From the NCBI RefSeq assembly GCF_004010195.1, contig NC_057724.1:60773687-60837686 (forward strand): a stretch of DNA of 64,000 nt. The letters are read 5' to 3'. The position numbers and the translations under genes are program-made. Under the pieces are notes generated by a model. The model had not been told where the DNA came from. It made no database searches and was given only the letters and a program-made list of their open reading frames with translations. Positions 1 through 64,000 of this stretch are shown here, piece by piece. Each line of letters begins with the position of its first letter. The first letter of the stretch is position 1. Origin of the DNA: Chiloscyllium plagiosum (taxonomy: Eukaryota).

Positions 1-10
1 GTGCAGGTTT

Positions 11-28
11 TCTCTCTCTCTCTCTCTC
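11..28. repeat. (TC)n microsatellite
   Basis: tctctctctctctctctc seen directly. Confidence 0.9.
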
Positions 29-676
29 CTGCACTGTCCTCACCATGTGCTTCCTTTGTCTGCTCTTCTCCCTTTTAAACTGCTGTTGTTTTGACTTTTT
101 TTTTTCCAAAGTTCCAAAACAATGTAACAGCATATAAAACAGTGATTGCTGCTCCTGGAATTTGAGGAAATCACCTCCAACACCTAAAATACCTCAAAAA
201 AAAGGAGCAGCTCTTACAGCCAGAAAGTTTTCCCGTCCTCCATCTTGGATTACCCAGAATCCTTCCTTACTTTCCTGAAGGCAGTTAACTGTGTCTATGA
301 TATGTTCCAACGGATGTGGAGTATCCTTCAATACTTTTCTTACATGCCCATGTGTAAGGCTGGACTGTAAATGCCAAAAGCATGTTCAAATTCAAAAGGT
401 ATCACTATACATAAATGTCCACACTTTCAGGAAAGATCACCAGACAGTTATCAGGAGCTGGAATTCAGGTTGATTTCGCCCCTCCTGTTTGCAGCACCTC
501 CATGTCCTACAGGTGACAAATTCAGAACGTTCCTGGCCTTAGGGCAGTCAGTGCATTTCACAATGAAACATCAAGCAAAGTGGAAATAAATTGTATTTGG
601 TATCATTATTTCTCCTTGACCATCACCCCCCTTCACTCACAATCTGCGAGTTGTAGATCAAGTAGTCTTCACATAC

Positions 677-799
677 CTGCTTCTTCATATCAGAGACCTC
701 AGCTGATGTCTCATTCCACAATTCGTAGGGAATGTCCATAACAACTTTTACACCTTTATGAACAAGACCATGGAGAGTCTGGAATGTCTCACTCATTCC
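677..799 (-). CDS. CNPY3: CNPY3 (canopy homolog 3) coding exon 4
   Basis: Reverse complement reads ag|GGA ATG AGT GAG...AAG AAG CAG|gtatgt = [41 protein letters not shown], matching vertebrate CNPY3; 123 nt, phase 0/0. Later exons lie off the left edge. Confidence 0.95.
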
Positions 800-974
800 C
801 TTAAGCGGAAAGAAAGAAAATAAAACTTAATAACTCTGCACTCAGTGCCATTTCTCCTCTTTCTTTATTATAAAAGATACATTCCACCATTGTTTGTAGC
901 TTATTGCTTACTTTACAGTACCACACATTATTCTGATCTCCTGGCCACCTCTCCCAAATCAAAATCAGTAAATT

Positions 975-1592
975 GGTCAGCAGGAAGACGAATGAAATGT
1001 TGGCCCTTATTTCAAGAGGTAGGAATATAAGAGTAGGGAAGTCTTACTGCAACTGTACAAGGTGCTGGCGAGACCACATCTAGAGTACTGCAATAATTCA
1101 TTGGAAGCAATTCAGGGAAGGTTCACTGGGATGGTCCCTGTTGTCTTATCAGCAATGATTAAACAGTTTGGGACTCTACTCACTGAGGTTTAGAAGAATA
1201 AGAGGTGATCTCATTAAACATATAGGATTCTTAAGGGATTTGACAGGGTAAATGCAGAGAGAATAATTCCCCACATTGGAGAATCCACAACCAGAGGCCA
1301 TAGCTTCAAAATAAAGGGGCACCAGTTTAATACTGAGATGAGAAGGAACTACTTCTCTTAGAGGGTTGAGTGTCTTTGGAACTCTTTGCCACAGAGACCT
1401 GTGGGCAGAGTTCTTGTGTATAGTTAAGGCTGAGATAGATTCCTGATCAGTAGGAGAATCAAGGATGACGGGGAAAGGACAGGAAAATGGATGCGAGGAG
1501 TATGGGATCAGCCATGATCCTACTCAATGGCATAGCAGGACTCAAGGGGCCAAACGGCCTACTCCTGTTCCTGTTTCTTGTCGTCTATGGTC
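975..1592 (+). mobile_element. CR1 LINE 3' fragment
   Basis: Degenerate LLQLYKVL.RPHLEYC / RGDLIKTY / WNSLP coding remnants followed by a CR1-type tail. Confidence 0.8.
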
Positions 1593-2614
1593 TTTTTCAG
1601 TGACTCACTTTTTCCGTACTTAAAAGGAAATTTTTAATTTACAGGATAAAAGAGGGACCTTGTATTACTGGGTGCTCCACATAACATTCAGATTGGTTGC
1701 TCTGAAGATATGATTTATCTCACTGGCAGTAATGGATCACTTTGCGACAATGACCCAGTAATGATCCCTAAATCTGTTAAGTGATGCAACTGTCTGGTTT
1801 TTCAGCCTTAAAAGAATGTAAAGACAAGGAGATCTTTAATGGCCTGAACTTTGCATGGTAATGATTGAGTACACACTATCATTACTCAAGGGCCGATACA
1901 ACAATCTGAGAAATCCACATCCACACAGAATAACCCAAAAATTCAGAAGTCATTGGCAGTAATTTTATCATTAAGATGATGCACTGTTAAGTCCAGAGAT
2001 GGCAATTAATGAGAAATCACCGAACTGGCAATAACTTCCATTAGTCCCACTGCAAAATCCTTTGAAAAAAGTTACACCTTGTTGAATAAAATAGCAATCA
2101 ACTAATTTTATAATTACTGCAAAACATCCTCGCTGGCCCAGAAAAGCAGATTTTAAATTTGTGTAATGCAAAAGGTTGCAGTTCCACTCCTGTAAGGTCA
2201 TTGAGAAGAATCTGTTGATGTTAGACATCTTGTTCTCAATCTGTTCCCCTACTACCATCCTCCTGGGCATGTCCAGATTCATGCATGGGCAGAAACGACT
2301 TCTGCCTTTATCAAAAAGTATGAACTTTCCTCACGCTGCTGTATTCTAAAAATGTGCATGCGTGCATTGGTAATACAATCATGAGATCTGACGTGAAGCC
2401 TCTTTAGGCAAGTTCAAAGAGTTAAAGGGATGTACAGCACAGAAACAGACCCTTCAGTCCAACTCACCCATACTGACTAGATATTCTAAATTAATCTCAT
2501 CCCATTTGCCAGCATTTGGCCCATATCCTATTCATATACCCATCCAGATATCTTTTAAATGTTTAAGTGCCTCCATCATCTCCTCTAGCAGTTTGTTCCA
2601 TACATACTTACTGA

Positions 2615-3170
2615 TGTTATTTAAATAGATTAATTAATCAGATCAAAACTATAGTTAAGTAATATCACAACCACTTCCTACCTGGGCACTTTAATTCTTT
2701 CATTGTTTTCAGACAAGAAAATATTGAACTTTAACAATCCAGTCTATAATTCATCTTGTCACGGTCTTGAGCAGATTTCAACCTTAGCGAATGAACCAAA
2801 CAATCCAAAAGTATGTATTTCACTGATTGTTTGTAGGACACAGTAATGGATCTGAAAGGGTTAATCTCAGCTAAGTAAAAACTCTGCTGTTTCATGTGTA
2901 ACCCAGCAATTGGGTGAAGCATTGGGCAGTTTGGCAATATGAGAGCTCAGGGAGGCAGCAACTGGAGTCTATCCCAGTCTTGTCACAGAGTCATGTGTCT
3001 TACCAACCCCTTGTTAGGAATAGAACATTGTTAATGTGACTTGTATATATTTTGAGATTAATAAACTACATCTTGTTATCTAAGACAACAGCCTTTTGAT
3101 TGAGAATTATTTGTGAGCTATCCTTCCCTACAGACTACAGGGAGTCTGTGCTTATTGCTGTCCCATTTAA
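2615..3170 (+). mobile_element. Possible solo LTR
   Basis: Bounded by TGTTA...TAACA, internal AATAAA near 3060; no clear TSD. Confidence 0.3.
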
Positions 3171-4071
3171 CAATGTTTCAATTTAATGTCACTAAGTTAT
3201 TGGGGCCTGAAATCCTGTTAAAGATCCGGTCCGAGATTCCTTTGAGTGTTGTTTACCACATACCTAGCCACCCCGATTGGTGCTATTCTAATTTGAGGTT
3301 GCTTCCAATGCCCAGACCTACAGTGCCTACTACACAGAGCCCCTACTAACCTGTCACCAGGCAGACTGACACTGAAGCAGTCGTCCTCTCTGACTGTGCT
3401 GCAGATGCCATCTATCACCATTCCCTCATACATCCTCCAGGACCTTCACAGGCCACTGCAAGAACTCCCACACCCAAGGCTGCTACCCCTAAGAGAGGGG
3501 AGGAAAAGTTACCGAGAACAACAGAGATCAACATGCCATCAGCCAGAGAGTGGGAGATGGAGGGGGGTGGGGTTGGCACAGGGGTGCACAGGCCCTGCAA
3601 TCACCTCAGTGCCCCAACTGTACCCTGGACTGAGGGGAACCTGGAGGCGGTAGTGACTAGCAAAACAGGGTGCTGCAGACCCCTAAGTGGGTCAAAACAG
3701 TGAACTGATGCATTCCCAATAGGTGGCTCAGAGCACAATAAGCTCTATATCAAATTACTGACATTCTCTGCCCAACACCACAGGAGGGACATCAGCACCA
3801 AAACTTGTTCCTTTAGAAGGTAGCGCCACCAGCTTCTCAAGGCAACTAGAGGTAGGCAATAAATGTTCTTCCAGCCACGTCATCCAAATTCCAAGAACAA
3901 AAGACAAAGTCAATGATGAGCTGTGACTGAGTACATTTCAGTCACTTTGTCACAAGCAAACATCCTTCAACATGAATGCCACTATATATCAAACACAAGG
4001 TCCAGAATGGCACCAAGCAAAATGTGGAATAAAACGTCTCTTCATCGAAGGACAGACTCAGTAGCACTTAC

Positions 4072-4168
4072 CTTGGCAAAGCGATTACTCCCACTTCGCT
4101 CCTTATGTAAATTATATTCCAGCAATCGATTACAAATGTTTTCAGTTACTTCAATCAACCGGATGTCA
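4072..4168 (-). CDS. CNPY3: CNPY3 coding exon 3
   Basis: aag|T GAC ATC CGG...GCC AAG|gtaagt = (S)[32 protein letters not shown]; 97 nt; phases fit the neighbouring exons. Confidence 0.95.
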
Positions 4169-5169
4169 CTTTGAGAAAATAAAATGCATACATTGTTAAC
4201 AAGAAATCTTTTTGTTATATTAGAGTACTTTACTTTCTGACTCCAAAGTAATGAACCTAGCCTTTTGCTATACTAAATATAAACAAACTGTAGGTGATGA
4301 ATTGGAGATGCTGGTTTGTAAAGGTGCACTTCTGTAAATAAATGCTTCTAAAAGTGTATAAAAATTAGCTCTAGTTTTATCCTTCATCACCTGACTTATA
4401 GAATTATAACAACTACATCTCCTCATGGTTTTAAAGTTTTCACCTTCACTTTCAAATTGCCCCATAGTCTCACTCCACCCATCACAAATATCTCCTTTGG
4501 TATTACATACTCATATACCTTATTCTGTTGATATCAAGGTATTCTTGGTCTTCCAATCTCCACCAATAAAAGGTTGTGTATTCATGCACTGCAGTTCCAT
4601 TGTTTAAACATTTCTCAGTAACTCTCTTCTTCCCTTCCCCTCAAAAAACTGACCAGAAGTATTTTCTCCAAAGGTGCACTCAAATCCTCATTCTCTTTAT
4701 TCCTCCCATTCTTCCCCACTACTTTTACATTAGTTTCTTCTTTCACTTATTATATAAACCCTACAAATACAATCTATGTTTGCTAGTTCTGGACAAAATT
4801 ATCCAATTCTGTAGAATCCTAAACAAAGTTATTATTACCTCTCTTCTTCCAATGAGAACATGCCAATTCACATAATTGTTCCACATAATCAAATCCTTGT
4901 GATCTCTCAAATCACTCTAGTTTCCTCTCAGTTGCTAGTGTCATGTTATTTTTCTATCGTACGTAATGGTAGGTTTCCCATATTTTCTCCTGTCAGCAAT
5001 TTACTGGAGTCAAGGTTAACCTGTTAAACCTACGCTGTATTAATTCAACCACTGTAGAGGCCCTTGATGCATAATTTGCTCCCTATGAAGAAAGACTAGT
5101 TTTAGATACTTCAGTTTAGAAAATAACACAAGAAAACTATTGGGGAAATTATCCAAAACTCTCCACCAG

Positions 5170-6730
5170 TCCATATAGCACATAAAACAGTACACCACAG
5201 GATCAGTCCACCCTGTCTGTGCTGACCATGTTGCCATTCTAAATCTCATTTGCCTTTATATGATCCATATCTCTATTCTCTGCCTGTTCACCTGTCTCTC
5301 TCTAAATGCCTCTTGAACATTGATAAAGTATCTGCTGCTACCACCCTCTGGGTGAAAAACTTGCCTCATATATCTCCTTTAAACTCTTCCCCTCCCACTG
5401 TAAACTTTTGCCGCCTATTATGTGACATTTCCACCCAAGAAATTCACCGACAATTCACTATCCAAGCCTCTCATAAACGTTCATATTGCTATCAGGTCAC
5501 GCCTCAGTCTCTGACACTTTAGCAAAAACAATCCAAGTTTGTCCAACCTCTCCTCATAGATAATACACTCTGATCCAGGCAACATCCCGGTAAACTTCTT
5601 TTGCACCCTTTCCAAAGCTTCCGCATCCTTACATTAAATTTGGCCGAACTAAAGTTTTATACAGCTGCAACATATTTACGAACTTTGACATTTAGTGCCC
5701 TAACCAATGAAAGCAAACATGCCATATGCCTTCTTTACCACCTTATCCACTTCTGTTGCCACTTGCAGGGAGCTATGGAGTTGCACCTCAAGATTCCTCC
5801 CTATGTCAGTGCTCCGAAAGGTCCTGCATTTACGGTATACCTTCCTCTTCCAGTTCACCTCCTCGAATGCATCAACTTACACTCATCCAGATTGAAATCC
5901 ATTTCTCCGTCCAATTTTCCAACTGACCTATAACCTGCTATATCCTTTGACAATCTTCTTCACTATCCATAATGTGTTGTCTGCAAACTTACTAATCAGA
6001 TCACCCACATTTTCATCCCAATAATTTATTTATACTACAAACAAAACAGGTCTCAGCACGAATCCCTATGGGACACCATGGTCACAGATCCACAGTCAGA
6101 AAAATACCCCCCCACCCCTCGGTCTTCTATGACCAAGCCAATTTTGTTTCCAACTTGCCAACTCACCATGGATCCCATCGGAGTTAAACTCCCATACCAG
6201 CCTACCATAGGCACCTTGTCAAATGTTTTAGTGAAGCCCATGTAGACAACATCCACTGCTCTACCCACATCAATTATATTCATTCCTTAAAACACTCAAT
6301 CAAATTTGTGAGACAAGGCCTCCCTGTACAAAGGGGGCGGTACAGTGGCTCAGTGGTTAGCACTGGTGTCTCACAGCACCAGGGCCCCAGGTTTGATTCC
6401 AGCCTCGGGTGATGTCTATGTGGAGTTTGCACATTCTCCCAGTATCTGTGTGGGTTTCCTCCAGGTGCTCCTGTTTCCTCCCACAGTCCAAAGAAGTGCA
6501 GATCAGGTGAATTGGCCATTCTAAATTGTCCATAGGTGCATTAGTCAGAGGGAAAGGGTCTGGGTGGGTTACTCTCCGGAGGGTCGGTGTGGACTGGTTG
6601 GGCCGAAGGGCCTGTTCCCACACTGTGGGTCATCTAATCTAAAGCTGTGCCGACTATCCATAATAAGTGCATTATTCTCCAAGTGTGAGAAGATCCTGCT
6701 CCGAAGAATCTTCTCCCATAATTTCCCCAT
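5170..6730 (-). mobile_element. CR1 LINE 3' part interrupted by a SINE
   Basis: Minus-strand RT remnants (AVDVVYMGFTKTFDKVP, ORF 6053-6283) and CR1 3' end near 5170; resumes after the SINE at about 6641. Confidence 0.85.
6334..6640 (+). mobile_element. HE1-type (V-SINE) tRNA-derived SINE inserted in CR1
   Basis: tRNA-like head GTGGCTCAGTGGTTAGCACTG, V-domain TGTGGAGTTTGCACATTCTCC...GGGTTTCCTCC, tail GGGCCGAAGGGCCTG and ATCTA repeat. Confidence 0.9.
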
Positions 6731-7559
6731 CATTAATTGAAACATTGCCCTTTTAAAAACGGTCAGCTAGCTTTTACTTTCTTACCAGTGAAAAGGTGAA
6801 TTTTCTGTTTCTCAAAGTAAAGATTATGAGTCAGTGCTTGGCAATGTCCTTACACCCAGTATGAATACCTACATCAGGTTCCAACCAGGTCAGATCCAAC
6901 AGAACCAAATACAGATCAAAGTAAATTCTACTTTCCTGCAACATGTTCAAACTCCCATTTCAGAATCTCATCCCTGGTTGTTCCAAAATAACAATCACAC
7001 TTCCCAAACACTGATCATTTCTACAGTTTTCTGAACACAATTGAAAATTGAAAGGTAATTTGATGCAATGAGCTTCTGTCAATTAAAGATATAGTTGAAG
7101 TTGTGCCAAATTTAAGTCTTCATTGGACAGGCATATGGATGTAAATGGAATAGTGTAGATGGATGGGCTTCAGCTTAGTAAGACAGGGCGGCGCAACATC
7201 GAGGACCGAAGGGCCTGTACTGCGTTGTTATGTTCTATGTAAATTAATTTAAAGGAAATTTCAGCCAGCAGATAAAGGAGATTTTCTAAATTCTCTCCTT
7301 CTCAGACTGGAGTTTGAATTCAGCCAGAAACAAAGAACAGTAATCTGCCTTCTACATCAACCAATCTTCGCCATGATATGAATGGACGCGACTGTATTTG
7401 CTAACAACAAATTTGAAATGTCTTCGGATGAAGCCTAGCAGCAGATTATCCAATTGTGTTTTTAGCAAGTCCAGAAAGAAAACTAAATCCCTCTTATTCT
7501 GATGAAGTACAAACACCAGTATCCCTCAAAAAAAAGTGAACTTGCAGGAAATTGCTTAC

Positions 7560-7683
7560 GAGTGCCTGTATTTTATTTTCGATCTCTTTCCTTCCAGAAA
7601 GCCGTATTTGGTATCAATCACCTCATTGGTTTTTCCTGTTTCTTCAAAAGCCAATTTCAATTCCACAGCAAGGTATTTGCACA
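7560..7683 (-). CDS. CNPY3: CNPY3 coding exon 2
   Basis: ttag|TG TGC AAA TAC...CAC TC|gtaagc = (V)[40 protein letters not shown](S); 124 nt, phase 1/2. Confidence 0.95.
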
Positions 7684-8457
7684 CTAAAGAGTGTAAAAAA
7701 AGATATCAAAAGAAAGAATAATTAAAAATGCAGACTCTGTTATTACGTTAGAGAAGGAACACTGTATGTGACATTCTTTGAGCTGAGCTGGATTGATCAC
7801 ATAGCCAGATTGCATGATCCATGCTTACCAACATTAATCATGAAGAGAGAGCTCGAATCTGGGGTGTGCTGTTACAATTCTCAAGGATAGTGCTACAAAA
7901 ACACTCTGAAAGCTGTGTTTAGTTTTGAAACCAACCACGGAGCCCTGGAAGCAGCTGGATTACTGCACTTGATACAAATAAAATAGGCTGCAGCCTCCTT
8001 TGAAAGCAAGTGCACCAAGTCATAGAGGGGAATTGCACGTCGAGGAAATTCCAAGCCAGTTGGAAAACTCTATTGTCTTGCCATTCTGTCCTGTTTGCAG
8101 CAATATCTTCAGGACTTAGATCAGTATTAACAATCATCTCCTGGAACCATAGCAAACACCCCAGGTGACCAACATGGTCAGTTGAAAGGGTGAACAACAT
8201 TATTCAATTTATTGTGGATCCAAAAGCCATGTAACTGACCCAAAGATATATTGCAGTGAAAGGAATTCTGACATACAAAAGAAAAAAAAAGTGTTCTAAA
8301 TATTTCACAATCGATTCAAGCGTGAAAATCTCCTAAATATTTTGTAAATAGACATTTAATGAGAATGTAAGTAAACTGTTGACAAGAGAGTTATAAAACT
8401 ATTCAATTTGGTATTTAAATCCTTTTGGCCATCTTGATTACATAGATTGGCCATTTC

Positions 8458-9400
8458 TAGAGTCAAAAAGGTACAGCATGGAAACAGGCCCTTTGGTAAA
8501 ACTAGTCCATGCCATCCACGTTTCCCGAATCTGAACTAGTTCTACTTGCCTGCAATTGGGCCATATCCCTCTAAAACCTTCCTACCCATTAACCTGTCCT
8601 AATATATTTAAATGTTGTAAGTGTATTTACCTTTACCACTGCCTATAGCAGTTCATTCCACATAGGCACCACTCTCTGTGTGAAAATGTTGCCCTGCAGG
8701 TCCTTTTATATCTTACTCTCTCACCTTAAACTTATGCCCTCTAGTTTTAGCCCTCAGGAAAAAACCTTGGTTATTCACCTTATCTATGCCTCCTCATGAT
8801 GGTATAAGCCTCTACAAAGTCATCCCCCAGCCTCCTACGCCCCAGGAAAATCAGTCCCAGGCTATCCAGCCTCTCCTTATAACACAAACCTTCCAGTCTC
8901 GGTAAGATCCTTGTAAATCTTTTCGACATACTATCTAGTTTAATAATATCCTTCCTATAGGAGAGCAACTAGAATTGTGTGCCAATTGTGGCCTTATCAT
9001 TGTCTTGTGCAACTGTATCATGACATCCCATCTGCTGTATTTAAAGCTCTGACCAATGAACACAAGCAGGAAGACCAGAGCAAGCCAGGCAGCATCAAGA
9101 GATGGAGAAGTCAATATTTCATGTATAATGCTTCTTCAGGGCCAACAAGCATGCCAAACATCTCCTCACCATCCTGTCTACTTGTGATGCCACTTTTAAA
9201 GAACAATGTACCTGCACCCCTAGATCTCTCTGTTCAACAACATTCCCAAGGTCCCTGCCACTAACTGTGTAAGTCCTGCCCTGGTCTGTCTTACCAAAAA
9301 TGCAACATCTTGCATTCTTTGGAATTAAACTTCATTGGCCAATCCTCGGCCCAGTGGCCCAGTTGATCAAGATCCCATTGTACTCTTAGATAACCTTCTC
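8458..9400 (-). mobile_element. CR1 LINE 3' fragment with a small PLE-derived insert (about 9065-9140)
   Basis: ORF 8780-8968 KRFTRILPRLEGLCYKERL...; the insert resembles the GCAGCATC/CTTCTTCAGG PLE terminal repeat. Confidence 0.8.
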
Positions 9401-10239
9401 CAACATGAGGCGCCCCACATGAAACACTGACTTATCTCTCTCTTTCAAATAGCTTAAGAACAAAATGTTGACAGTGATCTTGTTTTATAATAGTGCAGTG
9501 ATCACAGTACTGTGCTCAAATGAGTGATTTTAATGCTGTTATTCAATTATGAAGATGGATTGAAGGAGGTATGAGTGTTCCCATTGGAAAGAAGGTGGCT
9601 GACAGGAGATTTGATAAAGGTTTTCAAAATCATGACCAGGTTGGATAAAGTCGTTATGGAGAAGCTGTTCCTGCTCATAAAAGAAAAAAAATGAGAGAGC
9701 ATAGACTTAAAGTAATGTGCAAACAAAACAAGGGTGATGTGACAAAAAAACTGTTTTCATACAGTCAGTAGCTACAGTATGGAATACACTGCCTGGAAAT
9801 GCGGTGGAAGAAGGTTCAACTGAGGCATTAAAGAGAGCAGTGGATGATTATTTGGATGGAAATGGTGTGTAGGGGTATGGGATCACCACTAGGTAATAGA
9901 AGCAGTGCAGGCACAATGAGCCAAATGGCCTTCCTCTGTGCCAGAACAATGCTACGGTTTGTTTTGCCACATTGGCTTTTATCAAGTACCCCAAGTATTC
10001 ACTGATACATGTGCAGAGCAAAACCTTTTCAAAGCAACCTTAACAAAACACCTTAATTCAAATCTTAAAACAGCACTATGCTATCAGTTTAATATTTCTA
10101 TGCACCATGAAGTCACCTTAGAAAGACTGACAATTTTAAATAGTCATTTGGTAGTAGAGAACTTGAGTATTGCTGAAAAAAAAACATTTTGTTGAAGCTT
10201 TTCATATTGCACTCAACAGAACAATTCACAAGTATCAAA

Positions 10240-11175
10240 GAGATTAGTGCTGGCCCTGAAATTATTTCTTAATATACATTAATAACTTGGATGCGAATGT
10301 ACTATACCCAAGCTTGTAGGCCATACAAAAATAGGTGCAAAGGCAACTACTAAGGACAACACAATGAGTCCAAAGACGTATGTGGACAGGTTAAGTGAGT
10401 GGATAAAAATGTGTGGGGAAATATGAAGTTATGCACTTTGGCAGAAGAGGTGAATATTATTTAAATGGGGAAAGTCTGCAGAAAGGTATAGAACAGAGGG
10501 ACTTGGGAGCCCTTGTTTATGAATCACAAAAATTGAGTATCCAACTACAGTAACTAATAGAGAAGGCATTTGATTGTTGGCCTCTACTTCAAAGGGAATG
10601 GAGTGTAAAAAGAGAGACCTCTTGCTAAAACAGTACAAAGCCCTAGTCAGACCACAGCTGGAATACTGGCAACAGTGTTAGCCCTATTTTCTAAGGGAAG
10701 ATATACTGGCTTTGAAGACAATCCAGTGAAGGCTCGCTTGACTGATTCTAGGTATAGAGGGATTTTCTTAAGAAGAAAGACTAAGTATGTTGGGTTTGTA
10801 ATCATGAAAGTTTTAAAAAATGAAAATTGATATTACTGAAATGAATAAGATTCTTTGGAGGCTTGACAGAGTCGTTTGTTTCCTCTTTGGTATCTGGGAC
10901 CAAACAGCATAAACTCAGAGTAAGGTGTCACCCATTTAAGACAGAGGTGAGTCTTGCTAGTGAATCTATGGAATTCTTTGTAGCACAGGACCTGACTCAT
11001 TAAGTATATTCAACACTGACACAGACAGATTTTCAATCATTACAGGAATCAAAGATTTTGGAGATAACGCAGGAAAGTGGAGTTGAAGATTATCAGATAA
11101 ACCATGATCTCATTGAATGGTGGAGCAGACATGAAGGGCTGAATGACCTACTTACATTCCTATATCTTCATGTCT
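10240..11175 (+). mobile_element. Old CR1 LINE 3' fragment
   Basis: Degenerate RT C-terminal remnants (LVRPQLEY) and CR1-type tail. Confidence 0.7.
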
Positions 11176-11296
11176 AAATAGGAAAACAACATTAAATGCT
11201 GTGGGAGAGAAGAAGTGTGAATATGTTTCGATTAAATGTGTTTTTCTCAAGTAATGCCGACACTTTTGTTAATTTGAAATAAACTCCCAACCACCT

Positions 11297-12250
11297 TCTG
11301 TTTGTCATTTTTATAAATGACTTAGACACAGGCATAGGCGGACGGGTTAGTAAGTTTGCAGATGACATTAGAGTCGATGGAGTAGCGGACAGTGTGGAAA
11401 AATGTTGCAAGTTGCAGGGGGACTTTGATAAACTGCAGAATTGGGCTGAGAGGTGGCAAATGGAGTTCAATACAGCTAAATGTGAGGTGATTCATTTTGG
11501 CAAGAATAACAGGAAGGCAGAGTAGTGGGTCAATGGAAAGATTCCTGGTAGTGTGGCTGTGCAGAGGGATCTTGAAGTTCATGTCCATAGATCCCTGAAA
11601 GTTGCCACCCAGGTTGATAGTGCTGTTAAGAGGGCATACGGTGTATTAGGTTTCATTGGTACAGGGATTGAGTTCCGGAGCCGCAAGGTCATGCTGCAAC
11701 TGTACAAAATGCTAGTGCGGTCGCATTTGGAATATTGTGTACAGTTCTGGTCGCCCCATTACAGGAAGGATGTGGAAGCATTGGAAAAGGCAGAGGAGGT
11801 TTACCAGGATGTTCCCTGGTCTGGAGGGAAGCTCTTATGAGGAAAGACTGAGAGACTTGGGTCTGTTCTCATTGGAAAGAAGGAGGTTAGGAGGGGATTT
11901 GATAGAGACATACAAGATGACCAGGGGGTTATATAGGGTAGACAGTGAAAGCCTTTTTCTGAGGATGATGATGTCAGCTTGTACTAGGGGGCATAACTTT
12001 AAACTGAGGGGTGATAGATTTAAGACAGATGTCAGAGGCAGGTTCTTTACTCAGAGAGTGGTAAGGGCATGGAATGCCCTACCTGCTAATGTAATCAACT
12101 CAGCCACATTAAGGAGATTTAAACAATCCTTGGGTAAGCACATGGATGATGATGGGATAGTGTAGGGGGATGAGCTCAGAATAGTTCACAGGGTGGTGCA
12201 ACATTGAAGGCTGAAGGGCCTGTTCTGCGCTGTATTGTTCTATATTCTAT
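11297..12250 (+). mobile_element. CR1/HER1-type LINE 3' fragment
   Basis: LFVIFINDLD..SKFADD remnants; ORFs 11553-11840 and 11737-12165 (LEYCVQFWSPHYRKD, WNALP). Confidence 0.9.
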
Positions 12251-12469
12251 CGTTGCTTTGCTTATCAGTTAATGAATACAATTGGTTCTGACTTTTTCCT
12301 GAAACGGAATGAAATGCAAGAAATGACAATGCTGTCCCTTTCTTCAATTTTTGTCCCAAAACAGGAACAATTGAATTTGGATTCAGTTTGAAACAAGCAG
12401 AAAACAAAAGAAACTTTAGATGTTATTAACCTACAGATACAATTTATAAGCATGTTACTGAGACTTTGG

Positions 12470-12900
12470 GTTTGAGTTATAAGGAGGGGCTGAATAGGCT
12501 GGTACTACTTCTTCCCTGGAACATAGGAGGCTAAGGGGTGACTGTAAACAGATTTATAAAATCATGAGAGGTATAGATAAGGTGAATAACCAAGGTCATT
12601 TCCTCAGAGTAGGGGAGTCCAAAATGAGTGGATGTGCAGTTAAGATGAGAGAAGGAAGATTTAAAAGGGACCGGAGGGTAACTTTTTCCACACAGGTGGT
12701 GCATATATGGAACGAACTGCTAGAGGAAGTGGTAGAGGTGAATAATATTACAACATCTAAAAGACACTTGGACAGGTACATGAATAGGAAGGGTTTAGAG
12801 GGATATGGGACAAAAGCAGACAAATGGGACTAGTTCAGTTGAGGAAATCTGGCTGGCATGGACAAGTTAGACCTATTTCTGTGCCGTATGACTATGATTC
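12470..12900 (+). mobile_element. CR1 LINE 3' end
   Basis: ORF 12564-12833 (IMRGIDKV...WNELLEEVVE) and GACTAT-type tail repeats. Confidence 0.85.
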
Positions 12901-14058
12901 TATTATAATTGCTTAGCGACGTACTATTTTACAACTTGAAAGATAATAGCCAAAAGTATGAGTGAGAGGTCAAACAGCAACAAGTGACACAGAGGATTGC
13001 ACACTCAGTGAGCCTATCACTGATCACAAAACATGCATATTTGATGTGACTAAATCAATCTAATAGCATATCATAGTGAAATACATATGCCTTGGCCAAA
13101 AAGATTTGACAGTAAAATTACAATATAAACTGACTCTTTAACAAGGTATGTCCAGCTGGGGTACAGAACTCACCTCCCCACACACCACCCACTCCCTCCC
13201 GCACACAAAAACAAACTTTTCGAAATCCTTTGTTATCAACTACAAATGTCAATATGTAGCACATACAAGATCACAAGACATGGCACAGATGGGCAAGTCA
13301 AAAATGTACATCAAGATCAAGAAAGTAATTGAGTGAGTGGAAAAACGAGCAGAGCAATGGGAAAGAGGGAATGTACAAAACGTCAGAGGGTTGGGTCGGG
13401 CAGCAGACAGAGAAAGGAGTGTGGCCAAGGAAGGTTTGATGTAAAATAAAGATTGCTGGACTCTCATATTAATATTGAAAATTGATCATTTCCACATTAA
13501 TATAACATTCCAATTTCCGATTTCAGAACCTTTCTGATTTCAGCAAGCCAGCTGATTTGCACAGAATTACAAGCTGCTTGTATTGAATCTTCCAATGCAC
13601 TATGAACTAAGATAAATAAATGAAAAAAAATTCACATTTTTATTCCAAAAATGCAATTTCAGGATGTCAGGACAAATATTTATTGCTCATCCTGAGTTGC
13701 CCTTAAGAAGTTGATGTTGAGACATCTTGTTGAACTATTGCAGTCTGTGTGGGAAAGACACTCCCATCATGCTGTTTGCTAGCCAATTCCAGCATGTTGA
13801 CCCAACATTAACGAAGGGACAGCAGCAGACATCCAGGTCAGGATGATGTTTGTGACTTGGAAGAGAACTTGGGGGTGATGGTGCCTTTACCCTGTTATAT
13901 TGAAGAGATCATAGTTTTGAGATGCTGCTGAAAATCCTTGGCCAGTTACGTCAGGGAGTTCTATAAAGTGTTCTTAACATTGCCACAGTGCACAGTTCTG
14001 CAACAGTGGTGCTGGAAGAGAACAGCAATTCAGGCAGCATCCAACGAGCAGCGAAATC

Positions 14059-14086
14059 GACGTTTCGGGCAAAAGCCCTTCATCAG
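14059..14086 (-). ncRNA. Minimal hammerhead ribozyme motif (PLE terminal repeat)
   Basis: Reverse complement CUGAUGA-A-GGGC-UUUU-GCCC-GAAACGUC. Confidence 0.7.
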
Positions 14087-15521
14087 GAATAAAGGCAGGG
14101 AGCCTGAAGAGTGGAGAGATAAGCTAGAGGAGGGTGGGGGTGGGGAGAGAGTAGCATAGAGTACAATGGGTGAGTGGGAGAGGAGATGAAGGTGATAGGT
14201 CAGGGAGGAGAGGGTGGAGTGGATAGGTGGAAAAGGAGCTAGGCAGGTCGGACAAGTCAAGGGGACAGTGGAAACTAGGATGAGGTGGGGGAAGGAGAAA
14301 TGAGGAAGCTGTTGAAGTCCACATTGATGCCCTGGGGTTGAAGTGTTCCGAGGCGGAAGATGAGGCGTTCTTCCTCCAGGTATCTGGTGGTGAGGGAGCG
14401 GCGGTGAAGGAGGCCCACCTCCATGTCCTCGGCAGATTGGGAGGGGGAGTTGAAATGTTGGGCCACGGGGCGGTTTGGTTGATTGGTGCAGGTGTCTCGG
14501 AGATGTTCCCTAAAGGAGGACCAGTTCCACCATAGAACACACCAGATAGCCTCCTTCTTTAGAGACCGCAATTTCCCTTCCCACGTGGTAAAGATGCCCT
14601 CCAACGCATCTCATCCACATCCCACACCTCCGCCCTCAGACCCTACCCCTCCAACCGTAACAAGGACAGAACGTCCCTGGTGCTCACCTTCCACCCTACA
14701 AACCTCCGCATAAACAAAATCATCCGCCGACATTTCCGCCACCTCCAAAAAGACCCCACCACCAGGGATATATTTCCCTCCCAACCCCTTTCCGCGTTCC
14801 GCAAAGACCGTTCCCTCCGTGACTACCTGGTCAGGTCCACGCTCCCCTACGACCACCCTCCCATCCTGGCACTTTCCCCTGCCACCGCAGGAACTGTAAA
14901 ACCTGTGCCCACACCTCCTCCCTCACCTCTATCCAAGGCCCTAAAGGAGCCTTCCACATCCATCAAAGTTTTACCTGCACATCCACCAATATCATTTATT
15001 GTATCCGTTGCACCCGATACGGTCTCCTCTTCATTGGGGAGACTAGGCGCCTCCTAGCAGAGCGCTTTAGGGAACATCTCCGAGACACCCGCACCAATCA
15101 ACCAAACCGCCCCGTGGCCCAACATTTCAACTCCCCCTCCCACTCTGCCGAAGACATGGGGGTCCTGGGCCTCCTTCAACGCCGCTCCCTCACCACCAGA
15201 CGCCTGGAGGAAGAACGCCTCATCTTCCGCCTCGGAACACTTCAACCCCAGGGCATCAATATGGACTTCAACAGCTTCCTCATTTCCCCTTCCCCCACCT
15301 CATCCTAGTTTCAAACTTCCAGCTCCGCACTGTCCCCTTGACTTGTCCGGACTTGTCCAACCTGCCTAGCTCCTTTTCCACCTATCCACTCCACCCTCTC
15401 CTCCCTGACCTATCACCTTCATCTCCTCCCCCACTCACCCATTGTACTCTATGCTACTCTCTCCCCACCCCCACCCTCCTCTAGCTTATCTCTCCACGCT
15501 TCAGGCTCCCTGCCTTTATTC

Positions 15522-15549
15522 CTGATGAAGGGCTTTTGCCCGAAACGTC
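15522..15549 (+). ncRNA. Minimal hammerhead ribozyme motif (PLE terminal repeat)
   Basis: CTGATGA-A-GGGC-TTTT-GCCC-GAAACGTC. Confidence 0.7.
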
Positions 15550-17346
15550 GATTTCGCTGCTCGTTGGATGCTGCCTGAATTGCTGTGCTCTTCCATCCAC
15601 TGATCCAGAATCTGGTTTCCAGCATCTGCAGTCATTGTTTTTACACAGTTCTGCAACCCCCATCCAGTACATAATAGTTTAATTTTGTGGAATCCCTGGA
15701 AATTCATGAATGTTTCCAGGAATGCTTGATTGGATAAATCCAAATGTTTTCCTGATTCAATAATCAATCTAATACTTCCCTAAAAGCTGAGGTTGTCACT
15801 CACTCCATCCTTTTCATGGAAGTACTCCTTTTAAGTCTCATCCCCAAGATTTATAGAGGCATCCCACTCCCCCAGTAGGAATTAAAAATCAATTCTCCAT
15901 CTTTCTCCTGCACCTCCCAAATGACAATTCTGATTCATTTTAGGATGAGGCTTTCCAATTTAAGAGGGAATTCCTAACCGACAATGACACCTGGAATTCC
16001 CACTTGCAGCACAGACTGAGGTACTGAAGCTGGAGTATCCAGTACGAACAAGAGTTGGGAGCAGCAGCATACATTTATCCTTGTTTACCTACAAAACATG
16101 AACAGCAGTCTGAAATGAAAGCTGGTGTTCACTTTCAGCATATAGTTACATTGAAACTGCACAAAGGGAAATGGGAGCAAGTGAAATCACAATTCATGTT
16201 TAAATCGTTTTAGCTTTGTCTACATCACAGCAGAAATGTGATGCTGCTTCTTCAGCATCCAATTCAAGTCTGGCAATAGTCCACACTCTCCTCCAGATTA
16301 CCTTAAGGGAGAAGGGAATAGAGGGCTACGATAAGATGAAAAAAAAAGAGAAGCTCAAGTGACACATTACCCTAGAATGGACTACTAGACAGAACAGCCT
16401 TTCTTGTTTCTGCAGAGGGCTCTGGAGAGAGTAGTTAGGAAGAAACTTCCCACACACGAAAGGATTGAGAACATGATTCTGCGGTGGTCTTCACAGGGTG
16501 GCAGCTGAGAGGATGTTTCCTCACACTAGGAATCTAGAACTAGGGAATCTCTTTAGCAGGTGAAAAGTGGACCTGGATCATTGAATGTACTGGAGGTTGA
16601 ATTAGACAGATTTTTAATATACAAAGGAGTCAAAGTTTACAGGGTTGAGGCAGATTATAGGCAGAAAAGGGAATTAAGACCACAATCAAATGACCAACAA
16701 TTTTCTTGAAGGTGGAGCAGGCTTGATGGGGTGATTGGTCAATCCTGCTCCTAATTCTTATATTCTTACCATCTGAACGTTTCAGACATTATTCCTTTTG
16801 TTGAAAGTTCCTAATGAGAAATATTATAAAGTTGGATTGGCAGCAGTGCATGCAGCATAACAGCAAGTTTAAAAGTGCTCTTGAAAAAAGTAGTTCCTCT
16901 TCCCCTTTTCCATCAATTCCACTTTTAACTCTGCGTACCCAATAAAATCAAACTGGAATCTGAACATTCTGCATGAAAGCCTATAACCACTAGAAGCACA
17001 CTGAGAAGTTCTATTGTACTGCTGTTTTCCACATTGGGCATAGTAGCCAAATCAGGGTGCAGTTCACTTTAATAAGTATCATGGACCCATAAGGGGAAGT
17101 AGCCCTGATTTCGAACAGTGCCAAAATGTTCCCTGCAGGTAATTTGTTAAAGAAATTATGAAATACACTATAAACATTTTTTCCTACAATGAATGGTAAT
17201 AATTCCCGATTATCCCTTTTTATACTGATCGGAGGGTGAATACTGATTTTTAAATAAAAAAAAATAGACTTAAAGCACGGAACGTTTGTCAGTGTGAGTG
17301 TAATAAGTGCAGCAGCCAACAGTGTAGTAAGAAGTGGGACACAAAC

Positions 17347-17449
17347 CTTCACATGTATTGGGGAGTTTCACCCAATCGGAATCATCGTCGCCCCAGACTG
17401 GCCCAGAGAACAGCAAGAGGACTGATATCAGCCGGGTCACCGTCAGCAT
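17347..17449 (-). CDS. CNPY3: CNPY3 coding exon 1 (signal peptide plus DWVKLPNTCE)
   Basis: ATG at 17449; MLTVTRLISVLLLFSGPVWGDDDSDWVKLPNTCE G|gtttgt; resembles the CNPY3 DWVRLPSKCE motif; phase 1. Confidence 0.92.
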
Positions 17450-17559
17450 ATTGTTGTGATCATTAATGTAACAAAACAGAATAGAAAAGTGAAAATTAAA
17501 AAGCTGGTCAGTGGTCTTGTTCAATTGCCTTATCCATAAAGCCCAGGGCTGACTTCACC

Positions 17560-17720
17560 GAGAAATTGACACAGCCAGTTACGTTTTCACGTTGTATCCA
17601 TTTCCTCCTCGCTCCAACCAATCCCCGCGTCCGCCGTGTCCACTCCGACCAATCACGGCCACGCTAACAGAGCACGCGCAGCGCTCAGCTGTTTGTCTGG
17701 TGGGGGGTGGTGAGTAATTG
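17560..17720. promoter_or_regulatory. CNPY3 proximal promoter (CpG-rich, two CCAAT boxes)
   Basis: Local CpG enrichment just upstream of the ATG; CCAAT at 17618-17622 and 17649-17653. Confidence 0.6.
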
Positions 17721-17914
17721 GAAAGATGGAACATGGCAGTGGTGGTCAACGAGCAAAGCCTATCAGTCCTCCTCGTAAAGCTACACGTCCTTGTTTATTT
17801 CACACACCCGTCTCTCACTGCTTTCCTCCTACATTTCGACAGCGTACGATAATGGGCTCTTGTGCTTTAGCCCTGGCAGCTTGGCTAGATTATGATAGAG
17901 GAGCAAATTACTGA

Positions 17915-18520
17915 AAGTGCTGGAAGCTGTATTGAAAACAAAAACGCTGGAGATCACAGGGGGTCAGAGAGCATCCGTGAAGAGAGAACAAGCTAACGTT
18001 TCGAGACTCGATGACTCTTGATCAGAGTTATAATAGATGACAGATAGGTATATAGGATCCCATGCTATAATAACTCAGTTTTGAAGAAGGGTCACTTGAC
18101 CCGAAACATTAATTCTGCTTTCTCTCCACGGATGCTGCCAGACCTGCTGACTTTTTCTAACAATTGGGGTGACATGGTGGCTCAGTGGTTAGCACTGTTG
18201 CCTCACAGCACCAGGGATCCGGGTTTGATTCTAGCCTCGCGCGACTGTGTGGAGTTTGCACGTTCTCCCTGTGTCTGCGTGAGTTTCCTCCAGGTGCTCC
18301 AGTTACCTCCCACAATCCAAAGATGTGCAGGTCAGGTGAATTGGCCATGTTAAATTGCCCATAGTGTTAGGTGAATTAGTCAGAGGAAAATGGCTCCGGG
18401 TGGGTTACTCTTCAGAGGATCGGCGTGGACTGGTTGGGCCGAAGGGCCTGTTTCCATGCTGTAGGGAATCTAATTGCTGTTTTTGTTTTGGATTTCCAGC
18501 ATTCGCAATTCTTTGTTCAT
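17915..18520. mobile_element. Short palindromic PLE-derived element with degenerate hammerhead motifs, interrupted by a SINE
   Basis: Minus motif near 17993-18027 (CUGAUCA-A-GAGUC..GUCUC-GAAACGUU) and plus motif 18081-18110 (UUGAAGA-A-GGGUC-ACUU-GACCC-GAAACAUU). Confidence 0.6.
18167..18471 (+). mobile_element. HE1-type SINE
   Basis: Same head, V-domain and tail as the other copies; short AATT(G) duplication at the flanks. Confidence 0.9.
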
Positions 18521-19979
18521 TCCTTCCCCCACCCCCACCCCCAACACACACACAGACAAGCACTTTCAGAAGGAAAGTAAGCAGAATCTGTGGTCTGTTA
18601 GCAGAATATTAAGGTAACGCGGGCCAGTAATCCAGAGGCCTGGACTAACAGTCTGCAGACATGAGTTCCATATCCCCCACTGGCAGCTTGGAGAATTTAA
18701 ATTCAATTAAATTAATTTGGAACTGAAAGCTGGTCATTCGTAATCCTAACAGATGCTGCCATACCTGTTGAGTTTCCCCAGCAATTTTTGTTTTTGCTTG
18801 TGATTACGAAACGTTAACTCTGCTTTCTAAACTATTCCCTGAAATGGTATAGCAAGACATAACATTAACATGTCTTGCCACCATTTTCTTGAGGACAATT
18901 GAGGATGGAGATATATGCTGGTCTTAGAAGTGATGCACATTTTCATTGCACAAATACAAAGAAAAAGTGCCAGTGACTGCGGGTTAAACAGTTTGGGTGA
19001 TGTGCCTGACATTATTTAGTACCTAACATTGTGTGCAAACTGTGAGTTTTTTAATTCACTAATGGGATATGACTTGGCCTGCACTTATTGCTCACCCTGG
19101 TCACCCTAAGAAGGTGATGCTGAGCTACCTTTTTGAACTGCTGCAAACCATTTGGTGCAGGTACACCCACAAAGGAGGGAGTTCCACGATTTTGACCCAA
19201 CAACAGTGAAGGAATGGCTTCTCAATGTTGAGAGCAAAACATCCAATTTTTCAATCAAGTGTTGAACGCTCAGTTGAGATTCTCACGAGTGAGTGAGAAG
19301 CTTATTGGCCTTCAGTAACATCTCATTATTACTTAATCTTGTCTCATTGATATGCAGTTTCCCATTCCCCCACTCGCTGGATAGAAACTAAATGCTGAGA
19401 ATACTCGATATGAATGTCAGAATGGATATCTAATGACTCCATCTCACTGCTTGGTCCTCTGACCCTCTATCCTAGAAATGCAGTGCCAACATCTCAGGAC
19501 ACACTCCATGCACAGTTACTGAATGCATGTCACATCCACAGACACTGACATTTGACAGATACTAGCCTCACTGCACCCTCATGGCTCATCCCCAGTCCTT
19601 ACAATATGGTTCTGCATTTTAATGTTGCATTTTGGAATGGACCAACACCTTTCGTTGCAATTCTGGTAAAGAACAGTTTGTAAGCAGGTACAGGTCATTT
19701 TATGGTATGGACTAGGCTACATCTCAGGGATCCTTGCCTACTCTCTTAATGCTCAGTCAATTTGTGTCCACTTCGATGCTTCCAGAACAACTCTTTCTTG
19801 ACTATATACCACATGCTGCCACCTCTGGTGCTCTGTCCTCCCAATGGTCCGGACATATGTAAGGTTGCTGATGATGGAGTCTGGAACATTGTAAGGTTTG
19901 ATTCCCTGACTATAACTATTGTTATCTCAGCTGACGTTATAGAATCAGACAGATTGCATGCAATTCTGGTCTCATTTCT

Positions 19980-20472
19980 ATTGGAGTTCAGAAAAGATTT
20001 ACAAGGATGTTGCCAGGGTTGGAGGATTTGAGCTTTATGGAGAGGCTGAATAGGCTGGGGCATCGAAGACTGGGGGTGGATAGGATAAACCTTATAGAGG
20101 TTTATAAAATCATGAAGGGCATGGATAGGATAAATAGACAAACTCTTCTCCCTGGAGTGGGGGAGTCCAGAACTAGAGGACAGAGTTTTAAAGATGAGAA
20201 GGGAAAGACATAAAAGGGACCTAGGAGGAATGTTTTCACACAGAGGGTGGTGCCTGTATGGAATGAGCTGCCAGAGGAAGAGGTACAAACTAGTATAATT
20301 ACAGCATTTAAAAGGCATCTGGATGGGTAAATGAATAGGAAGGGTTTAGAGGGATATGGGACAAGTGCTGGCAAGTGGGACTAGATTGGGTTGGGATATC
20401 CAAGCATGTGGATGGATTGGACCAAAGGGTCTGTTTCTGTGCTGTATATCTCTATGACTCTATGATTCTATG
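19980..20472 (+). mobile_element. CR1 LINE 3' end
   Basis: ORF 20007-20213 (MLPGLEDLS...IEVYKIMKGMDR) and (CTATGACT)n tail. Confidence 0.9.
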
Positions 20473-23379
20473 GTCTTTCACTGAAACATAAACATGCAAT
20501 GCTGCTGAATTGGTTTTAACTATAAAACAGATATTTGTTCTATTAAATAAATAAAAATAAAGTAAAACAAACTGATCTATCTAAATATAACACAGTTTGA
20601 AAGATTTCAGAGCAAAATCTTACCTATTTTCAACACCATGACTCTTCAGTTACACACAATCGAGAAATTTCCCTTTGTTATCAAATCTGTTATTTTGACT
20701 AAACTGTTTTTTCCTCAGTTCTTGTCCTTTGAGTTGTGAAGTCATTTCCTTGAATCCTCACCAACTGAGATCTAAGATTTTCTCAACTTTGAATAACCAA
20801 CGCAGATTTTGAACCAAACACTCCTGGTCTGGAAGTTTCACAAATTACGCACTTTCCCTGAGGTAACTTATTCCCTAATTGCACTGAACAATCTTTTTGA
20901 CTAGGAGAGATTATGTTGGCATTTGATGTCAGTCAGGTCTTCTTTGAATTGTGCAAAAGTTTTCCAATCTCTGAGATTTTGTAAACTAGAATCAGTCCTT
21001 AAATATTCTAAACCCAAAGCAAGCTAATGTCTTTCAATGCTTTCTCTCTCCTGTTGTAGACCTACACAACATAAATAAACTTCCGTTAACTATCCTGGAG
21101 GCACATATTCATTTAAAATCTTGGAAAGATCTATCTTGTTAATTTTTAAATTGCTGTATGAAAATAGACCAACGCTCATGTGCTATTAGTTTAAAATCCA
21201 AACTGTTAAAAGAACGATACAAGTCTCCATAGATCATAATTCATCATCCTCATCACAATATATCAGACTGTTATTTGACTGGATTTCAATTTCATTTTCA
21301 TTTCCTGTCCCTAGGTTGATGCCAGGTTATTTTCCCCAGTTTCATTCCTATCTTTAGGCTATGTAACAGTTTGATACAACTGAGTGGCTTGCTGGACTAT
21401 TTCAGAGTCAACCACAATGCTGTGATCTGGATGGAGTCTGATATAGACAAACCAGGTAAGGAAGGCAGATAACCTTCCATCCAGGTACTTCAGGAACCAG
21501 ATGAGTTTTTTTTCACACTTTACAGTGGTTACATGGTCACCATTAGGCTAGTTATTTAATTTTAGATTTTATTACTCCATATTTCACCAGAAATTCTACA
21601 CCTCATATAATGTCATCTTTGAATGATACAATATTAATATAATGCTCTTTTCTAAACATTATGAATAAATTATGTCTTTGGAAGAAAAAGAAACAGCTTA
21701 GCTGGTTGTGACACAAGCCCTTCCCATCAGATCCTAATTGCCTACTCTGAATCCTACTCCTGATACATGCTGTCCTTGAGACAGTTAAAGTGGCGAAGAG
21801 CCTGTTGCACAACTCCATCTGAAATGTATCTTTGCAAAGCAGACCTGGAAAGATTTGCAGTAGTTTTTATTGCGGTTCATCTCAAGTAAGACTCTGCCCA
21901 ACAGGCTGTCCTCATGGATGTACTCTTAGACAAATGCCATCTGATGCTGGAGGATAAGCAACTCAGTGAAACATTCTCTTTGATCTGCCCAAAACTGGGG
22001 GGGTCTTCCTATACAAATTGTTATCCACAACTGAGTGTTGTAGACTGGTGCATTGCAAGATCCATGAGCACATATTGAAAGACACAATAATGTTTGAATT
22101 AGAGTGGTGCTGGAAAAACAATAATGTTTGGGACAGTTGCTAAGAGTAGATCTATTCTGTTTTGCCACTCAATGAGATCATTGCTGTTCTGCAACCTAAT
22201 TTTTGCACCCGCTTTTGTCTGATCTTCCTTAGTATCTGCTTAAAATAGATAAATGAATCAGATTTCAAATTAATAAATGATCTAGCAACAATTGCCAGTT
22301 GTGAAAGAATTGCTAAATTCTACCATTCTTCGTATGTAGATTTATTACCTAAATTCATGCTTTAGGTATGTCTCCTTATGCTAGACTATCCAACCAACAG
22401 AAATATTTTAAATTTATCTATCTAAACCTTGTAATAGCTTAAAACGCCCATCAAGTTGCCACATACACGTGTAAATTCCAGGAAATATAACCCTAGCTTG
22501 TATAATCTCTCCACATAACTAAACGCTTGACTCCATGCTTTATTCTTATAAATCTACATCTCACTTCATCCAAGGCCAATATATCAGGCTAAATTTTACC
22601 AGAAATTATTTGTCTTTTTGGCAAGTTTCAAGGAGATATGAGCCCTATTATCTTTTTTCTCACAGTATTATCTACAACTCACCTCATTAGCTATGCAACA
22701 CACTCTTATGGCACCCTGCTCTTTCTATCTTCCCTCTCTCCAGAGACAAAAGTACTCCATGACCTCATAGGATTTTTGGTGTCAATGCCACTTTTAAAGC
22801 ACACTCATAAACCAGGCTGACTGCTGCCACCTACAAGTTACCCTTCATCATGAAAGTGGCAGGATTGGAATGAAAAAGGAACATTTCTAAGGGTACAGAG
22901 GTAGTACAACTGACACTTAATTGTAACTAGAACTACACATTCATAAATGTATTTCTATTTTCAAACCAAGTTACATACACTATCTGTCCTTAGTGTCATC
23001 CCATCTTAGAAACCTGTTTAAGACAGTACTACTCTTTCTCTAGTCGCCAGTGTAGCCTAACATTCTTTCATTGTTCAAGGTAGGAGTATGTCATATTCAA
23101 AATCCTTCAAATGGGAACAGGCAAGGACTGCTTGCTTTTCAAGCAGAAAAAACATTACAATAAATGAGCGATCACTGCTCCCAGCTCAAAACTAGAAATG
23201 GTGTCAATTAAATCATGCCTGGATTTTTTGTGCTCTGATGCTACAATGTACTAAGGTGCAGAAGGTAACGTGTTATCTTCTCAATGCCCTCTCGTCATTG
23301 GAAGAGTGCTGCTGCATTTGCAGTTCTAAAGAGTTCGTCAGCATTGCCTCTTTGCCATAACATGCAAGGATGATTTACA

Positions 23380-23845
23380 GGGAGAAAGTGAGGTCTGCAG
23401 ATGCTGGAGATCAGAGTTGAGAGTGTGGCATCCGAGGAGCAGGTGAATCGACATTTCAGGCATAAGCCCTTCATCAGGATGATGTACACTCTGTCTCAAC
23501 TGTACTGCAAGGGCACACACCATCCCTCTACACTCACACCCTGGACTGAGTCAAATATTGGGAACCATCTTCAGCAGACCTATCATCTGTTCTACAATGG
23601 CCCTGGTTGAAGAATGGGTCATGACGAGAATGTGGTGCTGGAAAGACATAGCATGTCAGACAGCATCCAAGGAGCAGGAGAATCGACGTTTCGGGATGAG
23701 GCCCTTCATATTCTCATTCCTGATGAAGGGCCTATGCCCAAAACATTGACTTTCCTGCTCCTCAGATGCTGCCTGACATGCTATGTCTTTCCAGCACCAC
23801 ACTATTGACTCCGATCTCCAGCACCTGCAGTCCTCACTATCTCCT
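23380..23845. mobile_element. Cluster of short PLE-terminal-repeat elements, including a head-to-head palindrome at about 23625-23845
   Basis: GTGGTGCTGGAAAGACATAGCATGTCAG...CTGACATGCTATGTCTTTCCAGCACCAC inverted arms with central hammerhead-like motifs. Confidence 0.75.
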
Positions 23846-24559
23846 CCTTGAAGAATGGGTCGCATTATAAATTGCCTCAACTCTATTTGGGGTTGCATAA
23901 CTCAGTCAACAGTCATAGTTGCAGAGGATAACCCTTTTCTCCCAGTAGCTATCCCTGTAAATAATACAATACTTGACAGCATAGCAGATCATTTCATACC
24001 GTGGAACTCTCACTGATACAGATGTAGTAGTGTGTTTGCTGCTCATGTGAATGGTGCACGTTGAGGTTGATGTAATGTGGTCCTGAAGAGCAACATGACT
24101 GATCGTACCTGACAACTGTGACAGGCTGCCTAGCTTTGGGACTGTGCTAAACATCAAAGCAAGACAGAAGAAATGTGTGCCTTTAAGTTTTGGTTGAGGA
24201 GGCAAAGTGCAGAATGGCAAAAAAGGCAGGGCAAGATAAAGCAGGCAAATGCAGAGAAGCTGTGAGCATTCACATAGATACAAAGTGAATGAGCTCAAGG
24301 GGACTAGGCGAGAAACTCTGACATACATCCTGGTCGAATCAAGAGTGCTGTTGCTGCATTAGAGTGATAGATGGGTGGTGCGCTCTGAAGCATTGAAGTA
24401 CAGAACTGTATTGTAAGTGAGTTGAAGATGTACCATGATGGCACAATAAATCTGGGGCATGTCTAATGCCAACCTCAGATTAGGGATGCAACTAGCTATT
24501 GTCCTTGGAATGTGCCCAGAGACTTTGTGATTGGCTGAAAAATATGGAGGCCCAGAGGG

Positions 24560-24740
24560 ATGGTGTGGTGGCTCAGTGGTTATCACTGCTGCCTCACAGC
24601 TCTGGGGACCTGAGTTCAATTCCAACTTTGGTAGAATGTCTATTTGGAGTTTGCACATTCTCCTTATGTCTGTGTGGATTTTCTCCGGGTGCTCCAGTTA
24701 CCTCCCACAGTTCAAAGATGTGCAGGTTAGGTGGCTAGGT
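24560..24740 (+). mobile_element. HE1-type SINE, 3'-truncated
   Basis: Head and V-domain present, tail missing. Confidence 0.8.
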
Positions 24741-25607
24741 TAGCAGAACAGAGTGCAGAACACAGTGTTACGGCTTTAGAGAAGGTGCAGGGAAAGACAG
24801 TAACATTTGAGAGGATGGTTCAAAAGTCTGACAACAGTGGAGAAGAAGCTGTTCTTGAATTTTCTACACTTTAACCCGGTCACTTTATTTCTTAATATAG
24901 TCTTTGTAAGTTTATGCTTCCATCTACTCAGCTAACAACGCTGCCAATGTTTGCAATATTGACAACCTTTAATGTGTGGCTTTCTATCCTATTATTAAGC
25001 TGTTAATAAAAATAATGAATATTTGAAGTCCCAACATAAATATTAGTGGGAAACCATTTGTAACACCATGACAATTAAAATAATTGTCAATTGTCCCTAT
25101 TTAGTCTTACTTATTGCAAAGCCAATTTCTTAATCTGGTCAATGATTTGTCTTGAATTCCATACGCTTTATCATTAGTTAACAGTCTCCAATGAAAAACT
25201 GTATTGAATGTCATCTGGAAATTCTATATACATTCCCCAGTCCACTACTGCAGCCACCTCTTTCAAACAGGTTTGTAAGCCACGTTCTTACGTTTTACAA
25301 ATCTCTGTTGGCGCTCTGATTAGCTAATCTAACCGTTTCCCAAAAACAGGAGTTGGACTATCTAGCCTATAATTTCTGAGCTTCTCCCTCTCATCATTCT
25401 TAAACGTTTAGTGGTATATGCAAATTTCTAATCTAAAGAAGCTATTTCAAAATCCTGAGGTAGAGCATCTGCAATGTTCTGAAGACTTCCTTTGAAACCC
25501 TGCATGGAAATCAACTAATCCTGGTAATTTATCACTTTTTAGTGTCTGTATTGCCCTCAATTCTGTAATTTTGCTTGTTGTAAGCTTAGGAGACTCTGTT
25601 CCTTAAT

Positions 25608-26536
25608 TCAATATTATATTACTTGGGACACCCTCTGCAAAGTTGCTACTCTAACTGAATTATGCATTTCAGTAACATACACTACAGGCTTTAAAAACAC
25701 GCTTCAAGAACATGACTTTTAAAGACTTCCAAAAGCATTTTAGAGAGGTTGCTAGAAATGTTGATTTTGTTGTGCTGACCTGTTTATCTCACTAAGTTTA
25801 AAAATATGACCAACTTTAAGAATATGCTAGCACTTTGGAAGAGATTGCAAGGAAGGTTGACTTTGATGTGCAAACTTACTTTTTTAGTACACAGGGATAC
25901 ATTTTTTATATAATATACAGCAGATATTAAGAATATATCCACATATTGGAAATCTTTGCTGGACTGCATGATTTTATGATGCAATGTTGCTCTCTGAGTT
26001 ATGTATTTTACTAATGTAAACAGCAGATTTTAAGATTATGGAGGCCTGTGACCAGCGTTGTGCAGTAAAGATTCTATGACATCCAGTAAGCTAAGTACTT
26101 CTTCAGCTGTGCATACTGATACAACACAATTATTCAGCCTGTTCAACATGTTGTTATTTTCATGAAAAATATCATCATTATCAATTATCAAGCAGCTCAT
26201 ATCACTGTTCTTCATTTTCTTAACATCATTTTTGTGCTACTATTCTTAGACCTTGAAAGTTTCTGTTTGCAGATTTTTTCAGTTTTGTCCCTTCATTGGC
26301 TTCATTATATCTCTCCCATTCAGCAGAATCATACGTTTTGGTATGCTTCATTTTGTTTTATATTGTCTCATCATTTGAGTCAATATTACTTTACTTGGGA
26401 TATCTTCTGCAAAGTTGCTACTGTAACTGAATTATGCATTTCAGTAACATACACTACAGGCTTTAAAAACATGCTTCAAGAACATGACATTTGAAGACTT
26501 CCAAAAGCTTTTTAGAGAAGTTGCTAGAAATGTTGA
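25608..26536 (+). repeat. 157-bp direct repeat pair (25608-25764 and 26380-26536)
   Basis: Both copies read TCAATATTA...CTGCAAAGTTGCTACT.TAACTGAATTATGCATTTCAGTAACATACACTACAGGCTTTAAAAACA...GCTAGAAATGTTGA. Confidence 0.9.
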
Positions 26537-26977
26537 AATATATTTCTAGCCATGCAGAGTCTTGGCTCTTAGGGTTAAAAAATGAGTACCTGGAATTCCC
26601 TCTCTAATGGCACTGTGGGTCAACCCACAGCAGGTGGACTGCAAGGGATCAGGAAGGTATCTCATCCCCATCTTATCAAGGCCAATCAGGGATGGGCAAT
26701 AAATGATGGCCAACTAATGACACCCACATCCCACAAATGAATTTTTAAAAACACACTAATTCTTTTTTTTTAACAGCAGCCACTGAAATTTTATACATTA
26801 ATGAATTTCCCACACTTAGTATCTGTTGACAGTCTTTTTCTTTGCATTGAAGTCAGCCTTAACCTAAGTTTAATAGCTGTTTCATGTTTCACTTTTTCAA
26901 AATCTATGTTGAACTCAATAATATTATCACCCTTAGTAGAGAATGTGATACACTGTTAGACCATTAATTAAATGTGG

Positions 26978-27565
26978 CTCATGGGAGTGTGATGTTGAGG
27001 TTGGACAAGATGTTGATGAGTCACCTTCTGGAGCACTGTGTCCAGTTTTAGTTGCCCTGTTACAGAAAGGTTAATATTAAGCTGGAAAAGGTTCAGAAAA
27101 TATTTACCGGACGTTGCCAGGAATGGAAGGCTTGAGTTACAAGGAGAGGCTGGATAGACCGGAATCTTTTTTCACTGGAGCATAAGAGGTTGAGAGGCGA
27201 TCTGATAGAGGTTTTTAAAATCATGAGACGTACAATAAACTGAACGGCTGGTGTTTTTTTTTCCCAGGTGGGGGGATTTCAAGACCAGGGGGGATATTTT
27301 TAATGTGAGAAGAGAACGATTTAATAAAGGTATGAAGAGCAGCTTTTTTTACAAAGAGCGGTTTGTGTGCGGAATGAACTTTCAGAGAAAGTGGCGGATA
27401 TGGGTAACACTTACAATGTTTAAAAGACATTTGGATTAGTAATGTTTGGAGGGAAATGGGCCAAGCCCAGGCAGGTGGGACTAGTTTAGTTTTGGGAGAA
27501 TGGTCAACATGGACTGGTTGGACCGAAGGTGTTTCCGTGGTGTATGACTGTATGACCCTATGACC
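26978..27565 (+). mobile_element. CR1 LINE 3' fragment
   Basis: LEHCVQF / KLEKVQK / RGDLIEVFKIM remnants and (TATGAC)n tail. Confidence 0.85.
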
Positions 27566-27899
27566 AAATCTAATGTGACGTGCCCTTGTTGATTAAAGAA
27601 AATTATGTTGAACGTACTCTAGGACTTCATTCAAAAGGGCAAAATGGTAGCAGAGGATAAGGAACCTTAATGGTTAGGGATGAAATTACATCAATGAATG
27701 GGAAAGATATACCGACAGGTAATTGGAGTGAAGACGTTTTGGGTAGAATTTGTTAGATAAAGGAACTGGAGTGGCAGTTGTTTAGGTGCCTCCTCACAGT
27801 GAAGATTGAAACAGCAGCATGCCTTTAATAGTGGATTTTAACTTGAGTATAGATTAGAATAAGCAGATAAGCACATATTAAAAGCACAAAGGCAGAATG

Positions 27900-28335
27900 A
27901 GTGGAGAGTGTCAAGCTCCTGGGAGACATCATCATCAACAAGCTTTCTTGGGACTCTTCATGTGGACACACTGGTTACAAAGGTCCAAAAATGTCTCTTC
28001 CTCCTCAGGCAGCTGAGGAAATTTGGCATGACAGCGAATACCCTTGCCAATTTTTAAAGGAGTGCCATCGAGAGCATTCTGTCTGGATGTATCACTACCT
28101 GGTATGGCAACTGTACTATTCAAGATTGGAGACGGTTATAGAGAGTGGTGAACTCTGCCTGGACAATCACAAAGGCCAACCTACCATTTATAGAATCCAT
28201 CCACCAGGCCCGCTGTCAAGGAAAGGCCATCAGCATTCTCAAAGGTCCATTCCACCCTGGCAATGCTTTTCTACAACCTCTCGCACTGGGAGAAGTCAAA
28301 GCTTTTCACTGTGCCTTGGTATACGTGACAATAAA
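27900..28335 (+). mobile_element. Rex1/Babar-like LINE RT C-terminal fragment
   Basis: Encodes LFLLRQLRKFGMTANTLANF*RSAIESILSGCITTWYGNC, typical of Rex1/Babar ORF2 ends. Confidence 0.75.
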
Positions 28336-28509
28336 TTCAATTCAAATCTCATTCCTTTAAATCATTTAGTTTTCCATTTACCTGTAGTTCCTAAATCATA
28401 ATTTTTTGACTATTATTCTCCACTCTTTGTTTTTTAACAGTCATTTACAGTTACCTGTACCATTGGAGCCCTCACCTTCACTTACTAGAAAGAATACTTA
28501 TTCACAGAA

Positions 28510-28925
28510 TTCATAGAATTCTGACAGTGTGGAAGCAGGCCATTCAGCCCATCAAATCCACACTGACCCTCTGATGAGCATCCCACCCAAATCCAGCAAC
28601 ACCCCCTCCCCAACCCCCACCATGTCCCTGCATTTCCCATGGCTAATCCATCAATCCTACACATCCCTGGACACTATGGTCAACTTAGCATGATTAATCC
28701 ACCTAGCCTGCACATCCCTGGACATTATAGGCAATTTAGCTTGGTCAATCCACCTAACCTGGGCATCTTTAGACTATGGCAGGAAATCGGAGCACCTGGA
28801 GGAAACCCACACAGACACGGGAAGAACATGCAAACTCCACGTAAACAGTTGCCTAAGGGTGGAATCAAGCCCGGGTCCGTGGCGCTGTGAGGCAGTAGCT
28901 AACTAGTGAGCCATTGTGCCACCTT
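28510..28925 (-). mobile_element. HE1-type SINE with internal tandem repeats
   Basis: Reverse-oriented head near 28925, V-domain, repeated roughly 51-bp internal unit, tail near 28510. Confidence 0.85.
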
Positions 28926-29117
28926 TGTGAGAGCTTTGTGTGTGAGGACAGCATCAAGTTAAAAAATGTACCAGTACTTACTATTCAGGTTTTCACGTGC
29001 AGACTATCATTAGGAAACAATGGTGGATAATGTTCTGCACCCAGAATCATACACTAACAGCAATCAGCAACTTCAGGAGATAGAACTTTTCAGGAATAGG
29101 AATAATGCCACAGTGCT

Positions 29118-31497
29118 AAGGGTTTAGATGAAGAGGAATTTGTTAAGTCTGTACAAAAAAAAATTCTGATTCAATATGTGGATGTACCTATTAGAGAAGA
29201 TACAAAACTTGACCTATTCTTGGGAAATAAGGCAGGACAGTTGACCGAGGTGTCAGTGGGGAGCAGTTTGGGGCCAGCGACCATAATTCTATTAGTTTTA
29301 AAATAGTGATGGAAAAGGATAGACCAGATCTAATAGACCAGATCAGGTATTAGGCAAGAACTTTGAAAAGCTGACTGGGGACAGATGTTTGCAGGTAAAG
29401 GGACGGCTGGAAAATGGGAAGCCTTCAGAAATGAGATGACAAGAGTTGGGGGACAGTATATTCCTGTCAGAGCGAACAGAAAGGCTGGTAGGTGCAGGAA
29501 TGCTGGATGACTAAAGAAATTGAGGGTTTGGTTAAGAAAAAGAAGGAAGCATATGTCAGGGATAGACAGGATAGATCAAAAGAAACCTGAGAAGACTATA
29601 AAGACAATAAGATTATACTTAAGAGGGAAATCAGGAGGGCAAAAAGGGGACATGAGATAGCTTTGGCAAATAGAGTTAAGGAGAATCCAAAGGGAATATA
29701 TTAAGGACAACAGTGTAACTAGGGAGAGAATAGGGCACCTCAAAGATCAGCAAGGCAGACTTTGTGTGCAACCACAGGAGATGGGGAGATCCTAAATGAA
29801 TATTTTGCATCAGCGTTTACTTTGGAAAAGGTCATGGAAGATATAGAATGTAGGAAAATAGATGGTGATATCTTGAAAAATGTCCATATTCCAGAAGAGG
29901 AAGTCCTGGATGTCTTGAAACACATAAATGTGGATAAATCCCCACAACCTTATCAGGTTTACCCTAGAACTCTGTGGGAAGCTAGAGAAGTGATTGCTGG
30001 GCCTCTTGCTGAGATATTTGTATCATCATAGTCACAGGTGAGGTGCCGGAAGATTGGAGGTTGGCTAACATGGTGCCACTGTTTAAGAAAGGTGGTAAGG
30101 ACAGGTCAGGGAACTACAGACCAGTGAGGCTAATGTCAGTGGTGGGCAAGTTGTTGGAGGGAATACTGAGGGACAGGATATACATGTATTTGGAAATGTA
30201 AGGACTGATGCGGGATAGTCAATATGGCTTTGTGCGTGGGAAATCATGTCTCACAAACTTGATTGAGTTTTTTGAAGAAGTAACAAGGAGCATCAATGAG
30301 GGCAGAGTGGTAGTCGTACTCTATTATGGACTTCAGTAAGGCATTTGACAAGGTTCCCCATGGGAGACTGGTTAGCAAGGTTAGATCTCATGGAATACAG
30401 GGAGAACTAGCCATTTAGAACTGGCTCAAAGGTAGAAGACAGAGGGTGATGGTGGAGAGTTGTTTTCCAGACTGAATGCCTGTGACCAGAGGAGTGCCAC
30501 AAGGATTGGTGCTTGGTCCACTACTTTTCGTCATTTATATAAATGATTTGGATGTGAGCGTAAGAGGTATAGTTAGTAAGTTTGCAGATGACACCAAAAA
30601 TGGAGGTGTAGTGAACAGCGAAGAAGGCTACCTCAGATTAAAACAGGATCTTGATCAGCTGGGCCAATGGGCCAAGAAGTGGCAGATGGAGTTTAATTCA
30701 GATAAATGCGAGGTGCTGCAGTTTGGGAAAGCAAATCTTAGCAGGACTTATACACTTAACGGTAAGGTCCAAGGGAATGTTGCTGAACAAAGAGACCTTG
30801 GAATATAGGTTCATAGCTCCTTAAAGGTAGACTTGCAGATAGATAGGATAGTGAAGAAGGCGTTTGGTATGCTTTCCTTTACTGGTCAGAATATTGAGTA
30901 CAGGAGTTGGGAGGTCATGTTGCGGATGTGCAGGACATTGGTTAGGCCATTGTTGGAATATTGTGGGCAAGTTTGGTCTCCTTTCTATTGGAAGGATGTT
31001 GTGAAACTTGAAAGGGTTCAGAAAAGATTTACAAAGATGTTTCCAGGGTTGGAGGATTTGAGCTAAAAGGAGCGGTTGAATAGGCTGGGGCTGTTTTCCC
31101 TGGAGTGTCAGAGGCTGAGGGGTGACTTTATAGAGGTTTATAAAATCATGAGGAGCATGGATAGTATGAATAGACAAAGTCTTTTCCCTGGAGAGGGGAA
31201 GTCCAGAACTAGAGGGCATAGGTTTAGGGTGCGAGGGAACAGATATAAAAGAGACCTAAATGGCAACTTTTTCACGCAGAGGGTGATATGTGTATGGAGT
31301 GAGCTGCCAGAGGAAGTGGTGGAGGCTGGTAAAATTGCAACATTAAAAGTCATCTGGATGGGTATATCAATAGGAAGGGTGCGGAGGGATATGGGCCAGG
31401 GGCAGGTGGGACTAGATTGGGTTGGGATATCTGGTCGGCATAGATGAATTGGACTGAAGGGTCTGTTTCTGTGCTGTACATCTCTGTGACTCTATGA
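29118..31497 (+). mobile_element. CR1 LINE, 5'-truncated, about 2.4 kb, disrupted ORF2
   Basis: ORFs with GVPQGLVLGPLLFVIYINDLD...SKFADDTK and LEYCGQVWSPFYWKD; many stops and frameshifts. Confidence 0.95.
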
Positions 31498-31525
31498 ATG
31501 ACTAATATAAAAATGGTAGTTATTC

Positions 31526-31553
31526 CTGATGAAGGGCTTTTGCCCGAAACGTC
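31526..31553 (+). ncRNA. Minimal hammerhead ribozyme motif in a solo PLE terminal repeat (about 31520-31615)
   Basis: CTGATGA-A-GGGC-TTTT-GCCC-GAAACGTC. Confidence 0.7.
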
Positions 31554-32422
31554 GATTTTCCTGCTCCTCGGATGCTGTCCGACCTGCTGTGCTTTTCCAG
31601 CACCACTCTCATCTAAACATCATCAGTGAGCCTCCGGATGAAGCACTGGTGGCATGGCCCACTTTCTATTTATGTGTTTAGAACGTGGTTAATTTTTAAA
31701 ATTTACATTTCTACTTCCACAGCTTGTTGCATAATAATGTAATGCTTAACACTGAGGAGTGCTTTGAGCACAACAAACTATGATGACATCACACAGACTT
31801 TGCTGGGAGAATAGCTCAGAACCTTAAAGGAATGAGTCCTACCATTCCATGTCCTCTTTATAGTCTCTGTAGTAATGTCTATCATATCAGTATAGCTTGA
31901 ATATAGTTGCTAATATGCATCTACATTAAACTATACCTTATTAAAGACATGAGCTTACTTTTGTTTGACTAGTCAATGATTTCCTATTACATGACCAGAC
32001 CAACCCTGTCGAAGTTTATCTAAAACAAGGATGTTGGCAGTAAACCTACCCATGGTGAGCAAAGATGCAAATGATATCAATGAACAAGGTGGTCTGAAAT
32101 GAGAATTTTTCATACAATCACTTGACATTTCAAAGCATTTTACAGTCAGTGAAGCCTTTTGAAGCTTTTACACTGATCTAATGTAGCAAACATTGCAGCT
32201 GAGTCGAGAACAATGAACTTCTGCATGCAGTATGGTCATAATGACCGGATAATCTGTTTTTATGATGTTGCTCAAGGGATAAATATTGGTCAGGACTGTA
32301 GGGATAATTCCACTGCTCTTCTTCAAAAATAGTGCCAATGTTTATACATCATTCTGGTTTTAGACAGGTTTCAGTTCCACCCAAAAGACAGGCAACACTA
32401 ATGAAATTATGGTCTGGACAAT

Positions 32423-32457
32423 CACCTGATGAAGAAGTGTCACTCCGAAAGCTAGTG
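32423..32457 (+). ncRNA. Minimal hammerhead motif, second family
   Basis: CAC-CTGATGA-A-GAAG-TGTCA-CTCC-GAAAGCTA-GTG: stem I CAC/GTG, palindromic AGCU in place of stem III, one mismatch in stem II. Confidence 0.6.
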
Positions 32458-33034
32458 CTTCCAAATAAACCTGTTGGACTATAACCTGGTGTTGTGTGAT
32501 TTTTAACTGAAATCATGGTGTTCCCTCGGTATTGTTTGAGAATATCAGCCTTTATTTTTACAGTGAAGTGAAATCCTTTCGGCAGCAAGTTGCTGTACTC
32601 TGCAATGCGCTGCATGAAATGTTTGACTGAAGTGAATTTGATGGGAACTTTCACAAGAAAATAGGATATATACTTGAAACAGAAATGAGGATGTGGTGGA
32701 TGTGGGCACAGTTACAATGTTTAAAAGACAATTGAATTAAGTACGTGAATAGGAAAAATTTGGAGGGATATGGGCCAGGAGCAGGCAGGTGGCACTAGCT
32801 TAGTTTGGGATTATGATCGATGTTCATTGGTTGGACTGAAGGGTCTGTTTCCGTGGTGTATGACTCTATGAGCAGAGCTATGGGAAAAGATTAGGGTAAT
32901 GGGACTATTAGGTAGCCTCTTCAAAAAGCACCAATTACCATAATGAGCTGAATAGTGACATTCAGTGGTGAGTGACTTCATGATTCTGAGATGTCTGGTA
33001 CAAGGCTGCATTCAGTTATCTTTATCCCCATGCT

Positions 33035-33165
33035 AGGTAAAAACAATGAATGCAGATGCTAGAAACCAGATTCTGGATTAGTGGTGCTGGAAGAGCACAG
33101 CAGTTCAGGCAGCATCCAAGGAGCTTCGAAATCGACGTTTCGGGCAAAAGCCCTTCATCAGGAAG
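33035..33165 (-). mobile_element. Solo PLE terminal repeat with an intact hammerhead motif (33134-33161)
   Basis: Same family as the ends of the 14005-15643 element. Confidence 0.8.
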
Positions 33166-33510
33166 GGCCATGTTGTCTAATCTCTAGTTATCGTCTGGAT
33201 CAATTGCCTTTATGAGGATTGGTGGGGAAGAGAAGTGGAGAAGGAAACAGTAGTTGTGGCTTTGTGTCATATTCAGGTTCTTTTGCAACATACAGAAACG
33301 TCAAACCCGAACACTTGGAAAACACGTGAAACGAAACGGAGTGTAGATTCAAGGCACAGGAAACAGTACATCTGAATAGAAAAAAAAGAGCGAGGGTGGA
33401 GGAAATTGCGGAGACCACAGAAGAGGACGGTTGCAAACAGGTCTGCTGTGAGATGGAAGTAAAAATGCCTCGTGTTTAAGAGTCTGCTGAAGTTTCACAG
33501 TAATCGCAAA

Positions 33511-33613
33511 ATGGCAAGACAGTACTCATTGAAAAGACAAATACTACCACAGCGGATTTACTGGATTTGCCTGATTGTTTTAAACAATGTGGCGCTCAAC
33601 ATAGAGGCAAACG
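33511..33613 (+). CDS. Putative first coding exon of an unidentified secreted or membrane protein (orphan exon)
   Basis: Strong Kozak context (caaaATGG); MARQYSLKRQILPQRIYWICLIVLNNVALNIEAN with a moderately hydrophobic core; ends at a consensus phase-1 donor ACG|GTGAGT in non-repeat sequence. No downstream exon found. Confidence 0.4.
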
Positions 33614-34703
33614 GTGAGTCTTTAACACGATTTCTATTTTGTATTTTAAGATAGCAGGAAGGAAACATTTTGAAGCACGTATTTACCACTACCCCATTCA
33701 GAACAAGACTCTCTGTTTACCTTATTTGAAATACGTAGTTGAAAAATATATTTGTCTTTCATATCACTTAAATTTTGTTTCAATTAAATGAGGGATGTCT
33801 TCAGATGTGGTGTTCCTGTCTCTGAACCAGAAACTCCAGTTCAAGTCCCACTCGAGGATTTGATGGCTAAGTCAGGCATCTAACCAAGCTGAGGACTTGT
33901 AAATCCTGCCAATGCAAGCCAATGGCAAGAGGGGAAGATCTTCCTGGTCAGTGATTTGAGGGAACTGAAATTGAAGCCTCCGTGTCACTATTCCTGTCTC
34001 AGAACAATAACCTGCATGGAAAGGTGCGCGTGGTTGGGCGACTTGGGACGAAGGAAGTGGCATGTTGGCTCAGTGTGGATCAAATTGGTGCCAATAGATG
34101 GTGTCGGTTCTGGCTGGGATGCATTTGAGTCCCGCGCCCTTGACTTATCCATGGTTGATGCTGCGGCACTGTGGGTCAGACCTTCCTTCAGGAAAAGAAT
34201 TAAAGGTGCTAAAAGATTCCTGCCCATAGTTTGATTTTCATTTGAAATCAAAATGCTGATCTGCATCAACAATAGGGTCAAGTCTGTCACATGGAGTAAT
34301 ATTTCAAATCTTCTTTAAATGAACCAGAACAACAGAAAATATTTCTTGTGCTTGTGTGTCTCTCCTCTTATAAATGTTGTATAAAAATGTAATATCTTAT
34401 AAAATCCAAATAGATAATTTGGAATTAGAAGGACCTTTTAAAACCTAAGTTAATCACTGCCTCAAATGCCAAGGAACGAAAAATAATCTTGTACTTACAG
34501 GAAATAATATGGCAGGGTGCAGCCCAGTGATGAGAATGCTTAAGGTATCTAACTGGATGGGAAAATCCCAAACTATATTCAATTGAATAAGTCATTTGAA
34601 CTATTTAATCCAAAAAAGTTGATTGTGCAATTTATTTAGTTTACAGCCTGGACTATTTCTTTATTTGCACTGCAGTAATGTGCAAGGCATTATTTACTGA
34701 TAT

Positions 34704-34921
34704 TGGATCAGTGGTGCTGGAAGAGCACAGCAATTCAGGCAGCATCCGAGGAGCTTCGAAATCGACGTTTCGGGCAAAAGCCCTTCTTTTATTCCTGATG
34801 AAGGGCTTTTGCCCGAAATGTCGATTTCAAAGCTCCTCGGACGCTGCCTGAATTGCTGTGCTCTTCCAGCACCACTGATCCAGAATCTGGTTTCCAGCAT
34901 CTGCAGTCATTGTTTTTACTT
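34704..34921. mobile_element. 218-bp palindromic non-autonomous PLE derivative
   Basis: Inverted arms around hammerhead motifs; 16-bp TSD CATTATTTACTGATAT at 34688-34703 and 34922-34937. Confidence 0.9.
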
Positions 34922-36316
34922 CATTATTTACTGATATCCCTAGTTGGATTGTGGACATGAGAAGTCACCATGTACAGCCATGTGTGGGGCAAACTGATTA
35001 GGGGTAACAAGTTTCCTTTCTTTCAGTAAACTAATTGAAGTTCAACGGATTTATTCTTCCCCACTTTGTGGTAATCACTGGCAACTTTGATAAATTCACT
35101 TTTACAACCTCCACCATAGAAATTGTACTAAATGGATTACTGGCGTATCACCATAAACATTGGACTACTGAATGAACAGGCCAATAATCCGAATTAATCC
35201 TAACAAGTTGAAGGCAATAAATCATGAACTAACGTGTATAGAGAATTATGAAGTTGAACATCGCAGCTGATATTTTATTGTCACTCTGTAATAGTTTTGT
35301 GTGTAATCCACTAGATAGGAATGCAATGCAGCGTGTATTCTATGAAACTGTGTGCTGAATATAAATCTATATTCAACTTAAAGATACTGGGAGTAAACCA
35401 TACAAATCTAACAAGTGCCATCCTGTGCTGAATTAGCTGTTCTTAACTGTAAAGTGAATTGAACCCTGTAACTGTTCCTAAAGTAAAAATGCTGGCAAGT
35501 TAGAATAGACAAGGAGTACAGTGATTTCTGCTTTTTGGTAAAGATTGAAAAACCATTCCTTTTTGAGGGTATAATTGTTAGCTGATCGGAAGACCTTAGG
35601 ATATAATTTAAACTCGTGGAACTAAATTGTTTTAATGTGCTAGTTAGACAAAGAGATCATGCATGACCAGTTGTTATTAAGGCTTAAGAATAGGAGGCTT
35701 GACAAACACAGGAAATATCCTTCAGCTCAAGTTTCCACCAGTTGTTAAATGACACTTTCTTAATGTGAATCACACAACTGAGAACGTTATACTGAATAAG
35801 AAGATTGAAGTTTTATGGGTAAGTGGCCAGCAATTGAGAGGTATGCTTCACTTCTTCATTCTGCAGTCAAATGTTTGATATTTCTAAAGATCAGGGACAA
35901 TATGTAGAAGAGACCAGATTTCTTAAAACAAAATCAAAAATGGCCAGTTGCTTCCAGCATGACCTTGAAAGGCTAAATTATCTCCTTCTGTACCACAATA
36001 TCTCTCTGATTTCATCATTTAACAGCTTGACTGGGCTAACCAGAACTAAAGCCAATTGGTCCAAGATCAATATATCTTTGTCATCCCAGAAAGTTTGCTT
36101 CATTGTTATACCTGAGGCTACAGAAGAGCCTTGTGTACATGAATTAAGACAGAGATTAATTTATTTGTAGGTTGGAATTGACCCATATGTCTCAGAAGAT
36201 GGAGTTGAATATGTGTACTTGTACAGGAATTGCCAAGTTGCCACCACTTTTCAAACACACTAACGAAACCAGACATCCTTGCTACTCCATATTCTCTTCC
36301 AGGTTCAATTAGTATT

Positions 36317-36649
36317 TTTTATTGAATCCCTACAGTGTGGAAACAGGTCATCTGGCCCAATAAGTCCACACCAATCCTCCGAAGAGCATCCCACCCAAAA
36401 CCATTCCCCTACGTTTATCCCTGACTAATGCAGCTAACCTACACATCCCTGGACACTATGGTCAATTTAGCATGGCCAATTCACCCAATTTGCACATTTG
36501 TGGGAGGAAACCGGAGCACCTGAAGGAAACCCACACAGACACAGGAGAATGTGTAAACTCCACACAGACAGTCGCCCGAGGCTGGAATTGAACCCGGGTC
36601 CCTGGCGCTGTGAGGCAGCAGTGCTAACCACTGAGCCACCGTGCCGCCC
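36317..36649 (-). mobile_element. HE1-type SINE
   Basis: Full head, V-domain and tail; 11-bp TSD CAATTAGTATT at 36306-36316 and 36650-36660. Confidence 0.92.
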
Positions 36650-37049
36650 CAATTAGTATTGTGGTATATCAATTTGCTGATTCTTAACTCAGTCTGATTC
36701 TGAGCCAAAATTAAGGCTCGGAGACAATGCAAGCAAGTAAACATCAATTGGTACGGTGCTTGTTGCACAGCTGTTTTCATTACACTTTACATTTATTATA
36801 AAATTCAATTTAATATTCTAACACAAACTTCTACAATTAAACTTACATTCTAGTCAATGTAAGACATTATTCTGATAACATAAGACCATAAGATGTAGGA
36901 GCAGAATTCGACCATCTAGCCCATCGAGTCTGTTCCGCCATTCGATCATGCCTGATATGTTACTCAACCCCATTCTCCTGCCTTCCCCCTGTAACCCTTG
37001 ATCCCTATACTAATCAAGAGCCTATCTCTGTCTTAAAGATATTCAACAA

Positions 37050-40000
37050 CAGTTTTCAACTACCTCAACTACCTCGGAACCTCAGCATATCAACTATGGT
37101 CGTAAGTGGTGAAGTCTTGGGTAATCAACCCTTACCCTGATGCATTGCCCTCCATGCCTTGACCATACTAATGACAATGGGGTTCCAGCAGTGGAACTAT
37201 AACTATCCTCATCTTATCCATGAACAACAGGTTAATAAGGAGGCACTTTGCCTTGGAGGCCTCGCCATCCAGCCATATTGATCCTGGATGTTTACCTATC
37301 CAATCGCACACAAAGGATAGCAGGGAACTGAATTGATACCTCCTGAGGTCTGAGAAATCAACTCCTCCCCATCCTGAGGCTACTGCAATTTAGTAAGATT
37401 GATGAGGGGCCACCCATGATACCAGTCGAAGGAATTAAACCAACCCATAAGTTTCTGCAGCGTTGATCTGAGAAACATATAGGGAGCATACGCATGGGAT
37501 AAAGCAAACGAGGAAGGACATTCATTTTGATGAGAGCTATTCGGCCCAACCATGAAATTGGAAGAGCCTCCCATCTCTGGAGATCTCTCCTAATATTGTC
37601 GAGCAAGTGAGTAAAGTTAATCGAAATAACCGATCAAACATGGGGGTAATAAAAATGCCTAGGTATCGGAACGCTGCCCGTGACCACTTAAAAAGGAACC
37701 TAGGGCCACCTTCAGCCTCTGGCACTTCCTTGAAGTTCCCCAAAGGCATAGCTTCCGATTTTACAAAGTCGATCTTATATCCTGAAATAGCCCCAAATGA
37801 ATTGACACACTGTATCAAAAAGGGGTACGGAGGTCATCAGGTTTGGTAAAAACAGAAGGATATCATCCGCATCAGTGTAATCTTGTGTACCCCCAGTCCC
37901 ACTTCCAGAGCGGTTATGTGGATGTTCTGACGAATGGCCTCTGCCAGCAGCTCTACCACCAACGTAAACAATAACGATGAAAGGGGGCAGCCTTGAAGAC
38001 TACCCCTACCAATCTGAAAGTTCCGAGACTTAACCCCGTTGATGATGACCACGGCCAGAGGGTGATGATATAAAACCTCCACCCACCTAGCAAAGACCCC
38101 ATCCAACCCAAACCGCTCTTAGACACAAAAGAGATATGGCCATTCCACCTGGTCAAATGCTTTCTCTGCATCTAAGGAAATCACCAACCCCTGAATCGAT
38201 CGTTGCTGACATACTTGGACCATATTCAGCAACCTTCTAATATTATTAGAAGACCTACGGCCCCTTATAAAGCCTGTCTGGTCTCCTTCAATAATACCGG
38301 GCAACACCTTCTCCAATTTCAGCACCAGGATCTTAGACAGAATCTTGAAATCTGAATTTAATAGAGAGATGGTCCTGTATGAATCACAATCCTCAGGAAC
38401 CTTTCCCTTCTTAAGAATGAGGGAAATATTAGCTTCTCTCGAAGATGGTGATAAGCATTCATGCATATAAGAGTGATTGTACATCTCCAACAATCAGCCT
38501 TGACAAAATCCCCATAAACTCCTGAAAACTCACCTCGGAGACCATCAGGGCCAGGCACATTCCCACTCTGAAGTTGCCTAGCTGCCTCCTGTATTTCCTG
38601 AACTGTCAAGGGGGCATTAAGAAGAAAGTCCAGTTCCAAGGTTACCCCAGGAAGTCCAGGTTCTTAAAAAAGGCTTCCATTTTAGCCCACCTGTCCTCGC
38701 AACTCTCAGACCGATACAATTCAGAGAAAAACTCCAAAAAACCTCATTAATCCTTTAGGCATTGTATGTAAGGACCCTGGCGTAGTCACCCTAGGCCACA
38801 CGGTGGCTCAGTGGTTAGTACTGCTGCCTTTCAGCACCAGGGACCCGGGTTCAATTCCCACCTCAGGCAACTGTCTGTGTGGAGTTTGCACATTCTCCCA
38901 GTGTCTGCGTGGTTTTCCTCCGGGTGCTCCGGTTTCCTCCCACAATCCAAAGATGTGCAGGCCAGGTGAATTGGCCATGCTAAAATTGCTCATAGTGTTA
39001 GGTGCAGGGGTAAATGTAGGGAATGGGTCTGGGTGGGTTGCTCTTCGAAGGGTCGACGTGGATTTGTTGGGCCGAAGGGCCTGTTTCCACACTGTAGGGA
39101 ATCTAATCTAATAAAAATATGCTGCCTTGGCGGCTTTCAACCATGTCTCAAGTAGACACTGCTGTTCCCACTTCTGTCGTTTCCAGCTAGCTGAATAGGA
39201 ATTAGCTAATCCCTGAACAAAGGCCTTAGTGGTCTCCCATAGCATACACAGACTACTAGCTGTGCTTGAGTTGATAAGTCAAGAATTCCTGAAATTCATT
39301 CAAAATGTATTCCACAAATTTGGAATCCTTAAGGAGAAAAGCATCCAGACACCAGTGCCGCAAACTTAGCCCCTCACTTTTGGCCTTAACCTCCAAATAT
39401 ACCGCCGTGTGATCAGAGATAGCTGTGTTCTCAACCCATAATCTAATCCAAAAGGGTCAAAGGAGCCAGAAAAAAGATCAATCCTCACGTGACATTTATG
39501 TGGGTTTGAAAAAAAGGTGAAGTCCCTGCCAGTAGGGTGAAGACATCTCCAAATGTCCACCAGCCCCAACTCTCACATAAGTCAGCCACCTGATTGGCCT
39601 ACGAAGAAATAGTTGGGGTCCCACTAATCATCCCATCTACTGTCTGATCCAAAGGGCAATTGAAATCTCCCCCCTATAATAATGTGCCGTGTTCCAAAGG
39701 CACTCAACTGAGAAAAGGCACTAGCCAAAAATTTGCGGGAATGCTCCTGAGGACAGTAGACATTGAAAATCCATATTCCTTCCCCTGTATCTGAGCCTGA
39801 AACATCACAAACCACTCTTGCTCATCTTTCACCTGCTCTAATAACGTGAACGGAAGATTTTTCTGGATAAGTACCGCCACTTCCCTACTTTTAGTGGTAA
39901 AGGATGAAAAGAATACCTTCAGGTGTTCCCCATTATCAAGATGGTTTTCCTGCAATAGGGCAATATCAACCCTTGCCCTCTTAAGGCTAGAAAGCACTTA

Positions 40001-41480
40001 TTTCCTTTTAACAGGCGAATGACTTCCCTTGATGTTCCAGGTACACCATTTAACAAGATACTTAGCCATATCCCCTTTCAGAGACCCTTGAACCTCCAGG
40101 AGGGAGAACGCTGCTTACAATGCACTGAGCACAAGTAAATAAAGATTCAGAGTCGCAGAATTGTGTACATAAAAATACTGTATCATAACTACAAACAACT
40201 ATTGCTACCAAAAAACTACAAAGAAGCCAACTATAAAACCTTGAACAGGAGACTCTCCATCCTTGCCACAGGGGGCACTCACCCGACCCAACCCCTCCTT
40301 CACAGCTCCTTCAAGCCCGGACTACGCCCCAGCCTTAGGCAAAAAAAACTAAACAAGGAGATGATCCTAAGTGAGCAAAGCAAGAAGACAAAGTCAGGAT
40401 AAGCACTCCGCCCATCCCCAGCTCTATTCCAGTTATAAAAATATAATAGCAACAACATATTCCAAGTTTTTTTAATTATTAGGGAAAGAGAAGGGGAAAA
40501 AAGGGGGCAGAAGGGAAAACACAGAAAAAAGGAAAAGATGATGAATATTAACTGTATTCTTCAGAGCAGTTGGTCTATTTTAAAGAGTCTACAAAATTCT
40601 AAGCTTTATCAGATGAGTCAAAAGTATAAACTGAGTCCTCGTGGCTGAAACGGAGCACTGTGGGGTACTTCATGGAGTACTGGATGCCCAAGTTCCTCAG
40701 CCTCTTTTTAGCTTCATCGAATTACAGCTGCTGAGAAATCCTGGAAAAACATGATTTTTGACCCCTTGTGCAGCAGTGCCTGTGGGTCTTTCCCCAGTGA
40801 TCTGGAGGCTTCTATCATTTTTTGCTCGTCCTTGTATGTATGGAAGTGCTCTAGGACCAGGTAGGGGCATTGTACCGACCCAGACCCGTGCACTGTGAAC
40901 TGATAAGTTCTTTCAATCTGCAGTCGACTAGACTTTATTTGAAGGTCCAGGAACTGCTGCACAAAGAAGCTGACTGGCTGCCCACCTTGCTCACCTTCCG
41001 GGAGCTTGACAATCTGAAAATTCATCCTTCAACCTCGATTTACGAGGTTGTCATCCTGGTCTCATAAGGCCCGCACCTCCCGCTCCAGTACCTGGATCTG
41101 ACTGGATGAGGACTCGATTGCCACTTCCAAGGCTTTGGTTCAACCCTCCATCTCCTCACCGCAGCCCTGGAAGCCCCGTTCATGCTTCTGCAGCATGGAC
41201 ACAATGGGTTGAACGTGGGCACGGATCTCCACAATCGCAGCCCCACCCTTCGAGGTAGGTCTTGCCACTGTCGGTGCCAATTCCTGAAAGTCTGTCAGGT
41301 CCCCGGGGGTTCGGGAGAGGCTGATGCTGCTGCCTCTGGTGTGCCTGGTGCTACAGGGGAGTGTCCTCCTTGCTGCTGTTGCTCTCTCCTTTTTCTTTTG
41401 GTATCCTTCCCACTCCCAAATATTAACGAATACGTGTTCTGTAAGGTTTTAAACTAATACTTTCTCCACATAAGTTAGCC
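37050..41480 (-). mobile_element. L1-clade LINE (ORF1 plus EN/RT remnants), disrupted
   Basis: ORF1-like KLPEGEQG...IMFFQDFSAAV; EN-like VDIALLQENHL, DIWRCLHPTGRDFTFFS; RT-like YRTISLLNSDFKILSKIL, LDAEKAFDQVEW, QGCPLSSLLF, RIALIKMNVLPRLLY. Confidence 0.9.
38795..39112 (+). mobile_element. HE1-type SINE inserted in the L1
   Basis: Complete SINE with ATCTA tail, antisense to the surrounding L1. Confidence 0.9.
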
Positions 41481-41569
41481 AGGGATGGCAACAAACACCA
41501 ATGTCCCTTGGCTGATAGGTGGAGCCTCCAAGGTAGCAGAATCACTGCCAGCTTGCCGAGAACAACTTC

Positions 41570-42787
41570 AGTTTTTTTGAAGAAGTAACGAAGAGGATTG
41601 ATGAGGGCAGACCAGCGGACAAGATCTATATGGACTTCAGTATGGCGTTCAATAAAGCTCCTTGTGCTAGAATTGTTCGCAAAGTTGGATCATATGGAAT
41701 ACAGGGAGAACTAGGCATTTGGATACAGAACCGACGCAAAGGTAGAAGACAGAGGGTGGTGGTGGAGGATTGCTTTTCAGACTGGAGGCCTGTGAACAGT
41801 GGTATGCCACTAGGATCAGTGCTAGGTCCACTGCTTTTTGTAATTTATACAAACGATTGGGATGTGAACATATGAGATATGGTTAGTAAGTCTGTAAATG
41901 ACACGAAAGTTGGAAGTGCAGCGAAGGAGGTTACTTCAGATACAACGGGACCTTGATTAGATGGGCCAGTGGGACAAGGAGTAGCAGATGGAGTTTAATT
42001 TAGATAAATGTGCTGCATTTTGGAAAGGCAAATCAGAGCAGGACTTATACACTTAATAGCAAGGTCTTGTGGACTGTTGCTGAACAAATTGACCTTGGAG
42101 TACAGGCTCATAGTTCCTTGAAAGTGGAGTTGTAGGTAGATAGGATAGTGAAGAAGGTGATTGGTATGCTTACCTTTATTGGTCAGTGCGCTGAGTATAG
42201 GAGTAGTGAAGTCATGTTGCAGCTGTATAGATCATTGGTTAAGCCACTAGTGGAATGCTGCATGTAATTCTGGTCTCCCTGCTATAGGAAGGGTGTTGTG
42301 AAACTTGAAAGGGTTCATAATAGATTTACAAGGATGTTGTCAGGGTTAAAGGGTTTGAGCTAGAGGGAAAGGCTGCATAGACTGGGGTTATTTTCCCCGA
42401 GGCTGAGAGGTGACCTTATTGAAGTTTAAAAAATTGTGAGGGGCAGAGATAAGGTAAATAGACAAGATTTTTTCTTTAGGCTGGTGGAGTCCAAAGCTAG
42501 AGGGCATAGGTTTAAGGTGAGCGGGGAAAGATTTAAAAGGGACCTAATGGGTAACTTTTTCATGTAGAGGATGGTGCATGGATGAAATGAGCTGCCAGAG
42601 GAAGTGATGAAGGCTGGTATCATTACAACATTTAAAAGGCACCTTGATGGGTGTATGAATAGGAAGGGTTTAGAGGGATATGGAACAAATGTTGTCAAAT
42701 GGGACTAGAATAATTTAGGATATCTGGTCAACATCGACAAGTTGAACCGAAGTGTCTGTTTCCATTCTGTATAGCTCTATGACTCTA
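41570..42787 (+). mobile_element. CR1 LINE 3' part
   Basis: MDFSMAFNK..., [12 protein letters not shown] remnants and CR1 tail. Confidence 0.9.
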
Positions 42788-43324
42788 GGTTTGTGAGACA
42801 CAACCTCCCCTCTACAAAGCCATGCTGCCTGTAGCTGGAAATCCATGTTCTCCAAATCTGAATAAATCCCGTTACTCAGAACCTTCTCCAATAATTTCCA
42901 TACCATTGACACAAGGCTCAGTGGTCTGTAATTTCCCAGATTATCCCCATTGCTCTATTTAAACAAGGGACCAACATTGGCTATTCTCCAGTCCTCTGGG
43001 ACCTCGCCTGCGACTAAACAGGGTACAGGATAAAGAGGTCATTCCAAATACTTGATTTGGATGAACTATTTCCTTCACTCTTAACATCTTTCCTTTTATC
43101 CGATTTCTAAAAGTACACATTTACAGAGATCTCTCATTGAATTGCAAACTCTCAATCACAATGTATTCTGGCACCCAGGTTTATTTGTCAGTAATATTTT
43201 TGCTCTCTACATGTCTGGACCAAACAGCCAGTTTGACAAACAACTTCAGCCTGGAATAATCTTACCTAGCATAGGTAAGAACAGGGATCCAGTATACTTG
43301 CTTAATTTACTACATTAATCTCAC

Positions 43325-43435
43325 CTGTTTTTAAGTGATACTGTTTTCCCAGAATCCAAGTAGGCTCTTCGGTGTCTGGAAAATCTTCAAGCAAATCAGA
43401 GAAGCCAGGTATTTGATTTTCACACTTGGCCAGAA
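43325..43435 (-). CDS. ATG4A: ATG4A (cysteine protease) coding exon 2
   Basis: cag|TT CTG GCC...AAA ACA G|gtgaga = (V)LAKCENQIPGFSDLLEDFPDTEEPTWILGKQYHLKT, similar to human ATG4A VLSKYEDQITIFTDYLEEYPDTDELVWILGKQHLLKT; 111 nt, phase 1/1; head-to-head with PSMD10 as in mammals. Confidence 0.9.
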
Positions 43436-43769
43436 CTGTTGCAATATAAAAGAGATAGCATAGTAAAGACAGCATAGAAAACAACAAAAATACATTTCTG
43501 AACATTCTCGTTTAACAAATCAGGATGTTTTTAAAATGTTGGCATCGCAGGTGACAACAGCAGGCTCAAAAGGCCAAATTGTCTTAAGCTTTCAGGATCA
43601 TCAATAATCTTTAGGGATGAGAACCTGGTTCTTTGCCTATCTCATGAGTGACTTAAGGTCCACACCAATGTCATTGACTTGTGACTATTCTACTAAGTTC
43701 CCAAGCAAGCTAATCAGTTATATCAAACTGATGTCATTTTCTTAAAAACTAAAGATGGGCGACATCACT

Positions 43770-44110
43770 GTGGGCGGCACGGTGGCACAGTGGTTAGCAC
43801 TGCTGCCTCACAGCGCCTGAGACCCGGGTTCACTTCCCGCCTCAGGCGACTGACTGTGTGGAGTTTGCACGTTCTCCCCATGTCTGCGTGGGTTTCCTCC
43901 GGGTGCTCCGGTTTCCTCCCACAGTCACAAAGATGTGCAGGGTCAGGTGAATTGGCCATGCTAAATTGCCCGTAGTGTTAGGTAACGGGTAAATGTAGGG
44001 GTATGGGTGGGTTTCGCTTCGGCGGGTCGGTGTGGACTTGTTGGGCCGAAGGGCCTGTTTCCACACTGTAATGTAATCTAATCTAATGTAATCAAATCTA
44101 ATCTAATCTA
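43770..44110 (+). mobile_element. Young HE1-type SINE in ATG4A intron 1
   Basis: CpGs intact, long (AATCT)n tail, ATCACT duplication at 43764-43769 and 44111-44116. Confidence 0.92.
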
Positions 44111-44644
44111 ATCACTACGTTCCAAGAATCAATGTTAAGATAAAAACTCTACCAGGCTGGACAGAAAGAGAAGTAGTTGTGGAAAATTAAATTTTTTGTT
44201 ACTTGCATTTCCAAATGAAAAGTCTTGCTTTAGTGGCAACATATTAAACTAGTAAGGAGATTATGTGATCAAGCCACACTCTAAAGACTTCAGCACATCA
44301 TTTAAGTTGACACTTTGTTGCAGTAATGAGGAAGACCTACACTGCTACTGGTGACATGCTGCCTTTTTCAACAAGCTCTCTGAGGTAAATACAAATATAA
44401 TTGTATACCACTATTTGAAGAATTACAACAGTCTTGTAATTGGAGCAGCAGAACTAGCTCATAAGTTCAAATGGCTTAATCTTGTTCCTACGTTCCTATT
44501 GCCAGCCTAGTTGGCTACAGAAGTTCCGACTGCAACATCTTCCTTTGTCCTCACTCATGATTCACATCCATGCAATTTTTTACATTAATCATTGAACAGT
44601 AATTAACAATGTGGAAAACTAGACTGGCCTCCTACCTCGGAGTT

Positions 44645-45590
44645 CAGAGTTGAAGAGTGTGGTGCTGGAAAAGCACAGCCAGTGAGGCAGCATCCAAGGA
44701 GCAGGAAAATCAATGCTTTGAGCGTAAGCGCTTCATCAAGAATGATGGGGCAGACCAAGGGGACTGAGAGATAAATGGAAGGGGGGGTGGGGCGGGGATA
44801 GATGGCAATGGGATAGGGAGCTGAAGGCAAGGGTGAAGATGATAGAACAGAAAGGAGGGTAGAGCAGAGATGGACAGGTAGGACAGTTCAAAAGGGCATG
44901 TCGAGTTGGCAGATTGGAGGGAGGGGAAATGAGGAAACTAGTGAAATCCACATTGATTCCGTGTGGTTGGAGGATCCCAAGGCAGAGGATGAGACGCTCT
45001 TCCTCCAGGCATTGGATGGCTAGAGTTTGGTGGTATAAGCGACCCAGGACCTGCTACTGCTACTGTGTCCATTGCTCTCAATGTGGTCTCCCCTACATTG
45101 GGGAGACAGGACGCCAACTAGCAGAATATTTCAGAGAACATCTCTGGGACACACGCACTAAACAACTCCATCACCCTGTGGGATTGGGAGTTAAAACATT
45201 CGGCCGCAGAGCCTCCTTCACACTAAATTCTAGCCATCTTGGGACCCTCCAACCACATGGAATCAATGCGGATTTCATCAGTTTCCCCATTTCCCAGATC
45301 CAACCTTTCAACTCGGCCACCCTCTTGAACTGTCCTATCTGTCCATTATCCTTCCCACCTATCCGCCCCACCCTCCTCTGCCACCAATCACCTTCACCCC
45401 TAAATTCATATACCTATCGCATTCCCATTTAACTTACCCCTCCAGCCCCACACCTCTCCAATTTATCTCTCAGACCCCTTTGGCCACCTCCTCATTCCTG
45501 ATGAAGAGCTAATGCTCAAAATGTCAACTGTCCTGCTCCTCAGATGCTGCCTGACCAGCTGTGCTTTTCCAGCACCACACTCTTCGCTTC
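44645..45590. mobile_element. Older Neptune-type PLE remnant with inverted ends
   Basis: CVHCSQCGLPYIGETGRQLAEYFREHL GIY-YIG remnant; decayed hammerhead motifs near 44710-44740 (-) and 45497-45526 (+). Confidence 0.8.
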
Positions 45591-46648
45591 TGGTTTCCTA
45601 CCTCTTCATCAAGGGTAGCACAACAACTGCAGCATTGTCCTGGCAGAGATCAGCTGGCTCACTAGTGGAATTTGAGAGTTTGTTAGTTCACAAATCATAA
45701 AAATTGTTAATCACAAAGTCATCAGGGTTCAACTTGGTTCAAATTGTGTTTTTTTCTTGTTCCAGATTCAGCATGTAACATATCTATTTCTGTAGATTCC
45801 TTGTCGACCTGCTGTGTTTACTTTATCACTGTAAACATACATCAAGATATTTTCTACTAAATAAATGTTTCAAAAAAAAACTCACCACTCAGAGTTGCAA
45901 CACACCACAGACACATTCACCAGTGCATGTCCTAGCATTTTTGTTTAAACCCTGACAAGTTTACACTGAACAGGTTTTGATTCGGTAAACATTGGCAAGA
46001 ACGTGGCACTGGGACAGCTGTGGTCAATCCTCACAAGCTGTCAAAAGGGTCAACTCAAGGCACCAAGAATCAACATAGGATGTCATTCCTATTTAGATCC
46101 AAGTCACTTTATTTTAAGACAGGGTTTCATGTCATTGTGTAACGGGTAGTCAACAAGCTTTCATTAACTTGACATCACGAATGAACATCTTACGAGCTTC
46201 GCCTAACTTAAACAAACTATACATTTAAATGTATACTTGACCAAACAAAAAGTTGAGCAGGCGCCAAGCATTGATAAGAAGGAACTCCTTTGAACGTTTT
46301 AATAAGTAACAGTAACAAATAATTCGACATCAGCTAAATTCCAAGCCCACGGTGCTTCTTTCAGTTTCTGAACAGGTAATAGCGTAAATAACGAATTATA
46401 AGATTCAAACAAATGCCAGCAGCAATTAAACTACAAATTGATACCATCCCCCACAACACTAATTGTTACAATATTTATTATAGCCTCGAAACAACCATAA
46501 ATGCAGTTACACTCACAGCTTTTACCCAACCACCGACCACTCTGTTAACTAGCACTGAATCAACTTACAAACGACGCTTAACGAAGGGAAGGCTGAGATA
46601 GTTTTGGGAATGCATCTATTAGTTTTGTTCCAACAGCTAAGACGTTAC

Positions 46649-46658
46649 CTGCGTCCAT
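46649..46658 (-). CDS. ATG4A: ATG4A coding exon 1 (10-nt ATG GAC GCA G)
   Basis: agaATGGACGCAG|gtaacg at the CpG island edge; gives MDA(V) in frame with exon 2. Confidence 0.8.
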
Positions 46659-46659
46659 T

Positions 46660-47392
46660 CTCAGTCCTGTCAGTGTCATCACAGGATCAAAGCGATGAGC
46701 CTGCGCACAGTACGCAGTGGCTTTTGGTCAATGTAGTCCTCCTGCGCTCCGAGCCTTTGTCTCTCCCCAAGACATGTTGGACTACAGTTCCCGGAATGCA
46801 CCGTACCCGACAATGATGTAATTCCGCTGTGAGCTGGCGCCGGCTAAAGGCCGGCCTCCGTTGCTAGGGCCTAAAGCTCAGAGGAAGGACGAGAAATGGC
46901 TGTCTCCTTCGGTCACTAACTGTGAGCCTGTATCTCCATTGACCGCTCCTGAAGAGCGGAAGGTAACAAGGACACTCAACGAGTGAATCAGTACGGCAAT
47001 GCCCAGTGTGTTTTCCTTTCATCTAATTGGTCAGCTACGCTTTGAATGACAGCCGTTTAGGGGTGGGGACAACGCTATGATTGACAGCCGTGGGAAGCGG
47101 AGACAATGCTGAGGAGGTTCCTGGCTGGGGGCGGGGTCAGTGGCGTTTGCCTTCCCAGCCGGAGGCGATACCACTGATGTAATGAAAAACAAAGGGGGCG
47201 GGGCCAGTGATCTATCTGATAGACACTTGAATCGGGGGTGGGATAAATGGGACAGGGGAGGCGATCATTGGCGCAGGAGGCGGGGTCAGGTCAGGAGATG
47301 TGTGTACGGGGCGAGCATGAAGAACCGGAAGGAATATTGGTTTCTGCGGAAGTGGAGTCTCTTTTCGGTTGCTATGAGAGTGAATCAGCATC
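46660..47392. promoter_or_regulatory. ATG4A/PSMD10 bidirectional CpG-island promoter
   Basis: About 735 bp between divergent ATGs; GC boxes (GGGGCGGGG near 47127 and 47195), ATTGG boxes, ETS-like CGGAAGTG near 47346, and GACTACAGTTCCCGGAATGCACCG at 46780-46803 (ACTACA plus ZNF143/SBS-type motif). Confidence 0.8.
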
Positions 47393-47506
47393 ATGGATGG
47401 TTCAGTGTCTAATGTGGAGATCTGTAACCTGGCCTACACAGGGGAGCTGGAGCAGCTTAAGACGCTTGTCCTGTCAAATAAGAGTTTGGCTACCATAACT
47501 GATCAA
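47393..47506 (+). CDS. PSMD10: PSMD10 (gankyrin) coding exon 1
   Basis: MDGSVSNVEICNLAYTGELEQLKTLVLSNKSLATITDQ|gtaagc, similar to human MEGCVSNLMVCNLAYSGKLEELKESILADKSLATRTDQ; 114 nt. Confidence 0.95.
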
Positions 47507-48668
47507 GTAAGCTAAAATCCCCCTTTTACAATTTATATTGTCAAGAGGCTGTGCTGAGACGCTTCTCCATAGTGAGGGTCGGTTTGGGATCCCGAGAGGT
47601 TCATTTGTAGTTCCATTGGGAAAACATATTCCACTGATTTTGTCCAAATGTCCTTTTGGCTCCTTGCCTGCACCCTTCAGAGCAATCCATTCCGCATAGC
47701 ATTGCAGGTTTTTTCTGAGGTTGAATTTCGATGCTGTGGAGGTGCCCGTGTTGGACTGGGGTGGACGAAGTCAAAAATCTTGATTTGATTAAATTTATTA
47801 TTGAAATACAGTGAATAGTATTGTACTGCGTGCTAACTGGACAAATCATACCTTACATAAGTACTTTAGGATAATAGAATGCAAAAGGCAATGTTACAGT
47901 GAAAGTGCAGAGAAATATTAACTGTAGTATTTGAGAGGTCTGTTCATAAGTCTGATAACAAGCTGTTCTTCATTACAGAATGGATATGTGCTAATAGATG
48001 GATTATGTGGTTAGAATAACAGGATCAATTATCTTTTAGCATGGGTTATTAATGACCTTTTGAGCAAAAAATCTGCTCTGCTTACCTGGCCTGTTCTACA
48101 TCAGACTCCAACCCACAACAGTACTTGAGTTCAGAAGAACTGAACTGGACTTGAAACATGAGCTCTGTTTCTGTCTCCACAGATGCTAGATCCTTCAGCA
48201 TCTTCTGTTTCAGATTTCCAACATCTGTGGTATATTCCTTTTAGTTAATGGGCTGATTCTTATCTGTCTTCTGGACAAAGAATGCTGGTGTAGCCACATC
48301 TCATAGTCAGCTAAAATACAAATGATGTTGTATTAATAATGAACCTCACGCAAATGCTCTGAGCACATGGGATTGGATCCTGCCAAAGCAGATGGTGAAA
48401 TTTTAATTAAACAAAAACAAAAAGCTTGGTTACAAAAAGTTAACCTAATAGTGACCATGTAATCACTGTCATTGTTGTTTTTTTTTAAAAATCTAGTTTG
48501 ATAATGACCTTTAGGGAAGGAAATCTTCCTTCCTTGCCTTGCATTTGATTCCAGACCCACAGCAAAAAGTAATTCTTAGCTATGTTCTTGGAAATAAGGG
48601 ATGGGCAATGTCTAGCCAGTGACACCCCCATCACTTTTTTTTAACCATATGAAATAAGAAAAACATAT

Positions 48669-51600
48669 TTAGAATGTGTATAGGGTATGTGCAAATCGGG
48701 AAAGGGTTAAGTTCTGAGTTTTGTGAAACAAGTTCAGCTGAGCATGATTCAGATCAGATAAGAACTTGCCGTTAACAATGTGGTACTGGAGACAATGGCA
48801 ATGGGTTATCAAGGTGGAAAAGCATTCATTATGTAGAGCCATTTAACAATATTGGAAGCATTCAGTATGCAAGGTCAGCTAACCAGGGGAAAAGTATCCA
48901 TTGTATGAATCCGGTTAAGGTCATTCATTGTATAACAGTAAAGGGCTAGGTCTGTTCTATTGATACTTGCTGATTGTAACGGTCACCCAATTAATATGTA
49001 TGTTGCCTTATTTGGATATTCCTTCCTATAAATTGACTCTATAGTTCAATGAGAAACCGTTCTTCGAGAGAAGACCGAGAACTCATGTCTCTGTGCATGT
49101 GTGCGATCGTTCTCTCCTCCTCCAGGGCTGGAATAAAGGTGGAGGTAAAACCATGCTGTGTCTCTGAGCATTTTGCTTCAGCTGAGGGGGGGATATTGGC
49201 ATAGTTGACAGGATCCAAACGGATAGTTATGATTGGACAGTGTTGGCGGCTGCCCAGAACATTGGTGTCTCAAGAGGGACAGGCCCACGAGGTAAGTTTG
49301 TAAACCTTGGTCCCTCTTGATATTCCTGTGCCGGAGATGGTCCCCTTGCTCAATTGCTGTCTATTTTATGAATTCCTCCAATGGTAATTCAGTCGAGAGA
49401 CACAGTTTCACAAGTGCGTTAGCAGGCAGAGGTTTGAGTCCTCTGCACTGCATTGGGGGGTAGATGCGTGTGATAGAGGCTAGAGTTTTCTGCATGGTAC
49501 TGGGGTTCAAGTCCCGGGAGGAGTGGGGCAGGGGGTGGTGATTTGTGGTTCGGGTTCTCTGCACAGTACTGGGGTTAGAGTCCTCTGGGGTGGGCTTGAT
49601 TGAGATGTCAGTCCTCTGCGCAGTACTGGAGTTTGAGTCTATTGGGTGGGTTGATCTGAGGTTCAAGTCCTCCACACTGCTGAGGTTCGAGCATTGTGTT
49701 AAAGTGAGCTTCGAGCTCTATGTTTAATTGGGATCGAGCTTTCTGTGTTTAAGTGGGATTCGGGTTCTCTGAGTTCAATTGGTGTTCGTGCCTCCATGAG
49801 GAGTAAAGTGAGAAAGGGGTTAAAGTCCCCTAGTGGTGAAATTTGAGGGTCTTAGTCTTGTTCTGGGGGAAGAGAGTGGCTTGGATTGTGGCGCCATGTG
49901 GTCTGCTGCAAGGGCTTTCTCTTGTTATAAGTGTAATATCAGTGAGAGGATGCAAAATAAAAATGAAAATGCTGAAATTAAGGTTGTACTAATACTTGGG
50001 TTGAAAAAGGAAAGTTTCAATGTAAATTGTGCCATGCTGAGAGTGTTTGATGTTTAAAAATTTTGGTTTGTTAAAATACTGGTTCAGAAAATCCTTTTAA
50101 GTGACTGTTTTGCCTTGTTTGTATCAGGAACTCAATTCAATGTGTTTTGTGGGCTATGTATAGGGTCAAATTTTGTTTTTACATTGAAATTATACACTGT
50201 TATGTCCTCATCAAAATTAGCATACTTGTAATCTTAAAACAAATTGATTGCCTTGAGCCCCTGAATTGTTTCAAATTCTACAGTGCCTGTTTCAAAAAAA
50301 CTGCTGAGTCACTGGTCATGCTTTAGCCAGATGAGAGAATTGTATTATAGTATCTTTGCTGCTGTGTTTTTTGATGCAGAGTGTTCACAAAAAGAAGAGT
50401 GCATTTTAATCTTGATGTTTTGTTAAGATTTTAGAGAATATTAGAACTTGAGGCTGATCTGTTTCAGTTCTGTTATTATTAAGACTTTATTGGTTCCCTT
50501 CATACTGCAAATTCAAAGAATGTTGATCTCTACCAAAATTGCCACTGTAATTCAAACGGTTTTATTTGGAGAACATACTTTAAAATATTCAGCATTTGTT
50601 TCCCACGAATATTTGAGATTTAAATCTAAACTGAAACTGCCTCTTCAATTGCTAAAGCACAGGAAACATTTTGTTGGTTTCTTGCAGTTCCAGACTTTTG
50701 AAATACTTTTCCTGACAGCTTTCACATTAGCCAAGTATCAATTTGTTTAAAGAAAATAATTTTTGAAAACCTGAATGTGGTACCTGAGGGTTTGATTTTA
50801 GGACCGACCATTGCTTGTTGTTGTCTAATTGACTGAATCATTTAGACAGTACAATTTAGAAGTTTCTGGATTGTATAAAACTTAATAATGTTGTAAGTAG
50901 TGGACAGAATAACAGGCTTCAAGACGACTGAGAATGTTGAAATAGGCAGACACAATTTAGTGTAGTTGAATGTGTGACTGTCTTCATACTGATAACCACC
51001 TCGGCAAGGAAGGAACGAGAGAGGAAATGCAAAGCTCACGTTGTCTCTAGATTTTCTCCATTCACAGGTAAAGCATGCCTTCGGACCACCGCCCACCCCT
51101 CCACAACCTGATCCAACAGATTCAATAGCTCCCCAGTCATGAACACAAAAATGAAGAAACCAACAACAGTGAAGAGTTAAAGGTTTAGATGGAGAGGAAT
51201 TTGTTAAGTGTGTACAAGACAATTTTCTGATTCAGTATATGGATGTGCCTACTAGAGAAGGTGCAAAACTTGGGAAATAAGGCAGGAAAGGTGACTGAGG
51301 TGTCAGTGGGGGAGCACTTTGGGGCCAGTGACCATAATTCTATTCATTTTAAAATAGTGATGGAAAAGGATAGACCAGATCTAAAAGTTGAAGTTCTAAA
51401 TTGGAGAAAGTCTATTTTTGACGGTATTAGGCAAGAACGTTTGAAAGCTGATTGGAGGCAGATGTTCGCAGGTAAAGGGACGGCTGGAAAATGGGAAGAC
51501 TTTCAGAAATGAGATAACAAGAATCCAGAGAAAGTATATTCCTGTCAGGGTGAAAAGAAAGGCTGGTAGGTGTAGGGAATGCTGGATGACTAAAGAAATT

Positions 51601-54370
51601 GAGGGTTTGGTTAAGAAAAAGAAGGGAACAGATGTCAGGTATAGACAGGATAGATCGAGTGAAACCTTAGAGTATAAATGCAGTAGGAGTATACTTCAGA
51701 GGGAAATCAGGAGGGCAAAAAGGGGACAGGAGATAGCTTTGGCAAATAGAATTAAGGAGAATCCAAAGGGTACTTACAATATATTAAGGACAAAAGGGTA
51801 ACTAGGGAGAGAATAGGGCCCCTCAAAGATCAGCAAGTACAGAGGAGGAAGTGCTGGATGTCTTGAAACAGGTAAAGGTGGATAAATCCCCAGGACCTGA
51901 TCAGGTGTACCCGAGAACTCTATGGGAAGCTAGAGAAGTGATTGCTGGGCCTCTTGCTGAGATATTTGTATCATCGATAGTCACAGGTGAGGTGCCGGAA
52001 GGCTGGAGGTTGACAAACATGATGCCACTGTTTAAGAAGGGCGGAAACGATAAGCCAGGGAACTATAGACCGGTGAGCCTGACTTCAGTGGTGGGCAAGT
52101 TGTTGGAGAGAATCCTGAGGGACAGGATATACATGTATTTGGAAAGGCAAGGACTGATTCGGGATAGTCAACATGGCTTTGTACATGGGAAATCATGTCT
52201 CACAAACTTGATTGAGACTTTTGAAGAAGTAACAAAGAAGATTGATGAGGGCAAAGCAGTAGATGTGATCTATATGGACTCCAGTAAGGCGTTCGACAAG
52301 GTTCCCTATGGGAGACTGATTGATTAGCAAGGTTAGATCTCATGGAATACAGGGAGAACTAGCCATTTGGATACAGAACTGGCTCAAAGGTAGAAGACAG
52401 AGGGTTGTTTTTCAGACTGGAGGCCAGTGACCAGTGGAGCGCCACAAAGATCGGTGCTGGGCCCTCTACTATTTATCATTTACATAAATGATTTGGATGC
52501 GAGCATAAGAGGTACTGTTAGTAAGTTTGAGTGCAGGTTCATAGTTCCTTGAAAGTGGAGTCGCAGGTAGATAGGATAGTGAAGAAGGCATTTGGTATGC
52601 TTTCTTTTATTGGTCAGAGTATTGAGTACAGGATTTGGGAGGTCATGTTGTGGCTGTACAGGACATTGGTTAGGCCACTGTTGGAATATTGCGTGCAGTT
52701 CTGGTCTCCTTATCGGAAAGATGTTGTGAAACTTGAAAGGGTTCAGAAAAGATTTATAAGGATGTTGCCAGGGTTGGAGGATTTGTGCTATAGGGAAAAC
52801 AGGCTGGGGCTGTTTTCCCTGGAGCGTCAGAGGCTGAGGGATGTTTTTATAGAAGTTTACAAAATTATGAGGGGCATGGATAGGATAAATAGACAAAGTC
52901 TTTTCCCTGGGGTCGGGGAGTCCAGAACTAAAGGGCATAGGTTTAGGGTGAGGGGGGGAAAGATATAAAAGAGACCTAAGGGGCAACTTTCTCACGCAGA
53001 GGGTGGTACGTGTATGGAATGAGCTGCCAGAGGATGTGGTGGAGGCTGGTACAATTGTAACATTTAAGAGGCATTTGGATGGGTATATGAATAGGAAGGG
53101 TTTGGAGGGATATGGGCCGGGTGCTGGCATCTGGGACTAGATTGGATTGGGATATCTGGTCGGCATAGACAGATTGGACCGAAGCGTCTGTTTCCATGCT
53201 GTACCTCTCTATGACTCTAAGAGGAGGTCCATACGCTTTTTGTCAGTGGCCTTTCTACAGACATTAAACCACGCGAGTTTTACCTTTGCCTTTCAATCAT
53301 TTAAGGGATATGAAGGTTCATTGATCAAGCTAACATCACAACAGGCTTTGTTACGTTTAGCAGCAGAGCAAGAGTAGAAGCAGCAAAGAATGCGGTTATT
53401 CACCTAGCCTGCTGCACCACTGCACACTCATTTGCGCTGGTATCTTCCACCTGAAGCACCTCGGCATGGACGGAAGTCTCATCAGTTTTGGGAAGCATTT
53501 AACTGCCCTTATCAAAGAATTCAGATTTTTCTGACGAGTGATGCAAGGACAGACTGAATTTTGTTTTCAGGTTGTACTTTACCAAAGGAGATTTTGGAGA
53601 ACTAGCTTGTTTCCACTTGAATTGGAGGGGATGGAGTGGCCACTAAGGACTGTGGGTTTAAGAACTTTACTGGTGATTTTTTTTTCCAAATGGTAGGATT
53701 CTTCAAACTCTTAATTTCTGTAACTGACAAGTAACTTTTTTGTTATAATCATTGTAAGCTGTGTGTCAATTTCTTGCTTAAATACTGGCTGTCAGAGTCT
53801 TATGAGAGCCGGTAATGCCATTGGTTATCATGAAATGATAAAAAGAGGGACTGAGAATGTGCATAGGGTATGATCGAGTAGGGAAAGGGTTAAGTTCTGA
53901 GTTTTGTGAAACGAGATTCAGCTGAGTATGACTCAGATCAGGTAAGAACTTGCAGTTAACAATGGGAGGCAAGGGTAATGGGTTAACAAGGTGGAAAAAC
54001 ATTAAATATGTCGATCCATTTAACAAGATGATGTAGCATTCAATATATGAGGTCAGTTTAATAAGGTGAAAAGTATTCATTATGTGAAGCCAGTTATTCA
54101 TTGTGTAATAGCAGATGGCTTAATCTTTACTATTGACTAGCTGATTGTAATGGTCACCCAATTAATATGTATGTTGCTTTATCTGAATGCTCCTCCCTGT
54201 AAAATGACAAGATAGTTAATTGAGAAATTGCTGTTCCAGAGAAGACCTGTGCACATGGGTGATCGTTCTCTCTCCCTCCGGGGTCTGGAATAAAGATGAA
54301 GGTAAAACTGCTGTGTCTGAGCGTTTTGCTTTGACTGAGGGGAGGAAACGGGATGCCAGTTAGATTCAGA
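48669..54370 (+). mobile_element. Degenerate LTR retroelement/ERV in PSMD10 intron 1 (5' LTR about 48669-49195, 3' LTR about 53852-54370)
   Basis: Two diverged direct repeats of about 520 bp (GGGAAAGGGTTAAGTTCTGAGTTTTGTGAAAC...GGAATAAAG), PBS TGGCATAGTTGACAGGAT at 49197-49214, PPT AAAAAGAGGGA at 53840-53850, leader donor GAG|GTAAGT near 49291. Confidence 0.8.
51176..53218 (+). mobile_element. CR1 LINE (same family as 29118-31497) inserted in the ERV, internally deleted
   Basis: ORF 51851-52327 (PGNYRPVSLTSVVGKLLE...SQHGF...KAFDKVP) and 52531-52968. Confidence 0.95.
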
Positions 54371-54634
54371 AAGGTAAATGAAGATACCTGCATTGAGGAA
54401 ACATGTCCTTGGGTACACAAGATTGTAATGGTGTTTTAATTTTCATCTTGTGCAAAATGAGTATAGATAAAGAATTTGAAACTTACTGGGAAATTCAGCA
54501 TGCTATGATTATTCTTCCCTGAAAGTTATTTTGCAACAGAACTACTAATGAGTCCTTTCTCATTGCATAACACTGCCTCTGAAATAGCTTGATCCCTAAT
54601 TCCTTTCTTGATGTATTGCTCTAGAAATGTTTCA

Positions 54635-55030
54635 ATTATAAGGAAAGACTGGATAGGCAGGAACTTTTTTCCCAGGAGCATTTAAGGTTGAGAGGTGACC
54701 TTATGCCGATTCTAAAATCATGTGGGGCATTGATAAGGTGAATAGACAGTCTTTTTTCTGTGGTAAGCGAGAGAGCATAGCTTTGAAGTGAGGGGGAAGA
54801 TTTAAGAGATCTGAGGGCAACTTTTCCATACACAGTGGTGTGTATATGGAATGAATTGCCAGAGGAAGTGATAGATCCAGCTACAGTTGCAACATTTAGA
54901 CAGGTATGTGAATAGGAAATGTTTACAAGGAAATGGGCCAAAGGTGTGTGAATGGGACGAATTTATTTTGGGAAACTGGTAAACGTGGATGAGTTGTATT
55001 GAAGGGTCTGTTTCAATACTGTATGATTCT
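54635..55030 (+). mobile_element. CR1 LINE 3' end
   Basis: RLRGDL / WNELPEEV remnants and tail. Confidence 0.8.
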
Positions 55031-56003
55031 CAACAAATTAATTTGTTGCCTAGGAAATGGTGAAGAGGGAGTGCTTTTAAATTCTGGCGGCAAGAAAGAA
55101 CATCGTTGCTTTAATCGATGATCTATGTCAGTAGTCTGGCTCCTTGTTCCTGCATGCTATGACATCCTAAACTACAGCCCTGTGACTCTATTTTACAATG
55201 TATAAATTTTATTTACAGTGCATTCCATATTTTGTAGTTAATGGTCCACAGCAGTAAAGACTTACAGCAGTGATGGTAAAATATTATGTATCTTCAATAT
55301 GCTTTTTTTTACCCCAAGAAGAACTTGAATGGCTTTATTTCAACTTGTATTAGTGCTTTGACTCCCAACCTATCTGAAAAAAAATTACCATTTGTTGCCA
55401 GAATTGTGTATTATCCTCTTCATTAATCTCTTAGCTATTCTAATAACTAACTTTTGTTTTCTTCAATTGTGCAAGGCTTTTATATTTATTTGCCTCTGAG
55501 TTATATATACCTGGGACTGTCATCAGTTTAAGTACTCCTGATGTCTCTTAGCATTTCTGCTGTGATATGTGACATGGCAAAGTAAAGGAGTTTTTTTCCA
55601 AAAACAATTGGTTGACCCTTCACACAGATATTAAGGTTGTTGTTGATTGCTGCAAGGGTTGCTTGACTGAAGGTTATAATTAAAGTAAGACATTTTAAAT
55701 ATAACCTAGCCTGAATACTCAGCACAATACTGAAGGAGTGCTGCCCTGTTGTTGGTGCATGTTTTGAGTGAGAAGTTACATAGAGCCCCCATTTATTTTC
55801 CCAGATTTGATATAAACCATCCACAGGTTATATTTGTGGAAGTAAATTAAGATGTGAAATTGTATAGTGACTTTCTCAACAGCAAGTTATGACGAAGCAT
55901 GTTATAGCCAATAAAGGACTTTTCATGTCTTACCACTTGCGTAAGAATAGTGAGGCCAATCTGCACACAGGAAAATCCCCAAACTGCAGTGTGATAATGG
56001 ACT

Positions 56004-59000
56004 TCAAGGTTTGTGTAGTAGTTTTTAGCTTGGGTGCTGGTTGCTGTATCTGTGGTTATGTTTGCCAAACTGGGAAGGTGATTTCCAGACGTTTCATCCC
56101 CTGTCTAGATGATATCTTCAGTGCTTTGGAGCCTCCTATGAAGTGCTGCTGGACTGTTATCTGGAATTTATTTGGTTCTGCTCCTCTTGTTTCCAGTTTC
56201 AGTCATTTGTTGTAGTGGCTGGTACATTGGGTCTAGGTGTATATATTTGTTGATGGAGTCCATAGTTGAATGCCATGCTGCTAGAAATTCTCTAGCTGTC
56301 CTCATAAGTTCTTTAGCTTGTCATATGATTGTGTAGTCCCAGTGGAATTTGTGGTCCTTGTCATCTGTGCGTTTGGCTGCTAGGGACAGCTGGTTATGCC
56401 ATTTAGTAGCTAGTTAGTGTTCATGGATGTGATTGCTAGTTGTCTCCCTGTTTGGCCTATTTTAGTAGTTCATGCAATCTTTGCATGGAACCTTGTAAAT
56501 TACATTAGTCTTGCACATGATGGATGTAGCGGCTTTTGTTCTGGTGAGTTGTTGTCTGAGTGTGGCTGACATGAATCAGTTGTCAGAGAAGATTGACTGT
56601 TAGTTCTGAGAGGTTTTTTATATAAGGTAGCATGGCTTGTGCGTTGTGTTGTGGTATGTCCTCGTGGTGTTTGTCTGCTAAGCATCTACGGATTAAGTTG
56701 TGGGAGTGTCTGTTCTTGGTGAAGACTCTGTAGAGATGTTCTTGTCTTCGCAGGATGGGAGTGCTGCAGTGTGTTGTAGCCTTTTTGAACAGGGTCCTAA
56801 TGCAGCTTCTCTTGTGTGTTTGTGTAGAATAAACAGCACACTACAGAACCTACAAAAACATGGACTGATAGCCAGGATTGATTTACAAAGGCTGAAACCA
56901 GAAGGTCACAGCACCCCAAGATTTTATGGATTACCCAAGATACACAAACCAGACATACCACTTGGACCCATTGGTGGCACTTCCATCACATACAGTGGCA
57001 AAAGAACTCCCAATAAAAATTGAACCATCCAATCAGCAGGTCCAAGCACTCTATACAATCATTCCTAGACAACATCAAGAGCAATAAACATAGACAAGGA
57101 CGAAGCAATGGTCTCATTCGATGTAAGGGCACTGTTTACTTCGATTGACAAAACTCTCTAGCTAGAGAGACAATAGCCAACCTCCTGGACAAACAGAACA
57201 GACAACATGACGGGGAAACTATCAACAAGGTCTACATACTCAAACCAGACCTGTGCTTGCTTGACGATGCACTTCACGTTCAACAACCAAATATGAACAG
57301 ATTAAGGGGATACTAATGGGCTCACCTATCTCCGGGCTCACAATGCAAAGATTGGAACAAACAGCCGTCCCACAAACCATACCCAAACTCTGAATCAGAT
57401 ACATGGACAACACTTTTGATATCATTAAGAGAACAGAGATCGAGAACACACACCTGATTATCATAGGGATCAAATTTATGAGAGCAGGAAACAACCAACC
57501 CCCATTTCTGGATGTGATGGTAGAAAGAACACCGAATGGCGAATGCACTACAAGAATGTACAGAGGAACCTCGATTACCCGAGTGAAATGGGCAGGCACT
57601 ATTTCGTTCGAATAATTGATTATTCGGTTAATTGATTCAATGCCTCTTCTCTGGGGCTCAGTTTTCTAAAGTTAACATTTTCCACTTTTATGCCTACCTT
57701 GTTCCCTCTCGCTGTCTCGGGGGTTTGTTTCTGAGCAGACACACACTTGTGTGTAAGGGACCTGCAGCACTGCTGAAACCTCGCACCCCCAATCAGTTCA
57801 ATGGGATTGACACAATGAGCACTTGCTAAGTCCACTCCCTCAACCACACACACCCGTTTGCCCCTGCCCCCACCAACATTCCGCCCAGCTGGACTGGACA
57901 CCACCAGTAAGACTATTGCTGCCTTTGGAGTGGTGAGTCTCCAAATAGCCAACACAAAACACACTCCACCGTCCATGTTGGAGGGATTACCTGGGGAAGG
58001 AGGGGTTCAGGGTACACGCCCGTGTAGGACTCCAGGGAAAGTGTGAGCAGAGAGTGAGAGAGGGTGGGCAGTCAGTCATTTGGAGAAAGTGCTTGGGCTC
58101 CCATCAGTGTCCAGGACTGTTCCTGGCAGCATTTTACTGAGCCAAGTTCGTTTTTAAACATTCTAAACAAAAGACGCGATCAGTGTTGGAAACATCTCTT
58201 TGTAGTGTTTCTATTGGGACCTTGAAATCTCCTTCAGGTAATCCAGTATTCAGATAATCAAGGTTCCTCGGTACAAGAAAATCTCACACACCAACCAGAT
58301 CCTGAACTACAACAGTAACCACCCGATCGCACAAGGAGTTGCATTAGGACCCTGTTCAAAATGGCTATAATACACAGCAGCACTCCCAACCTGCGAAGAG
58401 AAGAACACTTCTACACAGTCTTCACTAGGAACTGATATTCCCGTAACTTCATCCACAGATGCTTAGCAAACAGACAATGCAACAAGGACATGCCACAATC
58501 CAACATGCTAGCCATACTACCTTATATGAAAAGCATCTCAGAACTAACAGCCAGGCTTCTCTGACCACTGCAATTCATGACAGCCCATAAACCGACTGCC
58601 ACGTTCAGACAACAACTCACCAGAACAAAAGACCCTATACCCATTATGTGCAAGACTAACAGGTGCAAAGACTGCATAAACCACTATAATAAACAGGCAG
58701 ACAACTAGCAATCCGCATCCATGAACACCAACTAACCACCAAGCACCATGATCAGCTGTCCCTAGTAGCCATACACACAGATAAAAAGGACGACAAATTT
58801 GACTGGGACAACACAACGGTTATTGGACAGCCAGAGAATTTCTCGAAGCATGGCATTCATCCATGGACTTAATCAACAAACATAAAGATCTAGGCCCAAT
58901 ATACTGACCACTCCGCCAAACAACTGGAACCGGAAACTGAAAGCAGCAGGAACAGAACCAAATAAATTCCAGAAGAGACAGCACAACAGCGCTTCACAGG

Positions 59001-59089
59001 ACACTCCAAAGCACTGAAGATGTCACCTGGGCAGGTGACAAAACATCTGCAAATCAACCTCCCAGCTCGGTGAACCTACCCACAGCTAC
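56004..59089 (+). mobile_element. Penelope-like element (second family) with an inverted 5' copy of its 3' end
   Basis: RT remnants PRFYGLPKIHKPDIPLGPI, MVSFDVRALFTSI, MGSPISG, RYMDNTF; about 56004-56820 is an inverted copy of the 3' region; 13-bp TSD GTGATAATGGACT at 55991-56003 and 59090-59102; hammerhead motifs at 56085-56124 (-) and 59011-59050 (+). Confidence 0.88.
57561..58271. mobile_element. Tc1/mariner-superfamily MITE (711 bp) inserted in the PLE
   Basis: TIRs CAGAGGAACCTCGATTA / TAATCAAGGTTCCTCGG flanked by TA on both sides; removing it restores the PLE sequence AGAATGTACAAGAAA. Confidence 0.85.
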
Positions 59090-59224
59090 GTGATAATGGA
59101 CTCTTAAACCTTAGTCATAATCTGTTTTTTAGAGATACCTTCAATGAACTTCAGATATAACTTTGTGTTTTTTACTCCACAGATACTGAGTACTTCCAGC
59201 ATTTTAAAATTATTTTATATATTG

Positions 59225-59400
59225 AAGGGGTTGAGTTAGTTCATTTGGTTGGATGACTGGTTTGTGATGCAGAATAATGTCAACAGCACAAGTTCAATTC
59301 ATGCACGGACTGAGGTCACTATAAAGGTCGCACCTTCTCAAGCTCACCCCGTACCTTAGGTGTGGTGACTCTAGGGTTAAAACCACACCAGCTGTTTCTT
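59225..59400 (+). mobile_element. Degenerate tRNA-derived SINE
   Basis: A-box-like TTAGTTCATTTGGTT and B-box-like AGTTCAATTC with tRNA spacing, followed by a non-tRNA body. Confidence 0.45.
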
Positions 59401-59715
59401 ACGCTCTGTCTAGTTTGAATCCAAGTAGATCTGCCTTACAGCCAGGTGAGTTGTACTCACCGCTCCTAGGAGTCGTAAAATGCACGCATCATAACTTACG
59501 TGTGTTGTAGCTTTGAGCTATGGATAAGGATAGTAGAAGCTCTAATTTATTTTCATCGCATATTCTGCTTTTCAACTACTGGCTATTTTTAGCTTCAGTG
59601 TCCTTAAAATGATTTATAATAAATCGGTGAAGGTTATTTATGTGAAATCTGTGGACTCAAAAAAAAAAAAAAATTTATGCCAATAATTTTATATTTCCTT
59701 CTCATGTTTGCTCAG

Positions 59716-59814
59716 GATAATAGGACAGTGTTGCATTGGTCATGTTCAGCCGGGCACAAAGACATTGTAGACTTTCTGTTAAGTCTCGGAGTACCTGTAG
59801 ATCCTAAAGATGAT
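59716..59814 (+). CDS. PSMD10: PSMD10 coding exon 2 (ankyrin repeat)
   Basis: cag|GAT AAT AGG...GAT GAT|gtgagt = DNRTVLHWSCSAGHKDIVDFLLSLGVPVDPKDD; 99 nt, phase 0. Confidence 0.95.
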
Positions 59815-61059
59815 GTGAGTAGAGTTGGTTAATTCTTCAAGTTATTTCTTATTGTTTACTGTTGCAGTGAATTTTAAATTGCTTTTTCTTGTGTCAGACC
59901 TTTCTATTGCTAAGTCACCTCTTTATTTGTAACTGCTTCTTGCCTTATCCTTGCTCTGCTTCTCTTCTCCATTCCAAATGTCTGGCTGTCTACCTGTTTC
60001 TTTCACTTGAGATTGTTCTTAAAAAACCTTTAACACTCTGGACATGGTTCTTGTCACCTGTCCTCGTCAGTTTTACGCCTGATAAGGAACTTTTTTTTGT
60101 ACTCCAGTGAGGGTGCTGCCTAAATGAAAATATGCAGGCCTGTGTTTTCACAGGTTACATGATCATCATAAAATCAGTGCGACTGGGAATTTCTAAATTA
60201 TTTCTTCAGTTAATGTACAATCCATATAAAAATATCAATAACACAACTCACTAAGGCCTGGAGGTTGGTATGGGAATCACAATGAGCACTTAATTTGCAG
60301 CAATTGCTTCTGAGGTAGGATGCACGCAAGCTTCATGCCATGTATGGTTGTATACCTGAGCAGGGGCACAAAACTGAGAGGCTAGCACAAGTTCAAGGTA
60401 GTGTGTATCTCCAAAAAGGGAAGTTTATTTTGATTCGAGCTGCAAGTCATTTTAAAGTGAACTTGATCTGCAAAAGATAATAAAATGGCACAGCATAGCA
60501 GATAACAGCCTTCTAGATTCTCTGAAAATGTACTGGGGGCATAGTTGCAGGAGGGGACGGGCACTCTATGACCTGAAGACAAGGAGGCTCACCCGAAAGA
60601 TACTAGCCATTGCAGTGGATGCCAGCAGTATTGCTTTGAGGATTTGGATGCAGTGACACAGAGATTAATGACTTCAGACAAATGATGCATTGTCAATTGT
60701 CATATCCTCATCTGAATTTGATTGAACTAATCAGTTCATCAACATCACCTTCCTCCACTTCACACCATCACCATTGACACTCACTTTGGTATCCGTGTAA
60801 GTGACATCAGAATCAGTGAAAAGTTTTTCAACTACGTTCAGAAAAAGGAAGGTGACCAGCAGCAATGTTGTCCACTTGAAACTCCGATTAATGGTGACAT
60901 TGTTGGTGAAAATAAAAACTCAATTAGTTTGCATCTGAAAGGGTCAGTGCACTAGACATCCCAAGCACCATTGATTGTGACAGGAACTCTCACAAGTTGT
61001 TGAAAGCAACATAACAATGGATTTTTAAAAACTAGCACTAAAAAAAACAAATCTTGAGG

Positions 61060-62400
61060 TGAATGTGAGAAGGAAATGGATGAGACTCTCTCTAGTTGGA
61101 TCCTTTTTAGATTCCCAAGTAGCAAAGTAACATATACAATTTTGCAAAGGGAGAGAGGGAAACCGGAGAGTCTCAGACCAGTTAGTCCAACATCTAATGT
61201 TAGAAAGTTGCTCGTGTCTTTCATTACGAATAAAGGACTGAACATTTTGAAAATGTCCTGCTGATCAGAGAGAGCCAGTGTGGATTTGTAATGGTAGGAT
61301 ATGCCCTAGAAACCTGATTGAATTTTCTGAATAGGTGATTGAAGTGATGGATTAGGGAAAGACTACATAAAATTGGAGGTGCAGTGGGTAGCAAAAAAGG
61401 TTACCTTGGAGTACAAAGGGACATTGATCAGATGGGCCAATGGGCTGAGGAGTGGTAGAAGGAGTTTAAGTTAGATAAATTTGAGGTCCTGCATTTTGGA
61501 AAAACAAATCAGGGCAGGACTTATACACTTAATGGTAAGGTCCTGGGGAGTGAACAAAAAGACCTTTTGAAGTGCAGTTTCATAATTCCTTGGAAGTAGC
61601 ATTGCAGGTGGATAGGATAGTGAAGAAGGCAATTGGTATGCTTTCCTTTACTGGTCAAGCATTGAGTATAGGAGTTTGGAGGTCATTTTGCAGCTGTACA
61701 GGACATTGGTTAGGTCATTGTTAGAATGTTGTGTGCAATTCTAGTCTCCCTCCTAAAAGAAGGAAACTGTGAAACTTGAAAGGTCTACAAGGATGTTGCC
61801 AGGGTTGGAGGACTTGAGCAATAGGAAGGGGCTGAATAGGCTGGGGCTGTTTTCCCTGGAGCATTGGAGGCTGGGAGGTGACTGTATAAAGGCTTTAAAA
61901 TCATGAGGGGGACTCCCCCCAGGATGGGGGAGTCCAGAACTAGAGGGCAAAAGAGTATGGTGAGAGGGAACGATTTAAAAGGGACAGAAGGGGCAACCTT
62001 TTCATACAGCAGGTGGTGCATGAATAGCATGAGCTGGCAGAGGAAGTGGTGGATGCTGGTACAATTACAGCATTTAAAAGACACCTTGATGAGTTTATGA
62101 ATGGGAAGGTTTAGAGGGGTATAGGCCAAGTGCTGGCAAATGGGACTAGATTAATTTAGGATATCTGGTTGACATGAATGAGCTGGACCAAAAGGTGTGT
62201 TTCCATGCTGTATATCTTTATGACTCTTTTATATGGATTTCTGAAAGTTATTGGATTAAAAGCTCACATGGCAGACTGTTGGTAACTTTGAAACTTCTGG
62301 AATTGAAGGCATATTGTTGACCTAGTTAGAACATTGACTGACAGGAGGTAGAGTGAAGGGATAATGGGCAGGTGCTTTAATTGACAGCATGTAATGATAT
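61060..62400 (+). mobile_element. Nested CR1 fragments (younger copy about 61365-62228 within an older CR1)
   Basis: RPVSPTSNVRKLL remnant of an old CR1, interrupted by a CR1 3' end with tail; old copy resumes with MDFLK. Confidence 0.75.
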
Positions 62401-63679
62401 GCTACTCAAAGAGCAGTTCAGGAGCCTTCAAGTTTCAATATTGATTTGCTACTTTGGCAATGCGTTGGAAAACCATGTGTCCAGACATGCTGAGGATATT
62501 AATCTAGGTGATAGGCAATGTATATTTGGAAGCATAAACTCACAAAGAAAACAGCGATAAGAAATGATTATTTCTGCTGGGTTGATTAAAAGGGATATGG
62601 TTTTAAATTTAGTGGGAGACCTCCCAGGAGTGAACTTAGAAAACGTTAAATGCAGGCAAAGGATGGCAGAAGTTTGCAACACTCTTCCACAAATGACATT
62701 TGAGGCTCGATCAGTTTTTATTTTGAATCTAAGACATTAAGGAATCTGAGTCATAAGCAAAGATATGGAGTTAATTCGCAAATCAGCCATGATCTTTGTA
62801 AATCCCGAAACAGGCTTTAGAGATTGAGACAAGGTTCTGTTTCCGTGTTCAAGTTAGTTATTTTTTAAAGTGAATCACAAATCAAATTAGAACCTGTAAC
62901 ACTAAGAAACTGAATATACTTCCAATTTCCAACAGTATCACATAACACTGCTTAGCTTATTGAATTGGAGCATAACATTTCTTTTACTGTGCTAAGTTAA
63001 TATCCTTTAATTCCAACTTCTGAAGTGCAATCTTGCTCTTCCTGTATCAGGCTTCTATTTTCCAATGTTACTATTTTTATGATTTCTCTTGGTGAGCTGG
63101 CTAAATGGCAATTTGTACCAAGTAAACTGGTGTTTGGGGAAAAAAGTCGTACACTCTTCAAAAACTACTAATATATGCAGTATTTCACTTGTACCCTTTC
63201 ACATCTTCCCAGTTGTTTCTCTACTGGCAATAAAGTCTAAACCAATTTCCTCCTAAAAGTGCCCAATTAAAGAGAGAGAATCGCCTAGGTTATTGTCTAC
63301 ATTTACACCATAAGAGGGTGCTCATGCAAATGAAATCGTGTTGTCAGGACAGATTGCAGAGAAGTCTTGATCTTCCATTTTGGGGTTAGGTTTTAAAATC
63401 TGGCTCTAAATAGTACTAATTTTCAATTCTTTGTCATTATTTAAATGTGTCTAATAGAAATTATAAAATATGGAAGTGTTGGAAAACAGATGGAAAATGA
63501 AAATGTTGGCAATTCACAGGACAGTCCACAGCTGTGAACAGAAGGTGATCTGATCTGTTCTGTTAAATGTACCCCTCCCTCAGGTGCTGACTGAATTGTG
63601 TATTTCCAGCATTTTGTTTCCTAATACTCTCATATGACTGAGTCCCTAAATTGGTGTTCTGGCAATGTTGATTTTGCAG

Positions 63680-63826
63680 GTTGGCTGGACACCCCTGCAC
63701 ATTGCTGCATCGGCAGGTCGAGAGGAAATCGTAAAAGTGCTGATTGGTAAAGGAGCACAAGTCAACGCTATCAATCAGAATGGTTGCTCGCCACTGCATT
63801 ATGCTGCATCTCGAAACCGTTATGAG
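63680..63826 (+). CDS. PSMD10: PSMD10 coding exon 3 (ankyrin repeats)
   Basis: cag|GTT GGC TGG...TAT GAG|gtattg = VGWTPLHIAASAGREEIVKVLIGKGAQVNAINQNGCSPLHYAASRNRYE; 147 nt. Gene continues off the right edge. Confidence 0.95.
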
Positions 63827-64000
63827 GTATTGAATTACTGTTTCAACATGCGGCCATTTCTGTCTAAATTTCAGTTTTTATTGTTGTTCTTCTGTTCATC
63901 CATCCTCGTGCAGTCAATATTCATTGTGCTTGTTTGTGATTAAGGATTGAAATATTTTGATCAATATTTCCTTCCCATTTAAACCATTTTGCATTCATGT

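What the first reader, a model, noticed from the sequence alone, without database searches (positions are those of the whole stretch)
14005..59089. About a dozen minimal hammerhead-ribozyme motifs from several PLE families, with compensatory variation
Seen: the core CUGA(U/A)GA-N-stem II-GAAA recurs at 14059(-), 15522(+), 17993(-), 18081(+), 23450(-), 23685(-), 23720(+), 31526(+), 32426(+), 33134(-), 34795(+), 44710(-), 45498(+), 56085(-) and 59014(+), some copies decayed. Stem II differs between families (GGGC/GCCC, GGGUC/GACCC, GUCACCU/AGGUGAC) yet stays paired. Stem III is replaced by a 4-nt palindrome that covaries (ACGU-C versus AGCU-A). Known: Penelope-like elements carry minimal hammerheads of this kind in their terminal repeats, proposed to act as dimers (Cervera and De la Pena 2014). 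Inference: this genome is densely seeded with potential self-cleaving RNAs, some in sense orientation within host pre-mRNAs.
Basis: partly seen in the sequence, partly recalled or inferred. Interest (0 to 1): 0.7.

Follow-up and report, generated by a model that had tools for sequence, protein, structure and literature searches.

The report
Penelope hammerheads with a cleavage record
The motifs are real end-pieces of three very common Penelope-type jumping-gene families, mostly decayed or predicted to be folded shut and likely harmless to the host genes here, but U6 RNA copies joined exactly at the predicted cut site elsewhere in the genome suggest that these ribozymes likely do cut in living cells.

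Summary
All 15 sites exist. [quoted passage not shown] Only 4 of 15 are fully intact; 7 have lost a core base, mostly by CpG decay. Eleven are arms of head-to-head insertions, so a read-through transcript makes the antisense arm first and is predicted to fold the ribozyme shut. Genome-wide there are at least 121,838 matches with intact core and closing pairs, so the window is ordinary for this genome. Helix I, II and the palindrome covary between families; single copies decay at the neutral rate. Only two intact motifs are sense to an inferred host pre-mRNA, and neither is predicted to fold. The best evidence for activity lies outside the window: of about 63 U6 loci, 11 are fused to PLE sequence, 9 of them at the first base after the predicted cut, in all three families. 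This points to cleavage of element RNA in the germ line. The scan noted PLE hammerheads and the U6 junctions before on other DNA; I tested both here.

The parts
13996..15644 (.). Family A (Neptune-like) PLE insertion, head-to-head: short minus arm 13996-14515, plus arm 14514-15644 with GIY-YIG endonuclease remnant and tail; 14-bp target-site duplication; in intron 1 of the canopy (CNPY) gene
14059..14086 (-). Intact minimal hammerhead (family A1), sense to CNPY intron 1, predicted sequestered by the antisense arm
14823..15308 (+). GIY-YIG endonuclease frame with CX4CxxC linker
   Evidence: Pfam PF01541 E 2.5e-4, just under cut-off; over cut-off in relative L093
15522..15549 (+). Intact minimal hammerhead (A1); predicted cut after 15549
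17995..18025 (-). Decayed hammerhead (G8 lost), A-related subfamily
18081..18110 (+). Decayed hammerhead (C3 lost, palindrome broken), 5-bp stem II, A-related subfamily
23385..23479 (-). Solo family A end; motif 23450-23477, core intact, G10.1.U pair and broken palindrome
23626..23838 (.). Head-to-head mini-insertion with 13-14-bp duplication: minus arm truncated inside the core (23685-23712), plus motif 23720-23747 with G12 lost
31520..31607 (+). Solo family A1 end; intact motif 31526-31553, antisense to the inferred ATG4 intron
32418..32508 (+). Solo family B end; motif 32426-32454, AGCU palindrome, stem II mismatch
   Evidence: family linked to a second GIY-YIG
33037..33164 (-). Solo family A1 end with tail; intact motif 33134-33161; upstream flank predicted to pair with the 5' strand of stem II
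34704..34919 (.). Head-to-head mini-insertion with 16-bp duplication; plus motif 34795-34822 (core intact, palindrome broken), minus arm lacks the 5' core
44639..45579 (.). Older head-to-head family A insertion; motifs 44712-44739 (-) and 45498-45525 (+), both with G12 lost
56004..59090 (.). Family D (Penelope/Poseidon-like) head-to-head insertion with 13-bp duplication and decayed RT/endonuclease; motifs 56088-56121 (-, core intact) and 59014-59047 (+, G12 lost); in PSMD10 intron 1
626..17450 (-). Host gene, canopy family (CNPY3 label recalled): exon 1 near 17345-17450, further exons near 7560-7690, 4100-4170, 680-800
   Evidence: Pfam PF11938; frames and splice sites
43325..46660 (-). First two exons of an ATG4-like gene; later exons lie outside the window on the other strand
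47390..63850 (+). Host gene PSMD10 (gankyrin)-like, exons near 47390, 59710, 63680

Best explanation
The motifs are the minimal hammerheads carried in the terminal repeats of three Penelope-like retrotransposon family groups, and they likely cut the element's own RNA some of the time while the scattered genomic copies are likely inert passengers. Shown: each family end is linked to GIY-YIG and/or RT sequence; most copies are 5'-truncated stubs inserted head to head with a target-site duplication, one arm with the 30-40-nt tail and one without; cores are conserved and helices covary between families; single copies decay at CpG sites. Inferred: selection on the fold acts only in the source elements; cleavage needs a dimer or the element's protein; a fraction of element RNA is cut after the NUH, leaving a 5'-OH end that is joined to U6 (likely by RtcB) or copied to its end; most insertions are copied from uncut RNA. 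In a host pre-mRNA the antisense arm of a head-to-head insertion is made first and is predicted to capture the ribozyme arm.
For: PLE linkage: A; B; D. Copy numbers 87,506, 20,789 and 13,543 with reversed-pattern controls 0. Geometry: of 69 same-group neighbours within 300 bp, 60 divergent, 5 convergent, 4 same-strand; 56 of 65 divergent pairs have exactly one tail, against 32 expected. Covariation including helix I, which was not in the descriptor. Neutral decay: G12 changed in 15 of 94 copies against 15 of 88 at a control CpG, p 0.84; non-CpG core 2.8% against tail 1.8%, p 0.30. Stem II probability 0 in all 7 motifs folded with their partner arm. U6 junctions: 9 of 11 at the first base after the cut against 7 of 147 ordinary 5' ends within 1 base, p 6e-11. 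Small excess of plain copies starting at the cut, 7 against 1.6 expected, p 0.0013. RtcB needs U6 cyclic phosphate and a 5'-OH (PMC6789731, passages).
Against: No cleavage was measured. RNA reads of the family run across the cut and show no pile-up of ends (fragmented poly(A) library, weak test). The monomer and cofold minimum-energy structures are not the hammerhead fold. Helix I is only 2-4 bp, and my permutation test of its covariation had too few classes to be significant (p about 0.08). About two dozen U6 loci are followed by a SINE head, so U6 joins other RNA ends too and the joint need not be an RtcB ligation. The 5'-end histogram has another small peak of 4 at G12. The p-value uses family A as background for all three families.
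Confidence: 0.8

Rival explanations
1. The intact copies cut host pre-mRNAs often enough to matter.
For: Tens of thousands of intact copies; two intact sense copies in this window; the motif appears able to cleave. Canonical-hammerhead retrozymes are depleted from Xenopus introns (10.64898/2026.07.22.740005, passages).
Against: Sequestration by the antisense arm or flank; no adjacent same-family partner on the same strand; neutral decay; low activity in vitro even as dimers (PMC4209133) and none without protein for the anole element (PMC11167929).
Confidence: 0.1
2. The motif is a conserved protein-binding or pausing structure that does not cleave in vivo; U6 junctions mark a reverse-transcriptase stall or a host nuclease site at the same base.
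For: Most insertions span the site uncut and 86 of 147 start at -9 to +5 of C3; ribozyme mutants do not affect insertion in vitro (PMC11167929); no RNA end pile-up.
Against: The junction follows the hammerhead geometry in three families whose sequences around the site differ, and no U6 junction falls in the -9 to +5 cluster that holds most ordinary 5' ends.
Confidence: 0.1
3. The short copies are non-autonomous retrozymes replicating through small circular RNAs.
For: Many copies are only 90-220 bp and hammerhead-centred.
Against: They are collinear with the 3' end of coding PLEs, end at the two PLE tail positions, are head-to-head rather than tandem (4 of 69 close neighbours on the same strand), and do not run from cut site to cut site.
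Confidence: 0.04

Closest known systems
[quoted passage not shown]
   Same: Type I topology, no helix III, palindromic 15.2-16.2, extra base between 9 and 10.1, G10.1-C11.1, short helix I, several covarying families, mostly single or opposite-strand copies of truncated elements.
   Different: Helix II is 4-5 bp in families A and B (7 in D). At least 121,838 intact-pattern matches against about 4,000 in coelacanth and 9,000 in Xenopus (different methods). 'Shark' and 'Callorhinchus' did not occur in the 2 supplement files searched; one file could not be searched.
EN+ PLE insertions with inverted pLTR, one-sided tail and TSD (PMC8557442, PMC3846280; passages)
   Same: Inverted 5'-truncated copy, 30-40-bp tail at one end, target-site duplication, Neptune-type CX2-5CxxC linker in families A and B.
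   Different: No full-length or tandem master copy was recovered here; stubs dominate.
Poseidon element PAc of Anolis (Frangieh et al. 2024, PMC11167929; parts 1-2 of 4 and passages)
   Same: Two 3' ends that match two RT start sites; both DNA strands are extended, which fits the head-to-head arms; uncut RNA is the main template.
   Different: They found no RNA-seq ends at the cut; here a DNA record of such ends appears.
U6/LINE-1 chimeras formed by RtcB ligation (Moldovan et al. 2019, PMC6789731; passages)
   Same: U6 ending in 5-6 T joined to the 5' end of retroelement RNA and retrotransposed.
   Different: The partner is a PLE and the junction is fixed at a ribozyme cut instead of being scattered.

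Membership tests
PLE minimal hammerhead | Core CUGANGA...GAAA and NUH | tested here: met
   Family majorities; 8 of 15 window copies keep the core
PLE minimal hammerhead | No helix III, palindromic 15.1-16.1 | tested here: met
   ACGU in A and D, AGCU in B
PLE minimal hammerhead | Extra base between 9 and 10.1, and G10.1-C11.1 pair | tested here: met
   A in families A and B, U in D; both were part of my descriptors but not of the alignment
PLE minimal hammerhead | Short helix I with covariation | tested here: inconclusive
   2-4 pairs with different sequences in 10 of 11 clusters; permutation p about 0.08 on 4 classes
PLE minimal hammerhead | Self-cleavage as a dimer | not testable with these tools
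   Only indirect: U6 junctions at the cut
EN+ Penelope-like element | RT followed by GIY-YIG endonuclease upstream of the motif | tested here: met
   A: GIY-YIG over cut-off in L093, RVT_1 E 0.008 in L107; D: RVT_1 E 2.8e-4, GIY-YIG E 0.018 in relatives; B: endonuclease only, by tblastn
EN+ Penelope-like element | Inverted pLTR, one-sided tail, TSD | tested here: met
   56 of 65 pairs with one tail; a shared flank word of 8 or more bases in 36 of 65 (my count, no chance control)
EN+ Penelope-like element | Full-length ORF in partial tandem | tested here: inconclusive
   20 extended loci were all 5'-truncated; longest shared stretch 1.9 kb
Neptune clade (families A, B) | CX2-5CxxC linker between RT and endonuclease | tested here: met
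   CX4CxxC in both; definition from PMC8557442
Neptune or Penelope/Poseidon clade | Placement in an RT phylogeny | not tested
   No reference PLE proteins at hand; the Poseidon label for D rests on recalled motifs and on the linker being absent in one frame
Non-LTR retrozyme | Tandem units each with a canonical type I hammerhead | tested here: not met
   Head-to-head, minimal motifs, collinear with coding elements

The most novel reading that the evidence does not exclude
The U6-PLE fusions are a fossil record that minimal PLE hammerheads of two clades cleave element RNA in an animal germ line, and that the 5'-OH product is joined to U6 at the RNA level and still serves as template for both arms of an insertion. 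The head-to-head geometry then silences most inserted ribozymes in host transcripts, which would explain how a vertebrate genome tolerates over 100,000 intact copies.
Probability: 0.7. Interest if true: 0.62.

Novelty: new member of a known kind. Interest (0 to 1): 0.45.

Why it matters
The motifs are a known class, and this window is typical of its genome. [quoted passage not shown] The fixed U6 junction gives a countable genomic test that can be run in any PLE-rich genome. The copy number also makes this genome suited to test whether intronic ribozymes are selected against. I found no paper on U6-PLE chimeras in searches of the held library, which lacks most subscription journals.

Tried and rejected
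Rfam: no hammerhead model matched. A guessed perfect-stem pattern for family D gave 0 matches, which led to the A.G mismatch. No full-length family A element in 20 extended loci. MAFFT misaligned family D, so that alignment was not used for pair counts. Pfam did not recognise the decayed D frames in the window itself. Run search: no RNA holder listed. RNA reads were laid only on 14520-18150: run X6 gave 0 reads, X5 gave none in the unique intron and only 71 of 1,162 reads were 99% alike or more, so cleavage at this locus is untested; the strand ratio (about 3:1 antisense in the body, 132 sense to 76 antisense at 15555) is open to priming bias and was not used. A heterodimer of 31526 and 32426 (900 nt apart) was rejected because ACGU and AGCU do not pair. 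A genome-wide sense/antisense test in introns could not be run without annotation. Lunse et al. (PMC5785218) is not held; I saw only its title in a reference list. Supplements of the bioRxiv preprint were not seen and may name the cartilaginous fish it sampled.
Full report
Setting. The window is G000:C15:60773687-60837686 of a 3.56-Gb animal genome. Its repeats look like those of a cartilaginous fish; that label is recalled, and earlier notes of the scan say shark. It holds exons of a canopy-family gene on the minus strand (Pfam PF11938; exon 1 near 17345-17450), a PSMD10-like gene on the plus strand from 47390 and the first two exons of an ATG4-like gene on the minus strand. The later ATG4 exons lie about 76 kb and more beyond the window on the plus strand, across assembly gaps. 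Whether 17700-43300 is ATG4 intron is therefore uncertain.

Observation. All 15 sites are present. Five motifs have an exact core and a stem of at least four Watson-Crick pairs, against 0.13 +/- 0.34 in 30 shuffles. Four of 15 are fully intact, four keep the core with a damaged helix, and seven have lost a core base.

What carries them. Family A lies downstream of a GIY-YIG frame with a CX4CxxC linker at 14823-15308 and, in longer relatives, of RT motifs. Family B relatives carry a different GIY-YIG with the same linker, 31-37% identical. Family D at 56004-59090 is a decayed RT-endonuclease element whose relatives match RVT_1 and, weakly, GIY-YIG. By the linker definition in PMC8557442 (passages) A and B are Neptune-like; D is Penelope/Poseidon-like on recalled motifs. 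No tree was built and no full-length copy was found in 20 extended loci.

Abundance. Patterns with intact core, closing pairs and palindrome match 87,506 (A), 20,789 (B) and 13,543 (D) times, with reversed controls at 0. In 60 stretches of 10 kb at round-number positions (583,544 called bases) I found 187 element ends of these families, one per 3.1 kb. Fifteen in 64 kb is thus ordinary here. PMC4209133 (parts 1-2 of 4) reports about 4,000 and 9,000 motifs in coelacanth and Xenopus by another method.

Covariation and decay. Across 11 clusters of three or more copies (drawn from 226 motifs), stem II, the palindrome and helix I change sequence and stay paired; helix I was not in the descriptor and has 2-4 pairs in 10 of 11 clusters. 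A permutation test on four classes was not significant. Within family A, 25 of 94 copies that span the motif are intact (154 hits, 60 dropped as not spanning). G12 lies in a CpG and is changed in 15 of 94 copies, against 15 of 88 at a control CpG (p 0.84); non-CpG core positions change at 2.8% against 1.8% in the tail (p 0.30). The fold is kept in source elements, not in inserted copies.

Geometry. In the sample plus the 264 kb around the window (265 ends), 60 of 69 same-group neighbours within 300 bp are head-to-head; within 3 kb the counts are 75 divergent, 27 convergent, 21 same-strand. Of the 75 pairs, 10 with the poorly defined C1 subfamily were dropped; 56 of the other 65 have exactly one tail, against 32 expected. 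Five window insertions show duplications of 9-16 bp. This is the known PLE structure (PMC3846280, passages; PMC8557442) and fits two RT start sites and extension of both strands (PMC11167929, parts 1-2 of 4). A consequence, inferred: whichever strand is transcribed, the antisense arm comes first. Stem II probability is 0 for all 7 motifs folded with their partner arm; the D pair was not folded whole.

Host pre-mRNA. Seven motifs are sense to an inferred host transcript. Four have lost a core base, one (23477) has weakened helices, and two are intact: 14086, whose arm pairs over 246 nt at 98%, and 33161, whose flank pairs with stem II (probability 0.01-0.10) and whose host context is uncertain. 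The nearest same-strand core-intact neighbours are 0.9-23 kb apart, and the 0.9-kb pair has incompatible palindromes. RNA reads laid on 14520-18150 came almost all from other copies, ran across the cut and showed no pile-up of ends; this library is a weak test.

Evidence for cleavage. Following earlier notes of the scan, I collected U6 copies without reference to PLEs: all 48 Rfam matches scored and all 37 matches of a U6 3'-end pattern, about 63 distinct loci by my count. Eleven are fused to PLE sequence. Nine join at the first base after the predicted cut: six in family A with different subfamily tails (L177, L194, L202, L206, L241, L260), two in B (L275, L296) and one in D (L236, read on its better-kept arm). 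Two join inside the endonuclease region (L189, L193). A tenth cut-site fusion (L204) came from a junction-biased search and is not counted. Ordinary family A copies start within one base of the cut in 7 of 147 cases and at -9 to +5 of C3 in 86 of 147, so 9 of 11 has p 6e-11. The U6 T-tract makes each junction uncertain by a base or two if C17 had decayed. In four loci both arms carry the junction (L194, L202, L236, L275), as expected if it existed before copying, though copying of one arm from the other is not excluded. RtcB joins U6 cyclic phosphate to a 5'-OH (PMC6789731, passages), the end a hammerhead leaves. About two dozen other U6 loci are followed by a SINE head, so a template jump at an RNA 5' end is a live alternative; either route needs an RNA that begins at this base.

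Literature seen. PMC4209133 parts 1-2 and a supplement search; PMC11167929 parts 1-2 and passages; passages of PMC8557442, PMC3846280, PMC6789731, PMC6765202, PMC7229834, PMC11838501; part 1 of 5 and passages of 10.64898/2026.07.22.740005. Searches showed no paper on shark PLE hammerheads, U6-PLE chimeras or their in vivo cleavage.

Verdict. A real, known kind of motif in new members, at very high density. The host pre-mRNA inference is weak. The U6 record raises the odds that the ribozymes act on element RNA in vivo. Interest 0.45.

Noticed in passing
window 43325-46660 and 47390-63850; flanks L031-L050: ATG4-like exons 1-2 are on the minus strand but exons 3 onward lie beyond the window on the plus strand, and the last PSMD10 exons lie upstream of the window; the canopy gene would be nested in ATG4 intron 2. 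Likely misordered or misoriented contigs (gaps flank the window).
   Followed up: partly
L175, L182, L183, L187, L192, L195-L200, L231, L232, L235 and others: About two dozen of about 63 U6 loci are followed directly by the head of the tRNA-like SINE (HE1 label recalled), and five by CR1-like LINE sequence.
   Followed up: no
L178, L294: U6 3' end followed by a tRNA-like sequence (recalled resemblance).
   Followed up: no
window 31616-31679 (-): The 5' half of a family D hammerhead region abuts the 3' end of the family A copy at 31520-31607, facing it and cut off inside stem II.
   Followed up: no
   Followed up: partly
sample loci L111-L170 and RNA loose ends at window 15517-15518: 86 of 147 family A copies start within -9 to +5 of C3, at the front edge of the ribozyme; a transcript start there is one reading.
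   Followed up: partly
window 15460-15507: A pyrimidine tract ending in CAG lies 14 nt before the family A1 core, like a splice acceptor; an intron ends at helix I in Drosophila Penelope (PMC4209133).
   Followed up: no
window 37840-38493 (-): RT fragment (RVT_1) of a LINE other than the CR1-like family.
   Followed up: no

What the first reader, a model, noticed from the sequence alone, without database searches (positions are those of the whole stretch)
17347..46658. ATG4A stops after exon 2 and is followed on the same strand by CNPY3; an in-frame ATG4A-CNPY3 splice is possible
Seen: ATG4A exons 1-2 look intact, but reading by eye I found no exon for RLWFTYR, the catalytic GWGCMLRCGQM or later motifs in the 43 kb downstream, which instead holds multi-exon CNPY3. 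ATG4A exon 2 ends in phase 1 and CNPY3 exon 2 starts in phase 1, so splicing 43325 to 7683 gives in-frame ...[15 protein letters not shown], a CNPY3 lacking its signal peptide. Known: PSMD10-ATG4A are neighbours on human X while CNPY3 is on chromosome 6. Options: same-strand nested gene in a giant intron, a lineage-specific rearrangement or partial duplicate, or an assembly misjoin.
Basis: partly seen in the sequence, partly recalled or inferred. Interest (0 to 1): 0.7.

Follow-up and report, generated by a model that had tools for sequence, protein, structure and literature searches.

The report
Hidden assembly misjoin splits shark ATG4A
The shark autophagy gene ATG4A is complete, with its 'missing' exons 97 kb away on the other strand, and its apparent run-on into CNPY3 is most likely an assembly error, a wrong join hidden inside a jumping-gene copy, so this is likely ordinary.

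Summary
The in-window facts hold, but the fusion is most likely not real. ATG4A exons 3-13 lie intact on the + strand, 97-140 kb beyond exon 2 and outside the window. Two neighbours are also split. PSMD10 exons 4-5 sit upstream of exons 1-3, and an IL2RG-like exon 1 (33511-33613) is cut off from its other exons by the ATG4A/PSMD10 block. One re-ordering of four blocks mends all three genes: IL2RG-like, CNPY3, PSMD10, ATG4A. Two split transposons confirm two of the three joins by their target-site duplications (15 and 16 bp). The break is an N-free join at 37074/37073 inside a LINE; an unplaced scaffold holds the missing 379 bases that lead on to ATG4A exon 3. CNPY3 shares ATG4A's contig in 12 of 12 other sharks and rays, so no translocation is needed. 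Best reading: mis-scaffolding with a sealed gap (0.82). Rival: a real, collapsed 110-kb tandem duplication in the sequenced animal (0.13), which would make the fusion possible. Laid contigs could not decide between them. The scan noted similar mis-scaffolded genes elsewhere in this genome, none at this locus.

The parts
46649..46679 (-). ATG4A coding exon 1 (31 nt, phase 1); head to head with PSMD10
   Evidence: exons 1-3 translate to the first 71 residues of shark ATG4A P0122 exactly
43325..43435 (-). ATG4A exon 2 (111 nt, ends phase 1). Exons 3-13 lie outside the window at window-relative 140145-183048 on the + strand (G000:C15:60913831-60956734)
   Evidence: single copy in the assembly apart from a C2 retrocopy
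37074..41563 (-). 5' 4.5 kb of a LINE (L1/Tx1-like by my recall of its layout) in ATG4A intron 2, cut off at 37074; its 3' end lies at window-relative 135504-136390 (+)
   Evidence: RVT_1 here and zf-RVT (below its cut-off) in the distant 3' piece; 39 of 39 other scored copies stop matching at or before this point
41564..41578 (-). 15-bp target-site duplication of the LINE; its twin is at window-relative 136383-136397
41579..42787 (-). Older CR1-like repeat that hosts the LINE; it resumes beyond the LINE's 3' end at window-relative 136392 onward
   Evidence: 7 of 8 other copies that reach this edge resume 8-11 bases further on
37073..37074 (.). Hidden N-free junction between blocks S1 and S2 (LINE body joined to a CR1-like 3' piece); about 2 shared bases and a short 7-9 base repeat
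   Evidence: the junction 18-mer occurs once in the genome
36880..37073 (-). 3' end of a CR1-like repeat that ends block S1; it belongs to IL2RG-like intron 1
   Evidence: contigs of X1 (36629-36947) and X11 (36619-36929) tie its 3' end to S1
33511..33613 (+). Coding exon 1 (signal peptide) of an IL2RG-like gene; exons 2-8 lie at window-relative 92448-128187 (+)
   Evidence: P0121, 33 of 34 residues identical; a 1097-nt contig of run X15 (RNA by guess) matches 33417-33613 and leaves the stretch at the donor
17347..17449 (-). CNPY3 exon 1 with its own ATG and signal peptide
7560..7683 (-). CNPY3 exon 2 (phase-1 acceptor at 7683)
4072..4168 (-). CNPY3 exon 3
   Evidence: read from the sequence and motif hit
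677..799 (-). CNPY3 exon 4; exons 5-6 lie just left of the window at window-relative -5125 to -6034
47393..47506 (+). PSMD10 coding exon 1 (residues 1-38 of PDB 1tr4_A)
59716..59814 (+). PSMD10 exon 2 (residues 39-71)
63680..63826 (+). PSMD10 exon 3 (residues 73-120 matched); exons 4-5 lie upstream of exon 1, at window-relative -29246 and -23242 (+)
   Evidence: exon 5 matches residues 177-225; exon 4 is an ankyrin exon assigned by its phases and position, PSMD10 was not among the 60 rows shown

Best explanation
ATG4A, PSMD10 and an IL2RG-like gene are each complete but split across four assembly blocks, and the ATG4A-CNPY3 neighbourhood in this window is most likely a mis-scaffolding artefact whose gap was sealed without Ns. 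Blocks in window-relative coordinates: S1 -35600 to 37073, S2 37074 to 74689, S3 75190 to 135003, S4 from 135504. Shown: the ancestral order is rev(S3), rev(S1), rev(S2), S4, that is IL2RG-like (-), CNPY3 (+), PSMD10 (-), ATG4A (+), with ATG4A intron 2 about 11.3 kb long and holding one whole LINE. Inferred: a long-range scaffolding step flipped S1 and S2 in place, both of which end in repeats. A later step that writes 500-N gaps could not open that join and placed S3 behind it. In the animal ATG4A exon 2 would splice to its own exon 3, and CNPY3 would lie tail to tail with PSMD10, upstream of ATG4A, where no ATG4A-to-CNPY3 splice is possible.
For: (1) All 13 ATG4A exons are present once; exons 3-13 are colinear on the + strand, and exons 1-3 give the exact 71-residue start of P0122. 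(2) Three genes each demand one join: rev(S2) to S4, S2 to S1, S1 to S3. Together these form one linear path, and in the re-ordered region ATG4A, CNPY3 and IL2RG-like exons are colinear (PSMD10 order). (3) The LINE is split between 37074 and 135504, with a 15-bp target-site duplication and a host CR1 that resumes in register in 7 of 8 comparison copies. (4) Unplaced scaffold G000:C97488 carries a 515-bp, 99.2% copy of 37588-37074 plus the missing 379 bases. With them the LINE aligns as one piece across both joins in 16 of 18 other copies. (5) S2's right edge and S1's left edge are two halves of one insertion with a 16-bp duplication; the other 25 gap edges tested share at most 10 bases. (6) CNPY3 and ATG4A share a contig in 12 of 12 other sharks and rays, with consecutive accession numbers in 6 of 12; one GenBank series runs ATG4A GCC22161, CNPY3 GCC22163, IL2RG-like GCC22164. 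(7) The assembly is heavily edited: 101,977 contigs, 13 N runs in 404 kb, three of exactly 500 N. C97488 and its four numbered neighbours are all exactly 21,000 bases. Another gap nearby is flanked by a 369-bp, 96.7% overlap of the kind gap fillers leave.
Against: The S1/S2 junction has no N and only about 2 shared bases plus a short 7-9 base repeat, which is what real end-joining scars look like and what a plain k-mer assembler does not make. It joins the end of the S2+S1 block to its own start, exactly the junction of a tandem duplication. I found no piece that overlaps S1's right end and leads to S3 (40 of 6020 candidates scored), so that join rests on exon order alone. The assembly pipeline is unknown, so the gap-filling step is a guess.
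Confidence: 0.82

Rival explanations
1. The junction is real: the sequenced animal carries a tandem duplication of about 110 kb (S2+S1), with breakpoints in the LINE of ATG4A intron 2 and in IL2RG-like intron 1, and the assembler collapsed it into a circularly permuted scaffold. All genes keep one intact copy; PSMD10 and CNPY3 gain a second, and a spare ATG4A promoter with exons 1-2 would sit upstream of the extra CNPY3.
For: One event gives exactly this junction. It is N-free, with micro-homology and a short repeat. The S1+S2 scaffold starts and ends in the same insertion, as a scaffolder would leave a cycle. The alternative path to exon 3 exists beside it with 4 differences in 515 bp, which could be the other haplotype.
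Against: No second copy of S1 or S2 sequence in the assembly, though collapse predicts that too. The 515-bp overlap resembles a gap-filler extension seen at a nearby gap. The region has many other assembly seams, and S3 is misplaced whichever reading holds. By my own estimate, local scaffolding errors are far commoner in such assemblies than private 100-kb duplications.
Confidence: 0.13
2. The assembled order is a real, fixed lineage-specific rearrangement that broke ATG4A, PSMD10 and IL2RG-like and left an ATG4A-CNPY3 fusion locus.
For: Only the order in this assembly and the phase match.
Against: It needs at least three breaks, each inside an intron, two of them at 500-N gaps. All exons are intact and near-identical to relatives. 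The assembly itself holds the bridge to exon 3. A contig of run X15 leaves IL2RG-like exon 1 at its donor with 900 further bases.
Confidence: 0.03
3. CNPY3 is a same-strand nested gene inside a giant ATG4A intron 2, with ATG4A resuming left of the window.
For: None beyond the view from inside the window.
Against: ATG4A exons 3-13 are to the right and on the opposite strand; none lies in the 140 kb to the left. Flipping S1+S2 as one block would nest CNPY3 but leaves PSMD10, IL2RG-like and both split transposons broken.
Confidence: 0.01

Closest known systems
Shark and ray ATG4A (P0003 XP_060688441.1, P0122 GCC22161.1/XP_072451547.1, P0004; Pfam PF03416 Peptidase_C54)
   Same: Same 403-residue protein, 13 exons; exon 2 identical, catalytic Cys exon and the YLDPH exon present.
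   Different: Only the placing of exons 1-2 against 3-13 in this assembly.
Human PSMD10-ATG4A head-to-head pair on Xq22
   Same: PSMD10 and ATG4A start about 0.7 kb apart on opposite strands (46679 and 47393).
   Different: In sharks and rays CNPY3 and an IL2RG-like gene lie next to the pair; human CNPY3 is on chromosome 6 (recalled).
Read-through (conjoined-gene) transcripts that skip the downstream gene's first exon and splice to its exon 2 (recalled)
   Same: The proposed splice has that shape and is in frame.
   Different: It needs the two genes on one strand in tandem in real DNA; in the reconstructed order CNPY3 is upstream of ATG4A with PSMD10 between them.
Local scaffold mis-ordering in repeat-rich short-read assemblies; collapsed tandem duplications (recalled)
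   Same: Blocks end in repeats, exons are scrambled in whole blocks, round-length debris scaffolds exist.
   Different: One join here carries no N, which is why it is invisible in the window and why a real duplication stays open.

Membership tests
ATG4A (Peptidase C54) | Full set of coding exons with catalytic Cys and Asp/His motifs | tested here: met
   13 exons; GWGCMLRCGQM exon at window-relative 151120 and YLDPH exon at 170904
ATG4A (Peptidase C54) | Orthologue of ATG4A rather than ATG4B, C or D | tested here: met
   Near-identical to proteins named ATG4A; three other multi-exon PF03416 loci exist on C8, C11 and C13 (their names not tested)
Gene fusion or read-through transcript | Compatible splice phases | tested here: met
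   Phase 1 donor at 43325, phase 1 acceptor at 7683; about a one-in-three chance event
Gene fusion or read-through transcript | Both genes in tandem on one strand in real DNA | tested here: inconclusive
   Not so in the ancestral order; the junction in the sequenced animal could not be tested
Gene fusion or read-through transcript | RNA reads joining ATG4A exon 2 to CNPY3 exon 2 | not tested
   No run was laid on 43325 or 7683
Same-strand nested gene | Host gene resumes beyond the nested gene on the same strand | tested here: not met
   Exons 3-13 on the other strand and other side
Lineage-specific translocation of CNPY3 | CNPY3 unlinked from ATG4A in relatives | tested here: not met
Single non-LTR retrotransposon insertion split by the assembly | RT, C-terminal zinc motif, poly-A tail and target-site duplication across the two pieces; colinear with intact copies | tested here: met
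   the label L1/Tx1-like is from recall
Assembly misjoin | Junction absent from the animal's reads | not testable with these tools
   Only contigs of other samples could be laid, and repeats swamped the tables
Collapsed tandem duplication | End-to-start junction of one block | tested here: met
   S1 right end joined to S2 left end, the two ends of block S2+S1
Collapsed tandem duplication | Raised read depth over the block | not testable with these tools
   Contig depth is no copy number and no raw DNA reads were listed

The most novel reading that the evidence does not exclude
The sequenced shark carries a real 110-kb tandem duplication that doubles PSMD10 and CNPY3 and puts a spare ATG4A promoter and exons 1-2 in front of the extra CNPY3, giving an in-frame chimeric protein of about 285 residues: 47 from ATG4A, then CNPY3 without its signal peptide, a cytosolic form of an ER chaperone for Toll-like receptors. 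A new fusion gene caught at birth.
Probability: 0.07. Interest if true: 0.45.

Novelty: not a real feature. Interest (0 to 1): 0.1.

Why it matters
If the best reading holds, the value is practical. Gene models for ATG4A and PSMD10 made on this assembly would be truncated, and an N-free stretch is not proof of true contiguity here. Split transposons with target-site duplications, plus unplaced debris scaffolds, can locate and mend such joins without reads. A small by-product: CNPY3 is a neighbour of PSMD10-ATG4A and IL2RG-like across sharks and rays, unlike in humans. If the duplication is real and spliced, it would be a young fusion gene in one animal, of moderate interest.

Tried and rejected
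Reads: one search listed no RNA holder on record and no raw DNA reads. laid contigs of X1, X5, X15 and X11 on 33000-38780. Repeats swamped the tables (326,900 pieces, 963 joints and 2876 loose ends not shown) and no listed piece bridges 37074; this is no evidence either way. X1 and X5 share about ten differences from the window in 33.1-36.3 kb, so they are unlikely to be the sequenced animal. No run was laid on ATG4A exon 2 or CNPY3 exon 2.

A piece linking S1's right end to S3 was sought and not found: (40 of 6020 candidates scored), and the first 10 kb of four neighbouring 21,000-base scaffolds. C97488:1-5108 is a repeat piece and a GC-rich minisatellite with no match of 93% or more in the 404 kb; I treat it as a wrong link.

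My first guess for the exon at 33511, VSIG1, was dropped: no Ig-domain motif hit, and the protein search gave IL2RG-like. The idea that the CR1-like piece simply inserted into the LINE was rejected, because the LINE does not resume after it and the piece is tied to S1 in two organisms. A collagen IV motif scan found nothing. One search did not show PSMD10 among its 60 rows. The first exon-join check was off by one base and was redone.

Papers: three searches gave no paper on an ATG4A-CNPY3 fusion or on this gene order. I saw search listings, plus keyword passages of PMC9465101 and PMC6936713, which did not bear on the locus; the second mentions two zebrafish il2rg genes. No supplements were read. 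Entries labelled Chiloscyllium plagiosum were left out of the 12-species count because their exons match this region almost letter for letter and so are not independent.
Full report
Coordinates are window-relative (w = G000:C15 position minus 60773686), so values below 1 or above 64000 lie beside the window. The window is G000:C15:60773687-60837686 in a 3.56-Gb assembly of 101,977 contigs. Its nearest named relatives are carpet sharks.

Observation. ATG4A exon 1 (46679-46649) and exon 2 (43435-43325) are on the - strand with good splice sites; together they are 142 nt and end in phase 1. CNPY3 is on the same strand: exon 1 at 17449-17347 with its own ATG and signal peptide, exon 2 from 7683 in phase 1, exons 3-4 at 4168-4072 and 799-677, exons 5-6 at -5125 to -6034. 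No later ATG4A exon lies in the window. The phase match is about a one-in-three event and says little.

Where the rest of ATG4A is. A Pfam search of the genome found four multi-exon ATG4 loci and one retrocopy; one set of exons lies on C15 just right of the window, on the + strand. tblastn with full shark ATG4A (P0003, P0004, P0122) maps exons 3-13 in order from 140145 to 183048. Exons 1-3 translate to the first 71 residues of P0122 exactly. Exon 2 occurs once in the assembly, apart from an 86% match in the C2 retrocopy. ATG4A is therefore complete, but its two parts are 97 kb apart and face opposite ways.

Two neighbours are split too. PSMD10 exons 1-3 lie at 47393, 59716 and 63680 (+) and match residues 1-38, 39-71 and 73-120 of PDB 1tr4_A; exon 5 (residues 177-225) lies at -23242 and exon 4 at -29246, both upstream of exon 1. 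The signal-peptide exon at 33511-33613 (+) is exon 1 of an IL2RG-like gene (P0121); its exons 2-8 lie at 92448-128187 (+), beyond the ATG4A/PSMD10 block. A 1097-nt contig of run X15 (RNA by the tool's guess) matches 33417-33613 without a difference and carries 900 further bases that are not in the stretch, as a spliced transcript would.

One order mends all. Gaps of exactly 500 N stand at -36100, 74690 and 135004. With one more break inside the window they define S1 (-35600 to 37073), S2 (37074 to 74689), S3 (75190 to 135003) and S4 (from 135504). PSMD10 needs S2 before S1, IL2RG-like needs S1 before S3, ATG4A needs reversed S2 before S4. These give one linear path: rev(S3), rev(S1), rev(S2), S4. 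In that order the exons of ATG4A, CNPY3 and IL2RG-like are colinear with relatives' proteins, and the genes run IL2RG-like (-), CNPY3 (+), PSMD10 (-), ATG4A (+).

The break, to the base. A LINE runs down the - strand from 41563 (RVT_1). Searching with 37500-36850, 39 of 39 other scored copies (40 scored of 7975 candidates, one being the window) stop matching at or shortly before 37074. Its 3' end, with a zinc motif (zf-RVT, E 0.0008, below cut-off) and a poly-A tail, begins at the first base of S4. A 15-bp direct repeat flanks the two outer ends, and the older CR1-like repeat that hosts the LINE resumes in register in 7 of 8 comparison copies. The unplaced scaffold G000:C97488 ends with a 515-bp, 99.2% copy of 37588-37074 followed by 379 more LINE bases. 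With them the element aligns as one piece over both joins in 16 of 18 other copies; one crosses the first join only and one neither. ATG4A intron 2 then measures about 11.3 kb. Likewise S2's right edge and S1's left edge are halves of one insertion with a 16-bp direct repeat, against at most 10 shared bases for the other 25 gap edges tested. The S1-to-S3 join rests on exon order only.

Relatives. Contig length and accession order are indirect signs of linkage, and one label was left out as not independent. CNPY3 beside this block is thus old in cartilaginous fishes and needs no recent move.

What remains open. The junction at 37074/37073 has no N, about two shared bases and a short repeat, and occurs once in the genome. 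It joins the end of block S2+S1 to its start. Two processes give that. First, scaffolding that flipped S1 and S2 in place, followed by gap filling. In favour: the 515-bp overlap looks like a filler's extension, as does a 369-bp, 96.7% overlap around a gap at 103338; C97488 and four neighbours are all exactly 21,000 bases, a sign of cutting at fixed bins; there are 13 N runs in 404 kb. Second, a real 110-kb tandem duplication collapsed by the assembler. In favour: the clean junction, and a scaffold that starts and ends in one insertion. Laid contigs of four runs could not decide. I weigh them 0.82 to 0.13, mostly on my own estimate of how common each is. Only under the second could ATG4A exon 2 splice to CNPY3 exon 2, across 35.6 kb, giving about 285 residues with no signal peptide and no protease domain; no RNA was tested for it.

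Earlier notes and print. After my own reading was fixed, the scan's index showed nothing at this place or for these genes and two unreviewed reports of mis-scaffolded genes elsewhere in this genome; I did not check them. Three paper searches found no report of this fusion or gene order (listings and keyword passages only). Human gene positions, the L1/Tx1 and CR1 labels and the behaviour of gap fillers are from recall.

Verdict. Interest 0.1.

Noticed in passing
G000:C15:60667200-60681474 (window-relative -106483 to -92239, +): A second IL2RG-like gene about 185 kb from the first (exons 2-5 seen, 65-94% identical to P0121/P0159); a tandem pair of common gamma-chain genes. Its last exons were not mapped.
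   Followed up: partly
L037:6522-5579 (G000:C2, about 90.114 Mb, -): Old processed ATG4A pseudogene: part of exon 2 runs straight into exon 8 and on to the 3' UTR (66-86% identity), with exons 3-7 largely missing. It shows exon 2 and later exons once stood in one mRNA.
   Followed up: partly
window 51173-53222 (+): CR1-like copy with two N-free internal deletions (about 140 and 210 bases against other copies) at 51837 and 52528, leaving three pieces of about 700 bases; real deletions or further sealed gaps.
   Followed up: partly
window-relative 102970-104040 (L022): 369-bp direct repeat at 96.7% on both sides of a 310-N gap; likely two alleles extended past each other.
   Followed up: partly
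window 38782-39113 (-): A SINE sits inside the LINE, and about 200 LINE bases are missing beside it against the C18 copy (L061).
   Followed up: no
window 46679-47393: ATG4A and PSMD10 start codons are about 0.7 kb apart head to head, a likely shared promoter.
   Followed up: no
window-relative -38831 to -36101 (L036): A 2.7-kb diverged minisatellite ends the block left of S1 at a 500-N gap.
   Followed up: no
window 14000-15640 (-): A repeat insertion with inverted ends, of the same family as the one split between S2 and S1; short hairpin forms stand at 34704-34882 and elsewhere.
   Followed up: no
CNPY3 exon 6, window-relative -5786 to -6034 (-): Lysine-rich tail ending in PDEL rather than the usual KDEL/HDEL-type signal; the same in P0145.
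   Followed up: no
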